In this document: one piece after another, positions 1 through 64,000 of the stretch | Layout of the letters: the number at the start of each line of letters is the position of its first letter | Position numbering within the stretch: position 1 is the first letter of the stretch | Assembly (NCBI RefSeq): GCF_010692685.1 | Contig: NZ_JAAHGU010000008.1 | Location: forward strand, 41,619-105,618 | Origin: Okeania sp. SIO2F5 | GTDB lineage: Bacteria > Cyanobacteriota > Cyanobacteriia > Cyanobacteriales > Microcoleaceae | Reading direction: 5' to 3' | DNA: 64,000 bases | The notes under the pieces: model-generated | Database searches by the model: none | What the model was told of the DNA's origin: nothing | What the model saw: only the letters and a program-made list of their open reading frames with translations | Position numbers and translations under genes: made by a program

Positions 1-553
1 TCAATACTTAGTAGAAAAGTTAAAATCTACATTTAGAAAAAACTCAACTCAATTAAAAGTATTTAATCTTTTATCAGATAGAAAATGGCATTGTCGTAGT
101 TGTTAGGGTAAAAACATAGCATCAGAACAATATGTAGGTGGAGGTGGTATTCAAGGGTTACAAAGAGGCACAAAAAGTCGCCCTGGTTTAGAAATTAAAA
201 CAGAAAGAAAGTTCTGCAATAATTGTCAAAAACAAACAACATGGGATTGTTGGACAGGAAAAATTAAAGCAGCAAATGCTCCTGCTAATATTCCCTTAGA
301 ATTAGTCGAAAAAATATTATCTATCTATTCGTATGTAGATGTGATTGAACAAAGACAACGACCGCGACATGAAATTATTATTGACCATCGCTTTCCAATG
401 GAAAGATGGGGAAATATTGAAGAAACTCATAACTTAAATATGAGTGAAACTGAGATTAAACAAAAATTTCAATTGCTTAAAAAAGATAGTGGAGGTAATC
501 ATAATCTTTTAAAATCAAGAAGCTGTGAATTTTGTATTAAAACTGTTCATTAA
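1..553 (+). pseudogene. HNH-type restriction endonuclease remnant. It is truncated by the window edge and carries an in-frame TAG at 104-106, so the listed 70-aa ORF at 341-553 is only its tail.
   Basis: A continuous frame-2 translation from nt 2 has one internal TAG. It contains CNNCQKQ and a C-terminal GGNHNLLKSRSCEFC, which are an HNH-like zinc-finger signature. It is immediately adjacent to a C5-methyltransferase gene. Confidence 0.4.
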
Positions 554-856
554 TTGATAATTGATAATGGAACATGGATAATTATAGCAGGTTTAGAGTT
601 AGGTAGAAATAGGGAGATAAAATTAGGGATTTAAAAAACTCTTTCATTATCAATTATCAATTATCAATTATCCATTGGTAATGTACCTCAAGTTGGAAAA
701 GATGCTGAGACTGGATGTATCGGATGTGGTTGGTATAACTTTGAGATTTGGCGAAATACTCTTAATCAAAAACTAACTGAGTTTAAGCAGGATAATTAAC
801 TATTAGATATCTCCAAAAATAAAAAATACAATCAATTATCACCTATAAATTATCAA

Positions 857-2023
857 TTACTTCTTCCTTCTTCCTTCTTTCTTCTTCCTTTCATCAGCAA
901 TTTTATTTAAAAAAGGAATCAAAGCATAACCTATACATTCTCCTAAACGAGGAAGTACAGCATTACCAATTTGCCACATCGCTTTTTTCATAGAACCCTC
1001 AAAAATAAAAGAGTCAGGAAAACTTTGTAATCTTGCCATTTCTCTTGCTGAAATTACCCGATTAAGGTAAGGATGAATATGAGTACCACCATGATTTTCT
1101 TTAATAGTCATACTTGGTTTACCCAAATATTGTCGCTTAAAAGCATCAGCATAAGTTTTATATAAAGAACAACCAGGAGGAACTTTAGCAAGTCTTTTCA
1201 TGTATTCTTGTGAATGTCGAGTCCATTGATGATTAATTTCTGGAATAGGAGTTAATTCTGGAAGGTCAGAAATTGCTGATTCAATTGGTTTATATTGATG
1301 GGGTAATAGTTGAGGTTTTGGATAAGGATTTATCATGCCAAATTTATTGGCAATAAAAATAGTTCTAGGGCGAATTTGCGAAATTCCATAAGCAGCAGAT
1401 TCTAGAATTGCTACAGATACATTAGAATAACCAATATCGATAAATGCTTGACAAATTTATTTTTGAACACCACCTTTTTTCATAGTAATAATTCCAGGCA
1501 CATTTTCCATAACAATATACCAAGGACGAATTTAATTAACTACTCTCACAAACTCTCGAAATAAATTATTTATAGGGTCATCAGGATTATGTTTTCCGGC
1601 AACTGAAAAACCCTGACATGGAGGACCTCCTACTACTAAATGTATTTCTGGTGAACCAATTTGATTGAGCCATTCTGTAGAATTAAATTCTTTGATATCC
1701 CCAAAATGATGAGATGTAGGAAAATTTTTTCTATGGGTTGCTGATGCTATAGAGTTTTCTTCAACACTTGCTATTGGTTTAAATCCTGCTTGCACTAAAC
1801 CTTCTGTTATTCCTCCAGCACCGCAAAACAAGTCGATAAATTTATAATCAGATTTCAATATGTGTTTCTCTTCAATTTTAATGAATTTTTTATATGGGTC
1901 GCTGTCATTATTATTTAATTCATATTGATTTTTTTCATAACGTTCTAGTTTTGCTTTTTTATGAGAATTTTTATCGTTTTGATTCTCTAAATTAGGAAAT
2001 AAAGATAGTTGTTTTCCTTCCAT
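857..2023 (-). pseudogene. DNA (cytosine-5)-methyltransferase interrupted by two in-frame TAA stops at 1457-1459 and 1529-1531.
   Basis: Motif I is FCGAGGITEGL and motif IV is GGPPCQGFSVAG, both in ORF 1532-2023. Motif VI (ENV, in YIVMENVPG) lies in the unlisted middle piece. The C-terminal piece is ORF 857-1336. All three pieces are in one frame, separated only by nonsense codons. Confidence 0.8.
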
Positions 2024-2289
2024 TAAATTTTATCTGTATCTGTATGTTTTTTAGTATAGTAAAGAATCAGAAAATCTACAACTTTCTGCTGTTGTGCTGA
2101 AGCTAATTTTTTCAGTATTTCTCAATTATACCGCAATTAATTTCTATTATTAGACATCTCTAATAATCAAAAATAAAATCAATTATCCCACTCTTATTCA
2201 TCAATTCTTTCTCCCTGCTCCCTGCTCCCTACTCCCTATGGGTGGAGGAGATGTCTATATGATAGAATTTTTCCCTCCTAGTTAAATTT

Positions 2290-2841
2290 CTATTCAAACT
2301 CTGGTGCCCACACTTCTGCTACAGGTAATTTCCATCCAGGTAATATTTCTGCTACTTCTAAAACATCTCTATCTCTGAGGACAATTTTTTCTCTCATAAA
2401 CCGATAAACTTCCATTGTCCGATTGCGGGGATTTACTAATACACCGACAATAGTTCCTAACTCTAGAAAATCTTGTATTTTCTCACGCAATTGTGGTAAC
2501 TTATCGTTCTTAGATTTCACTTCAAAAATTAGGTCGGGAACTAATTCTGCATAATCTTCTGTAGGACGAGGTAATTTTTCTGCACTAATAAAAGAAGCAT
2601 CTGGTGCCCGGATATCTCCATCTGCATTTGGTAAGCGAAAACCTCCACTAGAAGCAATAACTCTACCTAACTTTCGAGGTCTTACCCAGTTTCGTAACTG
2701 AGCAACTATTTCTGCTGCTACTTCATCTGATTCTAAACCAGAAGGACTCATAACAATAATTTCTCCACTTACTAATTCCATCCGATAATCTGGATAGTCT
2801 ACTTGTAACTTTTTTAAATCTTTAACTGTTAAACCTGACAT
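2290..2841 (-). CDS. Uma2-family (DUF820) putative endonuclease.
   Basis: 183 aa with the typical Uma2 layout of abundant cyanobacterial paralogs. The assignment is by motif recall only. Confidence 0.65.
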   Translation of the reverse strand: MSGLTVKDLKKLQVDYPDYRMELVSGEIIVMSPSGLESDEVAAEIVAQLRNWVRPRKLGRVIASSGGFRLPNADGDIRAPDASFISAEKLPRPTEDYAELVPDLIFEVKSKNDKLPQLREKIQDFLELGTIVGVLVNPRNRTMEVYRFMREKIVLRDRDVLEVAEILPGWKLPVAEVWAPEFE

Positions 2842-3033
2842 AGTTATCTCTCCTTTTTTTGTGCTTAATTAAATGTTAAAATATCCCTCCCTCACCGAAT
2901 AATTAAAGTGGAAGTCTCTGAGTTAAAGAAAAAATAAATCTAACAAATTCTTTTAGTCAATCCTTTTCTTTTAAGAATAGGTAATTATTAATTTTTCAAA
3001 CCCTAAACCTAAGACCCACAATTTTCGTTTTTC

Positions 3034-4401
3034 TTATCTCTTTCTTCTTCCTTCACTAATAAGTTTTAAACACAACTCCCGAAAATGTTCTCCTCGTTGT
3101 TCAAAATTTTGATACTGGTCGAAACTTGCACAAGCAGGAGACAATAATACAACTTTTGCATCATATTTTTTTGCCAATGCTGCACCTCTAATTACTGCTC
3201 GCTCCATTTCTCCTACTATTTCATAATTATGAAAGTTAATTTTTTGTAGTCTCTTGGCAAAAGTTTCAGCGGCATCACCTATTAATAAAACAGCAGCAAC
3301 TTTTTCCTTAATTCGTCGCAACCAATCATTATCATTACCTTCTTTAGCTTCCCCACCAGCAATTAATAACACAGGTTCAGGTACAGCACTTAAACCAACT
3401 GCTGCTGCATCATAATTTGTTGCTTTACTATCATTGAGAAAATCTACTCCATTCCAAGTGCAAATATATTCTAAACGGTGGGGTACACCAGGAAATGTTT
3501 TCACCGCTTCAGCGATCGCCTCTTTTTCTATTCCTGCTAATTTCGCTACTGCCACTGCCATCAATAAATTCTGCTGATTATGATTTCCCAACATTGGCAG
3601 GGACTCCACAGAAACTGTTTTTTCCCCTCGCGCTACTACCCACCCATCCTCAATGTAAATTCCTTTGGCAATATCTCCCACTAAGTTAGCTTTACCTTTG
3701 ATACTTGTCCAGTGGGCATTATCTCCAAGATTAGCTGCATTTTGACTTATATACGAGTCGTCACTATTTAAAACTTGTGTTTTAGAGCGATTTAATAAGG
3801 CTGCTTTGATATTAAAATAATTTTCTATTGTATGGTGGCGACTCAGATGATCGGGGGTTAAAGTAGTCCAAACACCAATTTGAGGTGCAAGGGTACTAGA
3901 TGATTCTATTTGATAGCTGCTAATTTCTGCAATTACCCAATCTGGTGGAGTTTCTAATAAAGCTAATTCACAGGCAGCATAGCCAATGTTACCACAGGCA
4001 GGAGCATTCAATCCTGCGGTCTTAAAAATTGCAGCAACTAAAGAAGTAGTAGTAGTTTTGCCATTAGTACCAGTTATCCCTACCCAAGGGGAAGATTTGA
4101 GATATCGCCATGCTAGTTCCATTTCTCCAATAGTTTCAATTCCACTTTCTCTGGCGCGTTGGAGTGAGGATATATCCCAAGGTACACCGGGACTAACAAC
4201 GATTAAATCTAAAGATGTTTCCGGTTCAAACGAATAACCTAATTTAACAGTAATACCTTCTTGAGTTAATTGTTTTTGCTGTTGTTCAAGAGAGTCGGAT
4301 GTATTGCGATCGCTCAGTTCCACTTCCCAACCATTTTTCTTGAGCAGTCGCGCAGCAGCAATACCTGATTTTCCTAGACCAATAATATGAGTTTTTGGCA
4401 T
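3034..4401 (-). CDS. murD: UDP-N-acetylmuramoylalanine--D-glutamate ligase.
   Basis: N-terminal [13 protein letters not shown] Rossmann motif and the Mur ligase P-loop [12 protein letters not shown]. Length is 455 aa. Confidence 0.9.
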
Positions 4402-4749
4402 AATAAATATTTTTTGGTAGATATTTTGGTAAATTTACAAATTACCAAATGATAGTTATTTTTATTTTACAGCAGAGTGGGCTAAAAAGCTTTTGTTGGG
4501 ATGACTTTTCTCATCGTTAGATATCTCCAGAAAAGAGGGAGTAGGGGGTAGGGAGTAGGGGGAAATAATTGATAATTTCTATGTGATAATTTATTTTATT
4601 TTTTATGATTAGAGATGTTTATTAAAAACTGACAATTTTAACTTTCATAATTTCAACAAAAGCACTATTTATAGGGGTAACTATAGAGGCATTTCCTGGC
4701 AAAAAAAATCAAAATAATTGTCCCAAATTATTGCTTAATTAGTCTATAG

Positions 4750-4872
4750 CAGTAGGGTACGTTAATGAAATGTAACGCACCTAATTAGTTAATATTACTA
4801 ATTTTTGCAATTAGACACTAGCTATGTCAGTCCAGTAGAGTGCATTAATGAAATGTAAGACACCTAATTAGT
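4750..4872. repeat. Two direct copies of a ~40-bp unit (CAGTAGGGTACGTTAATGAAATGTAACGCACCTAATTAG and CAGTAGAGTGCATTAATGAAATGTAAGACACCTAATTAG), ~78 bp apart, in the murD upstream region.
   Basis: Read directly from the sequence. Each unit contains the short palindromes ATTAAT and CTAATTAG. Confidence 0.5.
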
Positions 4873-5166
4873 ATTTCCTTAACTAAATTTAGTATTTTCT
4901 TAACTAATAGTACTAAACCTACGCATCTAACATGGTGTCATGCGACGCATTATTAAATACCTTTGATAGCATATATTTTAGCCATAATAGCGCACCCTAA
5001 AATTATGAACTTTGAAGAAAGAGTCAGGAGAATGGGGTCGATGGGAATTCTCACTCCACCAACCGCATTTGCACCGCGGGTGACGGTGGGGTATAAAACT
5101 TATAAGGGATAAAGATAAACCTAGGAATAATTCACCTACGTCACAAAAAATTCTATCCGTATTTTC

Positions 5167-7326
5167 CTAACTTTTAACTATTTCTCCAAAGTCTGCCAAT
5201 ACTCGTGCATTATTACGGAGTAACCCTAACAAATTTAATCGATTCTGTTTAATTTTCGGGTCTGGGTCCATTACTAAAACACTTTCCGGCCCATCAAAGA
5301 AATTACTTACAGTTGGGGCAATTTTTGCCAAACCATCTACTAATTGTTGATAATTTCTGGTTTTTTGAGATATTTTTGTTTGAGGTACTAAATCAACTAA
5401 AGCATTATAAAATGCTAATTCTGATTCACTTTTAAACAAGTTTAAATCCACAACTTTTTCAGGTGCAAGTTGTATTTTATCTAACTCACCTTGAGCTGCC
5501 AAACGAGTTGAACGGTTTACAGTTTCATAGATTTGGTCAAGCAGACCATTTTGCCGAATATTTTGTAAGAAAATTGCACGGTTCCGTACATCTAATAAAT
5601 CTTTTAATGCTCGTTCAGTATATTCCGAATCATTATTGCCTAACACCGCATTTACCAGATCGTAATCAATATTTTTTTCCTCTTGTAAAATTGTTTTAAT
5701 TCGCTGCAAAAAGAAGTCATATAATTGGGGCAATAATTCTGATTCTGCTTCGGGATAAAATTTCGTAAAATCTACAGCAATTTGTGCTAATAACTGATGT
5801 AAATTTATCGATAAATCCGCTGACCAAGTAATATTTACCACCGCATTTGCTGCCCGACGTAAAGCGAAAGGGTCTGAGGAACCTGTAGGTAACATTCCCA
5901 ATCCAAAAATACTTACCAAAGTATCAAGTTTATCTGCCAAACTCACAACTTGACCGCTAATACTTTCCGGTAAAATATCTCCAGCACCCCTAGGCAAATA
6001 ATGTTCAAAAATTGCAGTTGCTACAGCTTCATTTTCCCCACAAGCACGAGCATATTTTTCTCCCATTATTCCCTGTAGTTCGGGAAATTCATAAACCATT
6101 TGAGTTACTAAGTCAGCCTTGCAAAGTAGAGCTGCTCTTTCTATATTTTTGCTTTCTTCTTGACTGACTTTTAACTGTTCAGCTATTAACTTAGCTATCT
6201 TAACAATACGTTCGACTTTTTTCCGCACCGAACCTAGTTTAGCTTGAAAAGTTACAGCTTCCAATTCAGGTAAATAACTTTCTAATGGTTTAGCTAAATC
6301 TGCCTTATAGAAAAATTGCCCATCAGCTAATCTAGCTCTAATTACTCGTTCGTTTCCTTTAGCAATAATCTCTGACTTTTCCGGGTCGCCATTAGAAATA
6401 GTAATAAAATATGGCAATAATTCAACTGTTGCTTTAGGAGTTGTTGTGGATTTCAAAACAGGAAAGTAACGTTGATGTGTCACCATAACAGTTGTTGTTA
6501 CTTCCGAAGGCAAAATCAAAAATTCTTCATCAATTTTACCAACTACTGCTGTCGGCCATTCGACTAAATTTGTAACTTCTGCTAATAATTCTGTCGGAAC
6601 TTCTGCTGTTCCTTGAACTTTTTTAGCTACAGTTTGTATTTGTTGTTCAACTTGACTCTTTCTTTGTTGAAAATCTACTTCTATATAAGCTTTTTTCAAA
6701 ACTTCTGCATAATCTTTTGCCTGCTCAATTTCTATAGATTCAGGATGTAAAACTCGATGTCCGTACGAGACACGACCAGAAGTAATTATCTCAGAGCCAT
6801 TTTCTAAATTTATCGGCAATATTTCCCCATCTAATAATGTTACTAACCATCGAATAGGACGAGGAAATTTAATATCTCCATCTGCCCAACGCATAAATCT
6901 TTTACCTTCAAGTTTATTAATCCATTCAGGTACTAATTTTATCAGAATTTCTGCTGTTTGTTTACCCTTAATTTTTTTATTGACGAAAACAAAATCACCT
7001 TTTTCAGTCGGGCGTATTTCCAGGTCTTTTAATTCTATTTCTTGTTTTTTAGCAAAGCCTTCCACCGCTTTTGTAGGTTTACCATCTTTAAAAGCTGCTT
7101 TTGCCGGAGGACCTTTAATTTCTTCTTCTCGGTCTGGTTGTTGAGTAGGTAAATTGTTGATGACGACAGCTAAACGTCTGGGTGTGGCATATATTTTAAT
7201 CCCATCATTTGTTAAGAATGCCTCACTCAAGGCAGTAGGGATAAGTTTTTCCCACTGTGATATAGCTTCAGAGACAAAAGTTGCGGGTAATTCTTCTGTA
7301 CCAATTTCTAATAAAAATGTCGGCAT
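5167..7326 (-). CDS. glyS: Glycine--tRNA ligase beta subunit. The start is probably the internal Met of [14 protein letters not shown].
   Basis: It has the canonical GlyS N-terminus and full length (~720 aa). The listed ORF extends 17 codons further upstream. Confidence 0.9.
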
Positions 7327-7364
7327 AGCAAAATATTGACAGATTTGGATATTATTATACCGTT

Positions 7365-8510
7365 TCACTAAAGTCAAAAGTCAAAATTCAAAAGTCAAAA
7401 TTTAAAAGTGATATTTTAAGTACTTAAAACTTCTACTATACAGTAATCTCAGCTTATTATTTGACTTCATCATTTACCAACTATTTGTCACATTTTTTAA
7501 GTGAAATGGTATTAGTTAATTAGGGCTTGCTGATTAAATCTAAAAGTATTTACAGATAAAGGTTTTCGCCTTTTTGGAGCCTTTAAAAAGTGCCTGGTTT
7601 TCAGCTCTTCATGCTCAAAAAGGAGCGTATTTTAGGCGCATAGTTAGGCAGAAAAATCAAAGGACAATTCTTACTGCTACCTCCTCGTTCATTCCCTTTT
7701 CTCCTGTCTTCCCCTCCACGGTCGGGGTTAGGGGTGGGTTGTCTCCTACCCTTACCCATAAGACTTTTTCAGCAAACCCTAATTACAACAGTTTACCGAA
7801 AAATTGAGTTTAAAGCTTTCCCCTTCTAATATCAAATCTCACGCATTTTTGCTACATCTTCTTCAGCGGGGGAGTAGGGGAGTGGGTAGGGACGTTGCAT
7901 GCAACGTCCCTACAGGGAGAAGTAAACATAAGAATAATTAACAATAACTGGAGTGCTAATTATCAAAAAAGTTATTCAATCTGTATTAATTACTTAATAA
8001 TTTAAGTGTCATTTAAGTTAAGTATTCTTTTTTCATGCTTGGTATAAAACCAAATATCACACATTTTTGCTGCGTCTTCTTGAAAGCAGGCAATAGTAGG
8101 GACGTTGCATAAGTGGTGGTGTATTGTCCCGCAACGTTTGTTAGGAGGTAGGGCAGTGGGAGCATCTTACTCCCGTGCCTAGTATTCCTTTTTGCTGTAT
8201 ACCATTATGCTTCTAAGGACTATCAGACCTAAGACCGTTTCACTAAAGTCAGAAGTGATACTTTAGGTACTTCAAAGCTAGGCATTGCTGAGGGGCGGGA
8301 TGAATATTCAGTGGGGTGGGTATCCTGCCTGGGGTGAAAATATAAGGAACGGGGAACGGGCAAGATGCCCCCAAACACAAAACTATTAAAATCATCCCGC
8401 ATTTATGCAACGCCCAAAGCTATACTCTACAGTAATTTCAGCTTATTATTTTACTTCATCAGTTACCAACTATTTGTGACATTTTTTAAGTGAATTGGTA
8501 TTAAGACCTA
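7365..8510. repeat. Segmental duplication of ~150 bp of glyS-upstream DNA, at 7365-7520 and 8235-8510. The second copy is split by a ~130-bp insertion. The region also holds palindromes GTAGGGACGTTGCATGCAACGTCCCTAC at 7890-7917 and 8098-8150.
   Basis: Direct alignment by eye of CGTTTCACTAAAGTCA...GGTACTTCAAA and of CTATACAGTAAT.TCAGCTTATTATTT.ACTTCATCA.TTACCAACTATTTGT.ACATTTTTTAAGTGA. Confidence 0.6.
7518..7784 (+). mobile_element. MITE family A copy 1, with TIR AATTAGGGCTTGCTGA ... TCAGCAAACCCTAATT.
   Basis: 16-bp terminal inverted repeats. It has a conserved core (GATTAAATCTAAAAG ... TTTTAGGCGCATAGTTGGGCAGAAAAAT ... TTCTTACT) shared with 6 other copies in the window. Confidence 0.7.
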
Positions 8511-9618
8511 AGACCTACCACCTAACACCTAATTCTGTGCAGTCTTAAATAAAATTGGTATAAGTTATAAGTTTTCAATTAACTATTCTATGACTATTAT
8601 TTGTATTTTTAAATATTCTATAATTATCTGGAATAAATATTTTTCATCTTTATAAAAAAGCATAATTTTTAATTAACATCTGCTATTTTTTATACCATAA
8701 TTAATCTTCTACTATAAGCTCGTAAATATATCATATTGAAGTTAGTTAAGCCAATAATAAGTAAATTCTTAATCCAGCACATACCTCTGGCAAAAATAAA
8801 AATTCAATCCTTTTTTCTTTCTAAATATTTATCTTTCCGGTCTTCCATCACCTATTCAGCAACTCTGGCAACAAGTTTAACTATTTTGTGTCTGAAGAGA
8901 CAGACTTCTTAAGCAAGACAATTTATTTAGCGATCGCTTTTATTCCCTATTATGTATATTAGTTAATAGTTTGAATACAAAATCATAACCGTACTTGGGT
9001 ACTAATAAGTACATCCTGGAGACAAAAAAATTTTGTGAACCATAAGCATAAGATCAGGGTTATAATTATGGTTAAAGATGTAGACTAAAATTATGCCAAT
9101 AACTTGCACTTGAGCCATCAATATTCATAACTCTGATGTTTGAAGCCAAACACTGAATAATCCGAAATTGAGTCAGGCAAAAATGAAGAAAATACTCAAG
9201 CACTAAAATATGTAACTTCTACCTCTACCTATTTACTATTTAAAGTATTTATTCTCATTCAATTCTCAGCAAATAGTATCTACCTATTCAATTTTATCTC
9301 TTACTTTAGGGCTGATTAGGCTAAAATAGAATTTGATGAAAATATATAAAGTTGTTCTTCAGGTGAGAGGCCATGATATTTGAATAACTCACAGACTTGT
9401 AACTTAAATTTTCCTATCATAAATGTTAGAAAGAGAACTCCCGTTATAATCGCGAGATTTAACTGTGAGAGTGTCAAAGAAATTCAATTATGATTATGTC
9501 CAAAGCAAAAAATTGGGTAACCAAAGACATTCGTATAATAATGCTTGCATAAGCAAACATTACCATGAGGTATATTCCTCTACCCCAGAAACACTCTAGC
9601 TTACTATAAAGTCACACT

Positions 9619-10404
9619 ATGACCACTTTCAATATGTACATGGCTGCCGCAACCAAAACTAAAAGCACTGATGTCTGCACTTATAGAGAGATTGCTAAAT
9701 TGAACACATCAGCAATTATGGCTTGTGGGTTGACAATGACCTACCAATCTGGAAAACAGTCATACCAGGTACTGAAGAATATTGACTTGACAGTAAACAA
9801 AGGTGATGTCCAGTTATTGATGGGACCATCTGGTTCTGGTAAAACTACTTTGCTGTCAATCTTAGCAGGATTATTAACACCCACATCTGGTAGAGTCTGT
9901 CTCCTGGGACAAGAAATCACTAAAATGTCCAGAAGCCAACTAGCCAAGTTTAGACTTAAGAATATTGGCTTTATCTTTCAGGGATTTAATTTGTTCCCTG
10001 CATTGACGGCAACAGAAAATATAGAAGTGGCTCTGAATATGAAGGGTATTAAAGGTAAGGCAGCAAAACATGAAGCTCAAATACTTTTAGAGCAAGTAGG
10101 ACTAGCACCTCAGGCCAAGTTACATCCAAGAGATTTGTCTGGTGGCCAAAAACAAAGAGTGGCTATTGCCCGCGCACTATGTGGCAGTCCTAGAGTTATT
10201 ATGGCTGATGAACCCACAGCAGCATTAGATTCTCACAGTGGTCATACAGTTATTGAGTTACTGCGTCGTCTTGCTAAAGAAGGTGGTTGTACAGTATTAA
10301 TGGTCACTCACGATCCTAGAATAGTAAGTTCTGCTGATAGAGTAGTTTATCTTGAAGATGGGGTTGTACAGGAAAATAAACAACTATCCGATCATATTCT
10401 GTAA
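9619..10404 (+). CDS. ABC transporter ATP-binding protein of the DevA/LolD/MacB-like family. The start is possibly the internal Met near 9717.
   Basis: Walker A is GPSGSGKTT, the ABC signature is LSGGQKQRVAIARAL, and Walker B is IMADEPT. No permease gene lies adjacent. Confidence 0.85.
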   Translation: MTTFNMYMAAATKTKSTDVCTYREIAKLNTSAIMACGLTMTYQSGKQSYQVLKNIDLTVNKGDVQLLMGPSGSGKTTLLSILAGLLTPTSGRVCLLGQEITKMSRSQLAKFRLKNIGFIFQGFNLFPALTATENIEVALNMKGIKGKAAKHEAQILLEQVGLAPQAKLHPRDLSGGQKQRVAIARALCGSPRVIMADEPTAALDSHSGHTVIELLRRLAKEGGCTVLMVTHDPRIVSSADRVVYLEDGVVQENKQLSDHIL

Positions 10405-10527
10405 TTTTAGTAATATATTCACATCTAGAATTATTGTAACTTTCCAGATATTAATCTAACCCTGGGAACTCATTTTTTTTGTTTACTTTTCTTTTTCTTT
10501 GTTTTTGTTGGCTACTTCTGTATTGTT

Positions 10528-11571
10528 TTATTTAATTGTAAAATTTGTTCCTCGATAACACCCTTGAAAAGAAGTTAAATTAGTATTAGTAATTTGCTCA
10601 AGCTTAGTTACTAATGAGGTAGTACTAGGATGGTGGTGAAATTTATTCCACTGATAGGCAAATTCACCAATATAGCTACCTGTTCCTTGATAACTAAACT
10701 CTTCTATAGGTATCCCAGAAATACCAGAAATTTCTTGGTCATGATATCCATTAATAATTACTTTCTCTAATTTAACTTCTTTACCCAAACTAACATTCCA
10801 ATGTACAGGTTCATAAGAAGAGAGAGCTAAAATGACAGGCTGATTTTTTCTTTCTATTTTGACATTAATTATGCCTGTGGGATGATATCCACCATAATGA
10901 TCTGAGCGTGCCTCATAAACACCTACCAAGTGTAACTCCTTCTCTCCATTAGAAGTATTAAAAAAAGATGAAAAATTATTACTACCTCCAACACCACAGG
11001 TAAAACCATCAACTACTGCTGTAGGCAATTCATTTTGATTAGCTTGCTGTTGAAATTTTGACCTCATTAATAACCAGCTACCAAAAGTAATACTAGCTAT
11101 TAAAACACTGGCAGTTATCACAATTAAAGATTTAATATTTTGGTCAAATAAGTTTATTCTAAGTCGTTTCTTTGGAGAATAATTAAAATTTTGACTAACC
11201 TCAGAAACTATATCTGCTTTTTCATCCAGACAAGCTAATAACTTTAAACTTTCTGGTTGTTCTAACATAGTAGAAACAATTTTTGCTGTTCCTACATATA
11301 GATTTCTATTTTTTCTATCTACAATTAACCAATATTGATCGGTTTCATTTAACTGATAATCTTGTACTTGAGAATTTACCAGAGGATGCTGAAGAAAAAT
11401 CTGCCAAGCAACACTAATACCAGCACCGATATTTTTACCGTCATTGTACATAACTTGGTCAATTTCTGGTTCCCAGTGAAAAGCTACCCAGGGATGGTTA
11501 GATTTATATCCTAATGACTTTTCTAACTGTGGGTTGGCAGTAAAATTTAAGAGTTTGACGAGATTAGACAT
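10528..11571 (-). CDS. Hypothetical single-pass membrane protein.
   Basis: 347-aa ORF with one predicted TM segment (LIVITASVLIASITFGSWLLM). No recognisable domain. Confidence 0.5.
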   Translation of the reverse strand: MSNLVKLLNFTANPQLEKSLGYKSNHPWVAFHWEPEIDQVMYNDGKNIGAGISVAWQIFLQHPLVNSQVQDYQLNETDQYWLIVDRKNRNLYVGTAKIVSTMLEQPESLKLLACLDEKADIVSEVSQNFNYSPKKRLRINLFDQNIKSLIVITASVLIASITFGSWLLMRSKFQQQANQNELPTAVVDGFTCGVGGSNNFSSFFNTSNGEKELHLVGVYEARSDHYGGYHPTGIINVKIERKNQPVILALSSYEPVHWNVSLGKEVKLEKVIINGYHDQEISGISGIPIEEFSYQGTGSYIGEFAYQWNKFHHHPSTTSLVTKLEQITNTNLTSFQGCYRGTNFTIK

Positions 11572-11683
11572 ACATCAGTTTCCAACTTGATGAACTGCAG
11601 ATGGGCGAGACAGTTGGGCTTTTTTGGAGAGATTTTTTCCGCTGCTGACATCAAACGTTAGGCAGACTTCTATAGCTCAATTC

Positions 11684-12011
11684 AGCAACGCCTAATTAGG
11701 GTTTACGCTCAAAAGTCTTTTAGTAGGGGTAGGAGACAACCCACCCCTAACCCCGACCGTGGAGGGGAATACAGGAGACAGGAGACAGGAGACAACCCAC
11801 CCCTAACCCCGACCGTGGAGGGGAGAAATGGATCGGGAGCGAGGAGGTAGGAGTAAGAATTTTCCCCAGATTGTTCTGCCCAACTATGCGCCTAAAATAC
11901 TAACTTTTTGGGCATGAAGAACTGAAACAGGCGCACTGCAATTCGACCCCAAAAAAGCACTTGTCTTTAATATGTCAATGCTTTTAGATTTAATCAGCAA
12001 CGCCTAATTTT
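11684..12011 (-). mobile_element. MITE family A copy 2, with an internal 40-bp unit duplicated in tandem.
   Basis: The ends are CAGCAACGCCTAATT / AGGGTTTACGCTCA. It has the family core and 2 copies of GGAGACAACCCACCCCTAACCCCGACCGTGGAGGGGA. Confidence 0.6.
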
Positions 12012-12080
12012 TTTGTAGTAGGGGTGAAACTGTGATATTAAGTTTACCCCTCAATTTTATCAATCAAAACAAACCAATAT

Positions 12081-13286
12081 TCAATTCACAGCAACCAACT
12101 TCATTGCCAAAATTTTATTAATAGTATCTTCAACAGCTTTATCTGGGGTTGAAGCACCAGAAGTCACACCCACAACTACCTCACCTTCAGGCAGCCAACC
12201 TGCGGATATTTTCACCTCATTTCCTAAAGGTTTATGTTCAATTCTATTCCCAGATAAAATCCTGTTAGCACCATCAATATGATAGGAAGGAATGCCATTT
12301 TCTATTGCCATTTCCTGTAAATGAGTAGTATTAGAAGAATTAAAACCTCCTATTACTACCATTAAATCTAACTTTTCATCGAATAAACCCGCCATTGCAT
12401 CTTGCCGTTCTTGAGTCGCGTCGCAGATAGTATTAAAATTTTGATAATGCTCATTTAATTTATCTGGTCCGTACTTTTTCATCATTGTTCGTTCTAGCAA
12501 CTTTCCTATTAGCTCAGTTTCACTTTTCAGCATAGTAGTCTGATTAGCAATACCAATTTGTTCTAAATCTAAATCCGGATCGAAACCTTCAGAATGAGCT
12601 AGTTTAAACTTATCCATAAACTCATCACGGTTGCCACCATTGAGAATATAATTAGAGACATATTCTGCCTGCGATCTATTCAGAACTATCAAATATTTAT
12701 CAGCAAAAGAGCTAGTAGCTATAGTTTCTGCATGACTATATTTACCGTGAATAATAGAAGTAAATTTTTTCTTTTTATGTTTTTCTACGCTATTCCAAAC
12801 TTTAGAAACCCAAGGGCAAGTAGTATCAACAATTTGGCAATTTTTATCCTTTAATATTTGCATTTCCTGAATACTTGCACCAAAAGCAGGTAATATTACA
12901 ACATCATTATCTCCAACTACAGAAAAATCTTTTTTACCATCAATTACAGGGATAAATTTAACTTTCATATCCCTCATATCTTGATTAACAGAAGGATTAT
13001 GAATTAGTTCATAAGTAATCCAAATTTGTTGGTTAGGAAAATGTTGACGAGTTTCATAAGCTATTGCTACTGACCTTTCAACACCCCAACAAAAACCAAA
13101 AGCTTTTGCGAGTTTGATAGTAACATCCCCTTTTTGCAGGGTATAATCATTATCTCTAATTTGTTGGATTAAGTTACTTTGATAAACAGACTGCATAACT
13201 GTGGCAACTTCTTCCCCATGACCAAACCCTTTGCGGTTATAATTCTCAGATTTTTTTAGTGCTCTGGTAAAAGCTTTTGTATCCAT
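12081..13286 (-). CDS. ispH: 4-hydroxy-3-methylbut-2-enyl diphosphate reductase. The start is probably MDTKAFT.
   Basis: LytB signature [10 protein letters not shown]. Length is consistent with cyanobacterial IspH. Confidence 0.8.
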
Positions 13287-14282
13287 GATTATTTTCAACC
13301 CTTGATAAATCTCTTTTATCTTATAGCAATTAGTACTTATAGCGTTACGGGTAGGGAGCAAGAACTAGGAAAGAGGAAGCAGGAATGATAGAGAAAAAAA
13401 TGTTTTGATCTCTAATTAAGCAGACATGGTATAAATTACACATAAACTGGGAAGTCGATGGGCAGAAATAAATATAATATGTTCCTAGTTTAGGAGATTT
13501 TATAACTACCTAATACCGGAAATAAAATTGGTATGATTTTCTGAATATTCCACATTCCACATATGAGTATAATCAAGTATTACAAAAACTGGTAAACCGC
13601 TAATTATTTCTATCAAAGTCAAAAAAAATAGTTACCGAAAAATTCAGTTTAAAGCTTCCCCATTTTAGGGTGTAATTTGTGTTTTGATATAAAAAGTGGA
13701 AAGTTATCCAAGCACTTTGAGAACTAAAATTATGGAGTTTTGCATAAAAAGGCTTATGTTATAGAAAAACTCTTTACCTTAAAATAATGGCCTAAAATCC
13801 CCGATTTTAAGGGTATAAAAAGCTGTCGATCTTCGGAGCTTCCTGTAGGGTAGGATGGCTAGGAAACCTGCTCTTGCAGAGCCACTCCGCTAACGCCATA
13901 TCCAATCGACCAAGAGAAAGAATATTTCAGATTTCAAGCCTCTTGTTTCAGCTAGATGTACTGATAACTGATAACTGATAACTGAAATTACTTATACCAA
14001 CTCTCAAAAGTAATGCTTTACTTAAGTAAAACTTCAGTTATTAAATAATTAATACAGACAAAATCCATTTTTGCTAATTAGCAGCTCAGTTAATATTAAT
14101 TATTTTTATGTTTACTCTGTAGGGACGTTACATGCAACGTCCCTACTCCCCCACTCAATAAAATGTAGAAAAGTTTTTGAGAAATGGTATTACATAGAAT
14201 CCGGTTATACAGTATATGTTTATAATTCTATCCACACTTCAATATTAAATCTCCCCCTAACCCCATATTCCCGTCCTGGGAG

Positions 14283-14602
<320 letters not shown>

Positions 14603-14664
14603 TAGGGGTTGGTCCCCATATCCCCACCCCCAAATATATGATAAGTATTCAACCGGATTTAATA

Positions 14665-15528
14665 TTACTGGGGTTCTTCTAATCTCATTTTGCTATACAT
14701 TTGGATCGCCGTACTCCAAATTTGATAACCATTATCATTTAGATGCAGACCATCGGTACTAAGATCCCCTCGGAGAAAACCTTGAGAGTCTGTAAATAGT
14801 GGGTGAAGATTTAAAAAAAATGCTCCTTCATCATCAGCTAACGCTTTTAGGTTACGATTTATTCTTCTGATGCGACTATTAGGTAGTTGTAAAAGATAAT
14901 CGCGACCTTCCCAGATAGCCGCCTCTCCACTATGGGGTAAAATAGATTGGATAACTATTTGACTCCCAGGATGAATGTATCGTAATTCGTTAATAATTCT
15001 TCTTTGATTTGCTAAAATCGCCCAATCGCTTTCTCCATGAATTAAATCATTAATACCAATCATCACAAAAATTGTTTCTGGCCTCGTACTATCAAATAAA
15101 TAAAGTCGCTTCAATAGGCCAGACGAAGTTTCTCCAGAAATTCCTTGATTTAACCAGGTTCTATCTCTAGGGAGAAGTTGCGATGGAAACCAAAGACTCA
15201 AAGAATCTCCCACCATAACAGTTAGACGATCAGGACGATTTTTAGCTGCAGCGATCGCCTCTCGCTGTAACTGTTCTACCCATTGTGCATAAGTCCATTT
15301 ATGGTTTCTGCCAATAGCCAGAAGCTCTTTCCTCGCTTCCCCAAATAGTGGACTTGGTCTATTAGTTCTAATCCTATCAGTAGCATAGTTGATTGTAGCA
15401 TTTGCTTGAGGCTCTTCTGACAATTTGTAGTCATTCATAACTAAAGTGGCCACTGTTAATAACAGTAGCCCGTTAGCAGCTAAAGAACACCAAGCCCAAG
15501 TTGGAACATTTTTAGATAAAGTAAACAC
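14665..15528 (-). CDS. SGNH/GDSL-family hydrolase with an N-terminal TM anchor.
   Basis: GDSLS block (VMVGDSLSLWF), a GINDL block and a DGLHLN block. Confidence 0.7.
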   Translation of the reverse strand: MFTLSKNVPTWAWCSLAANGLLLLTVATLVMNDYKLSEEPQANATINYATDRIRTNRPSPLFGEARKELLAIGRNHKWTYAQWVEQLQREAIAAAKNRPDRLTVMVGDSLSLWFPSQLLPRDRTWLNQGISGETSSGLLKRLYLFDSTRPETIFVMIGINDLIHGESDWAILANQRRIINELRYIHPGSQIVIQSILPHSGEAAIWEGRDYLLQLPNSRIRRINRNLKALADDEGAFFLNLHPLFTDSQGFLRGDLSTDGLHLNDNGYQIWSTAIQMYSKMRLEEPQ

Positions 15529-15605
15529 CGTAGCTGAATTAAATTAGTCTCCGATACTGAAGTAACTGATTTATGGCTATGGCTATTTTACCTAGAATTT
15601 TCCCA

Positions 15606-17063
15606 TTAGTGTTTTTGCACTATGCCAGTACCAAGGGCATCAGGTTCCTTCATAAACCCTGTATAAGCTTCCATACCATGTTCAGCAATATCCAAGCCTT
15701 CAAATTCTTGTTCTCCATGGACACGAATACCTGTAGTAGCTTTCAAAGCCAGCCAGAAGATAGTACTCATAATCACTGTAAACAATCCTACAGAGATAAT
15801 ACCTATGGCCTGAGTCAAAATATTAGCATCTTCAACGAAAATACCAACAGCTAAAGTACCCCAGATTCCACAGACTAAGTGAACTGATGTGGCACCTACT
15901 GGGTCATCAACTTTCAACTGGTCAAACAAAGGTACAGAAAACACAACAATGATGCCAGCAACAGCACCGATAATTACTGCCTCTAAATAAGATACGCCAT
16001 TACAACCTGCTGTAATACCTACCAGTCCAGCTAAAACGCCGTTAATAATCATTGAAAGGTCTGGCTTACCATCTTTCAACCAAGATGTAATAGTTGCGGT
16101 AGCTCCCCCTGCTGCTGCTGCTAAATTTGTAGTTACGGCGATATAGGCCACATTTTCGTTTGCTGCTAGTTCTGAACCAGGGTTAAAGCCAAACCAGCCG
16201 ATCCACAGAATTAAACAGCCCAAGGTAGCAAAACCCATATTATGACCAGGAATAGCTCTCGGTTGGTCATCCTCATCATATTTGCCCATTCTTGGCCCTA
16301 AAATATATGCTCCGACCAGTGCTGCCCAACCACCCACTGAGTGGACTGCTGTTGAACCGGCAAAATCACCGAAGCCCATTTCAGCTAGCCAACCACCACC
16401 CCAGATCCAATGTCCGGTAATGGGGTATGAAATACCTGTGATTAACAAGCTAAAGAATAAAAAGGCACTAAATTCAATCCTTTCAGCTACAGCGCCAGAA
16501 ACAATGGTGGCTGCCGTAGCGGCAAAAGCTGCTTGGAATAGAAAAAATACAGGCAATGGTAAACCAGAAGGAAATGGGTCTAGTCCGTAGCTAGTAGCTT
16601 CCCCAGTTAGGAAAAAACCACCCCCACCAATGAAGGGATGGTCCCCAGCAAACATTATGGAAAATCCTATAGACCAATAAACTAATGTAGCTAAGGCAAA
16701 TACAATTAGGTTTTTTGCTAAAATATTAACTGCATTTTTATGACGACAAAAACCTGTTTCTAACATTCCGAAACCAGCATTCATAAAAATCACAAATATT
16801 GAAGCTACCAAAATCCATATTGAGTCTAATACCCCTTTGACATACTCTGGGGTTAATTCTTGGTCTTGAGCTGTGGCAGCTCCTGCCCATAACGCAATAA
16901 TTATGAATACTAGGGGTATGCAGGCTAATGTCGCAGGGGAAAACCATCTTGTCCGATCTAACCTGTTTATCAGTGCTGTCGGTTCTAAGAAACTGCTATA
17001 TCTTGCTGATAATAACTGTTTCTTTTTTGTTCTATTGTTCTTGAACTTTACTTTAGATTTCAT
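15606..17063 (-). CDS. amt: Ammonium transporter.
   Basis: Amt/MEP signature regions ([33 protein letters not shown]) and ~11 TM helices. Confidence 0.9.
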
Positions 17064-17125
17064 TGTGAGAACTAATTAATAGTTTACAAGTGAAAATAGC
17101 GCATCAATTCTTGTATAGATTTTCT

Positions 17126-17139
17126 GTATCTCTTGCTAC
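17126..17139 (-). promoter_or_regulatory. Candidate NtcA box GTATCTCTTGCTAC (GTA-N8-TAC), 63-76 bp upstream of the amt start.
   Basis: Perfect GTAN8TAC palindrome. amt genes are classical NtcA targets in cyanobacteria. The spacing to a TAN3T-like -10 is not ideal. Confidence 0.3.
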
Positions 17140-17248
17140 TTTTATTTGATTTAGTAGCAATAGCTGTTTGAGTCTTTTCACAAAAGTCTCTGCCTGTAAC
17201 AATACCAATTATTTGTCAGATTTTTGCTCTCAAATGTTTGCAATTTAA

Positions 17249-17782
17249 TTAAATTTGTGTTAAATATTCCTGGTACCCCATTTCCTCTAATTTAGTTTGT
17301 TTGTCCATTACTGATTCAGCTAGGGTCTGACGATATTTTTGGACTCGTTCTAATAATTCTGGTTGGTGGGATGCTAATATTTGAATTGCTAATAAACCAG
17401 CATTTTTAGCATTGCCGATCGCTACTGTGGCTACTGGTATTCCTCTTGGCATTTGTACTATAGAGTATAGGGAGTCTATACCTTGTAATGTTCTGGTTTG
17501 TACAGGGACACCAATTACCGGTAGTGGCGTTAAAGATGCGACCATCCCTGGTAAATGTGCTGCACCACCCGCTCCGGCAATTATGACTTTTAATCCTCTT
17601 TGATGGGCAGTTTGGGCATATTCAAACATTCTCTGGGGCGTGCGGTGGGCAGAGACAATGGCGACTTCTGAGGGGACTTCAAATTCTTCACAGATAGCGA
17701 TCGCTTCTTTCATTGTGGGCAAGTCTGAGTCACTGCCCATAATAATTCCGATGATTGGGTTCATATTTATAGGAGTTTTCAT
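17249..17782 (-). CDS. purE: N5-carboxyaminoimidazole ribonucleotide mutase.
   Basis: [15 protein letters not shown] and the SAHRTP motif. Confidence 0.9.
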
Positions 17783-17872
17783 TAAAAATACAGAGATTTT
17801 AGCTTAAAGGCAGAAGGCAGAGGGCAGAGGGCAAAAGTTTTGTAGTCTACCTTTGTGAAAAGAAAATTTTTA

Positions 17873-17960
17873 TAATATCATCAGGACTTACGCAAAGGCA
17901 CTATGTATAGAGTATGATAACTATTGTCCAATAGTTGTGAGCGCTATATATAGCATATCT
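17873..17960. repeat. Family D palindromic element, with TIR CAGGACTTACGCAAA ... TCTGCGTAAGTCCTAAT.
   Basis: Inverted termini are seen directly. Related copies are at 46975-47645 and 60745-60842. Confidence 0.5.
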
Positions 17961-18100
17961 GCGTAAGTCCTAATCATGTCCGGATAATTAGCGATCAAAA
18001 AACTTTCTCCTTTTCCTCCTCTTCTTTCTTTCCTCCTGACTCCTGACTCCTAACTCCTAACTCCTGACTCCTGACTCCTGACTCTTTCATCGTTATTCCC
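17947..18100. mobile_element. MITE family B copy. The left TIR is CATGTCCGGATAATTAGCGATCAAAAAACTTTCTCC and the STRR cargo is CCTGACT/CCTAACT x7. The right end is missing or fused to the 3' end of the next gene.
   Basis: The left end is identical to the copy at 40351. No matching right TIR precedes the stop of ORF 18116-18829. Confidence 0.45.
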
Positions 18101-18115
18101 AGAAACCAGATTTTT

Positions 18116-18829
18116 TTAATCATGTTTAGAGGCTTTTCCTAATCCTAAACTACTTAATATAAATAACCCGAATAATATCGACGGTTCAGGAACTGCTTCA
18201 ATGCGATTAAAGGTTATAGGTGTGCCAAATAACAGATTACCATTACCATCAAAAATACTATCTAAAGAGTCAATACTATTAGGCTGAATAACAATATCAG
18301 AAACAACTTTACCTCCAGGAAAAGTCGTTGAACAACCTTCAGGGTCGTTAGTCCCTACATAGGTATTAGAAACAAAAGAAAGGTTGACTTCACAGTTAAA
18401 ATCATCTAAATTTGTAGCATTAATAAACTGTTCATATTCAGGGCGATCGCATAAACCAAATAAAGAAGTTTCGTTGAGGAAACGATTAATACTAATAGTA
18501 ACTTGAGAGTCATTATTACTAAAAAAAGAATACAAGCGCACCCGAAAAGGAAATCCTCCTGTTGTTTGTTCTAAATAAACAGTTTCTGTATTTTCCATCA
18601 GGTCACTGCCAATAAGTTTAACCGGACAATTTGACATTGTAATCTGAGGAATCATAGGATTATCAGCAACCTGTTTAGTATTATCAAATAAGCCAGTGAA
18701 CCATTGTGATACCTGCTCCACTTGAAATAAAATGGGAGGCATCATAGTTGCAGCATGACTTTTTTGAGCAAATGTCACACTTAAAAGTAGAGTGCTTAGA
18801 GTACAAAATTTAAGTTGATTTATCTGCAT
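18116..18829 (-). CDS. Secreted CpcT/CpeT-like (DUF1001) domain protein with a C-terminal PEP-CTERM sorting signal.
   Basis: Signal peptide (LLLSVTFAQKSHA). It has a DUF1001-like block (W.TGLFDNTKQVADNP ... VYLEQ ... PFRVRLYSF) and C-terminal VPEPS + hydrophobic stretch + KASKHD. Confidence 0.55.
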   Translation of the reverse strand: MQINQLKFCTLSTLLLSVTFAQKSHAATMMPPILFQVEQVSQWFTGLFDNTKQVADNPMIPQITMSNCPVKLIGSDLMENTETVYLEQTTGGFPFRVRLYSFFSNNDSQVTISINRFLNETSLFGLCDRPEYEQFINATNLDDFNCEVNLSFVSNTYVGTNDPEGCSTTFPGGKVVSDIVIQPNSIDSLDSIFDGNGNLLFGTPITFNRIEAVPEPSILFGLFILSSLGLGKASKHD

Positions 18830-19196
18830 TTTTCTACACTTCTTTTCATCAAAAATATCTTATTAAATTGCCACCTAGTTTAACACAGATTCTAATATTT
18901 TCCTAACTCTAATTTTTCTTAAAATTTTAATTTAATTAGGTGAGCATAAATAAACGTAATATTAAAGGGCGGGTTTTTAGAACTCGACCGCGCTGAAGTC
19001 AAAGCTTTCAGTTAAACCCACCCCTACAATTTTTTAACGTTTAATTACTGAAAAATTGTGGGTATGCGCCTCCCCTTTTAAGGGGATAATAAAGAAAAAT
19101 TTTCATGATTAGTCAATCCTCTCCTTTTTAAAGGAGAGGTAATTGTTAATAATTAATAATTAATAATTAATTGTTGAAATCTACCTACTTAAGCTC

Positions 19197-20420
19197 GTGA
19201 ATTTAACTACTAGAATTATTAACGCTAAAGTTCCTGGTTATCAAAACCTACAGCAGATTTTAATCGACTCTACTGGCAAAATTAAACAAATTATCTCTCA
19301 AACAGAAGAACTTTTACCTACCGCATCTACCACTATTGATGTTCAACAAGATTGGGTTTCTCTCGGTGGGTTTGACTTACAAATTAATGGTGCTTTAGGT
19401 TTAGCTTTTCCGGAAGTAGATGCAAATTCTACTACTAAAATACAGGAAATTTGTCAGTATTTATGGCAGCAAGGAATAGATGCTTTTTTACCCACTATTG
19501 TCACAACTTCTATAGATAATATTCAGCGATCGCTCCAAATCTTCCACAATTTTGCCTCACAACCTCAAGACCCAGAAATGGCAAAAATTTGGGGCGTTCA
19601 TTTAGAAGGTCCTTTTCTCAATCCAGAAAAGCGAGGCGCTCATCCATTGGAATATTTACTACCATTAACGCTCAAAAATGTCAAAGAAGTTTTGGGAGAG
19701 TATGCTGAGATAGTTAAAATCATTACTTTAGCTCCAGAATTAGACTCCACAGAAACAGTTATTCCCTATTTAAAAAATCTAGGAATTACAGTTAGTTTAG
19801 GGCATTCTCAAGCCACAGCAAATGAAGCAGAAAAAGCTTTTAAACTTGGAGCTTCAATGGTGACTCATGCTTTTAATGCGATGCCGAGTTTACATCATCG
19901 AAAACCAGGTTTATTAGGGGCAGCAATTACAAATTCGGATGTTATGTGTGGTTTAATTGCTGATGGTCAGCACGTCTGTTCAACAATGATAGAAATTTTG
20001 TTGAAAGCGAGTCAATATCGGCAGGGAATATTTTTGGTTAGTGATGCTTTATCGCCCTTGGGATTACCTGATGGAATTTATCCTTGGGATACTAGAGAAA
20101 TAGAAGTTAAAAATGGTACGGCAAGATTAAAAGATGGAACTTTATCAGGAACAACTTTACCTTTATTAGTTGGGGTTAATAATTTGGTGAAGTGGGGAAT
20201 TTGTGATATTGAGACGGGAATTTATTTGGCGACTATTGCACCCCGGAAGGCGTTAGGAATAGATAGTGAAATTATTGGTAAGTCTGGGAAAAATTTATTG
20301 AGATGGAGGGTAACGAAGTCAGAAGTCAGAAGTCAGAAGCGGTGCGACCCCGCGACGACACCAGTCGCAAGGGAACGCGCACCAAGAGAGTCAGAAGTTA
20401 TTTTTGTAACGAGGATTTGA
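19197..20420 (+). CDS. nagA: N-acetylglucosamine-6-phosphate deacetylase (amidohydrolase). The last ~30 codons run into an STRR/repeat insertion.
   Basis: Characteristic NagA N-terminal region and metal-binding blocks (e.g. LGHSQATANEA, VTHAFNAMP). The tail RSQKRCDPATTPVARERAPRESEV is encoded by GTCAGAA repeats. Confidence 0.75.
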   Translation: MNLTTRIINAKVPGYQNLQQILIDSTGKIKQIISQTEELLPTASTTIDVQQDWVSLGGFDLQINGALGLAFPEVDANSTTKIQEICQYLWQQGIDAFLPTIVTTSIDNIQRSLQIFHNFASQPQDPEMAKIWGVHLEGPFLNPEKRGAHPLEYLLPLTLKNVKEVLGEYAEIVKIITLAPELDSTETVIPYLKNLGITVSLGHSQATANEAEKAFKLGASMVTHAFNAMPSLHHRKPGLLGAAITNSDVMCGLIADGQHVCSTMIEILLKASQYRQGIFLVSDALSPLGLPDGIYPWDTREIEVKNGTARLKDGTLSGTTLPLLVGVNNLVKWGICDIETGIYLATIAPRKALGIDSEIIGKSGKNLLRWRVTKSEVRSQKRCDPATTPVARERAPRESEVIFVTRI

Positions 20421-20496
20421 GTTGGCAGAGAATATTTAGAGTTTGCTGAAAAAAGCAAAATGTGGGAAGTGTGGGGAGGGTGGGAAGACCGAGAAA

Positions 20497-20768
20497 GTAG
20501 TCGGAAGAATTGTTCGGGAGACTTTTTTGTTCCGGAATACTTTTGGAACGGGATACTATCCAAAGGTAAACCAGAGCATCTCAAAAAAAATCTGCTGAAA
20601 AATTTGGACAGTAACTTTTACTCCTTTATCATTACATATTGAGCACTACCAAAGTAGGAAGAATTGTTCGGGAGACTTTTCTGTTCCGGAATACTTTCGG
20701 AACGGGATGCTACGCAAAGGCAAACCAGAGCGTCTCAAAAAAAAATTTGCTGAAAGCTATCTGTAGGG
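20497..20768. repeat. Two tandem copies of a ~113-bp unit (AGTAGG(A)AGAATTGTTCGGGAGACTTTT.TGTTCCGGAATACTTT.GGAACGGGAT...) separated by ~45 bp.
   Basis: Direct alignment. Each unit has the hairpin GTTCCGGAATACTTTTGGAAC. A family D-like palindrome (GGCGAATGGC-type) follows at 20760-20850. Confidence 0.6.
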
Positions 20769-20861
20769 GGCGCAATTCGGAGCTTTACCTTAGCAAATGC
20801 CATTCGCCCCTACTAGATATGGCGCTTGGTGCGTAAGCCTTGTTAGACAAAGCAATATTTT

Positions 20862-20910
20862 TCTTCTTCCCTCTTCCCTCTTCCCTCTTCCCTCTTCCCT
20901 CTTCCTTCTC
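20862..20910. repeat. STRR heptamer array CCCTCTT x5.
   Basis: Read directly. Confidence 0.8.
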
Positions 20911-20912
20911 AA

Positions 20913-22757
20913 TTACAATTTAGTGCCACATTCAGGACAGAAATTATGAGTAACACTATTTTGTGCCCCACAATTACTACAAGTCATGAACTCCACAGCT
21001 TGTTCAAGTTGCTTGTGAATAGGTAAACCAAGCATTTGAGCATTATTCTTACCAGGTGCTATCATTGGATAACAATTCTCATCTTTAGTCACACGAACAT
21101 CCATCAACACAGGTCCATCGTGAGCCAACATTTGAGCGATCGCCTCTTTCAGCTCCTCCCGACAAGAAATCATCATACCTTTAATTCCATAAGCCTGAGC
21201 CAACATCACAAAATCAGGCATTCCCACCTCCATATTAGAAGAAGAATAGCGCTCACCAAAAAATGCCTCTTGCCATTGACGCACCATACCCTGCCAGCCA
21301 TTATTAATAATTACAGTTTTAACATTAATGCCATACTGTGCCAGAGTCCCCAACTCCTGAATATTCATTTGAATACTCGCATCACCAGCAATACAAATCA
21401 CCTCCCGGTTTGGCAGTGCCACCTTTGCCCCCATAGCAGCAGGCATCCCATAACCCATAGTCCCCAAACCTGCACTAGAGATCCATTGCCGAGGCCCATT
21501 TTTCAGAAATTGAGCAGCCCACATTTGATGCTGACCAACATCAGTTGTATAGTAAGCATCTGGAGCCATTTTGCCGATTTCGTTAATTACCTCTTGGGGT
21601 GAAATACTATCTGAATGTTGGGGGGCAACTAAAGGATAATCTTGTTTCCAGCGATTAATCTTTTCTAACCAAGGCTGAGTTTGATCGGGATTAACTAAAT
21701 CTCCTGTTTCTCGACAACGACGCAGCAAGTCTATCAAAACTTGGCGTACATCCCCAACAATAGGAACATCAGGAGTCCGGTTTTTACCTACTTCTGCCGG
21801 GTCAATATCAATATGAATTACTTTCGCATGACAAGCAAATTCGTCTAACTTTCCAGTTACCCGGTCATCAAAACGGGAACCAACAGCAATTAATAAGTCA
21901 CACTCGCTCACTGCAAAATTAGCATAGGCAGTGCCATGCATTCCTAACATTCCTACTGATAGGGGATGATGTTCATTAAAAGCACCTTTACCCATCAAAG
22001 TAGTAGTTGCAGGAATATTAAAATGTTCTGCTAATTCTTGAATTTCTGCATGAGCATCTGCGGATATGGCACCACCACCTATATATAGTAGAGGACGCCG
22101 TGCCTCTAGCATCAAATTTACAGCTTGGTTAATTTGCCGGGGGTTGCCTTTGACAGTCGGACGGTATCCAGGTAGTTTGATGGAACCTGCTTCCACGGGT
22201 TCATAGTCAAATTCTTCCAAACCTACATCTTTGGGAATGTCAATCAAGACTGGGCCAGGACGACCTGTACTAGCAATATGGAATGCCTCAGCAATAATTC
22301 CGGCCATATCCCTTGGGTCTCGGACAACATAAGAATGTTTAACAACTGGTAGAGTAATGCCATAAATGTCTGTTTCTTGAAAGGCATCAGTACCAATCAT
22401 TTTTCGGCCGACTTGGCCTGTAACTACTACCATAGGAATTGAGTCCATGTGAGCAGTAGCTATGCCTGTTACTAAATTTGTGGCTCCGGGACCAGATGTA
22501 GCAAAGCATACACCTACTTTACCAGTGGCACGGGCATATCCATCGGCGGCATGAGCCGCTCCTTGTTCGTGTCTGACTAGAATATGCTCTAGGTCTCCTG
22601 CTGCTTCTGAACGGTAAAGTTCGTCGTAAATTGGTAATATTGCACCCCCGGGATAGCCAAATATGTGTTTGACTCCATGACGCTTGAGACTATCCATTAG
22701 TGCAAAAGCACCCGTTGCTCGTTTTAGGGTAACTTTAGTTTGTAATTGCACAGGCAA
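20913..22757 (-). CDS. ilvB: Acetolactate synthase large subunit with a C-terminal ~30-aa zinc-ribbon extension ([22 protein letters not shown]).
   Basis: ThDP-enzyme N-terminus ([20 protein letters not shown]) and full-length ALS architecture. Confidence 0.9.
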
Positions 22758-23020
22758 TTCCTCTCTAGATACTATTATGTATAGTTAAAAGTATAATTTT
22801 AATCAAAAATGAGATGTAATAAAAAGTCTTTTTTTACATAATTTATAAAAAACTTTAAGATTTTCTAACAAGAGTAATTTTTTCGGTATTTTTAAGATTT
22901 TAGAAGCCTACTCAAAAAACTGCTGAGTAAATGTATTTTTCTTAACAAATCAGGCCCACTTGGCTGCGTTCTAAAAAGATGTCATCCTGATAAACTAGTA
23001 AACTAAAAAATTAAGTGTAA

Positions 23021-23371
<351 letters not shown>

Positions 23372-24175
23372 TTTTAGAGAGAGGTTTTTTCGTGTTAGGT
23401 GATAGGTAGTTAGAAGTTACTTTGAGACTTCTGGCAAAGAAAAATTTATGATTTTTGTCTTGTCATTTATTTGATTTTCAATTTGCTTAATAGGTCTAAT
23501 AATTGAAGTGTCAAAACTTTTTTATACCTCAAAACCTAACATTTAACGTCTAGCTTTTGTTAGACCTTCTAAAAACATTTATTGTAGTTATAGCTGTAGG
23601 TTGAATTGAGGGAAAGTAGCTGAAACAAATGTGGTTTTTTTTGTTGAGTATTACTGCCGTTTTATCCAACCTACGGTATATTAATAAATACCAACATCAA
23701 TGCCAAATTATTTACTTATTTCCTTCAGACGAGCAGCATAATTTTCCAATATTTTCACTCTCTGCTCATCGGTAATCCGAACAGGTGCATATAAAATTTC
23801 TGGTGCCAATACATCAAAACCAACAAACTGCAACATTCCTCTATGAATAGGCCTTCACATACTCCCCAACCTATGCGTGGAGTAGATGTCTAATTATTAT
23901 TAAATTTAAGCAACACCCATTTCTTCCTTCTTCCTGAAATGACCTTTTGCTATAACTAGAGTTTTTGAGTGGAGCTACAGGGTAAAAGCAAAGAAAGTAT
24001 AAATATTTCTTCAAAACATATTATAAGTATAATTAACTAAAGATAAACCAGGAAAAAATTTGTTCTCCAAATGTTGATTTCTATAATAATTCATTTTTCA
24101 AAACTGAATAAAATAATAAAAGTGCAATTTTGAGTTAATTGGGATTGAAAGTTTATATTTGATACAGTTGCTAGA

Positions 24176-27100
24176 GTGAGGATAGTCAAGATAAATATGA
24201 AAATACAGAAGAATCAAGAATATAGCTATCAAGTAGGTAATTATTTAGCATTAGAACATCCCACTTATGTTAGACGCTCGGCAGATAAAGAGTTATTTAA
24301 TGCTTTGAAGAAAGGTGAATATTGTTATGTATTAAGTTCTCCACAAACGGGAAAATCAAGTTTAAAAATTAGAACAATACAACTTTTGCAAGCAGAAAAT
24401 ATTATCTGTATTGCTTTAGATATGACTAGAGTTAATAATAAACTTTTGACTATAGAAGAATGGTATGAGCAAATAATTTTAACTTTAGAGAAGACTTTTT
24501 TATTTCCTCGACATTTCCCGGAATTATGGTGGGAAGAAATGGCATATCTGCCTGGGGATGAAAGATTATTTATTTTTATTGAAGAGGTATTGTTAGTTAA
24601 TACTCAAAATGAGAAAATAGTAATTTTTATAGATGAAGTTAATGATGAGAGTGTTGTTAATTCGGGCTTTAGTAGTTTAGGGGTATTAATTGATTATTGT
24701 ATTGAGCAAAGAACAAATAATCCAAAATTTCAACGTTTAACATTTGCTTTGTTAGGAACAACTATACCCGATAATTTAATAGATAGATGTAGATATATTG
24801 AACTTAATAGTTTCAAAAAAGAAGAAGTAGCTCATTTAGCGCAGCTATTTAAAGGCATAGTTAAAAAGCCACTACAAGTTATAGAAAAAATATTATATTG
24901 GTCGGGTGGACAACCATTTTTAACGCAAAAACTGTGTCAAATAGCGATTGACTATCTGGGAGAAAGAAGAGGAGAAGAAAATTATAATGAGATAGCTTTA
25001 ATAGAAGATTTAGTAAAAATTTGTGTTATAGAAAACTGGGATTCACAAGACTACCCAATTCATTTCAATAAAATACAAAATCTTTTGCTGAAGAATATAC
25101 AGAAATCTACCAGTCATTTAGAAATATATCAACAAATATTAAAACATGGTAGATTAAGACCGCCTGGTCAAGATAATCAAAAATTTAAAAATGATGCGAT
25201 CGCTAATCATCAATGGGAAATTAAAGAGTTATTGAGGTCTGGTGTAGCGAAAATAAATCGTGGTTTTTTAGAGGTATACAGTCCGATATATGCAGAAATT
25301 TTTAATCAAGAATGGGTACAACAATATTTACCAACAGTAACTACAGCTCCTCAAACTAATCCTCAAATATTAGAATTAAATGACCAGGAAAAAATATCTC
25401 TAATGGTATCTGATTTCTCTAATGAAGAAGGAAGAAGGAAGAAGGAAGAAGGAAGGAATAAAAAGTGGATAGGGACTCAAACCCTAACTAATTATCAAAA
25501 CCCTGTAGACGGCGGGGTATTAAACCCAAAAGAAAAAGATAATAAAAATAATAATTCAAATGAAATTCAGGTTCAGCAACAACATGAATTAGGGGAAATA
25601 ACAGCACATAAAAATCAGAATAATTCCCATAATATTCCGCTTAAATTACTAGAGAAACAACAGGAGAAACCAGTACAAAAAAATCAGAATAATCCCAATA
25701 ATATTCCGCTTAAATTACTAGAGAAACAACAGGAGAAACCAACAGAAAAAATTAATAACAAAGTTCAGAAAAAACAGATAGTTCGGAAAAAAGTCAAAAC
25801 ATCTTCAAATCAGCAGAATAAACTGAAACTAGGAGTGGCGGGTTTAGTTATAGTCTCAATAACAGCAATGACAGTAGTTGGTTGGGCAACTAAACTTTTT
25901 AAAGATACACAAAATCAACTTCAAAGAGCAGAATATCAACTAGAAAAAGCACAGTACGAACTTCAAGAAGCACAAGAAGGTACAAAACTAGAACACAAAG
26001 GAATTACTGCTTTAAGAAAATTTGAAATTGCAGAAATAGAAGCATTACTATCAGCAATGCAAGCTGGAAAAGAACTAAAAGAATTAGTTGGAGGCGATCG
26101 CCCACTTCAATATTATCCAGCTACAAGTCCCATATTTGCCTTACAACAAATACTCAACAATATTCACGAGAAAAATCAAATTCCCAACGTCAAAAAAATT
26201 ACCATGAGTCCTGATGGCCAACTACTCGCCACAGTTAACAATGATGGTACAGCCAAAATCCTCAAATACTCAGGTCAGTCTGTAGCTCAATTAAGAGGAC
26301 ATCAGGGCAAAGTTTCTCACATTAAATTTTCACCAGAAGGAAACATTCTAGCTACAGCAGGAGATGATAGTACAGTTAGAATCTGGGATTTTCTGGGTAA
26401 GCAGCAAGTAGAACTAAAAGGCCATGAAGGTCAAATTTGGCAAATTACTTTCAGTCCTGATGGTAAATATATAGCTACAGCAGGAGAAGATGGCACTGCA
26501 AGAATTTGGAATATATCAGGCAAGAAAATAGCGACTCTCAAAAAACATCAAGGTCGAATCTTAGATGTCACATTTAGCCCTGATGGTAAATATATAGCTA
26601 CTGCTGGATGGGATGGGACTGCGAGAATTTGGAATCGATCCGGAAGACAGTTGGCCAGACTCAGGGGGCATAAAGGTAGCGTCGAAAAAGTAATATTTAG
26701 TACAGATGGTCAACGTTTAGCCACTGCTGGATGGGATGGCACAATTAGGGTTTGGCGACGTAGTTCCGGTAAACTACTAACCAAACTTAAGGGAGGTGAA
26801 GGCGGGATCTGGAATGTTAGCTTTAGTCCGGATGGCAAAAGTTTGGCTACAGCAGGAGAAGATGGATCAGTCGCGATCTGGGATACTTCAGGCCAAGTAT
26901 TATCAAAACTTCCTGGACATCAAGGAATTGTCACCAGTGTTAGTTTTAGTCCAGATGGTGAACGTTTAGCTACAGCAGGTAGTGACGGCAGTGTGAAAAT
27001 TTGGAACAATAATGGTAATTTGTTAGCCAATCTTAGAGGACATCAAGGCAGGGTTTGGGAAGTTAACTTTAACGCTGATGGACAACGACTATTAACTTTG

Positions 27101-28075
27101 GGAGAGGATGGTACAGGTAGAATTTGGTCACTAGAAGGTAATCACGAGACAACTCTTCAGGGAAACTCCGATATTTTTGGGTCAGTAAGTTTTAGTTCTA
27201 ATAGTCAGAAATTAGCAACAGCAGCAGTTGATGGTACTGCCCGCATCTGGGATATTTCGGGAAAACCTTTAGCTCAATTTAATGGATATCTGGGAATGTT
27301 TGGGGATATGAGTTTTAGTCCTGATGGTCAACGTCTAGCTACTGCGGGAGATAGTGGTCAGGGGAGAATTTGGAAGATTTCAGGAGAAGAGTTGATAGAG
27401 CTAAAAGGTAAAAAGGGCAGAGCAAAGCAAATTGGTTTTAGCCCAGATGGGCAACGTTTAGCAACGGTGGGAGAAGATGGTGTTGCCCGCATCTGGAATA
27501 ATTCTGGTCAACAGTTGGCTGAGTCAAAAGGGCATAATGGTCGTGTGTTGGATGTGGTTTTTAGTCCAGACGGACAATATATTGGTACTGCTGGAGAGGA
27601 TGGTATTGCCAAAATCTGGGATAGTTCTTTTCAGCTTGTGTCAGAATTGAAAATTCTTTCAAGTTGGGTCGAGAGTATGGCTTTTAGTCCATCTGGAAAG
27701 TACATAGTGACGGGAGATAGCAATGGGGTAGTCAAAATTTGGGATTTTTCGGGGAATCAAATTGCTGATCTGAAGGGCAATATAGGTAGTGTGAATAATT
27801 TGACTTTTAGTGCTGATGGGGAGCAGGTGGCTAGTATGGGCAAAGATGGAATGGTAAGAATTTGGGATATTACTGGACGTCAATTAGCTCAATTTGAGAA
27901 TGCTAAGGCTTTAAGTTTGGATGGTAAATATGTGGCAACTTTGGTGGATAATAATTTACAGTTGTGGCGCGTGAAAGGATTAAATGATTTGTTGAAAGGT
28001 TCTTGTGATTGGCTTCAAGATTATTTTATTACTCATCCCAAGGTGAAGGATGATTTAGAAATTTGTGATATGTAG
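24176..28075 (+). CDS. AAA-like NTPase, repeat-rich linker, single TM, 14 WD40 repeats and a Cys-containing C-terminal tail.
   Basis: Walker A SSPQTGKSS and Walker B IVIFIDEV. TM is LGVAGLVIVSITAMTVVGWATKLF. There are 14 IW(D/N)xSG-type WD repeats. The tail is SCDWLQDYFITHPKV...EICDM. Confidence 0.85.
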   Translation: MRIVKINMKIQKNQEYSYQVGNYLALEHPTYVRRSADKELFNALKKGEYCYVLSSPQTGKSSLKIRTIQLLQAENIICIALDMTRVNNKLLTIEEWYEQIILTLEKTFLFPRHFPELWWEEMAYLPGDERLFIFIEEVLLVNTQNEKIVIFIDEVNDESVVNSGFSSLGVLIDYCIEQRTNNPKFQRLTFALLGTTIPDNLIDRCRYIELNSFKKEEVAHLAQLFKGIVKKPLQVIEKILYWSGGQPFLTQKLCQIAIDYLGERRGEENYNEIALIEDLVKICVIENWDSQDYPIHFNKIQNLLLKNIQKSTSHLEIYQQILKHGRLRPPGQDNQKFKNDAIANHQWEIKELLRSGVAKINRGFLEVYSPIYAEIFNQEWVQQYLPTVTTAPQTNPQILELNDQEKISLMVSDFSNEEGRRKKEEGRNKKWIGTQTLTNYQNPVDGGVLNPKEKDNKNNNSNEIQVQQQHELGEITAHKNQNNSHNIPLKLLEKQQEKPVQKNQNNPNNIPLKLLEKQQEKPTEKINNKVQKKQIVRKKVKTSSNQQNKLKLGVAGLVIVSITAMTVVGWATKLFKDTQNQLQRAEYQLEKAQYELQEAQEGTKLEHKGITALRKFEIAEIEALLSAMQAGKELKELVGGDRPLQYYPATSPIFALQQILNNIHEKNQIPNVKKITMSPDGQLLATVNNDGTAKILKYSGQSVAQLRGHQGKVSHIKFSPEGNILATAGDDSTVRIWDFLGKQQVELKGHEGQIWQITFSPDGKYIATAGEDGTARIWNISGKKIATLKKHQGRILDVTFSPDGKYIATAGWDGTARIWNRSGRQLARLRGHKGSVEKVIFSTDGQRLATAGWDGTIRVWRRSSGKLLTKLKGGEGGIWNVSFSPDGKSLATAGEDGSVAIWDTSGQVLSKLPGHQGIVTSVSFSPDGERLATAGSDGSVKIWNNNGNLLANLRGHQGRVWEVNFNADGQRLLTLGEDGTGRIWSLEGNHETTLQGNSDIFGSVSFSSNSQKLATAAVDGTARIWDISGKPLAQFNGYLGMFGDMSFSPDGQRLATAGDSGQGRIWKISGEELIELKGKKGRAKQIGFSPDGQRLATVGEDGVARIWNNSGQQLAESKGHNGRVLDVVFSPDGQYIGTAGEDGIAKIWDSSFQLVSELKILSSWVESMAFSPSGKYIVTGDSNGVVKIWDFSGNQIADLKGNIGSVNNLTFSADGEQVASMGKDGMVRIWDITGRQLAQFENAKALSLDGKYVATLVDNNLQLWRVKGLNDLLKGSCDWLQDYFITHPKVKDDLEICDM

Positions 28076-28080
28076 TTAGG

Positions 28081-28130
28081 AGGGAAGAAGAAAGAAGGAA
28101 GAAGGAAGAAGGAAGAAGGAAACTAGAGCA
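28081..28130. repeat. STRR array GGAAGAA / GAAGGAA x6.
   Basis: Read directly. Confidence 0.8.
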
Positions 28131-28342
28131 ACAGTCCAGTAGGGTGTGTTAGCGTTAGCGTAACGCACCGAAATCCTGTATACAGCACTTTCCGTTGTTA
28201 TGAGGTACACTCCGAAGCGGGCAAGATGCGCGCACTGCAATATTTTCACCATTCATCTTGTACACCATTTGCCCGAAATCTGCTGTATGTTGTCAGTGCG
28301 TAAGTCCTGATCAATTAAACTTAAAATCTACAACCTTAAATT

Positions 28343-28921
28343 ATGCTAAATTCAATACAACAATTTTCATGGCAAAAAATTATCTCCACTTTATTGAGTT
28401 TTTTATTAGCGATATTTTTATTACTGCTAATAGCTACACCCACTGCTTTAGCAAGTCTAAATGATGATAGATTTGATGGTAATATTTTTGCCCTTTATGC
28501 GGGTAATGGTTCTCTTGTACCTGCTAGAGTAACATTAAAAGAATCTCTCAAAAGTTCTAAACCTGCCCTATTAGTATTTTTTCTAGATGATAGTAAAGAT
28601 TGTAAACAATTTTCTACTGTAGTTTCTCAACTTCAAGCATTCTATGGTCGTGCAGCAAGTTTTATTCCTGTTAATGTGGATGCTATTGTTACTCCTATAA
28701 CTGATGATTCTACACAATCAGCTTATTATTATGAAGGATTTGTACCTCAAACTGTTTTAATTGACCAAGAAGGAAAAGTTGTTTTAAATGCTAAAGGTCA
28801 AGTTGCTTTTGAAAAAGTAGATGATGCTTTTAGAGAAGTTTTTGATTTATTACCTCGCTCTGAGTCTGTTGAACTTAAGCGTAGAATTCTTAATGAGGTA
28901 AATATTGAATTGAGTAATTAG
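28343..28921 (+). CDS. Membrane-anchored thioredoxin-fold protein (TlpA/thylakoid-factor-like). The assignment is tentative.
   Basis: N-terminal TM or signal segment, then a ~150-aa domain with a Trx-like beta-alpha-beta pattern (LLVFFLDDSKDCKQF). Confidence 0.45.
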   Translation: MLNSIQQFSWQKIISTLLSFLLAIFLLLLIATPTALASLNDDRFDGNIFALYAGNGSLVPARVTLKESLKSSKPALLVFFLDDSKDCKQFSTVVSQLQAFYGRAASFIPVNVDAIVTPITDDSTQSAYYYEGFVPQTVLIDQEGKVVLNAKGQVAFEKVDDAFREVFDLLPRSESVELKRRILNEVNIELSN

Positions 28922-28924
28922 ATA

Positions 28925-29195
28925 AGCATTCAGCGGTCAGCTATCAGCTATCAGCTATTAATTCATTTATTAATTCATTGCCTTTAATGTATTTTCGTCA
29001 TTGCGACCGATAGGGTTTGCGGAGCAGTCCGGAACGGAAAGCAATCTCATATCTTAGTCTTAGGTAAGCATTCAGCTATCAGCTATCAGCTATTAATTGA
29101 TTGCCTTTAACATATTTTTGTCATTGCGACCGACAGGGTTTGCGGAGCAGTCCGGAACGGAAAGCAATCTCAGCTCCTAGTTTTTCGTACTTCAT
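28925..29195. repeat. Two tandem copies of a ~140-bp unit (AGCATTCAGC..AGCTATCAGCTATCAGCTATTAATT...GTCATTGCGACCGA.AGGGTTTGCGGAGCAGTCCGGAACGGAAAGCAATCTCA).
   Basis: Direct alignment. Each unit has an AGCTATC heptamer triplet and a TCCGGA hexamer. Confidence 0.65.
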
Positions 29196-29377
29196 CCATA
29201 AGTCCTGATACAGCAGATTCCACTTTGATGAACTACACCCATCACGGGCAAGATGCTATAGCGGGCAAGATGCCCGCACTACAGGCATTGAATTGTTAAT
29301 ATCTGTAGCTAATATACACTATATCCTTGTGTTTGCTAATCTTTAACCCTGTTTTCCCTCCTTTACTGTTCCCTATT

Positions 29378-29412
29378 CCCTATTCCCTATTCCCTATTCC
29401 CTATTCCCTTTT
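29378..29412. repeat. STRR array CCCTATT x5.
   Basis: Read directly. Confidence 0.8.
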
Positions 29413-29421
29413 TAAGCGCCA

Positions 29422-30312
29422 ATGTATCCTGATTTTTTACCAAAATTAACTGAAAGTTTGACTGAATCTAAATCTGTTTCTTTTGCTCAAAATATTCAGT
29501 ATAAGTCAATTTCTACTCCTCTGAATTCTCAAGCAATTAATACAAGTTTTGTCTCTCAAGGTGAAGATAATACCCCGATTTTATTACTACATGGTTTTGA
29601 TAGTTCTATTTTTGAATATCGTCGTCTTTTACCATTACTTGCTGCTCAAAATCAAACTTTTGCTGTTGATTTATTGGGATTTGGTTTTACAGATAGATTA
29701 GCCAATTTAAAAATTAATCCAAAAGCGATCGCTACTCATCTTTATTATTTTTGGAAAAGTTTAATTAACCAACCTGTTATTTTAGTAGGTGCTTCTATGG
29801 GTGGTGCTGCTGCTATTGATTTTACTCTGACTTACCCGGAAGTTGTGAAAAAATTGGTATTAATTGATAGTGCTGGAATGCAAAATAATCCGATTATTAG
29901 TAAGTTTATTTTTCCTCCACTTGACTATTTCGCCACAGAATTTTTGCGTCGTCCCCAGGTTCGAGCAAATATTAGTCGTAGTGCTTATTTTGATAAAAGT
30001 TTTGCGACTTTAGATGCTAATATTTGTGCCAGATTGCATCTAGAAATGCCTGGTTGGAATCAAGCTTTAATTTCTTTTACTAAGAGTGGTGGGTATGGTA
30101 ATTTCAAACAAAAATTGCCTTCTCTACAACAGCAAACATTGATTTTGTGGGGAGAAAATGACCGGATTTTAGGTACTAGTGATGCTGGTAAATTGGAGGG
30201 CGCGATCGCTAATTCTCAACTGATTTGGATTCCTAATTGCGGTCATGTTCCTCACTTGGAAAAGTCACAAGTTACTGCTAATTATATTCTTGATTTTATT
30301 AGAGATAATTAG
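29422..30312 (+). CDS. Alpha/beta-fold hydrolase.
   Basis: The HG oxyanion motif (LLLHGFDSS), a nucleophile elbow GASMGG, and a C-terminal His (NCGHVPHLE). Confidence 0.8.
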   Translation: MYPDFLPKLTESLTESKSVSFAQNIQYKSISTPLNSQAINTSFVSQGEDNTPILLLHGFDSSIFEYRRLLPLLAAQNQTFAVDLLGFGFTDRLANLKINPKAIATHLYYFWKSLINQPVILVGASMGGAAAIDFTLTYPEVVKKLVLIDSAGMQNNPIISKFIFPPLDYFATEFLRRPQVRANISRSAYFDKSFATLDANICARLHLEMPGWNQALISFTKSGGYGNFKQKLPSLQQQTLILWGENDRILGTSDAGKLEGAIANSQLIWIPNCGHVPHLEKSQVTANYILDFIRDN

Positions 30313-31063
30313 TGATAGATTTATTAAGTAATTATTCTTGATTATCTATTACTTTTTATCAAAATTAATTCACTGTTTTCAGCAAGATTAGGTTCAGCTT
30401 CACTACAACCAATAAAGTCCAGTTTACTAAATTTTTCCAGATGGTTTTCAGAAGTATTCAAAAGTTATTGATAGTAATACTCTAGAGCAGATAGTAAAAT
30501 TTCATCTGTGCTTTGTTGATTTTTTTCCTGGATAAAGGCAAGTTTTTGCGCCTGTTCTTGAGTGAGTTTAGTAGCAATTTTCATTGTTGTATAAAATTGA
30601 TAGAATAATTTGAATATCCAAGCGTATATAAGCACAATACTTATATTACTTTCCTAATAGTAATTTTATTTCTGGAGAAAAGCAATAATGAGTAACTCGA
30701 AAGCAAAATGAGGTGCTGATGGCAGTGAGCTTCCTACAATAGACCCTCATACTAAAGCCAAGCATCAAATTATCGAAGAATATATAGAAAATTTGGGATT
30801 GGTGAATGCGTAATGCTTTTGTCTCAAACGCTTTTTATCCCCTTAAAAGGGGAAACTTGAGACAAAATTTTTTCGGTCATAATGAAAATTTTTCTGTTCA
30901 TCAATTACTTTAATTAGTTGATCATTCAGCATGCGGTGAATGACAGTCAAACCGACCATTATTCGATAAATGGTCAGCGTACTGTCACACATCCTACTCG
31001 ATCTTTTGTTGACAAATAATTTCTTAAAAAAAGAAAATAATTAACTACTTTTATGAATCTATA

Positions 31064-31228
31064 ATATCATGTTCCCCCTCCGGGGGAGCTACGCTAACGG
31101 ATAATCAGTGATAGAACTCCGTTACGCTCACGCGGCCAAAAAACTTTATCCCTTCTAACCTTTTCTTCCCTTCTGCCTTCTGCCTTCCTTCCTCCAAGGT
31201 GTAAGTCTTCAACCAAACATGATATAAT
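31064..31228. mobile_element. MITE family B copy (ATATCATGTTCC ... CAACCAAACATGATAT) carrying a nested ~25-bp insert and CCTTCTG STRRs. It abuts the 3' end of the GH13 gene.
   Basis: Termini and the CCAAAAAACTTTATCCC core match other B copies. Confidence 0.5.
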
Positions 31229-31232
31229 ACAA

Positions 31233-32708
31233 TTAATTATTAACGAAAATACAGCCTTTTCTAGGTAGTAAATTCAATTCTAATTGAGTAGATTCTTCTT
31301 GCCAGGAAATTTCACAACTACCATAAACAATTTTACTAGGTCGAGAATTAAACTGAGTAACAGAAACATTTACATTTGCTGCTTCCGTACCACTATTAAT
31401 AGTCACAATAATTTCCTCATCTCCTAAAATACGAGCAAATACATACACATTTCCCTCGGCAAATAAAACCTCATAAATACCAGTACGCAAAGCTGGATAT
31501 TGATTTCTAATAGCAATTAACTTTTTATGATATTCCAAAACTTGATTATCCAATTTTTCCCTAGCAGGAAAACCACGACGAGAGTCAGGGTCTAACTTCC
31601 CTGGTAAACCTACTTCATCACCATAATAAATACTAGGTGCGCCAGGAAAAGTCATTAACAACAGAGTAGCTAACTCAACACTTACTTGATCTCCTTGAGC
31701 AATACTCAAAACTCGAGCTGTATCGTGACTGTCTAATAAATTCAGTTGAGTTAGTTCAATTTCCCAAGGATAGAGTTGCAGCAACTCCTGCATTTTTTGA
31801 CCATATTCAACAGCAGATATACCTGGGTAAGCTGAATAGTCACAACCTTTAACTTGGTCAATATCTACGCGATCGCCCGCTGTAAAAGCAATAGTTGGGC
31901 CAGTAAACAAATAATTCATCACCCCATCAAACTGACTACCATCCAACCATTGTACGCAGTCACTCCAGACTTCACCCACAATATAAGCTTCCGGGTTAAT
32001 AGCTTTGACGCGATCGCGAAATTCTTGCCAAAACCCAGGGGTCTTAACTTCAAACGGCACATCCAACCGCCAACCATCAATACCAAACTCTAACCAATAT
32101 TCCCCAATTTGCATAATATATTCTTTCACTTCTGGGTTATCGTGATTGAATACAGGCAAAGCGCGGTTGCCTACCCACCCGACATAGTTTGCAGGTAAAC
32201 TACCATCGTAAGCAGATAGAGGCCAATTTTCAACTTTGAACCAATGTAACCAGGGTGAGTGGGGACCGTTTTCTAAGATATCGTTGAAGAAATAGAAACC
32301 GCGACTAGCGTGGTTGAAAACTCCATCCAGAACAACTTTAATATTGCGATCATGGGCAGCATCTATTAATACTCTTAAAGCTTCATTACCTCCTAAAATT
32401 GGATCGACTCGGTAATAGTCATGGGTATGATAGCGATGGTTACAAGCTGATTGAAAAATAGGGGTGAAATAAATAGCAGTGATCCCCAGGTCTTGAATAT
32501 AGTCAAGTTGTTCGATGACACCCCAGAGGTTGCCACCTTTGTAACCTTGGGGAGTAGGAGGTTCATCCCAAGGTTCTAGGGTAGAAGGATAATAACCTTT
32601 GTCTATACCTTTTCTGGTTTGGGTAGGTGGTTGACCTTTGGCAAAACGGTCTGGAAAAATTTGGTAAAATACGGCGTGTTTTACCCACTCTGGTGTTTGA
32701 ATTTGCAT
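31233..32708 (-). CDS. GH13 alpha-amylase-family glycoside hydrolase.
   Basis: GH13 regions: DGVFNH, GWRLDVPFEV, and LDSHDTAR near the C-terminus. Confidence 0.85.
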   Translation of the reverse strand: MQIQTPEWVKHAVFYQIFPDRFAKGQPPTQTRKGIDKGYYPSTLEPWDEPPTPQGYKGGNLWGVIEQLDYIQDLGITAIYFTPIFQSACNHRYHTHDYYRVDPILGGNEALRVLIDAAHDRNIKVVLDGVFNHASRGFYFFNDILENGPHSPWLHWFKVENWPLSAYDGSLPANYVGWVGNRALPVFNHDNPEVKEYIMQIGEYWLEFGIDGWRLDVPFEVKTPGFWQEFRDRVKAINPEAYIVGEVWSDCVQWLDGSQFDGVMNYLFTGPTIAFTAGDRVDIDQVKGCDYSAYPGISAVEYGQKMQELLQLYPWEIELTQLNLLDSHDTARVLSIAQGDQVSVELATLLLMTFPGAPSIYYGDEVGLPGKLDPDSRRGFPAREKLDNQVLEYHKKLIAIRNQYPALRTGIYEVLFAEGNVYVFARILGDEEIIVTINSGTEAANVNVSVTQFNSRPSKIVYGSCEISWQEESTQLELNLLPRKGCIFVNN

Positions 32709-33070
32709 AGATAATTATCTCTTTAATTAGGAAAGCAATACTATTTTGACAGGAAATTGATCTCAAAGTATCACAAATTAAAGTAATATTAAAATTTGTC
32801 ACAATGACTAGGCAGTTTGATGTAGAGAAGGGTTAGATTTGTACAGGACACATAATATTCTAGAATTTGCCAAAGCCACTGAAAAAAAATTAGTGAGTAT
32901 TATGGCCTATTAGCAAAGAATTATTTAAGGAAAAATCAAAATTACATTGTGATGGTGATGGCAGCAATAGCTCACGTCAATACTTGTTTAAGCAAGACTT
33001 GCAAGCTCTAATTAATGAATTAGGGATAAAAATTCCCATTCCAAAAATTTAATTACCAATCCATAAAACC

Positions 33071-36000
33071 ATGTCAGAATATTACAATGCCTTCATCTCT
33101 TACGGACGTGCCGACAGTAAATCTTTTGCTACAAAACTCTATGAAAAACTCACAGAAAATGTTCTAAAAATCTGGTTTGACCAAAATGATATTCCTCTGG
33201 GAGTAGACTTTCAAAATCAAATTGATGATGGCATCATAAAAGCTGATAATTTTCTGTTTATTATTGCGCCTCATTCTGTTAATTCTCCCTACTGTCTCAA
33301 AGAAATAGAATTAGCTATTAAATACAATAAACGAATTATTCCCCTGCTTCACGTCGAACAAATTAATTATGAAATTTGGCAAGAACGAAATCCTCAAGGA
33401 ACTTTAGAAGAATGGGAGGTTTATCAGGAGAAAGGTAAACATTCCAGCTTTCCCAATATGCACTCAGAAATAGGTAGAATTAACTGGGTTTATTTTCGGG
33501 AAAATATTGATAATTTTGATAAAAGTTTAACTGACTTAATCGCATTATTTAATCGTCACCAAGATTATGTAAAACAACATACTAAGATTTTAGTTAAAGG
33601 TTTAGACTGGGAAAATAATCAAAAACAAACTCGTTACTTGTTAATTGGAAAAGAACGTCTACAAGCAGAACAATGGTTAAAGATTAAATTTACAGAAGAA
33701 CAACCCCCTTGTATTCCTACAGATTTACATTGTGAATTTATCTGTGAAAGTGATAAAAATGCTAATAATTTAATGACTCAAGTTTTCCTGGCTTTTGCTG
33801 AAGCAAATAAAAGTTTTATGGAGCAAATCAGGAAAAGTTTAATTAGAGAAGGAATTACTGTCTGGAGTTCTCATGCCGATATTAAAACTGGAAAAGATTT
33901 TCAAATAGAAATTAATCAAGGAATTGCTGGAGCGGATAATCTAATTTATTTATTGTCTCCTGAAGCCATAAAATCTGAATATTGCCAACAGGAATTAACT
34001 TATGCTTTGAGTCTGAATAAACGAATTATTCCTCTTTTAATTTCTCCTACAGATTTAACAGAAATTTCTCCAGAAATAAGTAATTTACAATTCATTGATT
34101 TTACTGCATCAGAGCCAGAAGGAATAGATAAACTCCTGAAAGAATTAAAGTCAGAAGCTGTTTATTATCAACGGCATAAAATTTTATTAGTCAAAGCTTT
34201 GAAATGGCTGTCACAAAATCGTAACCCTAGTATTTTATTACGGGGTTATAATCTCGAACAATCTCAAAGTTGGCTGGAATTAGCTGGAAATAGAACGGCT
34301 AATTTACCTACATATTTACAAACAGAATTTATTGCCGAAAGTGCTAAACAACCACCTAATTTAGTTTTAGATGTTTTTGTTTCTTATTCCAGAGCAGATT
34401 CAGATTTTGCTAGACAGTTAAATGAGGCATTACAAACTCAGGGAAAAACTACTTGGTTTGACCAGGAAAGTATTGCTACAGGCACAGATTTTCAACAGGA
34501 AATTAATCGCGGAATTGAACAGTCGGATAATTTCTTATTTATTATTTCTCCAGATTCAGTAAATTCTCCCTATTGTGGAAATGAAGTAGAGTATGCCAAA
34601 AGTTTAAATAAACGTTTTGTGACAGTATTATATCGAAAAGTTGATAGTAAGGAGTTGCATCCAGAATTAGCAAAAGTGCAATGGTTAGATTTTCATCGGT
34701 ATGGAGGAGAATTTTATACTAACTTTAGCGAGTTAGTACGTTTTTTGGATACTGATAGAGATTATGTCAGAAACCATACAAAGTTTTCACAACAAGCATT
34801 GGACTGGGAGGAAAAAGCTAGTGAAGATTTATTGCTACGAGGAAGTGAACTGGCGATCGCTAAAAACTGGTTACAGGAAGCTCTTAACACTAACAAACAA
34901 CCCCCACTCAACAAGTTGCAAAAGAAATTTATTGAAGCTAGTGACGACCTACATACTAGCATCCAACAAGCAAGAGCAAAACGCAGACAACTTGATATCA
35001 CAACTGCTTGGGGAATTACAGTAGGTTCCCTGTTGGCAGTTATGATTAGCACTGGGTTGTGGCAAAATTCTAGACATGAGCATAAAAAAGCTCAACTTAA
35101 TTTAGCACAGTCTCTTGCTCGCTCTTCCTCCTCTCTATTTGTCGGTAACAAAGAATTAGAAGCATCGATTGAAGTTATTAAAGCGGGGAAAAATTTGCAA
35201 AGATACAAGGTGAAAGACGCAGAAGTGATCGACGCATTGCAACAGTCTGTTTATAGTGGCAGTGAAAGCAACAGATTACAAGGACACAAAAATTCTATTC
35301 GCTCTCTGAGTTTTAGTCCAGATGGCAAAATATTGGCATCAGGCAGCGATGATAAACAGATTAAGCTTTGGAATATGGAAACGGGAGCAGAAATACGAAC
35401 TTTCTCTGGACACGATCGCTCTGTTATTAGTGTTTGCTTTAGTGCGGATGGGAAAATTTTAGCATCGGCAGGAAAAGATAAGAAGATAAAACTTTGGGAT
35501 GTAGAAACAGGTAAGGAAATTGATACTTTCTCCGGACATACTGACTGGATAAATAGCATGAATTTTAGTCCAGATGGTAAGATTTTAGTATCAGGGAGTA
35601 AGGATAATACGATTAAACTCTGGAATGTAGAGACAGGCAAAGAAATTTACACCCTTTTCGGGCATCAGGATAGTGTAATTAGTATCAGTTTTAGTCCTGA
35701 CGGTAAAACTTTAGTATCGGGAAGTAAAGATAAAACAATTAAGTTTTGGGATGTAGAGACAGGTAGAGAAATTTACACCCTCTTCGGACATAATGGTTTG
35801 GTAAGTAGTGTCCGTTTTAGTCCCGATGGCAAGATATTAGCAAGCGGTAGTTATGATAAGACTGTTAAACTTTGGGATTTAGAAACAGGTGAGGAAATTC
35901 GGACTTTGACAGGACATTTTAGTTCAATTATGAGTGTGAGTTTTAGTCCGAATGGTAAACATTTAGCGACTGGTAGCAAAGACCGGATAGTTAAGCTATG

Positions 36001-37174
36001 GGATATAGAAACAGGAAATGAAATTCGCTCTTTTTATGGTCACGATGCTTGGGCATTTCGGGTAAGTTTTAGTCCAGATGGCAAGATATTAGCATCGGGT
36101 AGTGGTGACAAAACCATCAGACTCTGGAATTTAGAAACGAGAAGGGAACTTAGTACACTTAAAGGACATGATGATTCGATTCAACATTTAAGTTTTCCTC
36201 TAGCTTCATCCCCTCAAATATATAAATCTGAGAAAGAGATGATATTTGTTTCTGGTGGCGCTGATAAAACTGTCAAGATATGGGATTTGAAGACTAAAAC
36301 TCAAGATACTTTGAAGGGACATGATGACTCGGTAATGAAAATTAGCGTTAGTCCGGATGGCAAGACCATTGCTTCTGCGGGTGAAGATAGCACTATTATT
36401 TTATGGGATGTAGAAACAAAACAAGAGATTCATCGACTTGAAGGTCATACCGATGCAGTCAAGGCGATTAGTTTTAGTCCGGATGGCAACATCTTAGCTT
36501 CTGGCAGTAAAGATACTACTATCAAACTTTGGAATTGGATAACAAAAGAAGAAATAGGCAATTTAAAAGGTCACGAAAGCACGGTAATGACAATGAGTTT
36601 TAGTCCGGATGGCAAGACCTTAGCTTCTGGTAGTAAGGACAATATAATTAACCTCTGGAATATAGAAACAATGGAAAAAATGGAACCTCTCATAAACGAC
36701 AATCAGAGTTCTAATTTTAGTGTCAGTTTCAGTCCTGATGGTAAGACCTTAGCTGCTGGAGGCGATCGCAATCTTGTTACTTTATGGGATGTGGAAAAAA
36801 GAGAAAAAGTTTTCACTTTCAAAGGTCATAGTAGTTCTATTAACAGCGTTAGTTTTAGTCCGGATGGTAAGATTTTAGCTTCTGGAAGTTCTGACAAAAC
36901 AATTAAACTGTGGAACCCGAAACAGGGAAATTCTATTTTGACATTTCACGGACATGAAGACTCAGTTAATAGTGTCAGTTTTAGTCCGGATGGTAAAGTC
37001 TTAATATCTGGTAGTGATGATAAAACAATTAGACTTTGGGATGTAGAAAAACTAGATTTAGAGGTAGATTTAAACGACCTAATGCTCCGTAGTTGTAATT
37101 GGGTGCGTGGTTATTTACAGCATAATCCTTATGTGGAAGAGGAGAATAGAAACTTGTGCGATAATATTGGTTAA
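33071..37174 (+). CDS. Three tandem TIR domains, a single TM, 14 WD40 repeats and a Cys-containing C-terminal tail.
   Basis: TIR1 is aa 5-100 (FISYGRAD...SPYCLKEIELA). TIR2 is aa 235-325 (...SEYCQQELTYAL). TIR3 is aa 432-520 (DVFVSYSRADS...SPYCGNEVEYAK). TM is ITTAWGITVGSLLAVMISTGLW. There are 14 KLWD/NxETG repeats. The tail is SCNWVRGYLQHNPYV...LCDNIG. Confidence 0.85.
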   Translation: MSEYYNAFISYGRADSKSFATKLYEKLTENVLKIWFDQNDIPLGVDFQNQIDDGIIKADNFLFIIAPHSVNSPYCLKEIELAIKYNKRIIPLLHVEQINYEIWQERNPQGTLEEWEVYQEKGKHSSFPNMHSEIGRINWVYFRENIDNFDKSLTDLIALFNRHQDYVKQHTKILVKGLDWENNQKQTRYLLIGKERLQAEQWLKIKFTEEQPPCIPTDLHCEFICESDKNANNLMTQVFLAFAEANKSFMEQIRKSLIREGITVWSSHADIKTGKDFQIEINQGIAGADNLIYLLSPEAIKSEYCQQELTYALSLNKRIIPLLISPTDLTEISPEISNLQFIDFTASEPEGIDKLLKELKSEAVYYQRHKILLVKALKWLSQNRNPSILLRGYNLEQSQSWLELAGNRTANLPTYLQTEFIAESAKQPPNLVLDVFVSYSRADSDFARQLNEALQTQGKTTWFDQESIATGTDFQQEINRGIEQSDNFLFIISPDSVNSPYCGNEVEYAKSLNKRFVTVLYRKVDSKELHPELAKVQWLDFHRYGGEFYTNFSELVRFLDTDRDYVRNHTKFSQQALDWEEKASEDLLLRGSELAIAKNWLQEALNTNKQPPLNKLQKKFIEASDDLHTSIQQARAKRRQLDITTAWGITVGSLLAVMISTGLWQNSRHEHKKAQLNLAQSLARSSSSLFVGNKELEASIEVIKAGKNLQRYKVKDAEVIDALQQSVYSGSESNRLQGHKNSIRSLSFSPDGKILASGSDDKQIKLWNMETGAEIRTFSGHDRSVISVCFSADGKILASAGKDKKIKLWDVETGKEIDTFSGHTDWINSMNFSPDGKILVSGSKDNTIKLWNVETGKEIYTLFGHQDSVISISFSPDGKTLVSGSKDKTIKFWDVETGREIYTLFGHNGLVSSVRFSPDGKILASGSYDKTVKLWDLETGEEIRTLTGHFSSIMSVSFSPNGKHLATGSKDRIVKLWDIETGNEIRSFYGHDAWAFRVSFSPDGKILASGSGDKTIRLWNLETRRELSTLKGHDDSIQHLSFPLASSPQIYKSEKEMIFVSGGADKTVKIWDLKTKTQDTLKGHDDSVMKISVSPDGKTIASAGEDSTIILWDVETKQEIHRLEGHTDAVKAISFSPDGNILASGSKDTTIKLWNWITKEEIGNLKGHESTVMTMSFSPDGKTLASGSKDNIINLWNIETMEKMEPLINDNQSSNFSVSFSPDGKTLAAGGDRNLVTLWDVEKREKVFTFKGHSSSINSVSFSPDGKILASGSSDKTIKLWNPKQGNSILTFHGHEDSVNSVSFSPDGKVLISGSDDKTIRLWDVEKLDLEVDLNDLMLRSCNWVRGYLQHNPYVEEENRNLCDNIG

Positions 37175-37508
37175 ATCAAAGTGGGTATTCAATAATTAAC
37201 AATTATTAATGGCTTTGTTGCATGAATGTTGCGATCGCAGATGACTACCTTTAACTAAATTTTCTGGGGTTGCACATTATGGAATGATATTGCCAAAAAT
37301 TGGTTTAGATTTTGACTAAAAATAACCATTAATTAATCATTCTAGCAATTGATTAATCCACAATCCAATTCAATCAAAAATATCAAATCATTCGTCACTG
37401 TGCAACGCCAATTTTCTTATCGACTAGGGCAAATGTGGCTGCATCCAATTATAGATTTTTCTATTCCTCCAGAAGCAGTTTTTTTTTCGTTTACCAGCTT
37501 GGCAACTT

Positions 37509-38003
37509 TTGGAAAGTAGTAAAGACCAATTATTAGCCACAACTAAACTAGAAAAACTTTCATCAATAGTGATTATTGCTGCTGCATATAGAGATGCACA
37601 ATTAACTGTTGATAAACAAAATTTTCCTTTACCTGCTGCTGTTAGTTACTGGCGTTCTCAAAAACTGCGTAATGTATTTATAGGAGGAGAAATTCATGCT
37701 TATATGGTTCATCATTTCCTGAACCAAAGATTAGTTATACCTATTCCTGATTTATGGCTAATTGGGGTAGCTATTGTGTTAGGTAAAGGAATAGTATTAA
37801 TCTTAGAAAAAAAATCTCCATTACGCCAACAAAAAGGGATTTTTTTATTCCTATTTTTACTAAATATAATTTATGGTTTAGCTAGTCTACAAATTTATAT
37901 TACTGCTGCAATTTTATTGCCTTTGTTCTTGCCTAGTTTAACATTTTGGGTTTGTATATTTTTCTATTTAATAAAACCAAAATCGACAATTAAATTAGTT
38001 TGA
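37509..38003 (+). CDS. Small multi-pass membrane protein with no recognisable domain. It has a TTG start, so the true start is uncertain.
   Basis: 164-aa ORF whose C-terminal two-thirds are 3-4 hydrophobic helices. It sits between the TIR-WD40 gene and the cyclase gene. Confidence 0.4.
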   Translation: MESSKDQLLATTKLEKLSSIVIIAAAYRDAQLTVDKQNFPLPAAVSYWRSQKLRNVFIGGEIHAYMVHHFLNQRLVIPIPDLWLIGVAIVLGKGIVLILEKKSPLRQQKGIFLFLFLLNIIYGLASLQIYITAAILLPLFLPSLTFWVCIFFYLIKPKSTIKLV

Positions 38004-38007
38004 CAAT

Positions 38008-40311
38008 TTAAATGGAAGAGGAGTGTTTTCTATCAACCCCCATCCCCTCACCCCAAGAAGGTCGCACATGATAAGTAGGAAATGTACCATAACCCTTAGC
38101 CAAAGGAGTTTTTCCCACATAATCGCAAGTAAATTCCTTTACCCCCTCCGAAGCTACCATTGCAGCAAACTCCTGACTCGAATAAACTTTCCCTGGTGGA
38201 GTAATAGGTTCAATTCTGGCAGCATAATTTACATGAGTACCACTGTAGGTTGTATCCCCAGTGATGGGATTAGTATATTTATAAACCACCCCTGTATGTA
38301 ACGCTACCCGTAAATTCAAACTTGCAGGCAACCCTACTTTTTCCCAATCTGTACTCTGAACAAGATCACATACTTCTAAGGCAAATAAACCTGCATCCCT
38401 TACATTAGAGAAGACATAATATAAAGCATCTCCCCAAGTATTTTTCATCACTGGTTTATAAGAAGATTGAACCTCAAACTTTGCCACCGCACCGAAAAAA
38501 TGTTCTACAAATATACTAATCTGGTTTTCCTTCAACTTAGAATAACTCTTGACATCTGCAAATAACAACGCCATAATTAACCGATTTTCGTCCTCTGGCG
38601 CAGAGGTTGGTTGTAGGGGAGTTGTCGGTGTAGATAGTGTATTCAATATCTCTACTTTCTGTGTCATCACAGATTGTAAAATCTGCTGAATATCAATGAT
38701 TTCCACATTATCATTCCATTGTCGCCAAAATTCTACAGCCCTTGCTGTACCACCTATCCCACCAATTTGTTGATTCCAAACAGCCATTGGTATAAGTTCT
38801 GTATCCAACTGTTCTGCTCGCATTTTTGCCATCCCGTAGAGAATATTATTAGTGTATTCATAGGAAATATTGCTGTTTTCAAGATTATAATGAGTTGGAA
38901 TAATCACTTCTGTTGCTTTTTCCAAAACTTCATCAAATCGTTCTAGCCAAGTGCTATTAGGAATAATATCAATAGAATTTTTGATAAATTGTTCTCGCTC
39001 ATGGGGTAAGACAATATGAGCCTCTCCTTGAAGTTCATATAATGCTTCCAAAAATAAAATATCACTACCACAAGCTGCAGCAGCATAACCCAATCGAGCA
39101 TCTAACTGAATCAGGCGATCGCGAATCGCTTGATAAACCTGTAACTCTATTTCTGGAGGAAACCTCGGTGGTGTGCGACCTGGTTCATCAATCATGTGAC
39201 CGCTAAATACTACCACTCTAGGAATTTGAAAACAGTGCTTAATCAATTCCATATCCCCCTGGCGATATTGTACAATCAAAGTAGCATTACGACGAGTCGA
39301 TCTTAAATCCCCCAATTTCCCCCTAGCTAATTCCACCGCTTGATTATACCAATTTTCTGCCTCTAAATTTTCCCCTAAAATCAAAGCTACTTCTCCCAAA
39401 GTTGCCAGTAACCAGTAGTCATTCTCACTCCTATGGGAAACTGCTGGGAGTTTAGCCAGACATTTTTCCTGTACTTCAGCAGCGATCGCCTTTGCTATTT
39501 CAGCATCTCCCATCAACATTGTCATTGTCGCGGCATTTATCCCCGGATAATAATCCCCACTCATTTGATAAGCTTGTTGATATCGTTGAGCTGCCAATGC
39601 TATTTGTTGGGTACTTTCCTCTGGAGAGCTTGCTTGCTGCCACAAATCTTTATGAGTTCTGGCTAACAAACAAATAGTTTCCTCGTCATTTTTGCCAGAG
39701 TTTACTAACTCTAATAATAAATTATTAGCCCGTTGAGTTGCTCCACTTCGAGCTAAACTCAAAACTAAAAGTTGTTGTAAACGGATATCATTCGGCCATT
39801 CTTTTAACCCTTCCGATAAAATATCATAAGCCATTAATGGCTCCCCAAGTTTCAGGATATATTCACCCAAAATCCGAAAAATTTCTGGGTAACGCAAATG
39901 GAGATTAATAGTTTCTCGACGAATTGTTTGTAAACTTTTTAAATTTAGTTGGGATGATTTTTTTAAACTTTCTAAAATTAACGATAAATTATTATCATCA
40001 ACTGTAGCAGTTTTTTCAGTAGTAGTTTCGCTTCCTTCTATTCGATAACCTATGGCTAAAAGAGTTTTAATTACTCCCATAGAAACAACGCGGTCATATT
40101 CTTTTTCTGACTCTGGCAATTCTTCATAAGGCACTAAACCAGGATGTAATTTTTGGGCATCATCTCGATTTTTTCCATATTTCCAACCTTCAGAAATTCG
40201 CTGTTTTGCCCAAATGTCATGGGTATTTTTAGCCAGTAATTCAGTAATTTTTAAATGTTCTGTTGTCAGATTTACCTTGGAAGTATCTATTGGATCTGGT
40301 TTATAGTTCAA
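38008..40311 (-). CDS. RyR domain, TPR repeats, a Rossmann-like (SLOG/DprA-like?) domain and a class III nucleotidyl cyclase.
   Basis: N-terminus matches the RyR-domain consensus (ELLAKNTHDIWAKQRISEGWKYG..RDD..KLHP.LVPYEELPESEKEYDR). The C-terminal cyclase motifs are FADVKSYS, GDALYYVF and LRVALHTGVVY...GTHVNYAARIE. Confidence 0.8.
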   Translation of the reverse strand: MNYKPDPIDTSKVNLTTEHLKITELLAKNTHDIWAKQRISEGWKYGKNRDDAQKLHPGLVPYEELPESEKEYDRVVSMGVIKTLLAIGYRIEGSETTTEKTATVDDNNLSLILESLKKSSQLNLKSLQTIRRETINLHLRYPEIFRILGEYILKLGEPLMAYDILSEGLKEWPNDIRLQQLLVLSLARSGATQRANNLLLELVNSGKNDEETICLLARTHKDLWQQASSPEESTQQIALAAQRYQQAYQMSGDYYPGINAATMTMLMGDAEIAKAIAAEVQEKCLAKLPAVSHRSENDYWLLATLGEVALILGENLEAENWYNQAVELARGKLGDLRSTRRNATLIVQYRQGDMELIKHCFQIPRVVVFSGHMIDEPGRTPPRFPPEIELQVYQAIRDRLIQLDARLGYAAAACGSDILFLEALYELQGEAHIVLPHEREQFIKNSIDIIPNSTWLERFDEVLEKATEVIIPTHYNLENSNISYEYTNNILYGMAKMRAEQLDTELIPMAVWNQQIGGIGGTARAVEFWRQWNDNVEIIDIQQILQSVMTQKVEILNTLSTPTTPLQPTSAPEDENRLIMALLFADVKSYSKLKENQISIFVEHFFGAVAKFEVQSSYKPVMKNTWGDALYYVFSNVRDAGLFALEVCDLVQSTDWEKVGLPASLNLRVALHTGVVYKYTNPITGDTTYSGTHVNYAARIEPITPPGKVYSSQEFAAMVASEGVKEFTCDYVGKTPLAKGYGTFPTYHVRPSWGEGMGVDRKHSSSI

Positions 40312-40350
40312 AATCTACTCCTCGATCAAATAATAGTTAACGTAAGGATT

Positions 40351-40490
40351 CAGGGTTATATCATGTCCGGATAATTAGTGATCAAAAAACTTTCTCCTTC
40401 TTCATTCTTTCTACCCTCCTGTCTCCTGTCTCCTGTCTCCTGACTCCTTCGTCGTTTATTTATAACTGTTCAACCGGACATGATATTACT
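40351..40490. mobile_element. MITE family B, complete ~140-bp copy (TTATATCATGTCCGG ... CAACCGGACATGATAT) with CCTGTCT x3 STRR cargo.
   Basis: Perfect 13-bp TIRs. The core GATCAAAAAACTTTCTCC is shared with 17947 and 31064. Confidence 0.65.
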
Positions 40491-40861
40491 TAACATTCAT
40501 TGATGATAGTAACTATAAGTTATCAGCTATCAGTTTTTGTATTGACATACAAAATGTTTTTGGACTACTAATCCCAAATGATTTGTGAGAAAAAACTGTA
40601 GAGGTTTGATATTCACACCTAAGATTAAAGATTGGGTTTGGAAACAAAACCGCCACTATCAATCAAATATTACAACCTAATTTAGGATTGCTATAGGCGA
40701 TCGCTAAAGTATCTAGTTTGCTCGCTTCCAGTTTTTCACCTTCTAAAATATTCCTAAAAACAGTTGATTTTATACTTTATTTACCTACTATAAAATTTCA
40801 ACTACACTGTTTCGCTAGTGAGGATATTCTTCATCATCTTGAGAAAGTCTAGGATTACAGC

Positions 40862-41200
40862 CTAACCAAGCAAAAGTCCTTTATACCACCCAACGTCTGG
40901 GCAAAACTTTAAATCCTTTTTCAGTTCTGAATAGTTAATTTCCATCCACTTGCTCATTGCCACTGGCTTCTCTAGTTTTATTCTATAACCTTGATCTGCC
41001 CAAACAATTTTCAGATTCGGGGCCTCATTTGATGACTTGAAGAAATATAAACTTAGCTGCTGTACAATACCTATACAATTCCGGCAAAACTTGGTAAAAC
41101 CTGAGTAATGCCAGTCAAGATGTTTGCTTCTTGCTTCAACCTGGGAGGCCGCCCTCTTCCAGTTCACAAGCGTAAATTCGGGTACAGCCTACCCTATTTT
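40862..41200 (-). ncRNA. Putative TnpB-associated omega (right-end) RNA region.
   Basis: Inferred only by analogy. In IS605-family elements the guide RNA overlaps the tnpB 3' end and the right end. Boundaries were not determined. Confidence 0.2.
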
Positions 41201-42371
41201 TTTGATTAATTTCCCCATACTGAGATAACACCAGTGCTGCATTCAAGTCCCGGTCTATTATCATTCCAAAGTTAGGGCAATCAAAGGTGCGGTCTTTTAG
41301 CTTTAATTCTTGATGAATATGACCACAACTATGACAAGTTTTAGAAGATGGAAACCACTGGTCAGCTAGCACTACTGTCCCACCGGAGCTTACGATTTTG
41401 GTTGTCAATCGTTGCCGAAACTGATAAAATCCTTGCCTAGCTATTGATGCTGCTAATTTACCATTTTGCATCATTCCTTTCACATTTAAACTCTCTAAGC
41501 AGACGTGCTTGACTTGAGTCACTAATTTTGTAGTAGTTTTCTCTATGAAATCTCTACGCACGTTAGCAATACGACAATGGTACTTCGCGAGTTTTTTGTA
41601 ATATTTAATCGCATTTTTTGAAGGTGGTTTACCTTTACCTCCTACTTGTTTATTGCGATTGCGCCATTGAAACTTAGCCAGGTTTAATTGCTCTAGTTTA
41701 ATAGAGTCTGGGAGACTTACAACTTCATTTTCTCTCTTTTTTTGGTTTGCTATACTTGCAAATTGTTTGACTCCAACATCTATACCAAAAGTTTCGTATT
41801 GTCGCTTATCTAATAGGGGATGAACTGGCAACTTCTCAGCTTCAATACTAAAACTAACAAACCATTTTTCCCCTGTTCTACTAATAGTAAAAGTCTGACT
41901 TGCTGTGGTGTAAGGTATTGATTCCCATAATCGAAAAGTCCCTAGTGTTGGTATTTTAATTTTTTTACCAGGGTTAATTGTAACTTTTCCATTACCGTCA
42001 TAAACAGTAAAAGATTGTCTGTCTTTTTTCCTTTTCAACTTAGGATACTTACTGGTTCCTTCTTTATACCGTTTAAATGCTTCACCTAGATGTTGAAAAG
42101 CACTTTGATAAATGCGGGACGAATAATTGTTGATCCAGGCATATTCTGGCTGCTTTTTTACATAGTTAGTAAAGACTTTTTTAGCTTCTAAAATACGTAA
42201 TGCGTAACTCAAGCTCACTTCCTGACCACGTTTGTTAACTTTGGTCATGGCAGAAGTTCCATTAACCATACTGAGGCCATAGTTGTAAACAAAACGAGCA
42301 TAACCAGCACATTTCGCCATAAATGAGCGCTCCTGGTTACTGAGTTTTAATTCAAGTTTTTTGGCGTACAA
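41136..42371 (-). CDS. tnpB: TnpB (OrfB) RNA-guided endonuclease-like transposase accessory protein.
   Basis: N-terminal HTH (KCAGYARFVYNYGL), RuvC-like blocks, the zinc ribbon CHSCGHIHQELKLKDRTFDCPNFG, and C-terminal DRDLNAAL. Confidence 0.9.
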   Translation of the reverse strand: MYAKKLELKLSNQERSFMAKCAGYARFVYNYGLSMVNGTSAMTKVNKRGQEVSLSYALRILEAKKVFTNYVKKQPEYAWINNYSSRIYQSAFQHLGEAFKRYKEGTSKYPKLKRKKDRQSFTVYDGNGKVTINPGKKIKIPTLGTFRLWESIPYTTASQTFTISRTGEKWFVSFSIEAEKLPVHPLLDKRQYETFGIDVGVKQFASIANQKKRENEVVSLPDSIKLEQLNLAKFQWRNRNKQVGGKGKPPSKNAIKYYKKLAKYHCRIANVRRDFIEKTTTKLVTQVKHVCLESLNVKGMMQNGKLAASIARQGFYQFRQRLTTKIVSSGGTVVLADQWFPSSKTCHSCGHIHQELKLKDRTFDCPNFGMIIDRDLNAALVLSQYGEINQKNRVGCTRIYACELEEGGLPG

Positions 42372-42677
42372 TCAAATCACCTCCAACCACATTTTCAAAT
42401 ATTTTTTGTGGCTAAGTCAAAAAAATCCCCTTTTTTTTCAGTTCTTGCCGGAAATTGCCATAGATATTGATACTAGCAATCAGCTCCTTCTCAGTAATAA
42501 CCCTTGACTATACTACCAAATATTTGTTGTTTTCTTCCTTTTACCTAATTAAACCTACAAGGGAAAAGATAATTAGCGATCGCCCACCCATAACCAAAAT
42601 TTAACCTAACCATATCTACATATAACACCACAAAAATAGGGCGCGAACATTTATAAATGCTCAAACTCACTCAGGGA

Positions 42678-42720
42678 TTACTTCTAACTTCTAACTTCTA
42701 ACTTCTGACTTCTGACTTCA
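42678..42720. repeat. STRR array TTCTAAC x3 / TTCTGAC x2.
   Basis: Read directly. Confidence 0.8.
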
Positions 42721-42798
42721 TAAAATCTACCCCCTTGCCAACGATCCCTAACCATTGGACACTTAGAATGACAATGTTGTTGGCAGTGAGGTTCAACC

Positions 42799-44085
42799 GT
42801 GAAAAACGTACTAAGTATAATTCTAGGCGGTGGCGCAGGTACCCGCCTCTATCCATTAACAAAACTGCGGGCCAAACCAGCAGTACCCCTAGCCGGGAAA
42901 TATCGGTTGATAGATATTCCTATCAGTAACTGCATCAACTCAGACATCGAGAAAATCTATGTTCTGACCCAATTCAACTCAGCTTCTCTAAACCGTCATA
43001 TTACTCGCGCCTACAACTTCCCAGGCTTCAGTGAAGGTTTTGTAGAAGTTCTCGCAGCTCAACAAACTAAAGATAATCCAGAGTGGTTCCAAGGAACCGC
43101 CGATGCTGTCCGCAAATATATCTGGTTATTTAAAGAGTGGGATATTGACTATTACCTAATTCTCTCCGGAGACCATCTCTACCGCATGGACTATCGGGAG
43201 TTTGTCCAACGTCATATTGAAACAAAGGCAGATATTACCCTTTCTGTCTTGCCCATTGATGAAGCACGAGCATCTGATTTTGGTTTAATGAAAATTGATG
43301 ACTCTGGTCGGATTATTGAATTTAGCGAAAAACCTAAAGGGGACGATCTAAAAATTATGGCAGTGGATACCACTGTTTTAGGAGTTAGTCCAGAAGTCGC
43401 TAAAGAACAACCATACATTGCTTCTATGGGGATTTATGTCTTTAATAAAGATGTCATGGTCAAACTATTGGAAGAATCCGAAGCTCCAGATTTTGGTAAG
43501 CAAATTCTACCTAATTCGGCTAAAGATTATAATGTTCAAGCTTACCCATTTGAAGGTTATTGGGAAGATATCGGGACTATTAGGTCATTCTATGAAGCTA
43601 ATTTGGCTTTGACCCAACAACCTCAACCACCTTTTAGCTTTTATGATGAAAAAGCTCCTATCTATACTCGTTCTCGTTACTTACCACCAAGTAAACTTTT
43701 GGATTGTCAAATTACAGAATCAATTGTCGGAGAAGGTTGTATTCTCAAACAATGCCGCATTGACCATTGTGTCTTAGGAGTGCGATCGCGAGTTGAAGCT
43801 GGTTGTGTAATTGAGGACTCTCTGCTGATGGGGGCAGATTACTATGAACCCTTTGCAGAGCGTAAATCTGGGCTACAAAAGGGTATTGTTCCATTGGGAA
43901 TCGGTGCTGAAACTACTGTTCGTGGGGCAATCATTGATAAGAATGCCCGCATTGGTCGCAATGTCCAGATTATTAATAAAGATCGTATAGAGGAAGCTCA
44001 ACGTGAGGATGAAGGATTTATCATTCGTAGCGGTATTGTTGTTGTCTTGAAGAATGCCGTTATCCCAGATGGCACAGTGATCTAG
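42799..44085 (+). CDS. glgC: Glucose-1-phosphate adenylyltransferase (GTG start).
   Basis: N-terminus [41 protein letters not shown]. Full-length ADP-glucose pyrophosphorylase. Confidence 0.9.
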
Positions 44086-44154
44086 TCAGTGTTTGAGTTT
44101 TAGTGGTTAGTTGGTAGTAAATACCGCTAACCACTAAATGCTAATTGCTAGTTT

Positions 44155-44616
44155 ATGAGCAAACTAATTATTCTTATTGGACTTCCAGCTAGTGGTAAAT
44201 CCACTCTAGCAAGGAAAATAGTTACTAGATATCCTCAGTGTCAATTAATTTCTACTGATGCTATCCGTGCTCAGTTATTTGGTGATGAAGCAATTCAGGG
44301 GCCTTGGCTTCAAGTATGGCAGCAAGTACAGCAAAAATTTTACCAAGCTGTACGCCAGACATCTCTGGCCATATATGACGCTACTAATGTCCAACGTCGG
44401 CAACGACGACAAGTAATTGACCTGGCAAAGGAAAGTGGATTTACCCATCTAACTGGTTTATGGCTTGACAAATCATTAGAATTATGCTTAACAAGAAATC
44501 AACAACGACAGCGTCAAGTTCCTGAAGAAGTAATAATGAAAATGTATCGACAGTTAACAGATGCTCCTCCAAGTTGTGAAGAAGGATTAGATATACTCAA
44601 ACGAATTACTAAATAA
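44155..44616 (+). CDS. P-loop kinase-like ATP-binding protein (AAA_33 / zeta-toxin-like fold).
   Basis: Walker A GLPASGKST. Small size, 153 aa. Confidence 0.55.
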   Translation: MSKLIILIGLPASGKSTLARKIVTRYPQCQLISTDAIRAQLFGDEAIQGPWLQVWQQVQQKFYQAVRQTSLAIYDATNVQRRQRRQVIDLAKESGFTHLTGLWLDKSLELCLTRNQQRQRQVPEEVIMKMYRQLTDAPPSCEEGLDILKRITK

Positions 44617-44687
44617 GGTAGGCGTTGAAAATTATTGTTATCGCAAACCATAAAACTGAAGAGAAGAGGTTTTTTCGCACTTTACTG

Positions 44688-44998
44688 AATAATTAGGGTT
44701 TGCTGAAAAAGTCTTATTGGTGAGGGTAGGAGACAACCCACCCCTAACCCCTCCGGTGGAGGGGAATACTGGAGACAGGAGACAACCCACCCCTAACCCC
44801 TCCGGTGGAGGGGAGAAATAGGAATGAGCGAGGAAGTTAGGAGTAAGAATTGTCCCTGAATTTTTCTGCCCAACTATGCGCCTAAAATACGCTCCTTTTT
44901 GAGCGTGAAGAGCTGAAAAACAGGCACTTTTTTTGAACAAAAAAAGGCTAAAACCTTTATCTGTAAATACTTTTAGATTTAATCAGCAAGCCCTAATT
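44688..44998 (-). mobile_element. MITE family A copy 3, with its internal 40-bp unit duplicated.
   Basis: TIRs are AATTAGGGTTTGCTGA / TCAGCAAGCCCTAATT. The core is conserved. Confidence 0.7.
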
Positions 44999-45845
44999 AA
45001 GATTTAAAGCCTCTACGCATCAAAACAAGAAAAAAAAATCTTTTAGTCAATCCTCTGATTTTAAGGAAAGGGAGTTGTTAGTTATTAATTACTAAAATCA
45101 GATTTTCTCTACATAAAATATTCATTAAATTTCTCCCTATATTACAACTAAAAAAAATAGCTTTAATTCTGACATTTTTCATAATTCATAATTAACTTTT
45201 AATGTGGAGTCATAGAACTAAAATTTTTTAGTACAGCCATAAAAATTCAATACTTTGCAGGTAATAGTTTGAACTCAAGCTGATAGATGATAGCTGAGTG
45301 CCTATAGATAAAGTATAAATAAATATAGAGAAATATAGAGTACGGCAATTGCTATTACTCTTTCAGGAAAAACCGAACTTAAATAAATATTAAACCTTGA
45401 TAACTTGAAAGAAGTAAAGTCAAAAATTAAAATTCAGCCCGATTGATTAGTTACTAATATCTGGCAGTAGTTTTTTTATAAAAAATGTTGCCAACTAGGA
45501 GATGGGTTGAAACTAACTTCTACTTAAGAAAGCATAACAATCTTATCTGAGTTGATGAATATTGCATCTGAAAAATCAAAAAAACACTTGAAACTAGATA
45601 TACAGCAGATTAGGTTGTATATGAAGTACAGATGTTAACGAGGGAATTTCTACAGTATGGGCATCTTGCCCGCTATGGGTGTGCCTCACACCTGATGAAA
45701 TCTGATGTATATATAAAATATATATTACTTTTGACTTTTAAGACTTGACATTTATCATTAATGGTTTTCTTATAATTAATCATTAAGCAATCATAATATT
45801 ACATTCACATTAATCTGAAAAATATTAAAATAAGGAGATAGATAA

Positions 45846-46859
45846 ATGGCTACAACTGATTTTAAAGACTATTATTCAATCTTAGGTTTAACTAAAAGCG
45901 CTACTGCCGAAGAAATAAAAAAAGCTTATCGTAAATTAGCAAGGAAGTACCACCCAGATATGAACCCGGGTGACAAGAAAGCAGAAGCTCGTTTTAAAGA
46001 AGTTAATGAAGCTTATGAAGTTTTATCAGATCCAGAAAAACGTAAAAAGTATGACCAATTTGGTCAATACTGGAATCAAGTCGGTTCCACAAGTGGCGGA
46101 TGGCCTGGAGGTACTGGTGGTACTACCGTAGATTTTGGAGGTTTCGATTTTAGTCAGTATGCCAGTTTTGAAGATTTTATCAATACCTTATTAGGGCGTG
46201 GTGGAACTCCAGGTAGTGGTAATGTTGGTGGACGACAAACTTATACCTACAAGACTAATACAGGTTGGCCAGGGGGATTTAATAATGGATTTGATGGTTT
46301 TTCTAATTTTGAAAATCGTCAGTCAGGAGCTTCTCTGAATTTAGAAGCTGATATTACTCTTACTTTTTCAGAAGCTTTCCGAGGAACACAGAAACGTGTG
46401 GGTAGTGGAGAAGTTTCTATTCCTCCAGGGGTAAAACCAGGAAGTAAAATTCGAGTTAAAGGTAGAGGTCAATTAGATCCATACACTAAGAAAAGAGGAG
46501 ATTTGTATCTAAAGGTAGAAATTCAGTCTCATTCTTTTTTCCAGTTTGATGGAGAGAACTTACTTTGTGAAGTACCAATAACTCCTGATGAAGCTGTATT
46601 AGGTACATCTATTGAAGTACCAACTCCTGATGGTATGGTGAATGTTAATATTCCTGCGGGTATTCGTTCCGGTCAGTCTTTACGGTTACGAGGTAAGGGA
46701 TGGCCAAAAGCTAAGTCAGGGGGACGTACTGACCAGTTAGTACGGGTTACTATTACTGTCCCCAAAGATATTAGTGCTATAGAAAAAGAGTGCTACGAAA
46801 AAATTAAAGCTAATCGCACTTTCAACCCTCGTAGTCATTTACAAAATATATTTTTGTAG
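45846..46859 (+). CDS. DnaJ-family chaperone of type II/III: J domain, G/F region and C-terminal substrate-binding domains, with no CxxCxGxG zinc finger.
   Basis: DYYSILGL ... [15 protein letters not shown] ... YDQFG, followed by a Gly-rich region. Confidence 0.8.
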
Positions 46860-46874
46860 TTTAAGTCCACTTGG

Positions 46875-46912
46875 GAGATGGGGAGATGGGGAGATGGGGA
46901 GATGGGGAGTGG
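46875..46912. repeat. STRR array GGGGAGAT x4.
   Basis: Read directly. Confidence 0.8.
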
Positions 46913-46974
46913 AAAAAACTGTTCCTTATCAATCGTTATCTTCTAAAGAATATCAAGATAATTTTCTCTACAAA

Positions 46975-47645
46975 TAAACTCAGGACTTACGCAAATTGAC
47001 TTTTAACCCACCATCTGTAGGGGCGAATACCATTCGCCCTCGCTATATGTAGGGCTTGCTGAATAGCATTGTAATCAATACCTACAAATGCTTCCAGGGT
47101 TAAATAGGGCTTACCGATCTAATCTAAAAGCATTGACATATAAAGATTTTAGCCTTTTTGGGGCTTTGAAAAAGTGCGCCTGTTTCAGTCTAAAACGCTC
47201 AAAAAGGAGCGTATTTTAGGCGCATAGTTGGGCAGAAAAATTCAGGGACAATTCTTACTCCTAACTTCCTCGCTCATTCCTATTTCTCTCCTCCACCGGA
47301 GGGGGAGGGGCGAGGGGTGGGTTGTCTCCTGTCTCCAGTATTCCCCTCCACCGGAGGGGGAGGGGCGAGGGGTGGGTTGTCTCCTACCCCAGCAAAAAGA
47401 CTTTCCATACGCAAACCCTAAATATTGCTGAAAAAGTACAAGGTTTTTGGCTCAATTTGCATCAAAATGCTAATATTTTTCCCCTGACTATCAGAAAATT
47501 TGGCCGTAGCAGATAGTCTAAACTTTTACCTGTTGCCTATCATCACCATCAGACTTTTTCAGCAAACCCTAAATATAGTGAGGGCGAATGCCATTCGCCC
47601 CTACAGATGGTGTTTAAAAGGTTGATTTGCGTAAGTCCCGATCTA
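46975..47645. mobile_element. Composite nested element. A family D palindromic element is split at its centre by a MITE family A copy (copy 4, 47050-47573), which itself has partial TIR duplications.
   Basis: Outer ends are AGGACTTACGCAAAT...TTTGCGTAAGTCC. The inner arms are CTGTAGGGGCGAATACCATTCGCCCTCGCTATAT | family A | ATATAGTGAGGGCGAATGCCATTCGCCCCTACAG. Confidence 0.6.
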
Positions 47646-47733
47646 TAAATCTATTCCTTATCAATCGTCATCTTCTATAGAATATCAAGATACAAGATAA
47701 TTTTCTCCACAAGTAAAACTACTTCATTTCTTC

Positions 47734-50145
47734 TTAACGTGGCTGAATATACTCATAATCATAATATCTCTGATAATAAGAATCAGCTTGATCCCCATTA
47801 CCAACTATTCCCAACATTGGTACTCCTGCCATACTCAAGTCATCTAGAGCTAAACTTAAAGCTTCTCGCTCTGTCTTACCTAACCCCACTACTAACATTA
47901 ATCCATTAGTACAAGCTGATAATAAACTAGCATCTGCTCGGCCCAATAATGGTGCTGTGTCGCAAATAACTAAATCAAAATTTGTAGCTGCATCTTGAAT
48001 TAATTGGTGCATCTGCGGTGAGGACAAAATTTTCGTTGGGTCTGGCGGAATTGGGCCAGATGTTAAAACAAATAGATTTTCATCCACAGGCGATCGCTGA
48101 ATTGCTGTTTCTATTGGCACACCATCGGCAATTATACTACTCAAACCCTGTTGATTAGAGAGTCCCATCATATTATGAATTTGTGGACAACGTAGGTCGC
48201 CATCTATTAATAGTACCCGTTGACCCATAGCGGCAGCTGCCCTGGCCAAATGACCTGCTACTGTAGATTTACCATCCCCTGGTGTTGCGGAACTAATAAC
48301 AAAAGAATGAATGGGATTTTCTATATTTAGGAGACGAATATTAGCATTTAAAGTGCGGAAGGCTTCTTGAAAAGCTGAAGGATATAATACTAAAGATGAA
48401 CTGTTATTTTCTTTTAGTTCATCGTTCATCCAGTTTCTTTGTTCATGTATAGGAATTATTCCTAACAATGGCAACCCAATAGATTTTTTGACTTCTTTTG
48501 GTGTTTGAAAAACGTCTTGTTGAAATCCTTCTCCAAATTTAGCTAATAATATTCCTAATAATAATCCTGTTACTCCTCCGAGGGCAAGATTTAATATCAT
48601 ATTTGGAGAGATTGTTACTAACTCGCCATTTTGAGTTTTTAGTAATTCTGGTGGTGCAATTAATTCCCAAGGTTGTACTTTTTCAAAGACTACTTCTATC
48701 TGTAATTGCTGTTGTTTTTCTAATAAATCTTTGAGTATATTATTTGAGTTTTTCAATTCTTGCTGAATTTCTTGATAACGCCTTACTACTTCTGGCATTT
48801 TTGAAATATATTCATTTAATTTTGCCTCAGCTTCATCTAATACTTTACTCCGGACTTCGAGAACTTCAATTTGATTAGCTGCCAAGATCATTTTATGAAT
48901 TAACTCTAAGCGAACCGAGTCTTGAAAAGCTAAAGCTTTTTTACTTACTTCTTCTATATCTCTACCAATAACTTTTTCTGCTTCTTGATTTAATAAAGGC
49001 AGTAATTTTTCTCGTTGTTGATATAAAGCTCGCATTTGCGGTGCTTTTTCTTTAAACCGAGCTGATTCCAGAGCAATTGTTGTTTCTACTTCCTGTAATT
49101 TATTTAGTAATGATTGATATCTTGCTGCTTGACTTAAAGCTGAAGCCATCAAAGCTTCTTCTGGATTAATTCCCAACTGACTCTGTAATATAGCATGGAG
49201 CGATCGCTGTTGGTCTAGTAATATTTTATTCTCTAGTTTTTGTGATTGAATTTGATTACTTTCTGCTGCTATTTCTTGACTTTTGAGTTCTGGGTTAATA
49301 AACAGATATTCTTGTTGTAGTTGCTGTGACTCCTTCCGTAATTCTTTGATTTTTTGTTGATTTTTTGAAATTTGTTCCTCAATAAAATCCAATCCTTCAT
49401 CAGTATTAGTTTTCTGGTCATTTTGACCATACTCAGTGTAAGCTGCTGCTAGTTTATCTAAGACAAACTGAATTTTTTTGACATCCGAATCTCGATAGCT
49501 AACTTCTATAATTTTTGTATTATCTAATCTTTGAATTTTTAATTTCTCTTGACTAAAAAGTTGTCTCTCTGGTTTTTTAAACAAAAAATTATAATTTATT
49601 TCCGGATATTCTTTTTGTATCTCCCCAATTATTGACTGCATAAATTGCGGACTTTTTAATACTTGAATTTGAGATTGATAATCTAAGCCATACTTATCTA
49701 ATTCTTGATTTTGTTGAATATTTTGGTTGGGAGATGAAGTGATTTTCTCTTGCCCTGTTCCATAAATAATTTGTGCTGCTTGTTGTTCCCAATTTTCTTG
49801 ATTGTTTGTAGTTAAATTTCGTGTTTCTGTACCTAATTGATAATTAACTGGATTAGTAATTGTAACTGGTTCAACTAATATTTTAAATTTTCCCTCATAT
49901 ATAGGAATCTGATTTAAAGTCCAGAAATATGCTCCTGTTGTTGTGGCAGTTGCGACACTGAAAATCAAGAAAAAACGATGACATACTAAATTCCAAATTT
50001 TATTTTCTTTTTGAGATAATTTTTCCTCTAGTTGATGAAATTCAGCTTCATAGATATATTGATTCTGATTAAAATTTTTCCTCCGGTCTAAGAGTTTACC
50101 GTGATTATTATATAAAGATAATTGAGAAATTTTTTCTGGTTCCAT
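47734..50145 (-). CDS. Polysaccharide co-polymerase / tyrosine autokinase (Wzc/GumC-like).
   Basis: N-terminal Wzz-like domain with a TM. The C-terminal BY-kinase has Walker A ATPGDGKSTVA, a DGDLRCPQ motif and a C-terminal Tyr cluster YYQRYYDYEY. Confidence 0.85.
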   Translation of the reverse strand: MEPEKISQLSLYNNHGKLLDRRKNFNQNQYIYEAEFHQLEEKLSQKENKIWNLVCHRFFLIFSVATATTTGAYFWTLNQIPIYEGKFKILVEPVTITNPVNYQLGTETRNLTTNNQENWEQQAAQIIYGTGQEKITSSPNQNIQQNQELDKYGLDYQSQIQVLKSPQFMQSIIGEIQKEYPEINYNFLFKKPERQLFSQEKLKIQRLDNTKIIEVSYRDSDVKKIQFVLDKLAAAYTEYGQNDQKTNTDEGLDFIEEQISKNQQKIKELRKESQQLQQEYLFINPELKSQEIAAESNQIQSQKLENKILLDQQRSLHAILQSQLGINPEEALMASALSQAARYQSLLNKLQEVETTIALESARFKEKAPQMRALYQQREKLLPLLNQEAEKVIGRDIEEVSKKALAFQDSVRLELIHKMILAANQIEVLEVRSKVLDEAEAKLNEYISKMPEVVRRYQEIQQELKNSNNILKDLLEKQQQLQIEVVFEKVQPWELIAPPELLKTQNGELVTISPNMILNLALGGVTGLLLGILLAKFGEGFQQDVFQTPKEVKKSIGLPLLGIIPIHEQRNWMNDELKENNSSSLVLYPSAFQEAFRTLNANIRLLNIENPIHSFVISSATPGDGKSTVAGHLARAAAAMGQRVLLIDGDLRCPQIHNMMGLSNQQGLSSIIADGVPIETAIQRSPVDENLFVLTSGPIPPDPTKILSSPQMHQLIQDAATNFDLVICDTAPLLGRADASLLSACTNGLMLVVGLGKTEREALSLALDDLSMAGVPMLGIVGNGDQADSYYQRYYDYEYIQPR

Positions 50146-50653
50146 ATCTATAAATTTCCAAGTTAAAAATAAAGTTATTACTGTGACTCAAGCAAGATAA
50201 TTTTAAAAATATCCATGGCATACCTGCAACTATTATATACAGCAGATTCGGCGGTATATGAGGTACAAAAATTAACGCTCGAATTTTTGCATTGTCAGAT
50301 GAAAAGATGAATTATAGCGAAATTGGCTTTTTCCTCGATCAAATTTTATAGAACCCATTTGAGATCTATATAATTATGGTAGTCAAGTATTTTTGCGCAT
50401 CAATTTTGAGGAAAAATCATCTGAAGGAGTGTTGAATTTTTTGTATTATTTCTCCCCACATATTCCCTCTTTTCTGTTATACCAATTCCAAAAAATAATA
50501 CTATACTTCCGATGAACTTCAGTTATTAAGTAATAATAATGATTCAGTAATCAATGTAGAGGATTATCGGCATTAATACAAAATATCTTGTGCCTTTGAA
50601 CCCTACTACCTACTGCCTAGGAGATGTAGCAAAACTTTTGAGAAATGGTATTA

Positions 50654-50688
<35 letters not shown>

Positions 50689-51039
50689 GCTAAAAAAACT
50701 TAGTATTTATGAAGATACCAAATGGGTTCTATAATTTACCATTCTCTCAATCATCTTCTCTTTTGACAACGCACGAATTTTTGTATTGCAGGCATATTAT
50801 CCGCCACAGATACACATCACTGAGATGAAACACCCTGTATCTTCATTCAATAATTTTAATTCTAAACTAAGACGCATCTTAATTTTATATTCTCTGTTGG
50901 GGAATTTTTTTCGAGTTTCATATTTATAAATTTAACAGTTAAAAATAAGACGTTGTACAGTGACGAATGATTTTAGATTTTTGATTGAATTTGATTTTGG
51001 ATTAATCAATTGCTAGAATGATTAATTATTCCTCTGCTG

Positions 51040-51254
51040 ATTAAATCTAAAAGTCTTTACAGATAAAGGTAAGTGTTTTTTTAAGTATCAAAAAGTGCTA
51101 GGTTTTAGGTGGTAATAGTTCAAAAATTTAGGATTTTGGTCAAGAGTTGGGCAGAAAAATCACTCTTATGATTCTTCCTACTATCTCCTCTATAATTCCC
51201 CTAACTCCTGACTCCTCCCCTCACTCACAAGACTTTTTCAACAAACCCTAATTA
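51040..51254 (+). mobile_element. MITE family A copy 5, with a degraded left TIR.
   Basis: Core CTGATTAAATCTAAAAG ... GGGCAGAAAAATCA ... and right TIR TCAACAAACCCTAATT. Confidence 0.5.
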
Positions 51255-52049
51255 ATGGTTTTTTTAGTCAAAGTCTAACTAATTTTTGGCAATATCATTC
51301 CATAGCGTGCAAACCCAAAAATAAAGTTATTACTATGACTCAAACAAGATAAATTTAAGAATATTTCATAGCAGACCTAGAACTGCTACATATCTTTATT
51401 CAATAATTTTATAGCGGTTTTCACAAAGGTAGACTACAGACAAAATATAAGTATGTTTGAAGTCCAGATAATTCACACCTAATAGCTGTATTCTATGTTA
51501 ATGAAAACCGCTATAATTCTCAGCTAAGACCAAATTTAGTTTTATACTATCTTTTGCCTGTTGGCTTTCCCAAAATTGAGATATATAGCTTAAATTTTTA
51601 ACAGTTTAATAAACATCTCTAAAATTATATAAAGCTTTGAGCAAATACTTGTATGAGGAAAAGTTTTTCCCACTAACTATTGTATTTTCCCTACTATGAT
51701 ATGGAGCTTCTGATATATCAAAGGAAAAGTTGGCGTTGGTAAAGAGCGTGTATGATATTAATCTTAATTCTTTAGGAGTCAGGAGTCAGGACAGAAGAAA
51801 TAAGAAGAAAGAGTAGTAGAAGAGAAAGTCTTTTGTTAACGCTCTGATCCAGGCATGATTCATACCTCAAATTACCAACGCCGAAAAGTTTCCCACTATT
51901 GCCTGTTCCCTAATATATATGGAGCTTCTTAATATAGCACTCGAAGTAAATGTTAGGAACATCAAAAGCTTAAACAACGCAATATTTTCCCTTCTTCCTT
52001 CTTGCCTCTTCCTTCTCTCCTAGATAACTAAAGCCTTCTTCCTTCCCAG

Positions 52050-53705
52050 CTAATCAAAAATATCTAAAAATACCCCTAAAATTCTATTAATAGGACTGAA
52101 AGGAGCTAAAACACCTCTAACATTATCAGTCAAAGCTGCCCTACCAGAACGACCAACTAAAATTACATCATTATTAAGTAAAGTAGGGTTAGTTTCTTCA
52201 TTAACTTTTGCAGAAAAATCTACCTGTACCTGACGACGAGTAACCGTACCATTCGGGTTGAGACGAATAAGCTCCACTTCTTCAGTTTCAGCTCTTCCCT
52301 GGTTAAAACCCCCTGCCGCTAATAAAGCTTGATTAAGCGTACTATTAGGAACCATAGAAATTATCCCAGGATTAACAACTTCTCCAATAAGATTAATTTT
52401 TAGATTGCCAGGAGAAAAACTTGATGCGGTAACTTCAGCTAATTCATCCAAGTTAACTTCATCTGCTACTGGCACATAAATTGTATCTCCTGACTCTAAA
52501 ACTAGGTCTTGGTTTAAATCTCCATTTTGCAGAAGTTGCCAAAGGTCTACTTTTATAACTTGTTCTGTACCAGCACGAGTTAGTCGGCGTACCATTATTT
52601 GCCGAATATCTGCAGATGGAGTAATACCTCCTGCCATTTTAATCGCTTTAGTGACAGTATGCAAATTAGTATTTTGAGAAGATGAAATATTGTTATCTGC
52701 TTCCGTAGAATCTGAGTTTTCTTCTGTAGCTGAAAGTTGACTTTGGTCAATACCTGTTTCTAATATATATGGACCAGGCCGTGCCACCTCTCCCACCACT
52801 GCAATATTGAGAGGTTGAGTATTAGTACCAGCAAAGTTAGCATTTACTAATTGAGAAGACTCTACTGGATTAACTTCAGTAATACTAGGGACAAATAAAG
52901 TATCCCCATCCCGCAGAGGAATATCTTGACGCAAGTTACCATCTTGCAGTAGTTCCCATAAATTAATATTGATGACTTGCTCTGGAGCATTGAGTTGGGT
53001 GCGACGAATTTTGATTTGCCTGACATCTGCTGAAGTTGTCACTCCACCTGCTACCTGTAATGCTTTAGTCACTGTAGGTAATTGAGTCCCACTTTGAGTA
53101 TCCTCCCCTCCATCGACAATGGGAGAAATAGTATATGAACCTGGATGTTGGACTTCTCCAGCGATCGCTATTTTTAATGGACGTGCTGCTAGGAGATTGA
53201 GATTAACTATAGATATTTGTAGATATTCGCTGTATTTTTCTTGAATTAATTCTTTTGCTTCATCTAGAGTCTTTCCCTCAACTAATACGTTACCTACCAA
53301 TGGCAAATTAAGAGTCCCATCAATTTGCACTTGATGTTGGCCATTTTTCCCACTATATTCTGGTATGTTAAAGATATCTATTTGAATGCGATCGCCGCCG
53401 CCCAGTGTATATGCTGTTGAGTCTGGTAAAGGAGTTTCTGGTTCAGGAATAGATATTGGTTCTGGTGCTGGAGCAAGCAGTGGTGGTTTTGCTTCCGTAC
53501 CTTCAGGCAAAGGTTCTGTGAGTTTTGGTAAAGTTGAGTTTGCTGGTGCTTTCTGAAATTTTTGAGAGAGGGGTTGAGCTTGTGCAGAATATGCCAATCC
53601 CCAGCAACTGGATAATAAAACTATTATTCCATAACTTAGATTTTTGGACAAAGATATGATTAGCAAAATGTCATCTTCCCAGTATCTAGATTTATTTTGC
53701 CTCAT
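52050..53705 (-). CDS. Polysaccharide export protein (Wza/GumB-like) with tandem SLBB domains.
   Basis: Signal peptide, a Poly_export-like block, and three SLBB-like repeats (V/ITKAL..AGG.T..ADVRQI). Confidence 0.75.
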   Translation of the reverse strand: MRQNKSRYWEDDILLIISLSKNLSYGIIVLLSSCWGLAYSAQAQPLSQKFQKAPANSTLPKLTEPLPEGTEAKPPLLAPAPEPISIPEPETPLPDSTAYTLGGGDRIQIDIFNIPEYSGKNGQHQVQIDGTLNLPLVGNVLVEGKTLDEAKELIQEKYSEYLQISIVNLNLLAARPLKIAIAGEVQHPGSYTISPIVDGGEDTQSGTQLPTVTKALQVAGGVTTSADVRQIKIRRTQLNAPEQVININLWELLQDGNLRQDIPLRDGDTLFVPSITEVNPVESSQLVNANFAGTNTQPLNIAVVGEVARPGPYILETGIDQSQLSATEENSDSTEADNNISSSQNTNLHTVTKAIKMAGGITPSADIRQIMVRRLTRAGTEQVIKVDLWQLLQNGDLNQDLVLESGDTIYVPVADEVNLDELAEVTASSFSPGNLKINLIGEVVNPGIISMVPNSTLNQALLAAGGFNQGRAETEEVELIRLNPNGTVTRRQVQVDFSAKVNEETNPTLLNNDVILVGRSGRAALTDNVRGVLAPFSPINRILGVFLDIFD

Positions 53706-53731
53706 TGCTGAATCCCTCCCTATTCTTTAGA

Positions 53732-54259
53732 TTACGCTAAATGACCTGATTTTTCTAAACTATTAATTATATGAGCCACACTTTCTTCTAATGTTTCTTT
53801 ATCTGTGTGGCAAGTAATTTCTGGATTTTCTGGTGCCTCGTAAGGGTCGTCAATACCAGTAAAATTTTTAATTTCTCCTGCCCTAGCTTTGGCATATAAT
53901 CCTTTTACATCCCGTGTTTCACATACTGCTAAAGGTGCGTTTATATAAACTTCTATAAAATTTTCATCCATTTCCCTAATTTGATTGCGTATTTCTCTGT
54001 AGGGACTAATTGCTGCGGTAATTGCTACTACTCCGTTACGACTGAGGAGATGAGCTACAAATCCAATTCTCCGGACATTTATATCTCGGTCTTCTTTGCT
54101 AAAAGTTAACCCTTTTGATAGATTTTCTCGAACTATATCTCCATCTAATATCTCTACTTTACGACCTCTTTCTCTTAATTTTTCTGCCACAACCTTACTA
54201 ATAGTTGTTTTCCCAGCTCCACTTAAGCCTGTAAACCAAAGAATAAACCCTTTTTCCAT
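53732..54259 (-). CDS. cysC: Adenylyl-sulfate kinase.
   Basis: P-loop GLSGAGKTT and the APS-kinase family pattern. Confidence 0.9.
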   Translation of the reverse strand: MEKGFILWFTGLSGAGKTTISKVVAEKLRERGRKVEILDGDIVRENLSKGLTFSKEDRDINVRRIGFVAHLLSRNGVVAITAAISPYREIRNQIREMDENFIEVYINAPLAVCETRDVKGLYAKARAGEIKNFTGIDDPYEAPENPEITCHTDKETLEESVAHIINSLEKSGHLA

Positions 54260-54718
54260 TTTAACTTAATTTTTGTGAGTTTTGACTAATTTTACATTTT
54301 ACCGGAATTTGTGAATTAGTAGTTAAGCAATACCCAATGTAACTAAATTTTTTGACAAACACAAATAAAATTTTAGGCCACCAACCTGTTAATAATTTTA
54401 TTTACTGAATGAGGACTATCTAAACCGGATAATCATGGGTAGGTAGTTGAAACATAGTTTTTGTTCTTTCATAATCTATAGAATTAATTTAGGTCTTAAC
54501 TTTACATACCCTTCTCTTCGTAAACCCACTTTAATAGCTTTTTACTCAACCCCTTTTGGGGATTTTAGTATTACTCACTCTCCACAATTATTGGCTTTTT
54601 TTTTAGTATTAAAAATCGGTATAAAAGAAGATTATATTCATAAATTATTAGTTAAATATCCTGATTGTATCTTTAATATTCGTATCAGATAATAGACACT
54701 ATCACACGGATTTGACCT

Positions 54719-54970
54719 ATGCAAAGTTATACAGCGATTATTCTTTCTGTTTTATTATTACTAAGTAATACTCCTAGTAGCAAAGCTTTAGTAATTGAAA
54801 ATGAAGTGGCATTTTCTTCTATATTTTTCAGAGGATCTGCTAAAATTAAAACTTGTGACGATCCTCCCAAAAAGGGAAAGACACGAGCTTTTGTAAACAC
54901 AATTAGTACTTCTGATTCTGATTGTGAGGTTGAAAATGACAAACGTCCTCATCGTGGTAGTGGACGCTGA
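54719..54970 (+). CDS. patX: PatX-like small secreted protein ending in HRGSGR, immediately upstream of hetR.
   Basis: Signal peptide or hydrophobic N-terminus, a Pro/Lys-rich middle, and the C-terminal pentapeptide RGSGR (the PatS/HetN inhibitor motif). It has the conserved position 5' of hetR. Confidence 0.65.
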   Translation: MQSYTAIILSVLLLLSNTPSSKALVIENEVAFSSIFFRGSAKIKTCDDPPKKGKTRAFVNTISTSDSDCEVENDKRPHRGSGR

Positions 54971-55496
54971 AGCTTATCAAAATGTCTCTTGCTGTATTAA
55001 GTTTTAATTCTTAATTACATCTTTGTTAAAGTTACTTAAGGCTTTGGTTTTACGATCTTAACTCTCTGAAAATTTGTCAAAAATTCTCTTGTTAATTAAC
55101 GAGAGAATTTGATTGTTTAATATCGTAGTAAGCTATGGGGTATTTAAACTATATAACTTCAGACCTTTAAGTGTTAACAGAGAACATCAAATCTCAATGC
55201 ATTATTAACCTTAGTAACCATTGATACTACTGCTATTTAAGTGTTATCTATAGTACTTTTGTATGTTATATTGATATAAATATGCATGTCAGTCAAAAGT
55301 ACACAGGGTGTAAAAATCTACTAAGATAACAATCTATTCGCACACTTAATTTGCGTGCCTGCTCTTACGCCAAATGCAAAAAGTCTCAAAGAAATATACT
55401 TGCTTGGTGCAAGAGTTATATTTGGCTGAATTTCTATTATTGAATTATCATCATAGTCAGCATATTTTTAATAGAGGATGATACTATGCCTCTTAA

Positions 55497-56420
<924 letters not shown>

Positions 56421-57191
56421 TCTAATTACTTGTAAATTCCGATCATTGAGGAGTTAGAAGTTTTCTAGCTCCTGATTTAATTTAATTTTAAAGTGAAGGT
56501 TGGTAATTTGTAATTTGTAATTAGCAAACTTCTCAAATAGCTTCACTGTAAAATTATTCAGATAAATTTTCATTACTTAGCAAAATTTTCTATAGTCTCC
56601 TTCAGCATATTCTAGTAAATCTTCCCTAGTCATCCTACTAACTTTCCGCAAATCAATACTTTTTCCACTCCTAAAAATTATTGTCGCTCTTGTTCCTATA
56701 ATTTTTCTTGAATATCAACCACGAGATAATTCCGTTTATCTTTTCCCCAGTGAATTTCAGCTTCATTCTTTCACTTTTAAACATTTGATTTTCCATCCAT
56801 TTATCATCCCATTGGTAAGGATGCCAATAGTCTTTAACTAGCTATCAGCATTTTAGCACTAAGCTTTCAGCACGCTAAAAGCTTGAGTTTACAGCAGCTT
56901 CGGAGTTAGTGAGGTACAAAGTTTGATCGCTTTAGTAAATATAAATCTCCAGAAAAGGTTCTTAAACCTTTATAGTACTGTTCCAAAATCGGTATTTTTG
57001 GAGAGGTCTAATAGGGAAGATAGATTTAGTCTTCAATTGTACCTCACAATCCTCAAAAGTGCTGTAAATCCCCGACTTCTATAAGTCGTTTAATTTTACA
57101 GAGGGGTTGTCCCTTCTAAAAAGCTGACTACTAAATGCCAATCAGCTGTTTGCGCAGCATTCTGTCAGGAAACGCTTTTTAAGTGCTTTAA

Positions 57192-57449
57192 TTAAAAAAA
57201 TATTTGTGCATCAAAATCTTCTCCATTATTTTGTTTCCAATACCAATAAGAGATCGTAGTCCTCAAAGCATCTTCCAAATCCTGATAACAGTAATAAATT
57301 GCTTCTTCTACTTCTGAATTTAAAAAATCTACACCTATGTTAGTCAAAGCAGAAGCATACTTTTTAATTATTTCTTGGATACCTTCATCTAAATTGCAAA
57401 TAAAGCAAAATTTTGCCTCCATTTTATAAACCAGATAATTAATTTGCAC
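57192..57449 (-). CDS. Hypothetical small protein.
   Basis: 85-aa ORF with no recognisable motif. Its coding status is uncertain. Confidence 0.3.
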   Translation of the reverse strand: MQINYLVYKMEAKFCFICNLDEGIQEIIKKYASALTNIGVDFLNSEVEEAIYYCYQDLEDALRTTISYWYWKQNNGEDFDAQIFF

Positions 57450-57740
57450 AACTAAAAGGGCAGATTTTAAGTATTATTTTCCCCTCTTAATTGGCATCCA
57501 ATTATTTGATATTATTTTGTACTTTTTATTTTGGGTTTAATATCAAATCCGATAGCATCGGTGCTATTCAGTGTTAAATATATGTACGGGTGAACGGCCG
57601 TTCACCCCTACTCCCATACTCAATAAAATGTAGAAAAATTTTTGATAAATTGTATATTAATTCCGGTCTAGACGGTGTTGACAATTAGTTGAGGTTTGTA
57701 GACAAGAAGTAGCTTGTTGAAGACTATCCCCATCCACTTT

Positions 57741-57790
57741 TTTCTTCTTCCTTCTTCCTTCTTCCTTCTTCCTTTTTTCTTCCTTCTTCA
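57741..57790. repeat. STRR array TTCCTTC x6.
   Basis: Read directly. Confidence 0.8.
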
Positions 57791-57796
57791 AGACTT

Positions 57797-58000
57797 AATT
57801 AGGGTTTGCTGAAAAAGTCTGTTTTAAGGAGTAGGGGAGCGGGGGAGTAGGGAAGTAGGGGAGTAATTTTTGGGCTACTCTCCTGCCCAAAATGCTGACT
57901 TTTTGAGCATAAAGAGCTAAAAACTAGGTACTTTTTCCAGAGCTAAAAAGGCTAAAACTTTTATCTATAAATGCTTTGATATTTAATCAGCAAGACTTAA
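57797..58000 (-). mobile_element. MITE family A copy 6, abutting the stop codon of the substrate-binding protein gene.
   Basis: TIRs AATTAGGGTTTGCTGA / TCAGCAAGACTTAATT. The element ends at 58000 and the gene stop codon is at 58001-58003. Confidence 0.65.
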
Positions 58001-59791
58001 TTACTCATTCTCAGGTGATGGAGAAACTTCTACTTCTTGCTCATTTATTGGTGAAGAAATAGACTCTTGATCCTGTTGACTTTCTTCTGTGATAACTGGC
58101 TGTTCTGATTCTTCTTTTTCCGAACTTACAGGAGACTCAACTGCTTCTTTTTCTTCTATAGTATTAGAAAATTTTACATCATTAAATAAAGGTCGATTAA
58201 AAGCACCTATCTTAAAACCTTCAACATCTGAACTACTAACATAATTCCACATCCAACCAGGACTATAAAGTGGCATCATCACTGCATTTTTCAACAAATA
58301 TTTCTGAACTTCTATAACTTTTTCTTGTCGTTCTTCTAAATTAGTTGTAGTTCGCATTTCTGTTAGTAATGTATCCAGTTCATCACTTTGATAACCCCCC
58401 ATCCAACCAGGAGAATGCCACAATGTATAAAGAAAATCTGGGTCATACCAAGACCACCCCATCATATCAATAACACCATTACCTTCTGTTTGACTATTTT
58501 CCTGTTTTATTCTGGCATTAAGAGTACCAATATCCATTGTTTCTAACTTAGTTTTGATTCCTACTTCTTCTAGTTGAGTTTGAAGGTTTTCTATTACTTT
58601 TTGACGGTTTCCTCCTTTCCAGGTTAAAAGAGTTATTTCTAATGGTTGATTCTCACTATAACCAAGTTCCTCTAATAAAATTTTTGCTTCTTCTGGATTT
58701 GGTTTAATACTAAACTCGGAACAAAGTTTTTCATCACTAGGAAACATCACATCTGCGATCGCGCATTCGGAAGGTTTAACTAAACCTGCAAATACTTCCT
58801 CCGTTGCTTTTTTGGGATCTATGGCATAAGTTACTGCTTGTCTTGCTCTATCATCATCAAAGGGAGGTCGAGAAGTAACGAACTCTAAAAATACTATTTG
58901 ACCAGTATTTTCAGCAGTATGAAGTTTGAATTTTAAGTCTTCCTTGAGAGCAGAAATTTCTTCTAGTGGGGGTTCAGTTAAATGAATTTCTCCAGACTTG
59001 AGTGCTGCTAAACGTGCTTCCCTTTCTGGCATAGTTTTAATTATCAATTTTTTGATGTAGGGAGTACCAGAGTTTTCTACTTGTCGCCCATAATTTTTGT
59101 AGTCTGGGTTGGCCTCTAGTACAAGTTGTTCCCCTTGAGTCCACTCAGTAAATTTGAATGGACCTGTACCTATTGCTCCTTCTATGCCAAATTTGTTGTT
59201 ATAGGTTTGAATAGCAGAAGGACATATCATGCTGGAGTAAGGATCGGCGAGAAAGCGGAGAAAGGGGCTAAAAGCTTGAGACATTTTGACTGTAACTGTG
59301 AGGTCGTCTACAACTTCGACAGTTTCTATCGGTCCCCAACTGTCTTTGGTGTAGTTTTCTGTCTCAGGGTTGATCGCTCTGTCAATAGTAAATTTGACCG
59401 CTTTAGCATCAAAGATTGTGCCGTCATGGCATTTGATATTTTCGTTGAGTGTAAAGGTATATTCTTGGCCATTATTGCTGACTGACCATTCTTTGGCTAG
59501 GTTTGGTTGAATTTTACCTTGGTCATCGAAGGCCAAAAGTGTTTCGTAGATTTGATCGATTATTTGTCTAGATAAGGGTGATGTTGATTTGTGGGGATCG
59601 AGGGTGTCAGAGTCACTGTAGCGTGCCCAAACAAGGGTACCTGGTTCGGGGGTTGTTGGTGTTTCTGAGTTTCTGGTGGTTTGAGTGTTGTTGCAGGCGA
59701 TCGCTAAGGTGGCAACTATTGATGCTACTGCTATGAAACGCCAAATTTTTTGATGAGTTAGTTTCTTGAAAAAATTCTTTAGGGAAAACAT
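58001..59791 (-). CDS. ABC transporter substrate-binding lipoprotein, family 5 (peptide/nickel type), with an acidic Ser/Glu-rich C-terminal tail.
   Basis: Lipobox LAIAC and SBP_bac_5-like length and blocks. The last ~50 aa are low-complexity E/S/P. Confidence 0.8.
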   Translation of the reverse strand: MFSLKNFFKKLTHQKIWRFIAVASIVATLAIACNNTQTTRNSETPTTPEPGTLVWARYSDSDTLDPHKSTSPLSRQIIDQIYETLLAFDDQGKIQPNLAKEWSVSNNGQEYTFTLNENIKCHDGTIFDAKAVKFTIDRAINPETENYTKDSWGPIETVEVVDDLTVTVKMSQAFSPFLRFLADPYSSMICPSAIQTYNNKFGIEGAIGTGPFKFTEWTQGEQLVLEANPDYKNYGRQVENSGTPYIKKLIIKTMPEREARLAALKSGEIHLTEPPLEEISALKEDLKFKLHTAENTGQIVFLEFVTSRPPFDDDRARQAVTYAIDPKKATEEVFAGLVKPSECAIADVMFPSDEKLCSEFSIKPNPEEAKILLEELGYSENQPLEITLLTWKGGNRQKVIENLQTQLEEVGIKTKLETMDIGTLNARIKQENSQTEGNGVIDMMGWSWYDPDFLYTLWHSPGWMGGYQSDELDTLLTEMRTTTNLEERQEKVIEVQKYLLKNAVMMPLYSPGWMWNYVSSSDVEGFKIGAFNRPLFNDVKFSNTIEEKEAVESPVSSEKEESEQPVITEESQQDQESISSPINEQEVEVSPSPENE

Positions 59792-60059
59792 TATTAGAAT
59801 ATTAATTTTCTTTTAATTTAGCGAGCAAAATTTATAATCACATCACAAAATGTGCTGTATATTTTTTGATTTTTAGTTAAACTTTTAGACTTGACTATAG
59901 CAAGGAACGAGTTGGCATTTGACTTATGTTGATGATGAATCTTAGACAGAGAAATTCTTTTCTATTGCCTGTTACCGAAAAATTAATAATTAATAATTAT
60001 TAATTAAATAATTCAGCTTACTCTGTCTCCCCTTTCAAGGGGAAAAAAGCGGTCGAGGG

Positions 60060-60170
60060 ATGGCGAGGAGACCTCGCCATATCCAATCGACCAAGAGAAG
60101 AAATAATATTTCCTGATATTCCATTCCGTAACGGTTTTAACCAGAGGTAATTATCCATTATCCATTAATG
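60060..60170 (+). repeat. SDR family E copy (CCAAGAGAAGAAATAATATTTCCTGATATTC...ACGGTTTTAACCAGAGGTAATTATCCATTATC). It forms an inverted pair with 63890-64000.
   Basis: The reverse complement of 63898-64000 aligns over ~90 bp. A partial third copy is at 13880-13930. Confidence 0.6.
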
Positions 60171-60256
60171 AACTGTTCCCTGTTCCCTGTTATACAATGG
60201 GTTAAGTTTTGTTAAAATATCAAATGTAAACTTCATTAATAATATTAGGTAAAACT

Positions 60257-60736
60257 TTGTTAGACGAACAGGCGAAGAAAACAATATTGCGTAAGATTCC
60301 TCACGGATTATACATCTGTGGTGTTAAAGATGGTGAGGAAGTTAATGGTTTTACGGCCAGTTGGGTAATGCAAGCATCTTTTGCGCCTCCCCTAGTTGTT
60401 AATTGTGTAAACAAAGATTCTATATCCCATGCCATGATTAAGGCTAGTGGAGTATTTTCTCTGAGCTTTTTAGCAGCAGGACAAAAAGATTTAGCTCAAC
60501 AATTTTTCAAACCTCAACGTCGTGTGGGAAATAAATTTGAGGATATAGAATTTTATCTGGGAGAAACTGGATGTCCAATTATTTCAGATACTCTTGGTTA
60601 TGTGGAATGTAAAGTTGTTGGTGCTGTAGAAGAGGGCGACCATACTGTATATGTAGGAGAAGTAATTGCTGCAGGTGTACATCGTGAGGGAGACCCTCTA
60701 TTGTTAGAAAGTACAGGTTGGAATTATGGTGGTTAA
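60257..60736 (+). CDS. Flavin reductase-like (FMN-binding split-barrel) protein.
   Basis: Flavin_Reduct pattern (GLYICGVKDGEEVNGFTASWVMQASFAPPLVV). Confidence 0.75.
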   Translation: MLDEQAKKTILRKIPHGLYICGVKDGEEVNGFTASWVMQASFAPPLVVNCVNKDSISHAMIKASGVFSLSFLAAGQKDLAQQFFKPQRRVGNKFEDIEFYLGETGCPIISDTLGYVECKVVGAVEEGDHTVYVGEVIAAGVHREGDPLLLESTGWNYGG

Positions 60737-60744
60737 TTGTCATA

Positions 60745-60842
60745 TATCAGGACTTACGCAAGTTTACCTTGAAAACGCCATATGTAGGGGCGAATGGCAT
60801 TGGCCTTCTCAATTTATTGTCCGTGCGTAAGTCCTGATATAT
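60745..60842. repeat. Family D palindromic element (ATATCAGGACTTACGCAAG ... CGTGCGTAAGTCCTGATAT) with an inner GTAGGGGCGAATGGCATTGGCC palindrome remnant.
   Basis: Read directly. Confidence 0.6.
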
Positions 60843-60961
60843 TAATTAGCACTCAGCAATCGGCTTTTTGATGTTTATGAGTGCTATATAGATATAGTTT
60901 TGATGAATAGCTCTTTAGCTCATATCTACTAGATTAAGCTATAACCATTTTTTTTTGTTAA

Positions 60962-61198
60962 TTATTGCTTTGCCGATTAAATCTAAAAGCATTGACATAT
61001 AAAGACAAGTGCCTTTTTGGGGTCTTTCAAAAGTGCAAAAGTTTCAGCTCTTCATGCTCAAAAATTTGATATTTTAGGCGCATAGTTGGGCAGAAAAATC
61101 ATTCTTGCAATTCTTACTCCTACCTCCTCTAAATTCTCCTGTCTCCTGTCTCCTGTCTCCTAACCCCTACTAAAAGACTTTTTCAGCAAACCCTAATT
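60962..61198 (+). mobile_element. MITE family A copy 7. Its right TIR ends 12 bp before the MIF-like gene start.
   Basis: Core and right TIR TCAGCAAACCCTAATT. The left TIR is degraded. The internal cassette is TCTCCTG x3. Confidence 0.6.
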
Positions 61199-61210
61199 AT
61201 TGATTGATTT

Positions 61211-61567
61211 ATGCCACTAATTAAAGTTCAAACTTCTGTTTCTCAACCAGAAAAAGATAAAATTGACAGCCTCTTAAAAAACCTTTCCTCTGGCATGGCG
61301 AAGCATTTTGGCAAACCAGAATCTTATGTAATGACTACTTTTGAATCAGATATTCCTATGACTTTTGCTGGTAGTAGTGATGAACCTGTCTGCTACATGG
61401 AGATTAAGAGTATTGGTAGTATGAACCCTCAGCAAACAAAGGGGATAAGTCAAGATTTTTGTCAACAAATTAATCAGGCTTTAGGCGTACCAAAAAATCG
61501 AATTTATATAGAATTTTCTGATGCTAAAGGTTCGATGTGGGGCTGGAATAGTTCCACATTTGGTTGA
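61211..61567 (+). CDS. Macrophage migration inhibitory factor (MIF)/tautomerase-superfamily protein.
   Basis: Begins MP (catalytic Pro-1). MTFAGSSDEPVCYMEIKSIG and the C-terminal WGWNSSTFG are close to eukaryotic MIF. Confidence 0.85.
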   Translation: MPLIKVQTSVSQPEKDKIDSLLKNLSSGMAKHFGKPESYVMTTFESDIPMTFAGSSDEPVCYMEIKSIGSMNPQQTKGISQDFCQQINQALGVPKNRIYIEFSDAKGSMWGWNSSTFG

Positions 61568-61774
61568 ATTTTCTACCTTTTTTCAGAGAATTATATAGGG
61601 TAGTTTTAACTAATAATTTAGTCACTCTAAATTATTAATAACTATTGTTAAAACTGCCTTTGTCAAAATATTAAAAATCCGGTTATACTTTTTTGATAAA
61701 TTTTTACTACAAATATTTCAGTTATTACTAGGAGTCAGGAGTCAGGAGGAATAGTTTTTCAGCATTTATTTATA

Positions 61775-61885
61775 TTATGTCCGCATTTGTTAGTAATCAA
61801 AAACATCATCTTCTGACTTCAACGGTAAATCTCTCCATACTCCCTGCTCCGGTGCTCCCTTATTTATAAGTATTTAACCGCACAT
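61775..61885. mobile_element. Diverged MITE family B-like copy (ATATTATGTCCGC ... GCACATAATAT).
   Basis: Co-varying inverted termini. The inner structure is similar, with CTCCCTGCTCC heptamer-like repeats. Confidence 0.35.
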
Positions 61886-62660
61886 AATATTATTGAGTTG
61901 AAGCTTGATTTTTAGTCAAAGAGAAATTATGGGTAAAGTCTAGAAATATAGTAATTTCAAATAAGAATGAAATACTTTTTCAGCTAAAAGTCTTTCAATG
62001 GAAGAAACGCTTGTCTCAATCTAAAATTGAAATGACTATAACTCAAATTCTGCGTAACATTATTTTTTGATCGATGGTATTAATGTCAAGAGATTTTTGA
62101 AATCAACTCAATAGGACTACAAAATAGTATTACTTTGACTAAATAGCATTGTAAAGCTTCGCCAAAATTAAAAAAATATCTATAGCACTACCCATTAAGA
62201 CTAGGACAGTTAAAAAACTTCAAAACATTACAGTTAAAAGTTTTTGCTCTAGCTGATAGCTGATACTAAATCCGGTTTAGAAAGAACCGTTATAGCGCTG
62301 CGCGCAGGTAACAGCTCATTTGGAACTCATTTGGGGGAATAAAAAGCTGATAATATAAGATTTTAGCTATTGGACACTTCCTGCAATTTGTAAATATGCC
62401 AGCGCACATTGCTATATTATGAAGGTAAGGCAGTTATGCTGAGGGCAGAATGCAGAAGGGTTAGAGAGTAAGAGCGAAAAACGGACTTTTGATAACCGGA
62501 TTTGGTATGATAACTGAATGCTTATAGCTGAATGCTTATAGCTATATCTTGAATTTATTTCAGTGTAAAAATCCGCCTAAATCAATCAACAAGGCGGAGT
62601 AATTAATTCAAGAAATAATACTTATATTGAATAATTCCTCTAGGAATTTATGGAAATACT

Positions 62661-63764
62661 TTAACTTACTTTTAACATGGAAGTATTCAATAAATTACAT
62701 TCTGAATCTTCTGAATGCCAAGCTAAACCATCAAAGGCAATTTTCTCAATCAAACTAGCTAACCGTAATGCTTTAAGAGCTTGTTCTCCTCCAACTGAAG
62801 GTTGATTTCCTCCACCCACACAATGAATAAAATGCTCTAACTCTGCATGAAGAGGTTCAATATTGCTAGTATAAACCTTTTCAATTAAACCATCCTGACG
62901 ATAAAGAACCTGACCATAATCTGTCACATAATCTGCTGTTGTTTGCCGATGAATCAGAATTTCATTATTCAGAAAATCTGCTTCTGTCAAAGAATTTTTA
63001 CAGTGAGCAACAATAGAACGTAATTTTTTATGTGTCACCTTACTAGCAGTTAAAGTCGCTACAATACCATTGGCAAAACCAAGAGTAGCTGTTACATAAT
63101 CTAAATTTCCAGAACTAGAAACACTACTTCCACTAGCAGTTAGTTTGACAACTGGAGAAGCAACTAAATCTAGTAACAAATCAATATCATGGATCATTAA
63201 GTCCAAAACTACAGACACATCATTAGCTCGATGAGAATAAGGACTCATCCGATGAGCTTCTAAGGCCAATAAATCTTCAGTTTTTAGGACTTTAGTAAGT
63301 TCTTGAAAAGCAGGATTAAATCTTTCTATGTGACCCACTTGTAAAATTCGGTTAGCTTCAGCAGCAGTATTTACCAAAAATTCGGCCTCGGCGATACTAG
63401 CAGCAATAGGCTTTTCCATTAAGACATGGACTCCTGCTTCTAAGCAAGTCATTCCTACAGCGTAATGCTGAAGAGTGGGAACTGCTACACATACAGCATC
63501 AACGTGAGGTAAAAGGTCTTTGTAATCCTCAAAAAAACGAACTTGATATTTACTGGCAGTGTCGAGTCCTCTTTCTACATTAATATCTGCTACACCGACT
63601 AATTCTGTATCTTTGAGCAAATTTAGGACGCGGGTATGATGCTGTCCCATATTACCAACCCCAATAACTCCTACACGAAGAGATTCTGGTTGACTATGTT
63701 TAGTAAAAACGGATGAATATACTTTAGACATTCTATTTAGCACTCCTAGATTCTCCTCCACCAC
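62661..63764 (-). CDS. Gfo/Idh/MocA-family NAD(P)-dependent oxidoreductase.
   Basis: N-terminal Rossmann motif VGVIGVGNMGQHH and the C-terminal alpha/beta domain. Confidence 0.85.
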   Translation of the reverse strand: MVEENLGVLNRMSKVYSSVFTKHSQPESLRVGVIGVGNMGQHHTRVLNLLKDTELVGVADINVERGLDTASKYQVRFFEDYKDLLPHVDAVCVAVPTLQHYAVGMTCLEAGVHVLMEKPIAASIAEAEFLVNTAAEANRILQVGHIERFNPAFQELTKVLKTEDLLALEAHRMSPYSHRANDVSVVLDLMIHDIDLLLDLVASPVVKLTASGSSVSSSGNLDYVTATLGFANGIVATLTASKVTHKKLRSIVAHCKNSLTEADFLNNEILIHRQTTADYVTDYGQVLYRQDGLIEKVYTSNIEPLHAELEHFIHCVGGGNQPSVGGEQALKALRLASLIEKIAFDGLAWHSEDSECNLLNTSMLKVS

Positions 63765-63889
63765 ACCTAATTTAGAGTAAGGTAATAGGTTTTTTGTTCA
63801 GTCTTTGCAAATTTATCTTATATTTGCTGACTGGGGCTAGTGCTATAACATTCTAAGTAGGTGGCGTTAAAAATTATTGTGATGAAAAA

Positions 63890-64000
63890 GTAGGTAGGGA
63901 ATCTGTCCTATTGGCGACGTTCATCAATTGATAATGGATAATTACCTCTGGTTAAAACCGTCCTTGATTGAATATCAGGAAATATTATTTCTTCTCTTGG
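63890..64000 (-). repeat. SDR family E copy, inverted partner of 60060-60170. It is cut by the window end.
   Basis: See 60060-60170. Confidence 0.55.

Follow-up and report, generated by a model that had tools for sequence, protein, structure and literature searches.

The seven repeats marked in an initial annotation of the analyzed window (64 kb of Okeania DNA) are very probably genuine copies of a non-autonomous cut-and-paste DNA transposon (MITE), designated Family A, which is highly abundant in Okeania, a marine cyanobacterium, and also present in close relatives. The proposal that they form a MITE family whose internal cassette is hypervariable is supported by (i) the TIRs, (ii) a covarying target duplication, (iii) filled and empty sites, (iv) recurrence and (v) the absence of coding capacity. 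Family A is an unnamed family within an already known kind of element. It is ordinary for this kind except for its internal repeat cassette, which changes fast. The host, a member of the genus Okeania (Oscillatoriales/Microcoleaceae) about 98% identical to O. hirsuta, is not a relative of Nostoc or Anabaena.

Structure of Family A and its copies in the window

Motif matches, self-BLAST and nhmmer confirmed the presence of all seven copies, in both orientations, at the places originally proposed, with the two latter searches recovering the same seven places. The copies, as well as an eighth related element around the fourth of them, are all intergenic (Table 1). The TIR motif AATTAGGGYTTGCTGA gave 14 matches at ≤2 mismatches, compared with 0.14 expected by chance. 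A match at position 20437 is not a Family A copy and belongs to another repeat family.

The Family A consensus is 241 nt long, and full copies range from 193 to 454 bp, with a mode of 230-300 bp. The ends have the form GGGYTTGCTGA...TCAGCAARCCC. The TIR, first described as 16 bp long, comprises a true TIR of 11 bp, with an imperfect extension to about 18-24 bp; the "AATTA" prefix that had been included in it is 5 nt of the duplicated target TAATTA. The majority of the strict TIR matches (208 of 218) are located at the termini of family hits, and the termini were also the best-conserved part of Family A among 33 copies that had not been chosen via the core pattern.

The target of Family A is the hexamer TANNTA, mostly the palindrome TAATTA, which is duplicated on either side of the element. 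The flanking hexamers were identical in 82 of the 93 copies of a first extraction. The initial annotation had recommended a search for target-site duplications, and in the second extraction 75 of 92 copies carried identical hexamers (10,000 shuffles: mean 30.9, maximum 43). The central NN bases covary, being the same on both sides in 35 of the 40 copies with a non-AT centre. A TA-only duplication of the IS630/Tc1-mariner type was rejected, since it would not account for the direct repetition, at either flank, of the two bases that the TA pairs enclose (e.g. TAAGTA...TAAGTA). The duplication could equally be read as one of 2 bp with TA-ended repeats. We know of no insertion-sequence family that is matched by a 6-bp TANNTA duplication. 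Neighbouring elements may abut, in which case one hexamer is shared between both.

No conserved ORF was found in Family A. A coding reading of the shared frame (...AQKGAYFRRIV...) was dropped, because this frame, the commonest one, is open through both ends in just 1 of 79 copies (median open stretch, 47 aa). The ORFs at 7574-7807, 44638-44940 and 47228-47516, which had been regarded as spurious, are indeed present but not conserved. A long-hairpin reading of Family A was also dropped, the pairing being confined to the ends.

Table 1. Family A and related elements of the window. Element coordinates leave out the duplicated hexamers.
Feature	Element	Interval with hexamers	Strand	Flanking hexamers	GC-rich modules
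c1	7523-7779 (257 bp)	7517-7785	+	TAATTA at 7517-7522 and 7780-7785	1 (7711-7738)
c2	11699-12004 (306 bp)	11681-12010 (including solo 12-mer)	-	TAATTA at 11693-11698, TAATTT at 12005-12010	2 (11740-11767 and 11796-11823)
c3	44696-44993 (298 bp)	44690-44999	-	TAATTA on both sides	2, identical (44737-44764 and 44786-44813)
c4-inner	47107-47418 (312 bp), complete	47101-47424	+	TAAATA at 47101-47106 and 47419-47424	2, with longer GAGGGGCGA spacer (one at 47343-47376, the other upstream within the element)
Outer element around c4	47052-47569	47046-47575	+	TATGTA / TAAATA (unmatched)	
c5	51028-51248 (221 bp)	51022-51254	+	TAATTA on both sides	
c6	57802-57997 (196 bp)	57796-58003	-	TAATTA on both sides	
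c7	60965-61193 (229 bp)	60959-61199	+	TAATTA on both sides	

The boundaries of two copies had to be revised. The interval assigned to the fourth copy (47050-47573) does contain a copy, but it is a composite of two nested elements. The inner one (c4-inner) is inserted at an internal TAAATA of the outer element and has a TAAATA duplication of its own. The outer element has the Family A terminal repeats but a different interior (...AAAATTTGGCCGTAGCAGATAGTCTAAAC...), and therefore represents a second subfamily. Its interior recurs in two metagenome copies (L124 and L125), in which the flanking hexamers match (TAATTA and TAGATA). The outer element lies centrally within an inverted pair of GTAG-tagged REP-like hairpins. 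The fifth copy, said to begin at 51040, starts 12 nt earlier with a decayed left TIR (TTCCTCTGCTGA); its core has diverged and it contains no GC-rich module.

Next to c2, at 11681-11692, lies a solo 12-mer that resembles the TIR (TTCAGCAACGCC) and repeats the other end of the element, which generates a 16-nt direct repeat; such extended direct repeats, as seen with c2 and c6, are no general feature of Family A. The cassette of c6 is composed of CCCCTAC-type heptamers, and its hexamer at 57998-58003 includes the stop codon of an SBP_bac_5 gene (58001-59791, minus strand). The terminal bases of c6 (57994-57997) are GACT, not ACCC; four other strains have this terminus intact (GGG). The left TIR of c7 has decayed, its cassette consists solely of (TGTCTCC)3, and the copy ends 17 nt before the ATG (61211) of a MIF-family gene.

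Distribution, polymorphic sites and the search for a parent transposon

The consensus recurs widely, as the initial annotation would predict for a MITE family: exact-core places number at least 120, in at least 11 genomes. An nhmmer search of 915 kb, drawn from at least 11 genomes, identified 228 Family A hits; 104 are full-length copies, most of which measure 230-300 bp. The loci were gathered via an exact 26-mer of the Family A core, and copy density and core conservation are therefore biased upward. The high density pointed out in the window (7-8 copies in 64 kb) is real, but it is equalled in other Okeania DNA, where about 1-2 (extra) copies occur per 10 kb. Almost all of the copies inspected (156 of 158) are intergenic, with 37 located between convergent and 11 between divergent genes. 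With respect to co-directional genes, they show no orientation bias (27 vs 40).

Three filled/empty pairs, together with c6 and c5, demonstrate insertion polymorphism. Two clean pairs were found among the collected loci (L085 vs L111 and L104 vs L030), with a single hexamer at each empty site, and the site filled by c6 in the window is empty in Okeania sp. KiyG1, where it likewise consists of a single hexamer. Copy c5 is present in a near-identical strain (L133) and absent from four 98%-identical strains, which have different spacer DNA there. The presence of c6 and c5 thus varies among species or strains, including strains with an identical HetR protein. Copy c7 is common to the window strain, O. 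hirsuta and KiyG1, and is therefore an old insertion. For c2, the only orthologues on record are from the same strain.

No autonomous element with Family A ends was identified in 979 kb of Okeania-group DNA, three metagenome hits, and plasmid and viral collections, the assemblies being fragmented MAGs that break at repeats. End pairs located 0.6-6 kb apart with equal hexamers, considered as a candidate parent IS, proved to be independent neighbouring MITEs enclosing ordinary genes or a TnpB-type ORF. No within-genome repeats of ≥600 bp were detected. Of 218 ends, 10 are solo and lie outside family hits, none of them adjoining a transposase, and clustering of 523 ORFs yielded only TnpB-like multi-copy proteins. 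When metagenomes were scanned for left ends that continue into a non-MITE base, three hits were obtained, of which two are complete MITEs and the third (L123) has no detectable right end or transposase ORF. The plasmid and viral collections contained no Family A match, and a literature search with the end sequences retrieved unrelated primers only.

According to a recent survey, no bacterial genomes have a more diverse MITE content than those of Okeania sp. KiyG1 and O. hirsuta, with 225 different conserved MITEs (of 278 in total) and 221 (of 320), respectively (Nucleic Acids Res 2024, PMC11602168). Family A is abundant in these same genomes; the text of the survey presents counts and does not describe families, their target sites or their internal structure. 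Nezha of Anabaena variabilis and Nostoc PCC 7120 (Zhou et al. 2008, summarized in PMC3184786) is another MITE from cyanobacteria; it too has TIRs and flanking direct repeats, and sister species differ in having its sites filled or empty. As far as the descriptions allow comparison, Nezha is an element of Nostocales with a length of 130-170 bp and a TIR shared with ISNpu3, whereas Family A occurs in Microcoleaceae, has a consensus (241 nt) outside this size range, and yielded no parent IS.

The heptamer cassette and its GC-rich module

The copies share a core and have a variable segment near the right end, as originally described. This cassette is a (TGTCTCC)n heptamer tract, often with one to four GC-rich modules of 27-34 bp. 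Its variability was borne out, but not its supposed wholesale replacement in every copy, since it is a heptamer microsatellite with or without an inserted discrete module. The module has the layout CCCCTCC-loop-GGAGGGG-spacer-GGGGTGGGT, in which a G-quadruplex-type run comes after a short hairpin, and was found in 41 of 90 Family A copies. The cassette varies even between orthologous copies of 98%-identical strains, and block variants of Family A occur in almost all combinations.

In Nostoc punctiforme, SDR4-6 are reportedly very small modules (said to be 21-27 nt in size) with conserved flanks around a hairpin, which are nested in heptamer repeats and MITEs and vary between orthologous regions. 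Judged by description, the GC-rich module resembles them: it too is a tiny unit whose conserved flanks surround a hairpin, it lies within heptamer repeats and MITEs, it occurs in several unrelated contexts (in Family A, in a second MITE family and on its own), and it shows orthologous presence/absence. It differs in its host order, its length (27-34 nt vs 21-27 nt) and its G-run tail. Insertion of SDR5 into HIP1 has been noted with reference to Elhai et al. (2008, Genome Res 18:1484). A MITE of Porphyromonas gingivalis also has a tandem repeat of variable copy number (a minisatellite) in its interior, in a different phylum and with a different repeat unit; its abstract mentions no inserted hairpin module (PMC4596501).

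It is conceivable, although we consider it doubtful, that the module is a mobile element in its own right, extremely small like the Nostoc SDR modules, which actively inserts into heptamer tracts and for which the MITE is merely one landing pad. Such behaviour is suggested by an orthologous pair with 97.5% identical flanks, in which the module is present in one copy and absent from the other, and by c1, whose orthologue in O. hirsuta (L020) has identical flanks and a different module variant at the same site. Moreover, the module occurs in the TGACTCC tract of the second, unrelated MITE family, 15 of the 90 modules found in the loci are not part of Family A (direct repeats of 4-7 nt flank several of these), and loop and spacer variants combine freely. 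Other observations argue against independence: in the L060/L114 pair the whole tract is replaced, with no clean module insertion, and no clean module-only filled/empty pair was obtained. In addition, wherever a copy has paired modules (c2, c3 and c4), the two are identical, which fits local duplication and conversion, and all modules of the window that match the search pattern lie within Family A. A more far-reaching proposal, which we regard as speculative and improbable, is that of an autonomously behaving SDR-like micro-element of Oscillatoriales that encodes no protein and would home to heptamer microsatellites anywhere (in two or more unrelated MITE families as well as at some sites where it stands alone). 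Its orthologous turnover would outpace the 2-3% background divergence by a templated, transposase-independent process (e.g. template switching at hairpins or G-quadruplexes), with the MITE acting as the vehicle that spreads its landing pads.

Origin of the repeats and proposed mode of spread

The initial annotation had named parts of a larger known IS as an alternative explanation of the copies. That they are remnants of such an element (ends or internal-deletion fragments) and not a distinct miniature family is highly improbable, given their tight length mode of 230-300 bp, the presence of both ends, the duplications by which they are individually bounded, the empty sites, and the absence of a transposase between end pairs 0.6-4 kb apart. 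The one resemblance of this kind is between the left end, GGGCTTGCTGATTAAATC, and the end of IS903 (IS5 family), GGCTTTGTTGAATAAATC, which agree by eye at 13 of 18 positions. The latter was taken from the terminal 37-mer of IS903, which was confirmed to be the common enterobacterial end adjoining aph(3')-Ia. IS903 generates 9-bp duplications. Those of Family A are 6 bp (or 2 bp) long, and no IS5-type transposase was found beside such ends. The likeness may serve as a lead and not as a family assignment.

That the repeats are kept by selection for a function in regulation or as RNA (as small RNAs, terminators or promoters), without spread by transposition, is very unlikely, although they possess a conserved internal core and several short hairpins, c7 is retained upstream of a start codon in three species, and c6 adjoins a stop codon. 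The Rfam scan of the window gave no match, a tRNA scan found nothing, and whole-element folds were only weakly better than those of shuffled sequences (z = -2.1 and -2.3). On the strand that carries the gene downstream of c7, no promoter- or terminator-like site occurs in this copy or nearby; the only promoter-like hit (60723-60750) is on the opposite strand and outside the element. The unbiased orientation of the copies also disagrees with such a role, and the duplications and empty sites show transposition; individual copies could nevertheless have been co-opted for function. There is hardly any likelihood that the repeats are palindromes of the REP/REPIN type that owe their spread to a RAYT tyrosine transposase. 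The window does contain GTAG-tagged REP-like hairpins, one inverted pair of which flanks the fourth copy, but Family A is about 240 bp long, non-palindromic and devoid of the GTAG tag. REPs and REPINs are 20-40-bp palindromes tagged by GTAG or CGTC, and they lack the TIRs and duplicated target of Family A (PMC3733652).

For Family A as a MITE, we propose that it inserts at TANNTA, leaving the hexamer on either side. Since no autonomous element with its ends was found, we infer both mobilization in trans and the class of the enzyme, probably a DDE-type transposase, which may recognize the conserved 20-24 nt of each end. Selection probably excludes copies from genes and from divergent promoter regions. 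The evolution of the interior differs from that of the ends: the (TGTCTCC)n microsatellite probably alters its length by slippage, the 27-34-bp module is acquired, lost or exchanged within the heptamer tract, and the remaining interior is a patchwork of alternative blocks reshuffled among copies. The likeliest causes of these interior changes would be short-patch gene conversion or template switching among hundreds of dispersed copies.

Family A makes up a noticeable part of the non-coding DNA in Okeania, and Okeania assemblies shatter because contigs end at its copies; a same-species MAG contig ends exactly at c3. The spurious ORFs inside copies are to be masked in annotation, and c6 and c5 provide insertion markers for strain typing. 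An unusual target, TANNTA, has been defined, which includes stop codons and AT-rich gene ends. Only the cassette is of wider interest, as it broadens the little-understood behaviour of tiny nested repeat modules, described in Nostoc, to a second cyanobacterial order and supplies dated, orthologous examples of module turnover.

Copies, termini and target sites

The repeat was present at all seven places (7/7) named in the initial annotation. The end motif AATTAGGGYTTGCTGA has 14 matches with at most two mismatches in the window, against 0.14 expected from shuffled sequences. A BLAST search of the copies against the window returned the seven sites and a few bare heptamer tracts, and an HMM built from the copies found the same seven sites again. 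All window copies are located between ORFs, and the surrounding genes are ordinary chromosomal ones (glyS, ispH, hetR and genes of ABC ATPase, DnaJ-type, polysaccharide-export, oligopeptide-binding and MIF-family proteins); the G+C content of the window is 36%.

Family A, whose consensus has 241 nt, recurs across genomes: nhmmer gave 228 matches in 915 kb of gathered loci, 104 of them full length and mostly of 230-300 bp. Among the matches listed for the species-level genome collection, more than 120 stretches contain the conserved core 26-mer of the family. Nearly all of those listed are from Okeania (SIO2B3, SIO2C9, SIO1I7, SIO3B5, KiyG1 and O. hirsuta PAB10Feb10-1), the remainder being from two Dapis strains, a Trichodesmium MAG, a Microcoleaceae MAG and a tar-biofilm MAG. 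The gathered loci were chosen through this 26-mer, which biases the sampling of copy counts; L-numbers denote comparison loci. The window shares 97-98.6% identity with O. hirsuta contigs and 99.9% with fragments of GCA_010692585.1, which places the host in Okeania and not among the heterocystous genera Nostoc and Anabaena.

The flanks are arranged as TANNTA, GGGCTTGCTGATTAAATCTAAAAG ... AAGACTTTTTCAGCAAACCC, TANNTA. The hexamers of both sides are identical in 82 of 93 copies of a first extraction and in 75 of 92 of a second one, for which 10,000 shuffles averaged 30.9 and never exceeded 43. The most common hexamers are TAATTA (52), TATTTA (10), TAAATA (9) and TAAGTA (7); a non-AT central dinucleotide is the same on both sides in 35 of the 40 copies that have one. 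The repeated TANNTA is thus the target-site duplication that the initial annotation had proposed to look for. Its 16-bp terminal inverted repeat (TIR) had to be shortened: the GGGYTTGCTGA part (11 bp) is the true inverted repeat, with approximately 15 of 18 positions matching if extended, and the 'AATTA' part is the palindromic target.

The duplication may comprise 6 bp (TANNTA), as suggested by locus L088, which has TAATTG on both sides, or it may comprise 2 bp, with repeats that themselves end in TA, a reading favored by loci L045 and L030 unless these mutated after insertion. Family A elements often adjoin, with one hexamer in common, as is expected if a duplicated target is reused. Among 33 full copies not chosen via the core pattern, conservation is highest at the termini (~24 and ~22 nt), which fits a role of the termini as putative protein-binding sites.

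Copy 4 consists of a complete element, with its own TAAATA duplication, inside a related element. The ends of the outer element are those of family A, its interior is different, and this interior was seen again in metagenome copies with matching hexamers; there are therefore at least two subfamilies with common ends.

Several other repeats and mobile elements were noted in the window (see table). The REP-like hairpins at 47.0 and 47.6 kb form an inverted, REPIN-like doublet, with the nested MITEs of copy 4 in its center. A TIR-like match at 20437-20449, considered as family A, belongs instead to the region of tandem units. The TnpB-like cluster is the main multi-copy transposon-type protein cluster in the Okeania loci, and two smaller ORF clusters also appear TnpB-like by eye.

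Features of the window and of comparison loci
Feature	Position	Strand	Remarks
Family A, c1	7523-7779	+	
Family A, c2	11699-12004	-	
Family A, c3	44696-44993	-	
Family A, c4, inner	47107-47418	+	
Family A-related element, c4, outer	47052-47569		
Family A, c5	51028-51248	+	
Family A, c6	57802-57997	-	
Family A, c7	60965-61193	+	
AT hairpin, CTTTTT-loop-AAAAAG	7574-7590; 61008-61025		examples; consensus ~53-66
Altered end of c6, with 13-nt direct repeat CAAGACTTAATTA	57994-58003; 57789-57801		
REP-like hairpin, GTAG-tagged, GTAGGGGCGAAT-loop-ATTCGCCC	47017-47046	+	
REP-like hairpin, same type	47578-47607	-	
REP-like hairpins, same type	57584-57611; 20765-20813; 60784-60810		
Two tandem units of ~130 bp, GGAAGAATTGTTCGGGAGACTTTT...CTGCTGAAA	20490-20760		repeat family other than A
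TnpB / IS200-IS605 OrfB-like ORF	41136-42371	-	resembles proteins recurring 13 times in Okeania loci
340-bp insertion, not family A	56838-57177		by comparison with Okeania sp. KiyG1 (L079); downstream of hetR
Second MITE family, ~130 bp	40358-40490; partial ~17973-18090		ends TAATATCATGTCCGG / CCGGACATGATATTA; heptamer tract TGTCTCC / TGACTCC
Second MITE family, module-bearing copy	L128-L130, L132, ~1700-1850		
Stand-alone heptamer microsatellites, outside MITEs	14322-14354		(GGAGACA)n
	50655-50695		(CCTGTCT)n
	57740-57790		(CTTCCTT)n
	20862-20910		(CCCTCTT)n
	7862-7895		(GGGGAGT)n

Mobility and genomic context

The mobility of family A is settled by orthologous filled and empty sites. Locus L085 of O. 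hirsuta is filled, and SIO1I7 (L111) has a single TAATTA at the orthologous site; similarly, L104 of KiyG1 is filled and L030 of SIO1I7 contains only a (TAATTAA)n run. The c6 site is empty in KiyG1, where the sequence is uninterrupted (...CTTCAAGACTTAATCACTCATT...), and ~400 bp from this site KiyG1 carries a family A copy that is absent from the window. Copy c1 is common to the window and O. hirsuta, and c5 is confined to the window and the strain nearly identical to it. Copy c7 is old, since it is common to the window, O. hirsuta and KiyG1, and its left end is decayed.

The spacer containing c5 (~50960-51900, between 47734-50145 and 52050-53705) is matched only by the 99.9% identical L133; L128-L130 and L132, otherwise 98% identical to the window, have unrelated repeat-rich DNA there. 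In the spacer downstream of hetR, KiyG1 has a ~120-bp insertion and a family A copy, both missing from the window; this spacer is a hot spot of small insertions.

Long ORFs are avoided by 156 of 158 copies. Convergent genes flank 37 copies and divergent genes flank 11, and copies next to co-directional genes show no orientation bias (27 vs 40). The spurious ORFs attributed to several copies are real as stop-free stretches, with a frame that is not conserved across copies. The whole element folds only ~2 sd better than shuffles, with pairing at the ends only, and an Rfam search gave no match.

No transposase flanked by family A ends was found in the window, the 137 loci, or the plasmid and viral collections, which is weak evidence of absence because the contigs of these assemblies break precisely at repeats. 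The left end of family A and the end of IS903, a sequence confirmed beside aph(3')-Ia, are alike at 13 of 18 positions; the duplication length of the IS903 group is unlike that of family A.

In c6, the terminal GGG has been lost in the window and AGT, the sequence following the other hexamer, is found instead, with the direct repeat extended from 6 to 13 nt; GGG is kept in four strains that are 98% identical. The change looks like a (micro-)conversion between the duplicated hexamers, and it should immobilize this copy. Copy c2 has a 16-nt direct repeat made up of its own end and a solo end beyond the other hexamer. Such extensions are not general in family A.

The heptamer cassette and its GC-rich module

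The segment originally described as a hypervariable cassette is indeed variable; its structure proved to be that of a heptamer microsatellite, (TGTCTCC)n (n = 0-5), which in 41 of 90 copies is broken up by one to three modules. CCCCTAC-type units are found instead in c6 and some others. The module follows the formula CCCCTCC-loop-GGAGGGG-spacer-GGGGTGGGT, i.e. a 7-bp hairpin and then four G-runs. Its loops (TGGGA, ACCGGA, ACGGTC) and spacers (TTA, CTA, GAGGGGCGA) occur in mixed combinations, and the element of L032 contains four tandem modules. Of the 90 copies, 36 have a G3+N1-7 x4 motif in the top strand and 2 have one in the bottom strand.

The speed of cassette change is apparent from orthologous copies. 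Over the element, c1 departs from its orthologue in O. hirsuta by (i) one substitution, (ii) one hairpin loop, (iii) the module loop and spacer and (iv) one heptamer. L060 and L114, with flanks 97.5% identical, carry elements near-identical outside the tract; one of the two has the module, and in the other the tract itself is different. The closest pair (L050/L055) differs by one base outside the cassette, and nearly all differences among the c7 haplotypes fall in the heptamer tract and in the loop of the short AT hairpin, the loop that also varies in the c1 pair. Between orthologous copies the loop of this AT hairpin is rewritten by clustered multi-base changes, the stem and the remainder being identical; the loop is a second mutational hot spot beside the cassette. 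The parts of the element other than the cassette form a mosaic: their alternative blocks occur in almost every combination, which may be read as frequent short-patch exchange among copies.

Modules paired within one copy are identical to each other. Copies c3 and c4 have a duplication junction in common, yet the spacer of both modules differs between them, which points to local homogenization. Four strains have the same module within the TGACTCC tract of a MITE family that is unrelated and has the ends TAATATCATGTCCGG, and 15 of 90 modules in the gathered loci are outside family A. The module may also move independently. Independent movement was reportedly proposed for the nested SDR modules of Nostoc by Elhai and co-workers in 2008, and the module-bearing microsatellite parallels these. 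The heptamer tracts are a genome-wide trait, not specific to family A.

Among the bacteria covered by a published survey, MITE content was reported to be most diverse in Okeania (PMC11602168). Our literature search found no name or description for family A, and identity with Nezha is ruled out by the size and host given for that element (PMC3184786). In all respects that could be tested, family A is a classical MITE; it is set apart by its TANNTA duplication and by a microsatellite that bears modules.

What the first reader, a model, noticed from the sequence alone, without database searches (positions are those of the whole stretch)
24176..37174. Paralogous pair sharing one TM + 14-WD40 + Cys-tail chassis with swapped N-terminal heads (AAA-like NTPase vs 3xTIR)
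ORF 24176-28075 and ORF 33071-37174 both end with the same module. It has a single TM helix. Next comes a short linker with a shared ...A..IE..KAGK.L... segment. Then come 14 WD40 repeats (two 7-bladed propellers) and a tail with two Cys (SCDWLQDYFITHPKV..EICDM versus SCNWVRGYLQHNPYV..LCDNIG). Only the N-terminal signalling head differs: a Walker A/B AAA-like NTPase in one, three TIR domains in the other. This looks like domain shuffling on a common sensor scaffold. The architecture resembles STAND/Avs-like pattern-recognition proteins, but here the NTPase and the TIR effector are split across two proteins.
Basis: seen in the sequence. Interest (0 to 1): 0.7.

Follow-up and report, generated by a model that had tools for sequence, protein, structure and literature searches.

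The report
Two unrelated receptors sharing stock WD40 module
Two large cyanobacterial (Okeania) genes do end in the same membrane-anchor + 14-blade WD40 + two-cysteine tail module, but that module is a stock part used by thousands of cyanobacterial signalling and cell-death proteins, so the two genes are not a special pair.

Summary
ORF 24176-28075 (true start probably ATG 24197) is an AAA_35 NTPase head + TM + 14 WD40 + two-Cys tail. ORF 33071-37174 is 3xTIR + TM + 14 WD40 + two-Cys tail.

- The two C-terminal modules are only about 30% identical. Each ranks about 210-219th of 281 against the other, below most sampled cyanobacterial WD40 modules.
- The Cys tail occurs in 1805 protein clusters (50% identity). 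Most long ones carry other heads: nSTAND1, with or without caspase, trypsin or EAD4.

Each gene belongs to its own widespread family. The source is Okeania (Oscillatoriales), not Nostocales.

The two genes lie 5 kb apart, separated by three housekeeping genes. They are neighbours only within Okeania. Elsewhere, AAA_35-TM-WD40 genes pair with an upstream effector-AAA_35 gene (TIR, CHAT, trypsin), which is absent here.

Module exchange between head families is real in general (up to 68% identity across different heads).

The WD40 module is probably extracytoplasmic. Support comes from the positive-inside rule (200 of 231 proteins), Cys-poor propellers and a TIRx3-CHASE2 relative. This topology was already proposed for orthocaspase-TM-WD40 proteins.

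Verdict: ordinary members of known kinds.

The parts
24197..28075 (+). ORF1 gene: AAA_35-TM-WD40 protein. The mechanical ORF starts at GTG 24176; the likely start is ATG 24197.
   Evidence: 99% identical to P0121, 'AAA-like domain-containing protein [Okeania]'.
24197..25339 (+). ORF1 head: AAA_35 NOD module (P-loop NTPase + helical GxP domain + winged helix). Walker A is at 24335-24361, Walker B at 24617-24640 and GGQPFLTQKLC at 24902-24937.
25340..25822 (+). ORF1 low-complexity K/N/Q/E-rich spacer. It includes a 69-nt x 2.2 tandem repeat at 25602-25751. It replaces the LLRG juxtamembrane motif of typical family members.
25823..25888 (+). ORF1 single transmembrane helix (LKLGVAGLVIVSITAMTVVGWA).
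   Evidence: KD hydropathy 2.1. 5 K/R on the N-terminal flank against 2 on the C-terminal flank.
25889..26188 (+). ORF1 helical neck or linker, with the shared motif EIEALLSAMQAGKELKEL at 26033-26086.
26189..27976 (+). ORF1 WD40 array: 14 units of about 41 aa plus a degenerate extra half-blade.
   Evidence: The distance from the TM to the C-terminus is about 710-730 aa, as in all three families.
27977..28072 (+). ORF1 two-Cys C-terminal tail, H-type: C.WL.DYF.THP....L.IC.
33071..37174 (+). ORF2 gene: TIRx3-TM-WD40 protein.
   Evidence: 100% identical to P0001, 'TIR domain-containing protein [Okeania sp. SIO2G4]'.
33071..34990 (+). ORF2 head: three tandem units, each a TIR domain followed by a helical module of roughly 70-80 aa ending in LL.G..L..A..WL. 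The units span aa 1-233, 234-430 and 431-640. Each TIR keeps the S.YC..E glutamate, at 33284-33310, 33974-34000 and 34565-34591.
   Evidence: Pfam TIR_2, 3 stretches. Unit alignment. The Glu columns are at least 90% conserved across 40 family members.
34997..35062 (+). ORF2 single transmembrane helix (ITTAWGITVGSLLAVMISTGLW).
   Evidence: It lies inside the long helix 10-56 of the model.
35063..35269 (+). ORF2 helical neck, with the shared motif ELEASIEVIKAGKNLQRY at 35153-35206.
   Evidence: Model helices 60-76 and 82-94. Motif in all three head families.
35270..37066 (+). ORF2 WD40 array: 14 blades, with an insertion in blade 8. Predicted to form two 7-bladed propellers.
   Evidence: The best PDB match is 2ymu_A (WRAP), 43% identity. 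2YMU forms two 7-bladed propellers.
37067..37171 (+). ORF2 two-Cys C-terminal tail, N-type: C.WV.GYL..NP......R.LCD. The helix covers aa 1334-1351.
   Evidence: Model helix 699-716, block pLDDT about 82-92.

Best explanation
These are two independently inherited, functionally unlinked members of two widespread cyanobacterial protein families. Both families, like a third and larger one (nSTAND1 NTPases with caspase, trypsin or EAD heads), are built on one stock sensor module. The module is a single-pass TM helix, a helical neck (..AL[IL].A[IM].AG..L..), 14 WD40 blades forming two 7-bladed propellers, and a roughly 35-residue C-terminal helix with two conserved cysteines.

Shown:
- The architecture.
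- Membership of each gene in its own family.
- The ubiquity of the module.
- The lack of any special similarity between the two modules.
- The lack of conserved linkage between the two genes.

Inferred:
- The proteins sit N-in/C-out, so the heads are cytoplasmic and the propellers face the periplasm or the thylakoid lumen. The two tail cysteines probably form a disulfide that staples the C-terminal cap.
- Ligand binding to the propellers would change the clustering or orientation of the receptors across the membrane.
- In ORF2 this would bring the three TIR domains of neighbouring molecules together. All three TIRs keep the catalytic-position Glu. The result would be NAD+ cleavage or signal production, as in a TLR- or SARM1-like logic.
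- ORF1 has no effector of its own. Its AAA_35 head is a STAND/ORC-like nucleotide switch. In about a quarter of related loci that kind of head sits directly downstream of an effector-AAA_35 gene (TIR, CHAT, trypsin+TIR, cyclase+TIR, EAD4). ORF1 therefore most likely acts as the sensor subunit, recruiting an effector-AAA_35 partner by NOD-NOD co-assembly. In Okeania that partner is encoded elsewhere or has been lost.
For: Families:
- At least 120 homologues listed for each gene, many spanning the full length.
- The AAA_35 head was found at 591 or more genomic loci.

Ubiquity of the module:
- The tail profile finds 1805 clusters at E<=1e-3, almost always at the extreme C-terminus.
- 40 of 45 long hits share one homologous NTPase region. 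The six of them scanned are all Pfam nSTAND1, with or without Peptidase_C14, Trypsin_2 or EAD4.
- All named examples are cyanobacterial.
- The neck motif occurs in all three families.

Not a specific pair:
- Mutual ranks are 219 and 210 of 281, at 31.7% identity.

No conserved linkage:
-.

Partner genes:
- 21 of 80 loci show two or more separate AAA_35 regions, the extra copy being a canonical AAA_35. The ORF maps of 22 loci show it as a separate gene, in most cases upstream on the same strand, followed by 1-4 tandem AAA_35-TM-WD40-tail genes.
- Scanned examples carry TIR, CHAT, Trypsin+TIR, cyclase+TIR or EAD4 at the N-terminus.
- This matches the published description of the WRAP/Npun_R6612 operon (PMC9218822).

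Fold:
- Propellers: 2YMU at 43% identity, then Apaf-1.

Topology:
- The N-terminal flank has more K/R than the C-terminal flank in 200 of 231 TM-bearing members.
- Cys content is 1.0-1.3% in heads but 0.1-0.4% in propellers. The tail has exactly 2 Cys in about 86% of members.
- Both Cys are kept in 156 of 159 TM-bearing tail members, against 20 of 23 TM-less ones.
- A TIRx3 head is fused to the extracytoplasmic sensor domain CHASE2 in L080.
- The same topology was proposed for orthocaspase-AAA_16-TM-WD40 proteins (PMC7475262).

TIR glutamate:
-.
Against: - No experiment exists on any member. Topology, disulfide, NADase activity and partner recruitment are all inferred.
- About 13-16% of the AAA_35 and TIR family members lack the TM, yet most of them keep both cysteines. 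The tail therefore does not strictly need an oxidising compartment.
- I could not read model coordinates, so the Cys-Cys distance and any tail-neck contacts are untested.
- ORF1's propellers are more conserved than its head among orthologues (77 vs 74%, 75 vs 61%, 61 vs 44%). This does not look like a fast-evolving immune sensor.
- AAA_35-WD40 genes survive in reduced endosymbiont genomes (P0195, P0215). This hints at a non-defence role.
- No effector-AAA_35 gene lies in this 64-kb window. ORF1's partner is hypothetical.
Confidence: 0.62

Rival explanations
1. ORF1 (NTPase) and ORF2 (TIR) are a recently duplicated pair that forms one split STAND/Avs-like system. The NTPase protein regulates the TIR protein through the shared WD40 scaffold.
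For: The two share the same architecture after the head. They lie 5 kb apart on the same strand, and this arrangement is kept in Okeania hirsuta. TIR and AAA_35 proteins do cooperate elsewhere as fusions and as adjacent genes.
Against: - The modules are only about 30% identical and rank about 210-219 of 281 against each other.
- The genes are separated by a PSI accumulation factor, a hydrolase and an opposite-strand amylase.
- They are not neighbours in Trichodesmium, Microcoleaceae, Pleurocapsa, Oscillatoria or Sphaerospermopsis.
- Only 1 of 80 AAA_35 loci has a TIRx3 neighbour, and that one carries CHASE2, not WD40.
- The recurrent partner is an effector-AAA_35 gene, and ORF2 has no AAA_35 domain with which to co-assemble.
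Confidence: 0.06
2. The module is entirely cytoplasmic. The hydrophobic segment is a membrane tether or an oligomerisation helix, and the propellers sense intracellular ligands such as phage proteins, as Apaf-1 and Avs do. The proteins are then classical cytosolic NLR-like immune sensors anchored at the membrane.
For: TM-less family members keep propellers and both cysteines. The closest solved relatives, WRAP and Apaf-1, are cytosolic-type WD40 sensors. In STAND proteins the sensor repeats normally contact the NOD directly (general knowledge).
Against: - A single spanning helix puts the two ends on opposite sides of the membrane.
- There is a strong positive-inside bias, in 200 of 231 proteins.
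- Propellers are depleted in Cys about 3- to 10-fold relative to heads, depending on the family.
- The TIRx3 head is also found on the CHASE2 extracytoplasmic sensor.
Confidence: 0.22
3. These are not defence genes at all. They are housekeeping or developmental envelope or cell-cell signalling receptors of filamentous cyanobacteria that recognise a conserved self ligand.
For: Propellers are under stronger conservation than heads in ORF1 orthologues. The gene is retained in Epithemia endosymbiont genomes. The neighbourhood is housekeeping and there is no match to a defence system beyond single domains.
Against: Sister architectures carry death or immune effectors: TIR, CHAT/caspase, trypsin and EADs. 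There are tandem sensor arrays and split or frameshifted copies in related loci, as reported for the WRAP branch. Genomes hold multiple paralogues.
Confidence: 0.2

Closest known systems
WRAP / Npun_R6612 system of Nostoc punctiforme (PDB 2YMU; Dunin-Horkawicz, Kopec & Lupas 2014, as summarised in PMC9218822 and PMC6805158)
   Same: A C-terminal array of 14 WD40 blades folding into two 7-bladed propellers, attached to a STAND-type ATPase. It is the best PDB match of ORF2's module (43% identity). The published operon logic (STAND-WD40 gene coupled to a TIR-STAND gene) is what I see in about a quarter of AAA_35-WD40 loci.
   Different: No effector-NTPase partner lies next to ORF1 in this window. 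The blades here are diverged, with no near-identical recent amplification. I could not verify that Npun_R6612's NTPase is AAA_35, nor that it has the TM and the tail. The crystal construct lacks both.
nSTAND1 (PF20703) conflict-system NTPases with caspase, trypsin or EAD heads (Aravind-lab families; the orthocaspase-AAA_16-TM-WD40 proteins of PMC7475262)
   Same: The same TM + neck + 14 WD40 + two-Cys tail chassis, and the same juxtamembrane LLRG motif. The predicted extracellular WD40 topology is already proposed in the literature.
   Different: ORF1's NTPase is AAA_35, not nSTAND1. ORF2 has no NTPase at all, only three TIR units.
Animal Toll-like receptors / SARM1-type TIR signalling
   Same: For ORF2: a repeat-built sensor outside, one TM helix, and TIR domains inside that are presumably activated by proximity.
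   Different: WD40 propellers rather than LRRs. The TIRs are N-terminal and triplicated. There is no homology outside the TIR fold. The resemblance is topological only, and the topology itself is predicted.
Apaf-1 / CED-4 / plant NLR and bacterial Avs STAND proteins
   Different: The best fold matches are archaeal ATPase_2-type proteins (2qen, 2fna). There is no N-terminal effector or adaptor domain. A TM helix lies between the NOD and the sensor. No sequence-level hit to NACHT, NB-ARC, nSTAND or PADLOC Avs models.

Membership tests
Pfam AAA_35 (PF14516) family (ORF1) | Score above the Pfam gathering threshold (27 bits) | tested here: met
   52.7 bits, E 3.8e-14, residues 24-252. This is a divergent 'sensor-type' subgroup: canonical copies score about 450-520 bits.
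STAND / NLR-like NTPases (ORF1) | Walker A and Walker B P-loop motifs | tested here: met
   GKSS at aa 58-61 and hhhhDE at aa 148-154. Invariant G52, K53, S54, S55 and D146 in the family alignment.
STAND / NLR-like NTPases (ORF1) | Tripartite NOD fold (NBD + helical domain with GxP + winged helix) resembling CED-4, NB-ARC or NACHT | tested here: met
STAND / NLR-like NTPases (ORF1) | Sequence membership in a recognised STAND family model (NACHT, NB-ARC, nSTAND1-6, AAA_16) | tested here: not met
   Only AAA_35 passes threshold. ATPase_2 scores 22.5 bits, below its 33.2 cutoff.
STAND / NLR-like NTPases (ORF1) | N-terminal effector or adaptor domain | tested here: not met
   Only about 45 residues precede the P-loop and Pfam finds no separate domain there. 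In related loci the effectors sit on a separate upstream AAA_35 protein.
Avs / known anti-phage systems (both ORFs) | Match to PADLOC or NCBIfam defence-system protein models at family level | tested here: not met
   PADLOC gives only domain-level TIR and WD40 similarities. NCBIfam ThcB4 scores 113.9 against a cutoff of 220, and retron-TIR 98 against 600.
WRAP-type two-gene system (effector-NTPase + NTPase-WD40) | An adjacent, co-oriented effector-NTPase partner gene | tested here: not met
   No canonical AAA_35 in the window by tblastn. The upstream neighbours are glnB and ilvB.
WRAP-type two-gene system (effector-NTPase + NTPase-WD40) | 14 WD40 blades forming two 7-bladed propellers at the C-terminus of an NTPase protein | tested here: met
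   14 units in ORF1. For ORF2's module, the model and 43% identity to 2YMU.
TIR NADase / signal-generating TIRs (ORF2) | TIR fold domains above threshold | tested here: met
   TIR_2 scores 269.8 bits in 3 stretches; TIR scores 86.3 bits.
TIR NADase / signal-generating TIRs (ORF2) | Conserved glutamate at the catalytic position (the S.xC..E motif; established for SARM1, plant and bacterial TIR NADases) | tested here: met
   CLKE, CQQE and CGNE in the three TIRs. At least 90% conserved in 40 homologues.
TIR NADase / signal-generating TIRs (ORF2) | NAD+ cleavage or cyclic ADPR-isomer production | not testable with these tools
   Needs a biochemical assay.
Single-pass type II membrane receptors with an extracytoplasmic sensor (both ORFs) | One TM helix with N-in/C-out orientation | tested here: inconclusive
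   One hydrophobic helix per protein. The positive-inside rule holds in 200 of 231 homologues. Propellers are Cys-poor. A TIRx3-CHASE2 relative exists. No dedicated topology predictor or experiment was available, and TM-less homologues exist.

The most novel reading that the evidence does not exclude
Cyanobacteria possess a large class of single-pass transmembrane NLR-like and TLR-like receptors, covering at least 1800 clusters at 50% identity. In these, a double WD40 propeller capped by a disulfide-stapled C-terminal helix sits outside the cytoplasm. It signals across the membrane to interchangeable cytoplasmic heads: TIRx3, AAA_35, or nSTAND1 with caspase or trypsin. ORF2 would then be a bacterial protein with true Toll-like-receptor topology. 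ORF1 would be a membrane-spanning 'sensor NLR' that recruits a soluble effector-AAA_35 'helper'. The roughly 35-residue two-Cys tail and the AL[IL].A[IM].AG..L neck gave no significant Pfam match and may form one structural cap.
Probability: 0.45. Interest if true: 0.6.

Novelty: new member of a known kind. Interest (0 to 1): 0.3.

Why it matters
As stated, the finding matters little. Both proteins are already in public databases, annotated as TIR-domain and AAA-like-domain proteins. Their shared C-terminal chassis is a generic cyanobacterial building block, not evidence of a special pair.

Three results from the follow-up are useful.
- There is a clean definition of a very common but unannotated module: TM, neck, 14 WD40 blades and a two-Cys tail. 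It can be used to annotate thousands of proteins.
- Consistent sequence evidence places the WD40 sensors of these apoptosis- and immunity-like proteins outside the cytoplasm. If confirmed, bacterial NLR-like and TIR signalling would include transmembrane receptors, not only cytosolic sensors.
- AAA_35-TM-WD40 proteins recur downstream of effector-AAA_35 genes. This sensor/helper arrangement is reminiscent of paired plant NLRs.

Tried and rejected
- A word-index search with only the ORF2 juxtamembrane, TM and neck segment found nothing. The segment is too divergent for 5-mer seeding. Neck conservation was shown later by pattern counting.
- A first Pfam call failed on a frame error.
- A PDB sequence search with the ORF1 head found nothing at E<=1. 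Fold comparison was needed.
- PADLOC gave no system-level assignment.
- The key 2014 JMB paper on WRAP is not held. Its content is cited second-hand from PMC9218822 and PMC6805158.
- The downstream thioredoxin-like gene is conserved next to ORF1 orthologues in Okeania and one Microcoleaceae genome. I considered whether it might oxidise the tail cysteines and rejected the idea. It is the slr1796-type PSI accumulation factor, it shows a single Cys and no CxxC pair in its thioredoxin-like region, and it is absent next to the Trichodesmium and Pleurocapsa homologues examined.
- I considered rapid diversifying selection on the propellers. It is not supported for ORF1.
- I could not extract coordinates from the models, so the question of whether the tail caps the propeller, and the Cys-Cys distance, remain untested.

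Full report
**1. Observation**

Two long + strand ORFs lie at the stated coordinates.

ORF1, 24176-28075, translates to 1299 aa.
- The near-identical (99%) NCBI protein P0121 starts at ATG 24197 (MKIQKNQEYSYQVG...). Homologues begin at the equivalent position, so 24197 is the likely start.
- Pfam finds AAA_35 (PF14516) at residues 24-252, E 3.8e-14, and nothing else outside the WD40 region.
- Walker A (SPQTGKSS) and Walker B (IVIFIDEV) are present.

ORF2, 33071-37174, translates to 1367 aa.
- It has three TIR_2 domains, 269.8 bits in 3 stretches.
- Aligning the three segments shows three tandem units. Each is a TIR followed by a helical module of roughly 70-80 residues ending in LL.G..L..A..WL.
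- All three TIRs keep the S.YC..E glutamate.

BLASTP aligns the C-terminal modules at 29% identity over 826 columns, E 1e-103. The description is therefore correct. These are the only two WD40 genes in the window.

**2. What the two genes are**

ORF2 is 100% identical to 'TIR domain-containing protein [Okeania sp. SIO2G4]'. ORF1 is 99% identical to 'AAA-like domain-containing protein [unclassified Okeania]'. The source is therefore a marine Oscillatoriales cyanobacterium, not Nostocales.

Each gene has its own large family.
- The 120 best ORF2 matches all contain TIR domains: 3 copies in 104 of them and 5-7 in the other 16. Most cover nearly the whole query at roughly 42-57% identity, and they come from many cyanobacterial orders.
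- The 120 best ORF1 matches all carry an AAA_35 head with WD40 repeats, typically about 1160 aa.
- A scan of one genome per species found the AAA_35 head at 591 or more loci, often several per genome.

**3. Test of 'paralogous pair'**

I cut the last 740 residues from 281 proteins of these sets and ranked them by BLASTP.
- ORF1's module is 219th of 281 against ORF2. ORF2's is 210th of 281 against ORF1. Identity is 31.7%.
- Modules attached to other heads reach 48-52% identity to ORF2's module.

So the two modules are less alike than most pairs of sampled cyanobacterial WD40 modules.

**4. Test of 'chassis specific to the pair'**

I built a 38-position profile of the tail from 55 sequences and scored it against 1.84 billion cluster representatives.
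- It found 1805 clusters at E<=1e-3 and 228 at E<=1e-10. The match is almost always at the very C-terminus.
- Of the long hits, most have neither a TIR nor an AAA_35 head.
- 40 of 45 heads share one homologous region. The six of these I scanned against Pfam are all nSTAND1 (PF20703), preceded in three of them by Peptidase_C14, Trypsin_2 or EAD4.
- The named examples are all cyanobacterial.
- Many of these proteins also have a TM helix about 90-100 residues before the first blade, and the neck motif is present in many. The juxtamembrane LLRG..L..A..W motif is visible upstream of the TM in the example sequences and in the family consensus sequences, although a strict pattern matches only a minority of members outside the AAA_35 family.
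- The distance from the TM to the C-terminus is constant, at about 710-730 residues, in all three head families.

The tail gave no significant Pfam match.

**5. What survives of 'domain shuffling'**

Taking each module's best non-self hit:
- 15 of 119 AAA_35 proteins have a best hit attached to a different head.
- 25 of 42 tail-profile hits do as well.
- Examples: AAA_35 P0166 against nSTAND1-type P0281, 68% over 716 aa. AAA_35 P0209 against TIR P0029, 58%. P0228 against P0020, 55%.
- Tail flavours (N-type, C.WV.DYL..N...SDR.LCD; H-type, C.WL.DYF..HP....L.VC) also cross head families.
- A TIRx3 head like ORF2's is fused to CHASE2 instead of TM-WD40 in Floridaenema (L080).

Exchange of heads and modules is therefore real in the superfamily. 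It simply did not create this particular pair.

**6. Test of 'NTPase and TIR split across two proteins'**

Between the two genes lie three housekeeping genes:
- a thylakoid PSI accumulation factor (slr1796 equivalog);
- an alpha/beta hydrolase;
- an alpha-amylase on the opposite strand.

Upstream are ilvB and glnB. The arrangement is syntenic in Okeania hirsuta. The TIR gene is absent within 10 kb of the ORF1 homologues examined in Trichodesmium (short 7.5-kb contig), Microcoleaceae MO_207 and Pleurocapsa. No AAA_35 gene lies near the ORF2 homologues in Oscillatoria or Sphaerospermopsis.

Among 80 AAA_35 loci with up to 10 kb of flank on each side:
- only 4 have any TIR-coding segment;
- only 1 has a TIRx3-type gene, and that is the CHASE2 one.

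A different partner recurs instead.
- 21 of 80 loci hold a second, separate, canonical AAA_35 region. The ORF maps of 22 loci show it as its own gene (Pfam E about 1e-130 to 1e-158 in the 12 examples scanned), in most cases upstream on the same strand.
- Its N-terminus carries TIR, HTH+TIR, Trypsin+TIR, cyclase+TIR, CHAT, EAD4 or an unassigned domain of about 100-135 aa.
- It is followed by one to four tandem AAA_35-TM-WD40-tail genes.
- This matches the published summary of the WRAP locus: a STAND-WD40 gene coupled to a TIR-STAND gene (PMC9218822).

No such gene is in this window.

**7. Structure**

- then CED-4 and plant NLR NB-ARC modules (15.7, 15.0);
- then Cdc6/ORC (about 13.8), MalT (13.2) and Avs5 and Avs3 (12.7, 12.5).

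The head is therefore a STAND/ORC-like nucleotide switch with no effector domain of its own.

The ORF2 C-terminal model has pLDDT 91 and pTM 0.80. It shows:
- a long helix containing the TM;
- two neck helices;
- 55 strands, corresponding to 14 blades;
- an 18-residue tail helix carrying the first Cys.

Its best PDB match is 2YMU (WRAP of Nostoc punctiforme, 43% identity), followed by Apaf-1. The 14 blades of 2YMU form two 7-bladed propellers.

**8. Likely mechanism (inferred)**

Evidence for N-in/C-out topology:
- The N-terminal flank of the TM carries more K/R than the C-terminal flank in 200 of 231 TM-bearing members of the three families.
- Heads contain 1.0-1.3% Cys and propellers 0.1-0.4%. 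The tail has exactly two Cys in about 86% of members.
- Both Cys are kept in 156 of 159 TM-bearing tail members and 20 of 23 TM-less ones. In the AAA_35 family the figures are 85 of 86 against 8 of 11.
- The TIRx3-CHASE2 relative attaches the same head to a recognised extracytoplasmic sensor domain.

Together these favour cytoplasmic heads, propellers in the periplasm or lumen, and a tail disulfide. The same topology was proposed for orthocaspase-AAA_16-TM-WD40 proteins in a 2020 review (PMC7475262).

On this model ORF2 is a receptor whose ligand-driven clustering activates three TIR domains. ORF1 is a sensor subunit whose AAA_35 switch would recruit an effector-AAA_35 partner encoded elsewhere.

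Caveats:
- 13-16% of the AAA_35 and TIR family members lack the TM, yet most keep the cysteines.
- ORF1's propellers are more conserved than its head among orthologues.
- AAA_35-WD40 genes persist in Epithemia endosymbiont genomes.

A non-immune role therefore cannot be excluded.

**9. Verdict**

Both genes are ordinary members of known, already annotated cyanobacterial families built on a very common modular sensor. Interest is modest. It rests mainly on the definition of the unannotated neck and tail module, and on the predicted transmembrane topology of NLR- and TIR-type proteins, which is only partly new.

Noticed in passing
window 38008-40311 (-) and 37509-38003 (+): Just downstream of ORF2, in convergent orientation, lies a 767-aa protein with RyR + TPR-S (PF20308) + MAP3K_TRAF_bd + guanylate/adenylate cyclase domains. 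This is another conflict-system-style architecture. It is preceded by a 164-aa ORF with no family match.
   Followed up: partly
window 41136-42371 (-): A TnpB/IS605 OrfB-type gene (Cas12f1-like_TNB, OrfB_IS605, HTH_OrfB_IS605) lies about 4 kb downstream of ORF2.
   Followed up: no
window 25340-25822, 28083-28121, 29369-29409: ORF1 carries a K/N/Q/E-rich low-complexity spacer. It contains a 69-nt x 2.2 tandem repeat (25602-25751) and GAAGAAG x 4.6 (25424-25455). Heptamer arrays GGAAGAA x 5.6 and TTCCCTA x 5.9 lie in the intergenic DNA after ORF1 and before the hydrolase gene. The first half of ORF1 is only 30% GC. The spacer length varies among Okeania orthologues (1293-1389 aa).
   Followed up: partly
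window 28343-28921 (+); L002 14187-14768; L006 16441-17019: A thioredoxin-fold gene (slr1796-type thylakoid PSI accumulation factor) lies downstream of the AAA_35-WD40 gene in Okeania and in Microcoleaceae MO_207, but not next to the Trichodesmium (short contig) or Pleurocapsa homologues. It has a signal-anchor-like N-terminus, and shows a single Cys and no CxxC pair in its thioredoxin-like region. This is probably plain synteny.
   Followed up: yes
L013 1196-17095; also L014, L029, L074, L075, L083: Related loci hold one effector- or unknown-domain canonical AAA_35 gene followed by up to four tandem AAA_35-TM-WD40-tail genes on the same strand. This looks like a helper plus a sensor array. 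In L074 and L083 some sensor genes are split into two ORFs, as if frameshifted.
   Followed up: partly
L080 6149-9277 (-): A 1042-aa protein with the same TIRx3 head as ORF2 but a CHASE2 extracytoplasmic sensor domain in place of TM-WD40. It is divergently adjacent to an AAA_35-TM-WD40 gene in Floridaenema flaviceps BLCC-F50.
   Followed up: partly
P0195, P0215 and probably P0198: AAA_35-TM-WD40-tail proteins are encoded in the reduced genomes of the cyanobacterial endosymbionts (spheroid bodies) of Epithemia diatoms (P0195, P0215). P0198, an unnamed ENA record on a roughly 3.1-Mb contig, has a near-identical tail. This is unexpected for a dispensable defence gene.
   Followed up: no
L046 7626-9473; L029 11288-13087: Some partner proteins combine a Sigma70_r4_2/GerE-type HTH with TIR and a canonical AAA_35 domain. 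This fits a report that AAA_35 and WD40 occur as accessory domains of cyanobacterial sigma factors (PMC11119718).
   Followed up: no

Follow-up and report, generated by a model that had tools for sequence, protein, structure and literature searches.

A dispersed repeat lies in frame in the predicted disordered linker of an AAA-WD40 protein of Okeania

The window, a stretch of 64,000 nt from Okeania sp. SIO2F5 (contig NZ_JAAHGU010000008.1), contains a gene for a protein with an AAA_35 NTPase domain, a low-complexity linker, one TM helix, a coiled coil and about 14 WD40 repeats (Table 1). Counted from the annotated start M8, the protein has 1292 aa, and the mechanical ORF, which begins at 24176, has 1299 aa. 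Both domain families score above the Pfam cutoff of 27 bits (AAA_35, 52.8 bits; WD40, 423 bits, E=2.6e-131, 12 stretches), and the combination of an N-terminal AAA_35 with a C-terminal WD40 region places the protein in the AAA_35/WD40 multidomain (STAND-like) class of cyanobacteria. The linker consists of K, E, N and Q to 53%, and its mean hydropathy of 0.328 falls under the Uversky boundary of 0.432. It is thus predicted to be disordered, as the initial annotation of this DNA had supposed, and is taken to be cytoplasmic; the TM helix that closes it stands out in hydropathy (0.60 vs 0.33). The same annotation had assigned the host to the Nostocales, whereas the organism is Okeania, of the Oscillatoriales.

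Table 1. Features of the host gene, its linker and the other element copies of the window
Feature	Position	Strand	Basis
Host gene, AAA_35 NTPase–linker–TM–coiled coil–WD40	24197..28075	+	ORF list, Pfam, NCBI
AAA_35 (PF14516), residues 24-252 of the 1299-aa ORF	24245..24931	+	Pfam E=3.5e-14
In-frame element copy, subfamily B	25423..25542	+	anchored profiles of 103-133 copies; nhmmer E=2.6e-19
Heptamer array GAAGGAA/GAAGAAG, 5' module of the element	25424..25455	+	TRF
28-mer GTAGACGGCGGGGTATTAAACCCAAAAG, best-conserved element core, encodes VDGGVLNPK	25505..25532	+	copy comparison
Low-complexity segment D (NKNNNSNEIQVQQQHELGEITAH), lineage-specific	25543..25610	+	blastn-short
Two tandem 69-bp units R, local duplication	25611..25748	+	TRF, unit comparison
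Predicted TM helix LGVAGLVIVSITAMTVVGWA, closing the linker	25829..25894	+	read from translation; hydropathy
Intergenic subfamily A copy, GGAGACA heptamers, 3' end AAA TGA TAA	14315..14439	+	nhmmer E=1.2e-24
Degenerate subfamily B copy, intergenic, nested insert in hairpin 1	57650..57791 (3' end approximate)	-	nhmmer
Degenerate intergenic copy between murD-like and glyS-like genes	5012..5118	+	nhmmer

Three repeat features had been described inside this linker: a heptamer array, a dispersed 28-mer and a perfect 57-bp tandem duplication, all in frame. The array was recovered by TRF (period 7, 4.6 copies, 100% matches) and translates as NEEGRRKKEEGRNKKW. All three features do keep the frame of the ORF (24176/24197 to 28075); their number drops to two, as the array and the 28-mer are parts of a single element, a member of a dispersed family with sharp ends that is missing from outgroup homologs. 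The linker copy of this element measures 120 nt, exactly 40 codons, and encodes (N)EEGRRKKEEGRNKKWIGTQTLTNYQNPVDGGVLNPKEKDN; its ends were set by anchored profiles of 103-133 element copies and rest on these profiles, since no filled/empty site pair was found at high identity. The third feature proved to be a duplication of a 69-bp unit that is 64/69 identical between 25611-25679 and 25680-25748 (23 codons each), with a longest exact repeat of 44 bp in place of the perfect 57 bp; TRF reports it over 25602-25751 as 2.2 copies of period 69 bp with 91% matches. Segment D follows each element copy in all orthologs, and by blastn-short it matches only itself and one ortholog (L122). In the 1.08 Mb sampled, the stretch preceding the element, D, R and the tail are likewise confined to this gene and its ortholog. 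The proposal that the linker was built from dispersed repeats therefore holds for only about 40 of its roughly 150 residues; the remainder is lineage-specific low-complexity sequence and local duplication.

An exact 23-nt core of the element recurs in at least 120 stretches, from 11 genomes among the matches listed and nearly all from Okeania and its relatives, which bears out the recurrence elsewhere in the genome on which the original claim depended; as the copies were gathered by this exact 23-mer, the census is biased to young or conserved copies. Related copies are also present in Nostoc. Three parts make up the element: TTGAAGAAGGA, a heptamer array that varies, and a unit of about 85 nt with three hairpins and GATAA at its end; the modal length of the whole is 123-124 nt. 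Conservation extends from TTGAAG to GATAA, and the flanks are unrelated and at background (profiles of 133 and 77 copies). A heptamer array of 17-101 nt lies 5' of the conserved unit in 77 of 103 copies. The consensus of subfamily A folds at −19.3 kcal/mol (z −6.4). In all, 93% of cells are paired, vs about 50% when the partners are slid, and some GC/AU changes are compensatory; hairpin 2 is CACCGT-GTAG-ACGGTG, a 6-bp stem with GTAG as its loop. The family is evidently mobile.

Four copies of the element were found in the window by nhmmer (Table 1). The copy at 14.3 kb is collinear with that of the linker (TTGAAGAAGGA, heptamer array, about 45 nt, 28-mer). Its 28-mer, at 14401-14428, matches that of the linker at 25 of 28 positions, where 0 such matches are expected by chance (100 shuffles), and it is the second, intergenic copy that had been noted inside the mechanical ORF 14071-14436. 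The two were put forward as possibly identical family members: they do belong to one family but fall into different subfamilies, A at 14.3 kb and B in the linker. The stop codon of ORF 14071-14436 is the element's own TGA, an example of how the element seeds spurious small ORFs in annotation. Okeania assemblies are also broken by the element, many copies of which lie at contig ends.

STRR are heptanucleotide arrays of heterocystous cyanobacteria with the classical units CCCCAGT, TTGGTCA and CAACAGT. The initial annotation had given this label to the array in the linker; it is apt as far as a tandem 7-nt array goes and fails for these unit sequences and the heterocystous host, and the SDR label, also used there, is tentative. 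Eight SDR consensus sequences of 21-27 nt were reportedly given by Elhai et al. in 2008. SDRs are 21-27 nt long and have been reported in Nostocaceae only, with none elsewhere (PMC5861425). The Okeania element resembles STRR and SDR in having tandem 7-nt arrays in intergenic DNA and small repeats with hairpins that sit within other repeats, and differs in that its array, with the unit GAAGGAA, is built into a larger element as a fixed module. The heptamer module is, in addition, a general intergenic feature of the Okeania genome.

Orthologs of the host gene were located by exact look-up and by the neighboring thioredoxin-family gene. The eight syntenic Okeania orthologs are intact (1292-1389 aa, zero internal stops) and differ in length in the linker only. 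By nhmmer, each of the eight carries one or two copies of the element, as compared with none in the distant homologs L001, L002 and L003, whose linkers differ in sequence; a comparison of orthologs for presence or absence thus supports the insertion that had been proposed. The number of R units ranges from 1 to 3, and the gene in the window lacks the second element copy found in some orthologs. As every sampled Okeania ortholog is filled, the timing of insertion is relative to homologs of 60-78% identity with unalignable linkers.

These comparisons bear on whether the region between 25400 and 25830 is coding at all. It could be an intergenic spacer that separates an AAA_35 gene from a TM-WD40 gene, with a misleading open frame: most element copies are intergenic, and in the metagenomic homolog L003 the AAA part stops within the linker and the TM-WD40 part is read in a different frame, which may reflect either a viable split gene or a contig error. 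Set against this, L001 and all eight Okeania orthologs are uninterrupted across linkers whose lengths diverge by as much as about 100 codons, so every indel among them is a multiple of three. In addition, a run of about 140 AT-rich, stop-free codons would not be expected by chance, and NCBI lists an identical Okeania protein as a single 'AAA-like domain-containing protein'. We regard a spacer as highly improbable.

Read-through of the element recurs elsewhere. Of 137 copies that bear the core, 12 are internal to long ORFs (230-2298 codons) of unrelated proteins, and all 12 run forward in the VDGG frame. At least 10 proteins besides the AAA-WD40 protein carry the element in frame; the hosts, with the AAA-WD40 protein, are TPR proteins, histidine kinases, a GAF-GGDEF protein, DUF1688, and an intein-containing ThyX and epimerase. 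The Pfam matches to HATPase_c and DUF1688 are broken up by internal copies, a GAF domain is likewise interrupted, and a pair of giant TPR proteins contains 6 and 9 copies. In the TPR proteins the encoded peptides have diverged (VDDRVLNLK, VEGGILNSK, VDSEILNPE). The proposal that a dispersed repeat, in frame in a disordered linker, offers a route to new coding sequence is strengthened by the size and sharp ends of the family and by these other proteins. Several further candidates were set aside. Reverse-strand cases within ORFs (L101, L084, L108, L074) carry the element at the very N- or C-terminal margin of the open frame and are not internal. As a C-terminal tail that provides a stop, the element has at most 116 codons upstream of its own TGA, and that case is the rejected ORF 14071-14436.

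Intergenic copies of subfamily A finish with TGA TAA in the VDGG frame, and copies within ORFs are without these stops. Four copies of subfamily A in ORFs have a common stop-free 3' variant, CCG CAA AAA AAA GAT AA, that is unseen in intergenic copies. Subfamily B natively ends in AAAAAGATAA and is open in the protein-reading frame; we therefore rejected the idea that a TGA TAA had been lost from the linker copy by mutation.

In both subfamilies the consensus is open over a long frame that runs in the same orientation as in the proteins, as would be seen if a coding sequence had been captured and spread as a repeat, with the linker as its source. This direction is very unlikely. Most copies, about 90%, are intergenic (about 9% of those sampled lie within ORFs), the heptamer module is widespread in intergenic DNA of this genome, and the segment is absent from the outgroup homologs. 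The conserved hairpins and their compensatory changes are a feature of a nucleic acid, not of a protein, and the linker copy is the weakest in structure, its folding eroded to −7.7 kcal/mol (z −1.2) vs −14 for the B consensus. Transfer probably ran from element to gene.

A structured element within conserved domains of other proteins could also be removed after transcription or translation, in the manner of an intron or intein, leaving a mature protein without it. Splicing would not need the 12/12 internal copies to be stop-free and in frame. Little folding potential is left in the linker copy, and Rfam returned zero matches, both for the whole window at the gathering threshold and, even with E up to 1, for the 14.3-kb copy. 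At 120 nt or 40 aa the element is far under the size of a group I/II intron or an intein, and intein terminal residues are presumably absent from it. Excision is the least credible of the readings considered. Intact ORFs and split Pfam matches may indicate, indirectly, that the element peptide is present in the mature protein and suits the fold of its host.

If the peptide stays in the protein, it might have been domesticated, kept for a function such as charged spacing next to the membrane or binding through a short motif. At least one copy has been kept in 8/8 Okeania orthologs, one frame is used by 12/12 internal copies in unrelated proteins, and the common stop-free variant of four subfamily A copies is confined to ORFs. 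However, copy number and position differ among close orthologs, the window being without a second copy, the peptides are free to diverge in the TPR proteins, and the host proteins have nothing in common. The VDGGVLNP core is conserved equally in intergenic copies, so its conservation in proteins is explained by conservation at the level of DNA. Domestication is thus unlikely, and the element peptide is probably a neutral spacer and not functional.

We favor, with a probability of about 80%, the tolerated and translated insertion of a selfish element in the linker. The linker copy would be the relic of a non-autonomous dispersed element of about 120 nt, whose fixation in the disordered, cytoplasmic linker of the AAA_35-TM-WD40 protein would date to an ancestor shared by the Okeania sampled. 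The element may have survived there owing to a length divisible by three, a VDGGVLNP frame that is stop-free and hydrophilic, and a linker that has no fold. Conservation of the frame suggests that the element is translated as part of the protein, in which case the tryptic peptide WIGTQTLTNYQNPVDGGVLNPK would be expected. The linker would afterwards have been remodeled by local tandem duplication and deletion of three modules, E (the element), D (about 25 aa) and R (23 aa), with selection purging all frame-breaking changes.

The element could, beyond occasional tolerance, be adapted to life inside genes, a reading that we hold to be doubtful, if somewhat less so than domestication. It is suggested by the stop-free hydrophilic sense frame, the heptamer array and the stop-free subfamily seen in ORFs only. 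With units of 7 nt (1 mod 3), slippage in the array could adjust the frame and so rescue insertions in any phase, and the stop-free subfamily (CCG CAA AAA AAA GAT AA) looks as if it were spreading from gene to gene. If this reading were true, Okeania would have a lineage of selfish 'coding' repeats that systematically add charged loops of about 40 residues to proteins, even within their HATPase_c, GAF and intein domains.

Of 85 copies, about 80 lack a target-site duplication and 53 are without any flanking direct repeat. Flanking direct repeats of 7-10 nt occur in 3-5 of the 85, with a 10-nt repeat in 3 vs about 0.1 expected. The best inverted match between the terminal 35 nt is 3 nt, which does not exceed that in shuffles. 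With neither terminal inverted repeats nor a target-site duplication of fixed length, the element falls outside the definition of a MITE. A tblastn search with an approximate IS608 TnpA probe over 1.08 Mb of element-bearing loci, prompted by the GTAG motif, found no RAYT or Y1 transposase gene beside the copies and only one degraded fragment (L050), itself interrupted by the element. Bacterial MITEs with internal ORFs include ERIC, BOX, MITEb and MITEe of Anabaena PCC 7120, and Nezha (PMC10969869). The Okeania element is likewise small, non-autonomous and dispersed, with in-frame fusions possible within genes; unlike MITEs, it has no terminal inverted repeats or regular target-site duplication. 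The GTAG-tagged, RAYT-linked REPs are hairpins of 20-40 bp that are mostly extragenic, and some add residues to ORFs (Di Nocera et al. 2013, PMC3733652). The Okeania element shares with them a short hairpin repeat, a mostly extragenic location and a conserved GTAG. In REPs and REPINs, palindromes of 20-40 bp, the GTAG is unpaired at the end of the stem, whereas here it is the loop of hairpin 2 in a 120-nt unit.

Repeats that resemble the Rickettsia palindromic elements (RPEs) form a functional class and not a sequence family. Two features of this class are present: the repeat is small and dispersed, with unrelated flanks, and it lies in frame, with a conserved peptide, in unrelated genes. According to PMC10969869 and PMC3733652, RPEs (Ogata et al. 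2000) are non-autonomous repeats of about 100-150 bp with secondary-structure potential that are found in intergenic regions and in frame in many unrelated genes. The peptide they encode is conserved and hydrophilic, and proteins are believed to tolerate it at permissive sites. The Okeania element is similarly small, dispersed, structured and in frame in unrelated proteins. It differs in its variable 5' heptanucleotide array, in its three local hairpins as compared to one overall palindrome, in its host, a filamentous marine cyanobacterium that is free-living and has a large genome rich in repeats, and in the share of copies within ORFs, about 9% of those sampled vs nearly half in some RPE families. 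Membership in RPE-1 to RPE-10 is implausible because the host belongs to a different phylum; RPEs are an analogue, compared by description.

Colonization of genes by in-frame selfish repeats is best documented in Rickettsia, which is obligate intracellular and has a reduced genome, and a review considered a similar mechanism of protein evolution conceivable in other prokaryotes (PMC10969869). An RPE-like phenomenon now appears in free-living marine cyanobacteria with large genomes. The eight orthologs, the TPR pair and the copies in well-understood domains would allow direct tests of how foreign peptides are tolerated and how linkers grow.

The initial annotation had proposed that the linker of the AAA-WD40 protein was assembled in frame from three repeat features. 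Its central idea was right and understated, and several of its specifics were wrong. The origin from dispersed repeats holds for a single element of 120 nt, exactly 40 codons, and not for the remaining linker. The heptamer array is real (period 7, 4.6 units, 100% matches), as is the 28-mer, the most conserved part of the element, whose second copy matches at 25 of 28 positions with none expected by chance. These two are not separate features: they are parts of one element, occurring in the same order in the 14.3-kb intergenic copy (TTGAAGAAGGA, heptamer array, ~45 nt, 28-mer). The tandem duplication also exists, with a period of 69 bp (23 codons) instead of the perfect 57 bp described; its two full units are identical at 64 of 69 positions, with no exact run longer than 44 bp.

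By exact-sequence look-up, the 1292-aa host protein has an identical entry in Okeania MAGs such as SIO2G4, under the Okeania database name 'AAA-like domain-containing protein', and three proteins encoded next to it also match Okeania MAGs exactly, placing the window in Okeania and not in the Nostocales as had been implied. An N-terminal AAA_35 domain (E=3.5e-14) is followed by a linker of ~150 residues (53% K/E/N/Q; mean hydropathy 0.328, Uversky boundary 0.432), a single hydrophobic helix, a coiled coil and ~14 WD40 repeats.

Positions of the element, the linker modules and associated features (L numbers are loci retrieved from other genomes)
Sequence	Position	Strand	Feature
Window	24197..28075	+	AAA-WD40 host gene
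Window	25423-25542		in-ORF element copy (module E)
Window	25424-25455		heptamer array of in-ORF copy
Window	25505-25532		28-mer of in-ORF copy
Window	25543-25610		module D
Window	25611-25748		R units
Window	14401-14428		second copy of the 28-mer
Window	28083-28121		heptamer array GGAAGAA x5.6, 8 nt past the AAA-WD40 stop codon; conserved unit of the element absent after it
Window	3034..4401	-	murD-like ORF; end (3034-3068) reads ...SEGRRKR, last codons running into a heptamer array
Window	7515-7900, 11693-11937, 44690-45000, 47100-47385, 60958-61211		further dispersed repeat families
L122	4191-4218		mini-element
L017	2321		mini-element
L126	4380		mini-element
L059	4413 (reverse-complement offset)	-	mini-element
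L122	4560-4650		hairpin 1 flip
L125-L130	linker regions		hairpin 1 flip
L131	1500-1640		element relative, Nostoc sp. C052 plasmid pC052_A
L116	2760-2920		element relative, Nostoc-labelled
L050	4625-5512		degraded IS200/IS605-like tnpA/tnpB remnant split by an element copy
L126 (KiyG1)	1559-2866		IS605 OrfB/TnpB gene
L127 (SIO3B5)	505-1224		IS605 OrfB/TnpB remnant
L003	6100-6200		TGA in linker of metagenomic homolog
L001	~2234-2290		contig reversal within homolog

Recurrence beyond the window was borne out by a scan covering a single genome from each species with the 23-nt core GTAGACGGNGGGGTATTAAACCC, which placed the in-ORF and 14.3-kb repeats in one dispersed family with at least 120 core stretches in 11 genomes among the matches listed. 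Among these matches O. hirsuta has 59 stretches, a 'Nostoc' MAG has one, and the other core-bearing genomes are six more Okeania, Dapis, a 'Lyngbya' MAG, a Microcoleaceae MAG and a tar-biofilm MAG. Two profiles were built from the matches listed, one of 133 copies aligned at the core and one of 77 copies aligned where the heptamer array begins. They show conservation from TTGAAG to GATAA and background level beyond both ends. Array length ranges from 17 to 101 nt (median 33), and elements most often measure 123-124 nt. The 14.3-kb copy falls in subfamily A (heptamers GGAGACA or GGAGTCA, 3' end AAA TGA TAA) and the in-ORF copy in subfamily B (heptamers GAAGGAA, 3' end AAAAAGATAA). Two further degenerate intergenic copies were found in the window by nhmmer. 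Recognisable relatives occur in Nostoc-labelled sequences, and the family therefore extends beyond Okeania. In one of these relatives a 31-nt insert interrupts the conserved core; this relative overlaps a hypothetical protein annotated at 78 aa, which ends at the element's TAG. Copies in O. hirsuta and Dapis sp. BLCC M229, both 148 nt, share the 12 nt that flank them on either side, which could reflect an orthologous site, transfer or cross-contamination. The window also holds other dispersed intergenic repeat families (60-170 nt, direct and inverted, 82-98% identity) that form mosaics with heptamer arrays.

Folding of the subfamily A consensus gives three hairpins (-19.3 kcal/mol, z -6.4). 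Across 58 distinct aligned copies, 93% of cells are paired, versus ~50% with the partners slid, and one pair is GC in 25 copies and AU in 24. The copies were collected by a core that helices 3 and 4 overlap, so the invariance of these two helices is uninformative. Most of this folding potential is lost in the in-ORF copy (-7.7 kcal/mol, z -1.2). We found no terminal inverted repeats in the terminal 35 nt, no regular target-site duplication in the flanks of 85 copies, no Rfam match (whole window at gathering thresholds, 14.3-kb copy at E up to 1) and no linked transposase with an approximate IS608 TnpA query in 1.08 Mb of element-bearing loci. Hairpin 1 occurs in both orientations (loop ATTCTAA 31 vs TTAGAAT 4; second loop type ACTCAAA 6 vs TTTGAGT 2), the flip being seen in many dispersed copies, and precisely this flip distinguishes the ortholog peptide types WMGTQT and LLGFES.

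Among the matches listed, 12 of the 137 copies bearing the core are internal to stop-free spans of 230-2298 codons, and all 12 lie in sense orientation in the frame reading VDGGVLNP. Antisense in-ORF copies were only apparent, located at ORF edges. In the VDGGVLNP frame intergenic subfamily A copies terminate in TGA TAA, the in-ORF subfamily A copies share a form in which one deleted T has abolished both stops, and the subfamily B consensus is natively open. These patterns point to translation of the element within its host proteins; its post-transcriptional removal fits the data less well. The hosts are mutually unrelated: two giant TPR proteins, orthologs of each other, that carry 6 and 9 copies (a four-copy tandem block is in one only), a 1279-aa TPR protein, histidine kinases (one has its HATPase_c match split by the insert), a PAS-GAF-GGDEF protein whose GAF domain contains the insert, a DUF1688 protein with its Pfam match cut into two, and inteins of ThyX and of an epimerase-like protein. 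Transfer was presumably from element into gene, and an origin of the repeat from a gene fits less well. The end of the murD-like ORF may be another repeat-derived coding sequence.

The thioredoxin-family gene just downstream led to the syntenic locus in six further Okeania genomes, and the core scan supplied a seventh added ortholog (L122). All eight Okeania genes are intact (1292-1389 aa), and two separate genes in place of one ORF fit the data less well. The N-terminal 360 residues of the orthologs are 92-96% identical to the window protein and length differences are confined to the linker, a variable string of modules E (element), D (~25 aa) and R (23-aa unit). The order is E-D-R-R in the window and E-D-R-E-D-R in SIO1I7, and in SIO2C9 one E and three R units are accompanied by a further block of 33 codons. 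The ortholog comparison bore out the insertion: each of the eight genes has one or two element copies, and none was found in the three closest non-Okeania homologs (60-78% identity in the NTPase domain), whose linkers contain different repeats. The insertion therefore predates the divergence of the sampled Okeania, and subsequent linker turnover has involved frame-preserving changes only. SIO1I7 carries a 27-28-nt palindromic mini-element in frame inside the heptamer array. The 28-nt form, (C/T)ATCCCCCCTTGCCCCCCTTTGAAAGGGGGG, has four copies in 1.08 Mb, each nested in a GAAGGAA-type array; three of the four are in-frame parts of ORFs, where they encode IPPCPPLKGG or a similar peptide. Among the three non-Okeania homologs, the AAA part of L003 stops at TGA in a ~45-aa linker with the TM-WD40 part in another frame (a split gene, pseudogene or assembly error), and L001 turns back on itself within the gene, its WD40 part lying on the opposite strand with the same starting sequence, probably an assembly chimera. 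An IS605 OrfB/TnpB gene lies directly upstream of the ortholog in KiyG1 and a remnant just 5' of it in SIO3B5; the window has none at this place.

Taken as a selfish repeat, the element would insert widely, gene-breaking copies would be purged, and copies at permissive sites, in an orientation and phase that the gene tolerates, would be retained and translated. In the AAA-WD40 gene the disordered linker that joins the NTPase to the membrane helix would be the permissive site. The element-derived peptide is probably neutral; its domestication fits the data less well. The same pattern has been described for Rickettsia palindromic elements and for the in-gene minority of REPs and MITEs (PMC10969869; PMC3733652). 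We found no description of the family in the literature searched, and within that literature we classify it with the known in-gene repeats as a previously undescribed family.

Follow-up and report, generated by a model that had tools for sequence, protein, structure and literature searches.

The window (the whole 64-kb stretch of DNA analysed here) contains two convergent genes, A and C, whose features are collected in Table 1. An initial annotation, made from the letters alone, had placed three open reading frames at this locus, and all three are present at the coordinates it gave. Because genes A and C are convergent and 834 nt apart, they are not co-transcribed in the window.

Table 1. Features of genes A and C and of the region between them, in window coordinates
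Feature	Coordinates	Strand	Details	Basis
Gene A	33071..37174	+	1367 aa; three TIR domains, probable hydrophobic helix, 14 WD40 repeats	ORF; Pfam TIR_2 (three matches) and WD40
TIR domain 1	33083..33466	+	residues 5-132; CLKE, C75-E78	HMM limits and motif
TIR domain 2	33773..34144	+	residues 235-358; CQQE, C305-E308	HMM limits and motif
TIR domain 3	34370..34741	+	residues 434-557; CGNE, C502-E505	HMM limits and motif
Hydrophobic stretch, gene A	34991..35056	+	residues 641-662	Kyte-Doolittle 19-mer
WD40 repeats, gene A	35261..37090	+	14 repeats	Pfam WD40, 13 stretches; motif count, 13 plus 1 degenerate
TIRx3-CHASE2 3' remnant (pseudogene)	37412..37994	+	frameshift near 37487	tblastn
Gene C	38008..40311	-	767 aa, TTG start; RyR, TPR-S, YpsA-like SLOG, class III cyclase	
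Class III nucleotidyl cyclase domain, gene C	38065..38571	-	residues 581-749	Pfam; profile against PDB cyclases
SLOG domain (YpsA-like), gene C	38677..39258	-	residues about 352-545	
TPR-S / MAP3K_TRAF_bd-like TPR region, gene C	39253..39819	-	residues 165-353	Pfam
RyR (R12-type) domain, gene C	40036..40305	-	residues 3-92; H31, W34, H56, D73	Pfam, E=3e-33

Each of the three tandem TIR domains of gene A, recognised by Pfam TIR_2 (three matches, E=4e-80) and delimited with a custom HMM, contains the CxxE motif that the initial annotation had read there. The Glu of this motif, which we take to be the catalytic residue on the model of the AbTir and Cat1 enzymes, aligns with the Glu of the AbTir 'NYELD' and Cat1 'CWDELE' motifs. 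The most hydrophobic stretch of the protein is probably a single membrane helix, its maximum Kyte-Doolittle 19-mer mean of 1.6 being borderline for such a helix. The WD40 scaffold, earlier counted as 14 blades, consists of thirteen clear repeats and one degenerate repeat, a number that suggests two seven-bladed propellers as the probable fold. A Pfam scan agrees with the earlier statement that gene A lacks an NTPase domain.

The small protein with three or four transmembrane segments once proposed as a third component (ORF 37509-38003) was rejected, since it belongs to a frameshifted pseudogene. Tblastn with the TIRx3-CHASE2 proteins of two other loci (L006 and L074) matches residues 884-908 in frame 2 and residues 909-1081 in frame 3, at 79-81% identity, and the frameshift falls at a poly-T run. 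The ORF corresponds to the final 200 or so codons (residues 884-1081) of a gene that relatives carry intact and that encodes 1085 aa, and the hydrophobic segments of the ORF had been counted as helices. The intact L006 protein has a Pfam match to CHASE2. In other loci the remnant aligns over only 271 nt (L001) and 74 nt (L005).

Gene C has the RyR, TPR, Rossmann-like and class III cyclase regions attributed to it, on the opposite strand, the Rossmann-like region being a YpsA-like SLOG domain. Its TPR region is matched in Pfam by TPR-S (residues 165-263, E=9e-25) and by an overlapping MAP3K_TRAF_bd model (residues 175-353, E=1e-12). The top single-domain profile match of its RyR domain is to animal RyR2 repeats (E=3e-26). 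For each of the RyR, TPR-S and SLOG domains there is a known or predicted precedent for binding TIR products. The SLOG domain of ThsA binds 3'cADPR. The TPR region of the type VIII Thoeris effector ThsI is its presumed cADPR sensor (10.64898/2025.12.03.692087). Phage proteins with RyR domains are able to bind 2'/3'cADPR or to cleave it (PMC13232231), so the analogy between RyR and cADPR, called only suggestive when first drawn, now has direct support. One such protein, RyDEP, is a cADPR-isomer glycosidase whose ligand and catalytic residues are H75, W78, H100 and D117 (PMC13232231); invariant alignment columns place these opposite H31, W34, H56 and D73 of gene C, with identical spacing. In an alignment of 121 sequences, these four residues are kept in 118, 116, 115 and 93 members, respectively.

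The cyclase domain scores 27.3 bits with Pfam Guanylate_cyc (E=3e-6; cut-off 21.9) and is unlike the housekeeping CyaA-E family. Profile comparison with PDB cyclases, together with residue counts, shows the metal-binding D586 and D628 and the Arg R699 to be essentially invariant. N624 sits at the Lys/Glu specificity position and the second residue of the pair is variable; because this pair is non-canonical and the transition-state Asn is usually Ser, the activity and product of the cyclase are uncertain. No PADLOC model matches gene C, PycC included. In paralogues, cNMP-binding or GAF domains occupy the RyR slot, and RyR-less family members retain the TPR-S-SLOG-cyclase core, so core function is independent of RyR.

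The organism is close to Okeania hirsuta, a member of the Microcoleaceae, with which its flanks are 99.5% identical; it is not one of the Nostocales, the order in whose genomes the initial annotation had suggested testing neighbourhood conservation. The flanks encode alpha-amylase, GlgC and DnaJ, with no defence island, and TnpB adjoins gene C. The locus itself is a recombination mosaic (dS reaches 0.44 here, compared with 0.003 in the flank) with tandem, decaying TIR paralogues. Both genes are under purifying selection relative to O. hirsuta, with dN/dS of 0.17 for gene A, whose orthologue there is 97% identical, and 0.20 for gene C.

Linkage was scored across the cyclase family, at 81 non-redundant loci drawn from several phyla. 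Co-occurrence, which the initial annotation had named as a check on its proposal, is conserved: 32 of the 81 loci have a TIR gene directly next to the cyclase gene and 37 have one no more than two genes away, whereas TIR genes make up 14 of the 660 genes lying farther off (about 2%). A binomial test of adjacency gives a tail of 4e-23; if the loci are roughly collapsed, for illustration, into 9 arrangement classes and 25 lineages are assumed, it rises to 4e-7. Flanking TIR genes occur at about 10 times as many loci as the local background predicts. Linked loci come from Cyanobacteria, Acidobacteriota, Bipolaricaulia and Gemmatimonadales, with a Poribacteria example at 5 kb. No TIR gene lies within two genes in 44 of the 81, and roughly half of the family loci lack a nearby TIR gene and lie in housekeeping surroundings such as ResB, CheB and SecA.

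The TIR and cyclase genes are convergent in the window, L006 and L057, divergent in L003, L033 and L059, and co-directional with gaps of -3 to 44 nt in L036, L040, L045, L062, L067 and L072; start and stop codons overlap in several phyla. Adjacency survives inversions and different flanks (L003 compared with L002 and L001). The TIR partners are of the TIRx3-WD40, TIRx3-CHASE2, TIR-Sel1 and TIR-nSTAND1-WD40 types, or TIR with an adjacent nSTAND1-TPR gene, and 92 of the 94 TIR domains in linked loci keep the catalytic Glu, as the earlier reading of gene A anticipated. The L036 operon runs TIR-nSTAND1-WD40, cyclase, SLOG-SLATT and two more TIR genes. A Pfam scan of gene A and nine partner TIR proteins found no cNMP-binding domain. 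Distant TPR-S and SLOG relatives on proteobacterial plasmids lie among TIR and DUF4231 genes.

Because a triple-TIR/WD40 gene adjoins a receptor-cyclase gene and the pairing recurs across phyla, we regard the locus as a probable, uncharacterised immune relay resembling Thoeris. The reading that its cyclase is switched on by ADPR signals of TIR origin we rate at somewhat better than even. Gene A is proposed as sensor and signal generator, and gene C as signal receptor and output enzyme. A cue would arrive through the WD40 propellers (CHASE2 in the paralogue), upon which the three TIR domains would assemble in active form and convert NAD+ to an ADP-ribose-derived messenger, perhaps cADPR or a 2'/3' isomer. 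We infer that this messenger would be bound by the RyR domain, the TPR-S-SLOG core or both, and that binding would drive or rearrange a gene C homodimer, completing the active sites of the C-terminal cyclase domains and allowing synthesis of a cyclic nucleotide. The net effect would be to turn an NAD-derived alarm into a cNMP signal, with targets encoded elsewhere. The RyR domain still has the His/Asp dyad of RyDEP and may therefore double as a built-in timer or off-switch that hydrolyses the messenger.

Several observations weigh against this relay. For an immune gene, gene C shows unusually high conservation (45-60% identity between phyla), and its three candidate ligand-binding domains exceed the needs of a simple model. 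TIR genes are absent from the vicinity of about half the family loci. The window genes are convergent and their flanks hold no defence island, the 64-kb window holds no gene for a cNMP-binding protein or a killing effector, the cyclase specificity residues are non-canonical, and PADLOC has no model for gene C.

Gene C might instead be a housekeeping sensor of NAD+/ADPR metabolites that sets cNMP, the TIRs being regulated NAD+-turnover enzymes of the same physiological circuit, one serving, say, envelope stress or filament and cell-to-cell communication instead of anti-phage defence. Purifying selection and high cross-phylum conservation suit such a non-immune role, as do the housekeeping flanks of the window and many other loci, the N-terminal GAF and cNMP-binding variants typical of ordinary signalling proteins, the extracytoplasmic-type CHASE2 sensor of the paralogous TIR partner, and a CRP-like gene directly upstream in L014. 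We nevertheless consider it unlikely: STAND NTPase partners and the pore-type SLOG-SLATT effector of L036 are typical of conflict systems, the locus is a mosaic with decaying tandem TIR paralogues, and phages carry RyR-domain sponges against such signals (PMC13232231). It is quite improbable that the genes are not functionally coupled at all, gene C being an independent cyclase that meets TIR genes in shared variable regions. The convergent layout, the intervening pseudogene, the neighbouring TnpB and the 44 loci lacking a close TIR gene would fit, yet codon overlaps in several phyla, adjacency maintained through inversions, the 10-fold excess and the three domains with TIR-product-binding precedents all point to coupling.

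Signal could also run in reverse, with gene C sensing the trigger and its cNMP activating the TIRs as NAD+-depleting effectors. Class III-like cyclases have TIR effectors as partners in Pycsar systems, and TIR-STAND proteins are often NADase effectors. The TIR proteins scanned have sensor-type repeats or domains (WD40, Sel1, TPR, CHASE2) in place of cNMP-binding domains, gene C has no PADLOC PycC match, and ADPR-signal-binding domains make up its regulatory half, which leaves this direction very unlikely indeed. We give little credence to the idea that the chief role of gene C is as a brake. Its RyR domain would then hydrolyse TIR signals in the manner of RyDEP and so guard against autoimmunity, with the cyclase signalling or adjusting recovery and not carrying out defence. 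CRISPR type III effectors offer a known case of self-limiting signal degradation, and the window protein keeps the RyDEP His/Asp dyad, with the Asp in 93 of 121 aligned sequences. However, of eight phage RyDEP homologues tested, none cleaved 2'/3'cADPR and six bound it, despite high conservation (PMC13232231), and the core persists in RyR-less members.

Type I Thoeris (ThsB with the SIR2-SLOG protein ThsA) is among the known systems closest to the proposed relay from TIR to cyclase. By description, type VIII Thoeris (ThsB TIR and ThsI) shares with the window a TIR gene adjoining an effector with an Aravind-type sensor TPR, and its TIR signal, canonical cADPR, activates ThsI (10.64898/2025.12.03.692087). 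It is an operon with a small ThsB and a CMP-hydrolase-like output in ThsI, whereas the window has a convergent layout, a triple-TIR/WD40 protein and a class III cyclase output with added RyR and SLOG domains. The SLOG-SLATT and cyclase operon of L036 mirrors the ThsH/ThsI co-occurrence reported for cADPR-dependent Thoeris.

The initial annotation called the combination undescribed, which holds for the RyR-TPR-S-SLOG-cyclase effector architecture, not found described in the searchable literature. The principle of a TIR beside a TPR-S or SLOG receptor had been predicted, as far as the accessible text goes, by Burroughs & Aravind 2020 (J Bacteriol 202:e00365-20) and has been tested in type VIII Thoeris (10.64898/2025.12.03.692087). 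The TPR-centred systems of that 2020 study, as summarised elsewhere, have in common with ours a predicted TPR sensor of NAD+-derived signals and TIR, YpsA-type SLOG and LSDAT genes; the summary, of 78 operons in Tpr-alone, Tir-Tpr, YpsA-Tpr, Patatin-Tpr, LSDAT and calcineurin groups (10.1101/2023.05.26.542521), mentions no cyclase or RyR fusion in its accessible part. The phage RyDEP family of glycosidases and sponges shares Pfam family PF02026 and the four residues at identical spacing with the RyR domain of gene C. The latter differs in being host-encoded, TIR-adjacent and fused to TPR-S-SLOG-cyclase, and would serve a host pathway as receptor or timer, whereas RyDEP serves viral evasion; the RyDEP preprint (PMC13232231) makes no mention of host fusions or cyclases.

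The Pycsar analogy first suggested, with a cyclase acting on a TIR effector, fits poorly. Pycsar (PycC and a cNMP-activated effector) has in common a class III-like cyclase and possible TIR domains, and its logic is the opposite, as the scan for cNMP-binding domains and the PycC search above indicate; TIRs in a Pycsar context were discarded in the Sorek preprint. In plant TNL-EDS1 and bacterial, NLR-like TIR-STAND systems, repeat-domain sensors activate TIR enzymes and a separate receptor reads their small-molecule products, an arrangement to which the proposed relay would be analogous. Unlike these, gene A has no NTPase and the gene C receptor is unrelated to EDS1; like TIR-STAND proteins, several partner genes of the cyclase family combine TIR and nSTAND1 with WD40 or TPR.

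Homologs of gene C, the cyclase gene, number more than 1,300 at E<=1e-10, with hosts in Cyanobacteria, Pyrinomonadaceae, Chloroflexi, Bipolaricaulia and other groups, and matches occur in 238 stretches of a species-representative genome collection. The architecture of the family is fixed: nearly all of the 120 best listed homologs align over their full length. A set of 81 loci was assembled from 80 collection loci plus the loci of three close homologs, less three duplicates, and its called genes were searched with a TIR HMM whose seed domains had been confirmed by Pfam. The cyclase gene has a TIR gene directly beside it in 32 of the 81 loci and within two genes in 37; of the genes more than two away, 14 of 660 are TIR genes. 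TIR adjacency has a binomial tail of 4e-23; if the loci are roughly, and for illustration, reduced to 9 classes of arrangement in what are taken to be 25 lineages, it is 4e-7. Three further loci (L008, L009 and L011) end inside a convergent WD40 gene.

The arrangement of the pair varies. It is convergent in Okeania, Dapis and Terriglobales, the last with a TIR-Sel1 gene across a 44-nt gap. It is divergent in Microcoleaceae MO_207.B10, where the flanks are wholly different, and also in Pyrinomonadaceae and Gemmatimonadales, where the gene for a TIR protein of about 500 residues is followed by one for a repeat protein of about 1,400-1,500 residues (nSTAND1-TPR in the Pyrinomonadaceae example scanned with Pfam; a protein with a WD40 match in Gemmatimonadales). 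In six loci (L036, L040, L045, L062, L067 and L072) the two genes run in the same direction, -3 to 44 nt apart. The catalytic Glu is kept in 92 of 94 neighboring TIR domains. The remaining loci, most of those from Nostocales included, have housekeeping neighbors such as ResB, CheB and SecA, and TIR linkage is therefore frequent, not obligatory. The TIR-cyclase gene pair is conserved across several phyla and orientations; about half of the loci are without it, and the pair in the window is convergent.

The Bipolaricaulia locus L036 (3012-15112) is an operon that encodes, in order, a TIR-nSTAND1-WD40 protein, the RyR-TPR-S-SLOG-cyclase, a SLOG(LSDAT_prok)-DUF4231-SLATT_1 protein, a 310-aa TIR protein and a TIR-WD40 protein; the first two genes share 4 nt (gap -3). 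Type VII Thoeris, which depends on cADPR, has SLATT as its effector, and ThsH and ThsI are reported to be found together occasionally (10.64898/2025.12.03.692087). Distant TPR-S or SLOG relatives on proteobacterial plasmids are also found among TIR and DUF4231 genes. On Rhizobium plasmid pCC511_4 (L086) and Caballeronia pSBC2-4 (L085), the gene for a TRAFs-binding (TPR-S) protein is clustered with one for a DUF4231 protein and with several TIR genes; in Rhizobium, genes whose annotations are 7-cyano-7-deazaguanine synthase (QueC-type) and HhH-GPD glycosylase are interspersed among them. The L036 operon is a compact candidate for cloning. In 3 of the 81 loci (L014, L040 and L080) a gene for a cNMP-binding protein is no more than two genes from the cyclase, and in L044 there is one some 2.5 kb upstream, but none was found in the 64-kb window; a cNMP-binding partner was rejected as a conserved component on these counts.

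The three ORFs of the initial annotation coincide exactly with ORFs of the window, which are listed with neighboring features in the table.

Features of the window around the TIR and cyclase genes
Feature	Positions	Strand	Content
AAA_35-WD40 gene	24176-28075	+	1299 aa; AAA_35-type NTPase N-terminal region, then about 11 WD40 repeats; 5 kb upstream of gene A
Gene A	33071-37174	+	1367 aa; three TIR_2 domains and a long WD40 array (Pfam)
Gene A helix, residues 641-662	34991-35056		hydrophobic stretch
TIRx3-CHASE2 3' remnant	37412-37994		frameshifted; 583 nt
Middle ORF	37509-38003		no family match of its own (Pfam, PADLOC, NCBIfam)
Gene C	38008-40311	-	767 aa; RyR, TPR-S, SLOG, Guanylate_cyc
101-aa ORF	40862-41167	-	no family match; about 30-nt overlap with OrfB/TnpB gene
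IS605-family OrfB/TnpB gene	41136-42371	-	Cas12f1-like TNB, OrfB_IS605 and HTH domains; about 0.8 kb upstream of the cyclase gene

Gene A matches Pfam TIR_2 at E=4e-80 in three stretches, and the custom TIR HMM sets the domain limits at residues 5-132, 235-358 and 434-557, each domain being followed by a helical extension of about 75 residues. The three units share 28-35% pairwise identity, and every one has the CxxE motif (E78, E308 and E505). The Glu of the third unit aligns with that of 'NYELD' in AbTir and of 'CWDELE' in Cat1, a CRISPR-associated TIR protein, the catalytic residue of each. Matches of the gene A TIR domains to ThsB, ThcB4 and other models all fall below the family cut-offs, and a Thoeris subtype is therefore not assignable. 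Between the TIR half and the 14 WD40 repeats lies a single hydrophobic stretch with a Kyte-Doolittle value of 1.6. Should it form a helix that crosses the membrane, the WD40 propellers would be on the far side from the TIR domains, a counterpart to the extracytoplasmic CHASE2 domain found in a paralog.

That paralog survives in the window as a fragment. The middle ORF is 79-81% identical by tblastn to residues 909-1081 of proteins of 1067-1085 aa from Dapis and Okeania relatives (L006 and L074), and the preceding 25 codons (residues 884-908) are found in a different frame, across a poly-T run near 37487. The intact L006 protein consists of three TIR_2 domains and CHASE2 by Pfam; in the window such a gene is reduced to its C-terminal 200 or so codons, frameshifted, which do not make up a complete CHASE2 domain between membrane helices. 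Dapis BLCC M126 has tandem TIRx3-CHASE2, TIRx3 and TIRx3-WD40 genes facing the cyclase gene, and of these the window and O. hirsuta retain only TIRx3-WD40 and the remnant. The alignable part of the remnant shrinks to 271 nt in L001 and 74 nt in L005. Short alignments in relatives, the frameshift and the intact homologs together mark the middle ORF as a decaying pseudogene; the initial annotation had counted it as a small membrane protein and third component, and its candidacy as a membrane effector was rejected on the same evidence. The tandem TIRx3 paralog arrays of relatives have swapped C-terminal sensors (WD40, CHASE2 or none), and grow and decay from strain to strain.

Pfam assigns to gene C a RyR domain (E=3e-33) and a TPR-S region (E=9e-25) that overlaps MAP3K_TRAF_bd; no model in PADLOC or NCBIfam matches the protein. 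Residues 352-562 were modeled from 32 sequences with a pLDDT of 88.8, and gene C shows the Rossmannoid fold of SLOG. Searched as a profile, the C-terminal domain matches PDB class III cyclases with E values starting at 5e-8, and the Guanylate_cyc match scores 27.3 bits against a gathering score of 21.9. In an alignment of 121 sequences (120 homologs and the window protein), the metal-binding Asp residues D586 and D628 and the catalytic Arg R699 are present in 119-120. Gene C thus has the features that define a class III cyclase: Guanylate_cyc above its gathering score, the two metal Asp residues and the Arg. Asn624, within a K-N-T-W-G-D motif, takes the place of the Lys of adenylyl and the Glu of guanylyl cyclases, and 113 of the 121 sequences have Asn there; the second specificity position varies among N, S, T, D and G, and the transition-state Asn position is Ser in 84 of the 121, although Asn in the window protein. 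The canonical base-specifying pair (Lys/Asp for ATP, Glu/Cys for GTP) and a conserved transition-state Asn are accordingly not found in this cyclase family. With near-invariant metal and Arg residues and a non-canonical specificity pair, the cyclase is probably active, with a product not predictable from sequence.

Phage proteins with an RyR domain (PF02026) hydrolyze 2'/3'cADPR, as RyDEP does, or sequester both at nanomolar affinity; the catalytic dyad of RyDEP is H75/D117, and W78 and H100 contact the ligand (May 2026 preprint, PMC13232231). We take RyDEP to be gene 78 (138 aa) of phage DyoEdafos, the only RyR-like ORF of that phage, located between NAD-salvage-type genes. When gene 78 is aligned with the RyR domains of the cyclase family, H75, W78, H100 and D117 correspond to H31, W34, H56 and D73 of the window protein, with identical spacing and in invariant columns; the four are retained in 118, 116, 115 and 93 of the 121 family sequences. 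The gene C RyR domain thus keeps the His, Trp, His and Asp residues of a predicted RyDEP-type ligand and catalytic site. A tblastn search with this domain finds matches in 300 phage records, and no other part of gene C has a phage match.

A TPR-S-SLOG profile retrieved 7,346 representatives at 50% identity, 1,814 of them at E<=1e-30. In most of those scanned the core of TPR-S, SLOG and cyclase is retained; two (P0177 and P0257) are too short for a cyclase, and Pfam finds none in P0134 or P0190. The slot N-terminal to the core holds RyR, nothing, cNMP_binding, GAF, nSTAND1, or a second cyclase with NB-ARC, these last four modules occurring in P0134, P0172, P0192 and P0197. Since the slot is shared with cNMP_binding and GAF, RyR stands in place of classical small-molecule-binding regulatory domains, and the cNMP-binding variant supports a cNMP product. 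In Sphaerothrix gracilis (L052:9169-9939) and Almyronema epifaneia (L056:9126-9884), a stand-alone gene precedes a RyR-less cyclase gene on the same strand; the stand-alone gene of L052 matches LSDAT_prok SLOG, and that of L056 clusters with it. Large TPS-secretion-domain genes follow the cyclase gene in these two loci and in L077.

The flanks of the window are 99.5% identical to Okeania hirsuta PAB10Feb10-1, and the host is therefore a member of the Microcoleaceae, not of the Nostocales. Against the O. hirsuta orthologs (L024), dN/dS is 0.20 for gene C and 0.17 for gene A; both genes are under purifying selection. Synonymous divergence is lowest in the glgC flank (dS 0.003), followed by the RyR part (0.016) and the TIR part (0.11), and reaches 0.36-0.44 in the SLOG and cyclase parts, with the SLOG part highest at 0.44, a mosaic that suggests recombination, or allelic exchange or replacement. 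The AAA_35-WD40 protein upstream may be another STAND-like sensor; the first 2 kb of its gene fall in the 2-kb bin of lowest GC (0.30) in the window.

The best-supported reading of the pair is a Thoeris-like relay from gene A to gene C. Architecture, residue conservation, conserved linkage and selection are observed, whereas we infer which way the signal flows, what its ligand and product are, and that the pair acts in immunity. A cue would be sensed through the WD40 propellers of gene A, and its TIR domains would make an ADPR-derived messenger, for which RyR and/or TPR-S-SLOG of gene C would be the binding site. Since RyDEP and class III cyclases alike act as dimers, gene C probably responds by dimer formation or rearrangement, which would switch the cyclase on; the RyR dyad may also end the signal. 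That the host RyR domain is the physiological receptor, possibly also the timer, for a TIR-made cADPR isomer and gates a nucleotide cyclase, turning an NAD-derived signal into a cNMP in a two-messenger relay, is a tentative and rather doubtful proposal.

Several features count against the Thoeris-like relay: many loci have no TIR neighbor, the layout in the window is convergent with housekeeping flanks, gene C is unusually well conserved, and no downstream cNMP effector is visible. The housekeeping flanks and the conservation of gene C would sit comfortably with a physiological, non-immune circuit from NAD to cNMP, which has to be weighed with the SLATT protein of the L036 operon. Loci with no TIR neighbor and the convergent layout would fit no coupling at all between genes A and C, a rival that must also account for the adjacency statistics and the co-directional loci with short gaps. 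Gene C might instead be a brake on TIR signaling, as its RyDEP-type dyad would allow. The last rival is a Pycsar-like reversed flow; the cNMP-binding domain expected of its effector was found neither in gene A nor in the scanned partner TIR proteins (Pfam), and a Pycsar-type system was rejected for that reason.

If the RyR domain does gate the cyclase in this way, a cNMP could in filamentous cyanobacteria spread an alarm of infection or damage beyond the sensing protein. In the 11 validated types of Thoeris, the effectors are lethal to the cell or use up a metabolite (10.64898/2025.12.03.692087); the output of gene C would be a second messenger, with signal conversion and amplification, not immediate suicide. 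With RyR as the receptor, TIR, RyR, TRPM-type SLOG and ASK1-type TPR would share one pathway in a prokaryotic setting, a tractable experimental model for the long-debated link between cADPR and the ryanodine receptor. A function open to testing would be gained for a very large uncharacterized family, that of TPR-S-SLOG-cyclase. This family, whose RyR domain keeps the exact RyDEP ligand site, may be the host-side counterpart of the viral sponges and glycosidases, and would offer a simple soluble system for the handling of cADPR-like ligands by RyR-type domains. Should the linkage be physiological, not immune, it would still be an unrecognized route from NAD+ metabolism to cNMP in multicellular cyanobacteria and Acidobacteriota.

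Among searchable papers and supplements, we found no host-encoded RyR-TPR-S-SLOG-cyclase, no conserved pairing of it with TIR genes and no cyclase as the output of a TIR pathway; literature searches on DUF4071, PF13281 and PF20308 returned nothing bacterial. The parts of the Sorek preprint supplements searched contain no PF20308, PF13281, PF02026, PF00211 or RyR, and their 'cyclase' entries are only CBASS. TPR-S is the sensor TPR that Burroughs and Aravind (2020) predicted to recognize NAD+-derived signals, and their 78 operons, as summarized in 10.1101/2023.05.26.542521, comprise Tpr alone, Tir-Tpr, YpsA-Tpr, Patatin-Tpr, LSDAT and calcineurin groups; a cyclase is not among them. It is already known, by prediction and experiment, that the product of a TIR enzyme is read by a TPR-S or SLOG receptor, and, as published in 2026 for phage proteins, that RyR domains handle cADPR isomers.

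NLR-like and Avs STAND sensors place a STAND NTPase between effector domain and repeats; Pfam finds no NTPase domain in gene A, and NLR status was rejected for it, although relatives in other phyla do carry nSTAND1. Pycsar couples a PycC-type cyclase to a cNMP-binding effector; gene C has no PADLOC PycC match, and neither gene A nor the partner TIR proteins scanned have a cNMP_binding domain. The 3'cADPR receptor of type I Thoeris ThsA is a SLOG domain (10.64898/2025.12.03.692087), there fused to a SIR2 NADase; gene C has no SIR2 match in Pfam and only the SLOG fold in common. ThsI, the type VIII effector, joins a sensor TPR to a CMP-hydrolase domain and is activated by canonical cADPR (10.64898/2025.12.03.692087); gene C has TPR-S but a Guanylate_cyc output, is set apart by this domain content, and shows no CMP-hydrolase or nucleoside 2-deoxyribosyltransferase-like domain in Pfam or NCBIfam. 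With Thoeris in general, the window shares a TIR protein with the catalytic Glu (gene A), an adjacent candidate effector with domains predicted, by homology only, to bind TIR-derived ADPR signals (TPR-S, the SLOG fold and an RyR domain with RyDEP residues in gene C), and a conserved TIR-effector pair, matched by the TIR/cyclase pair in 32/81 loci.
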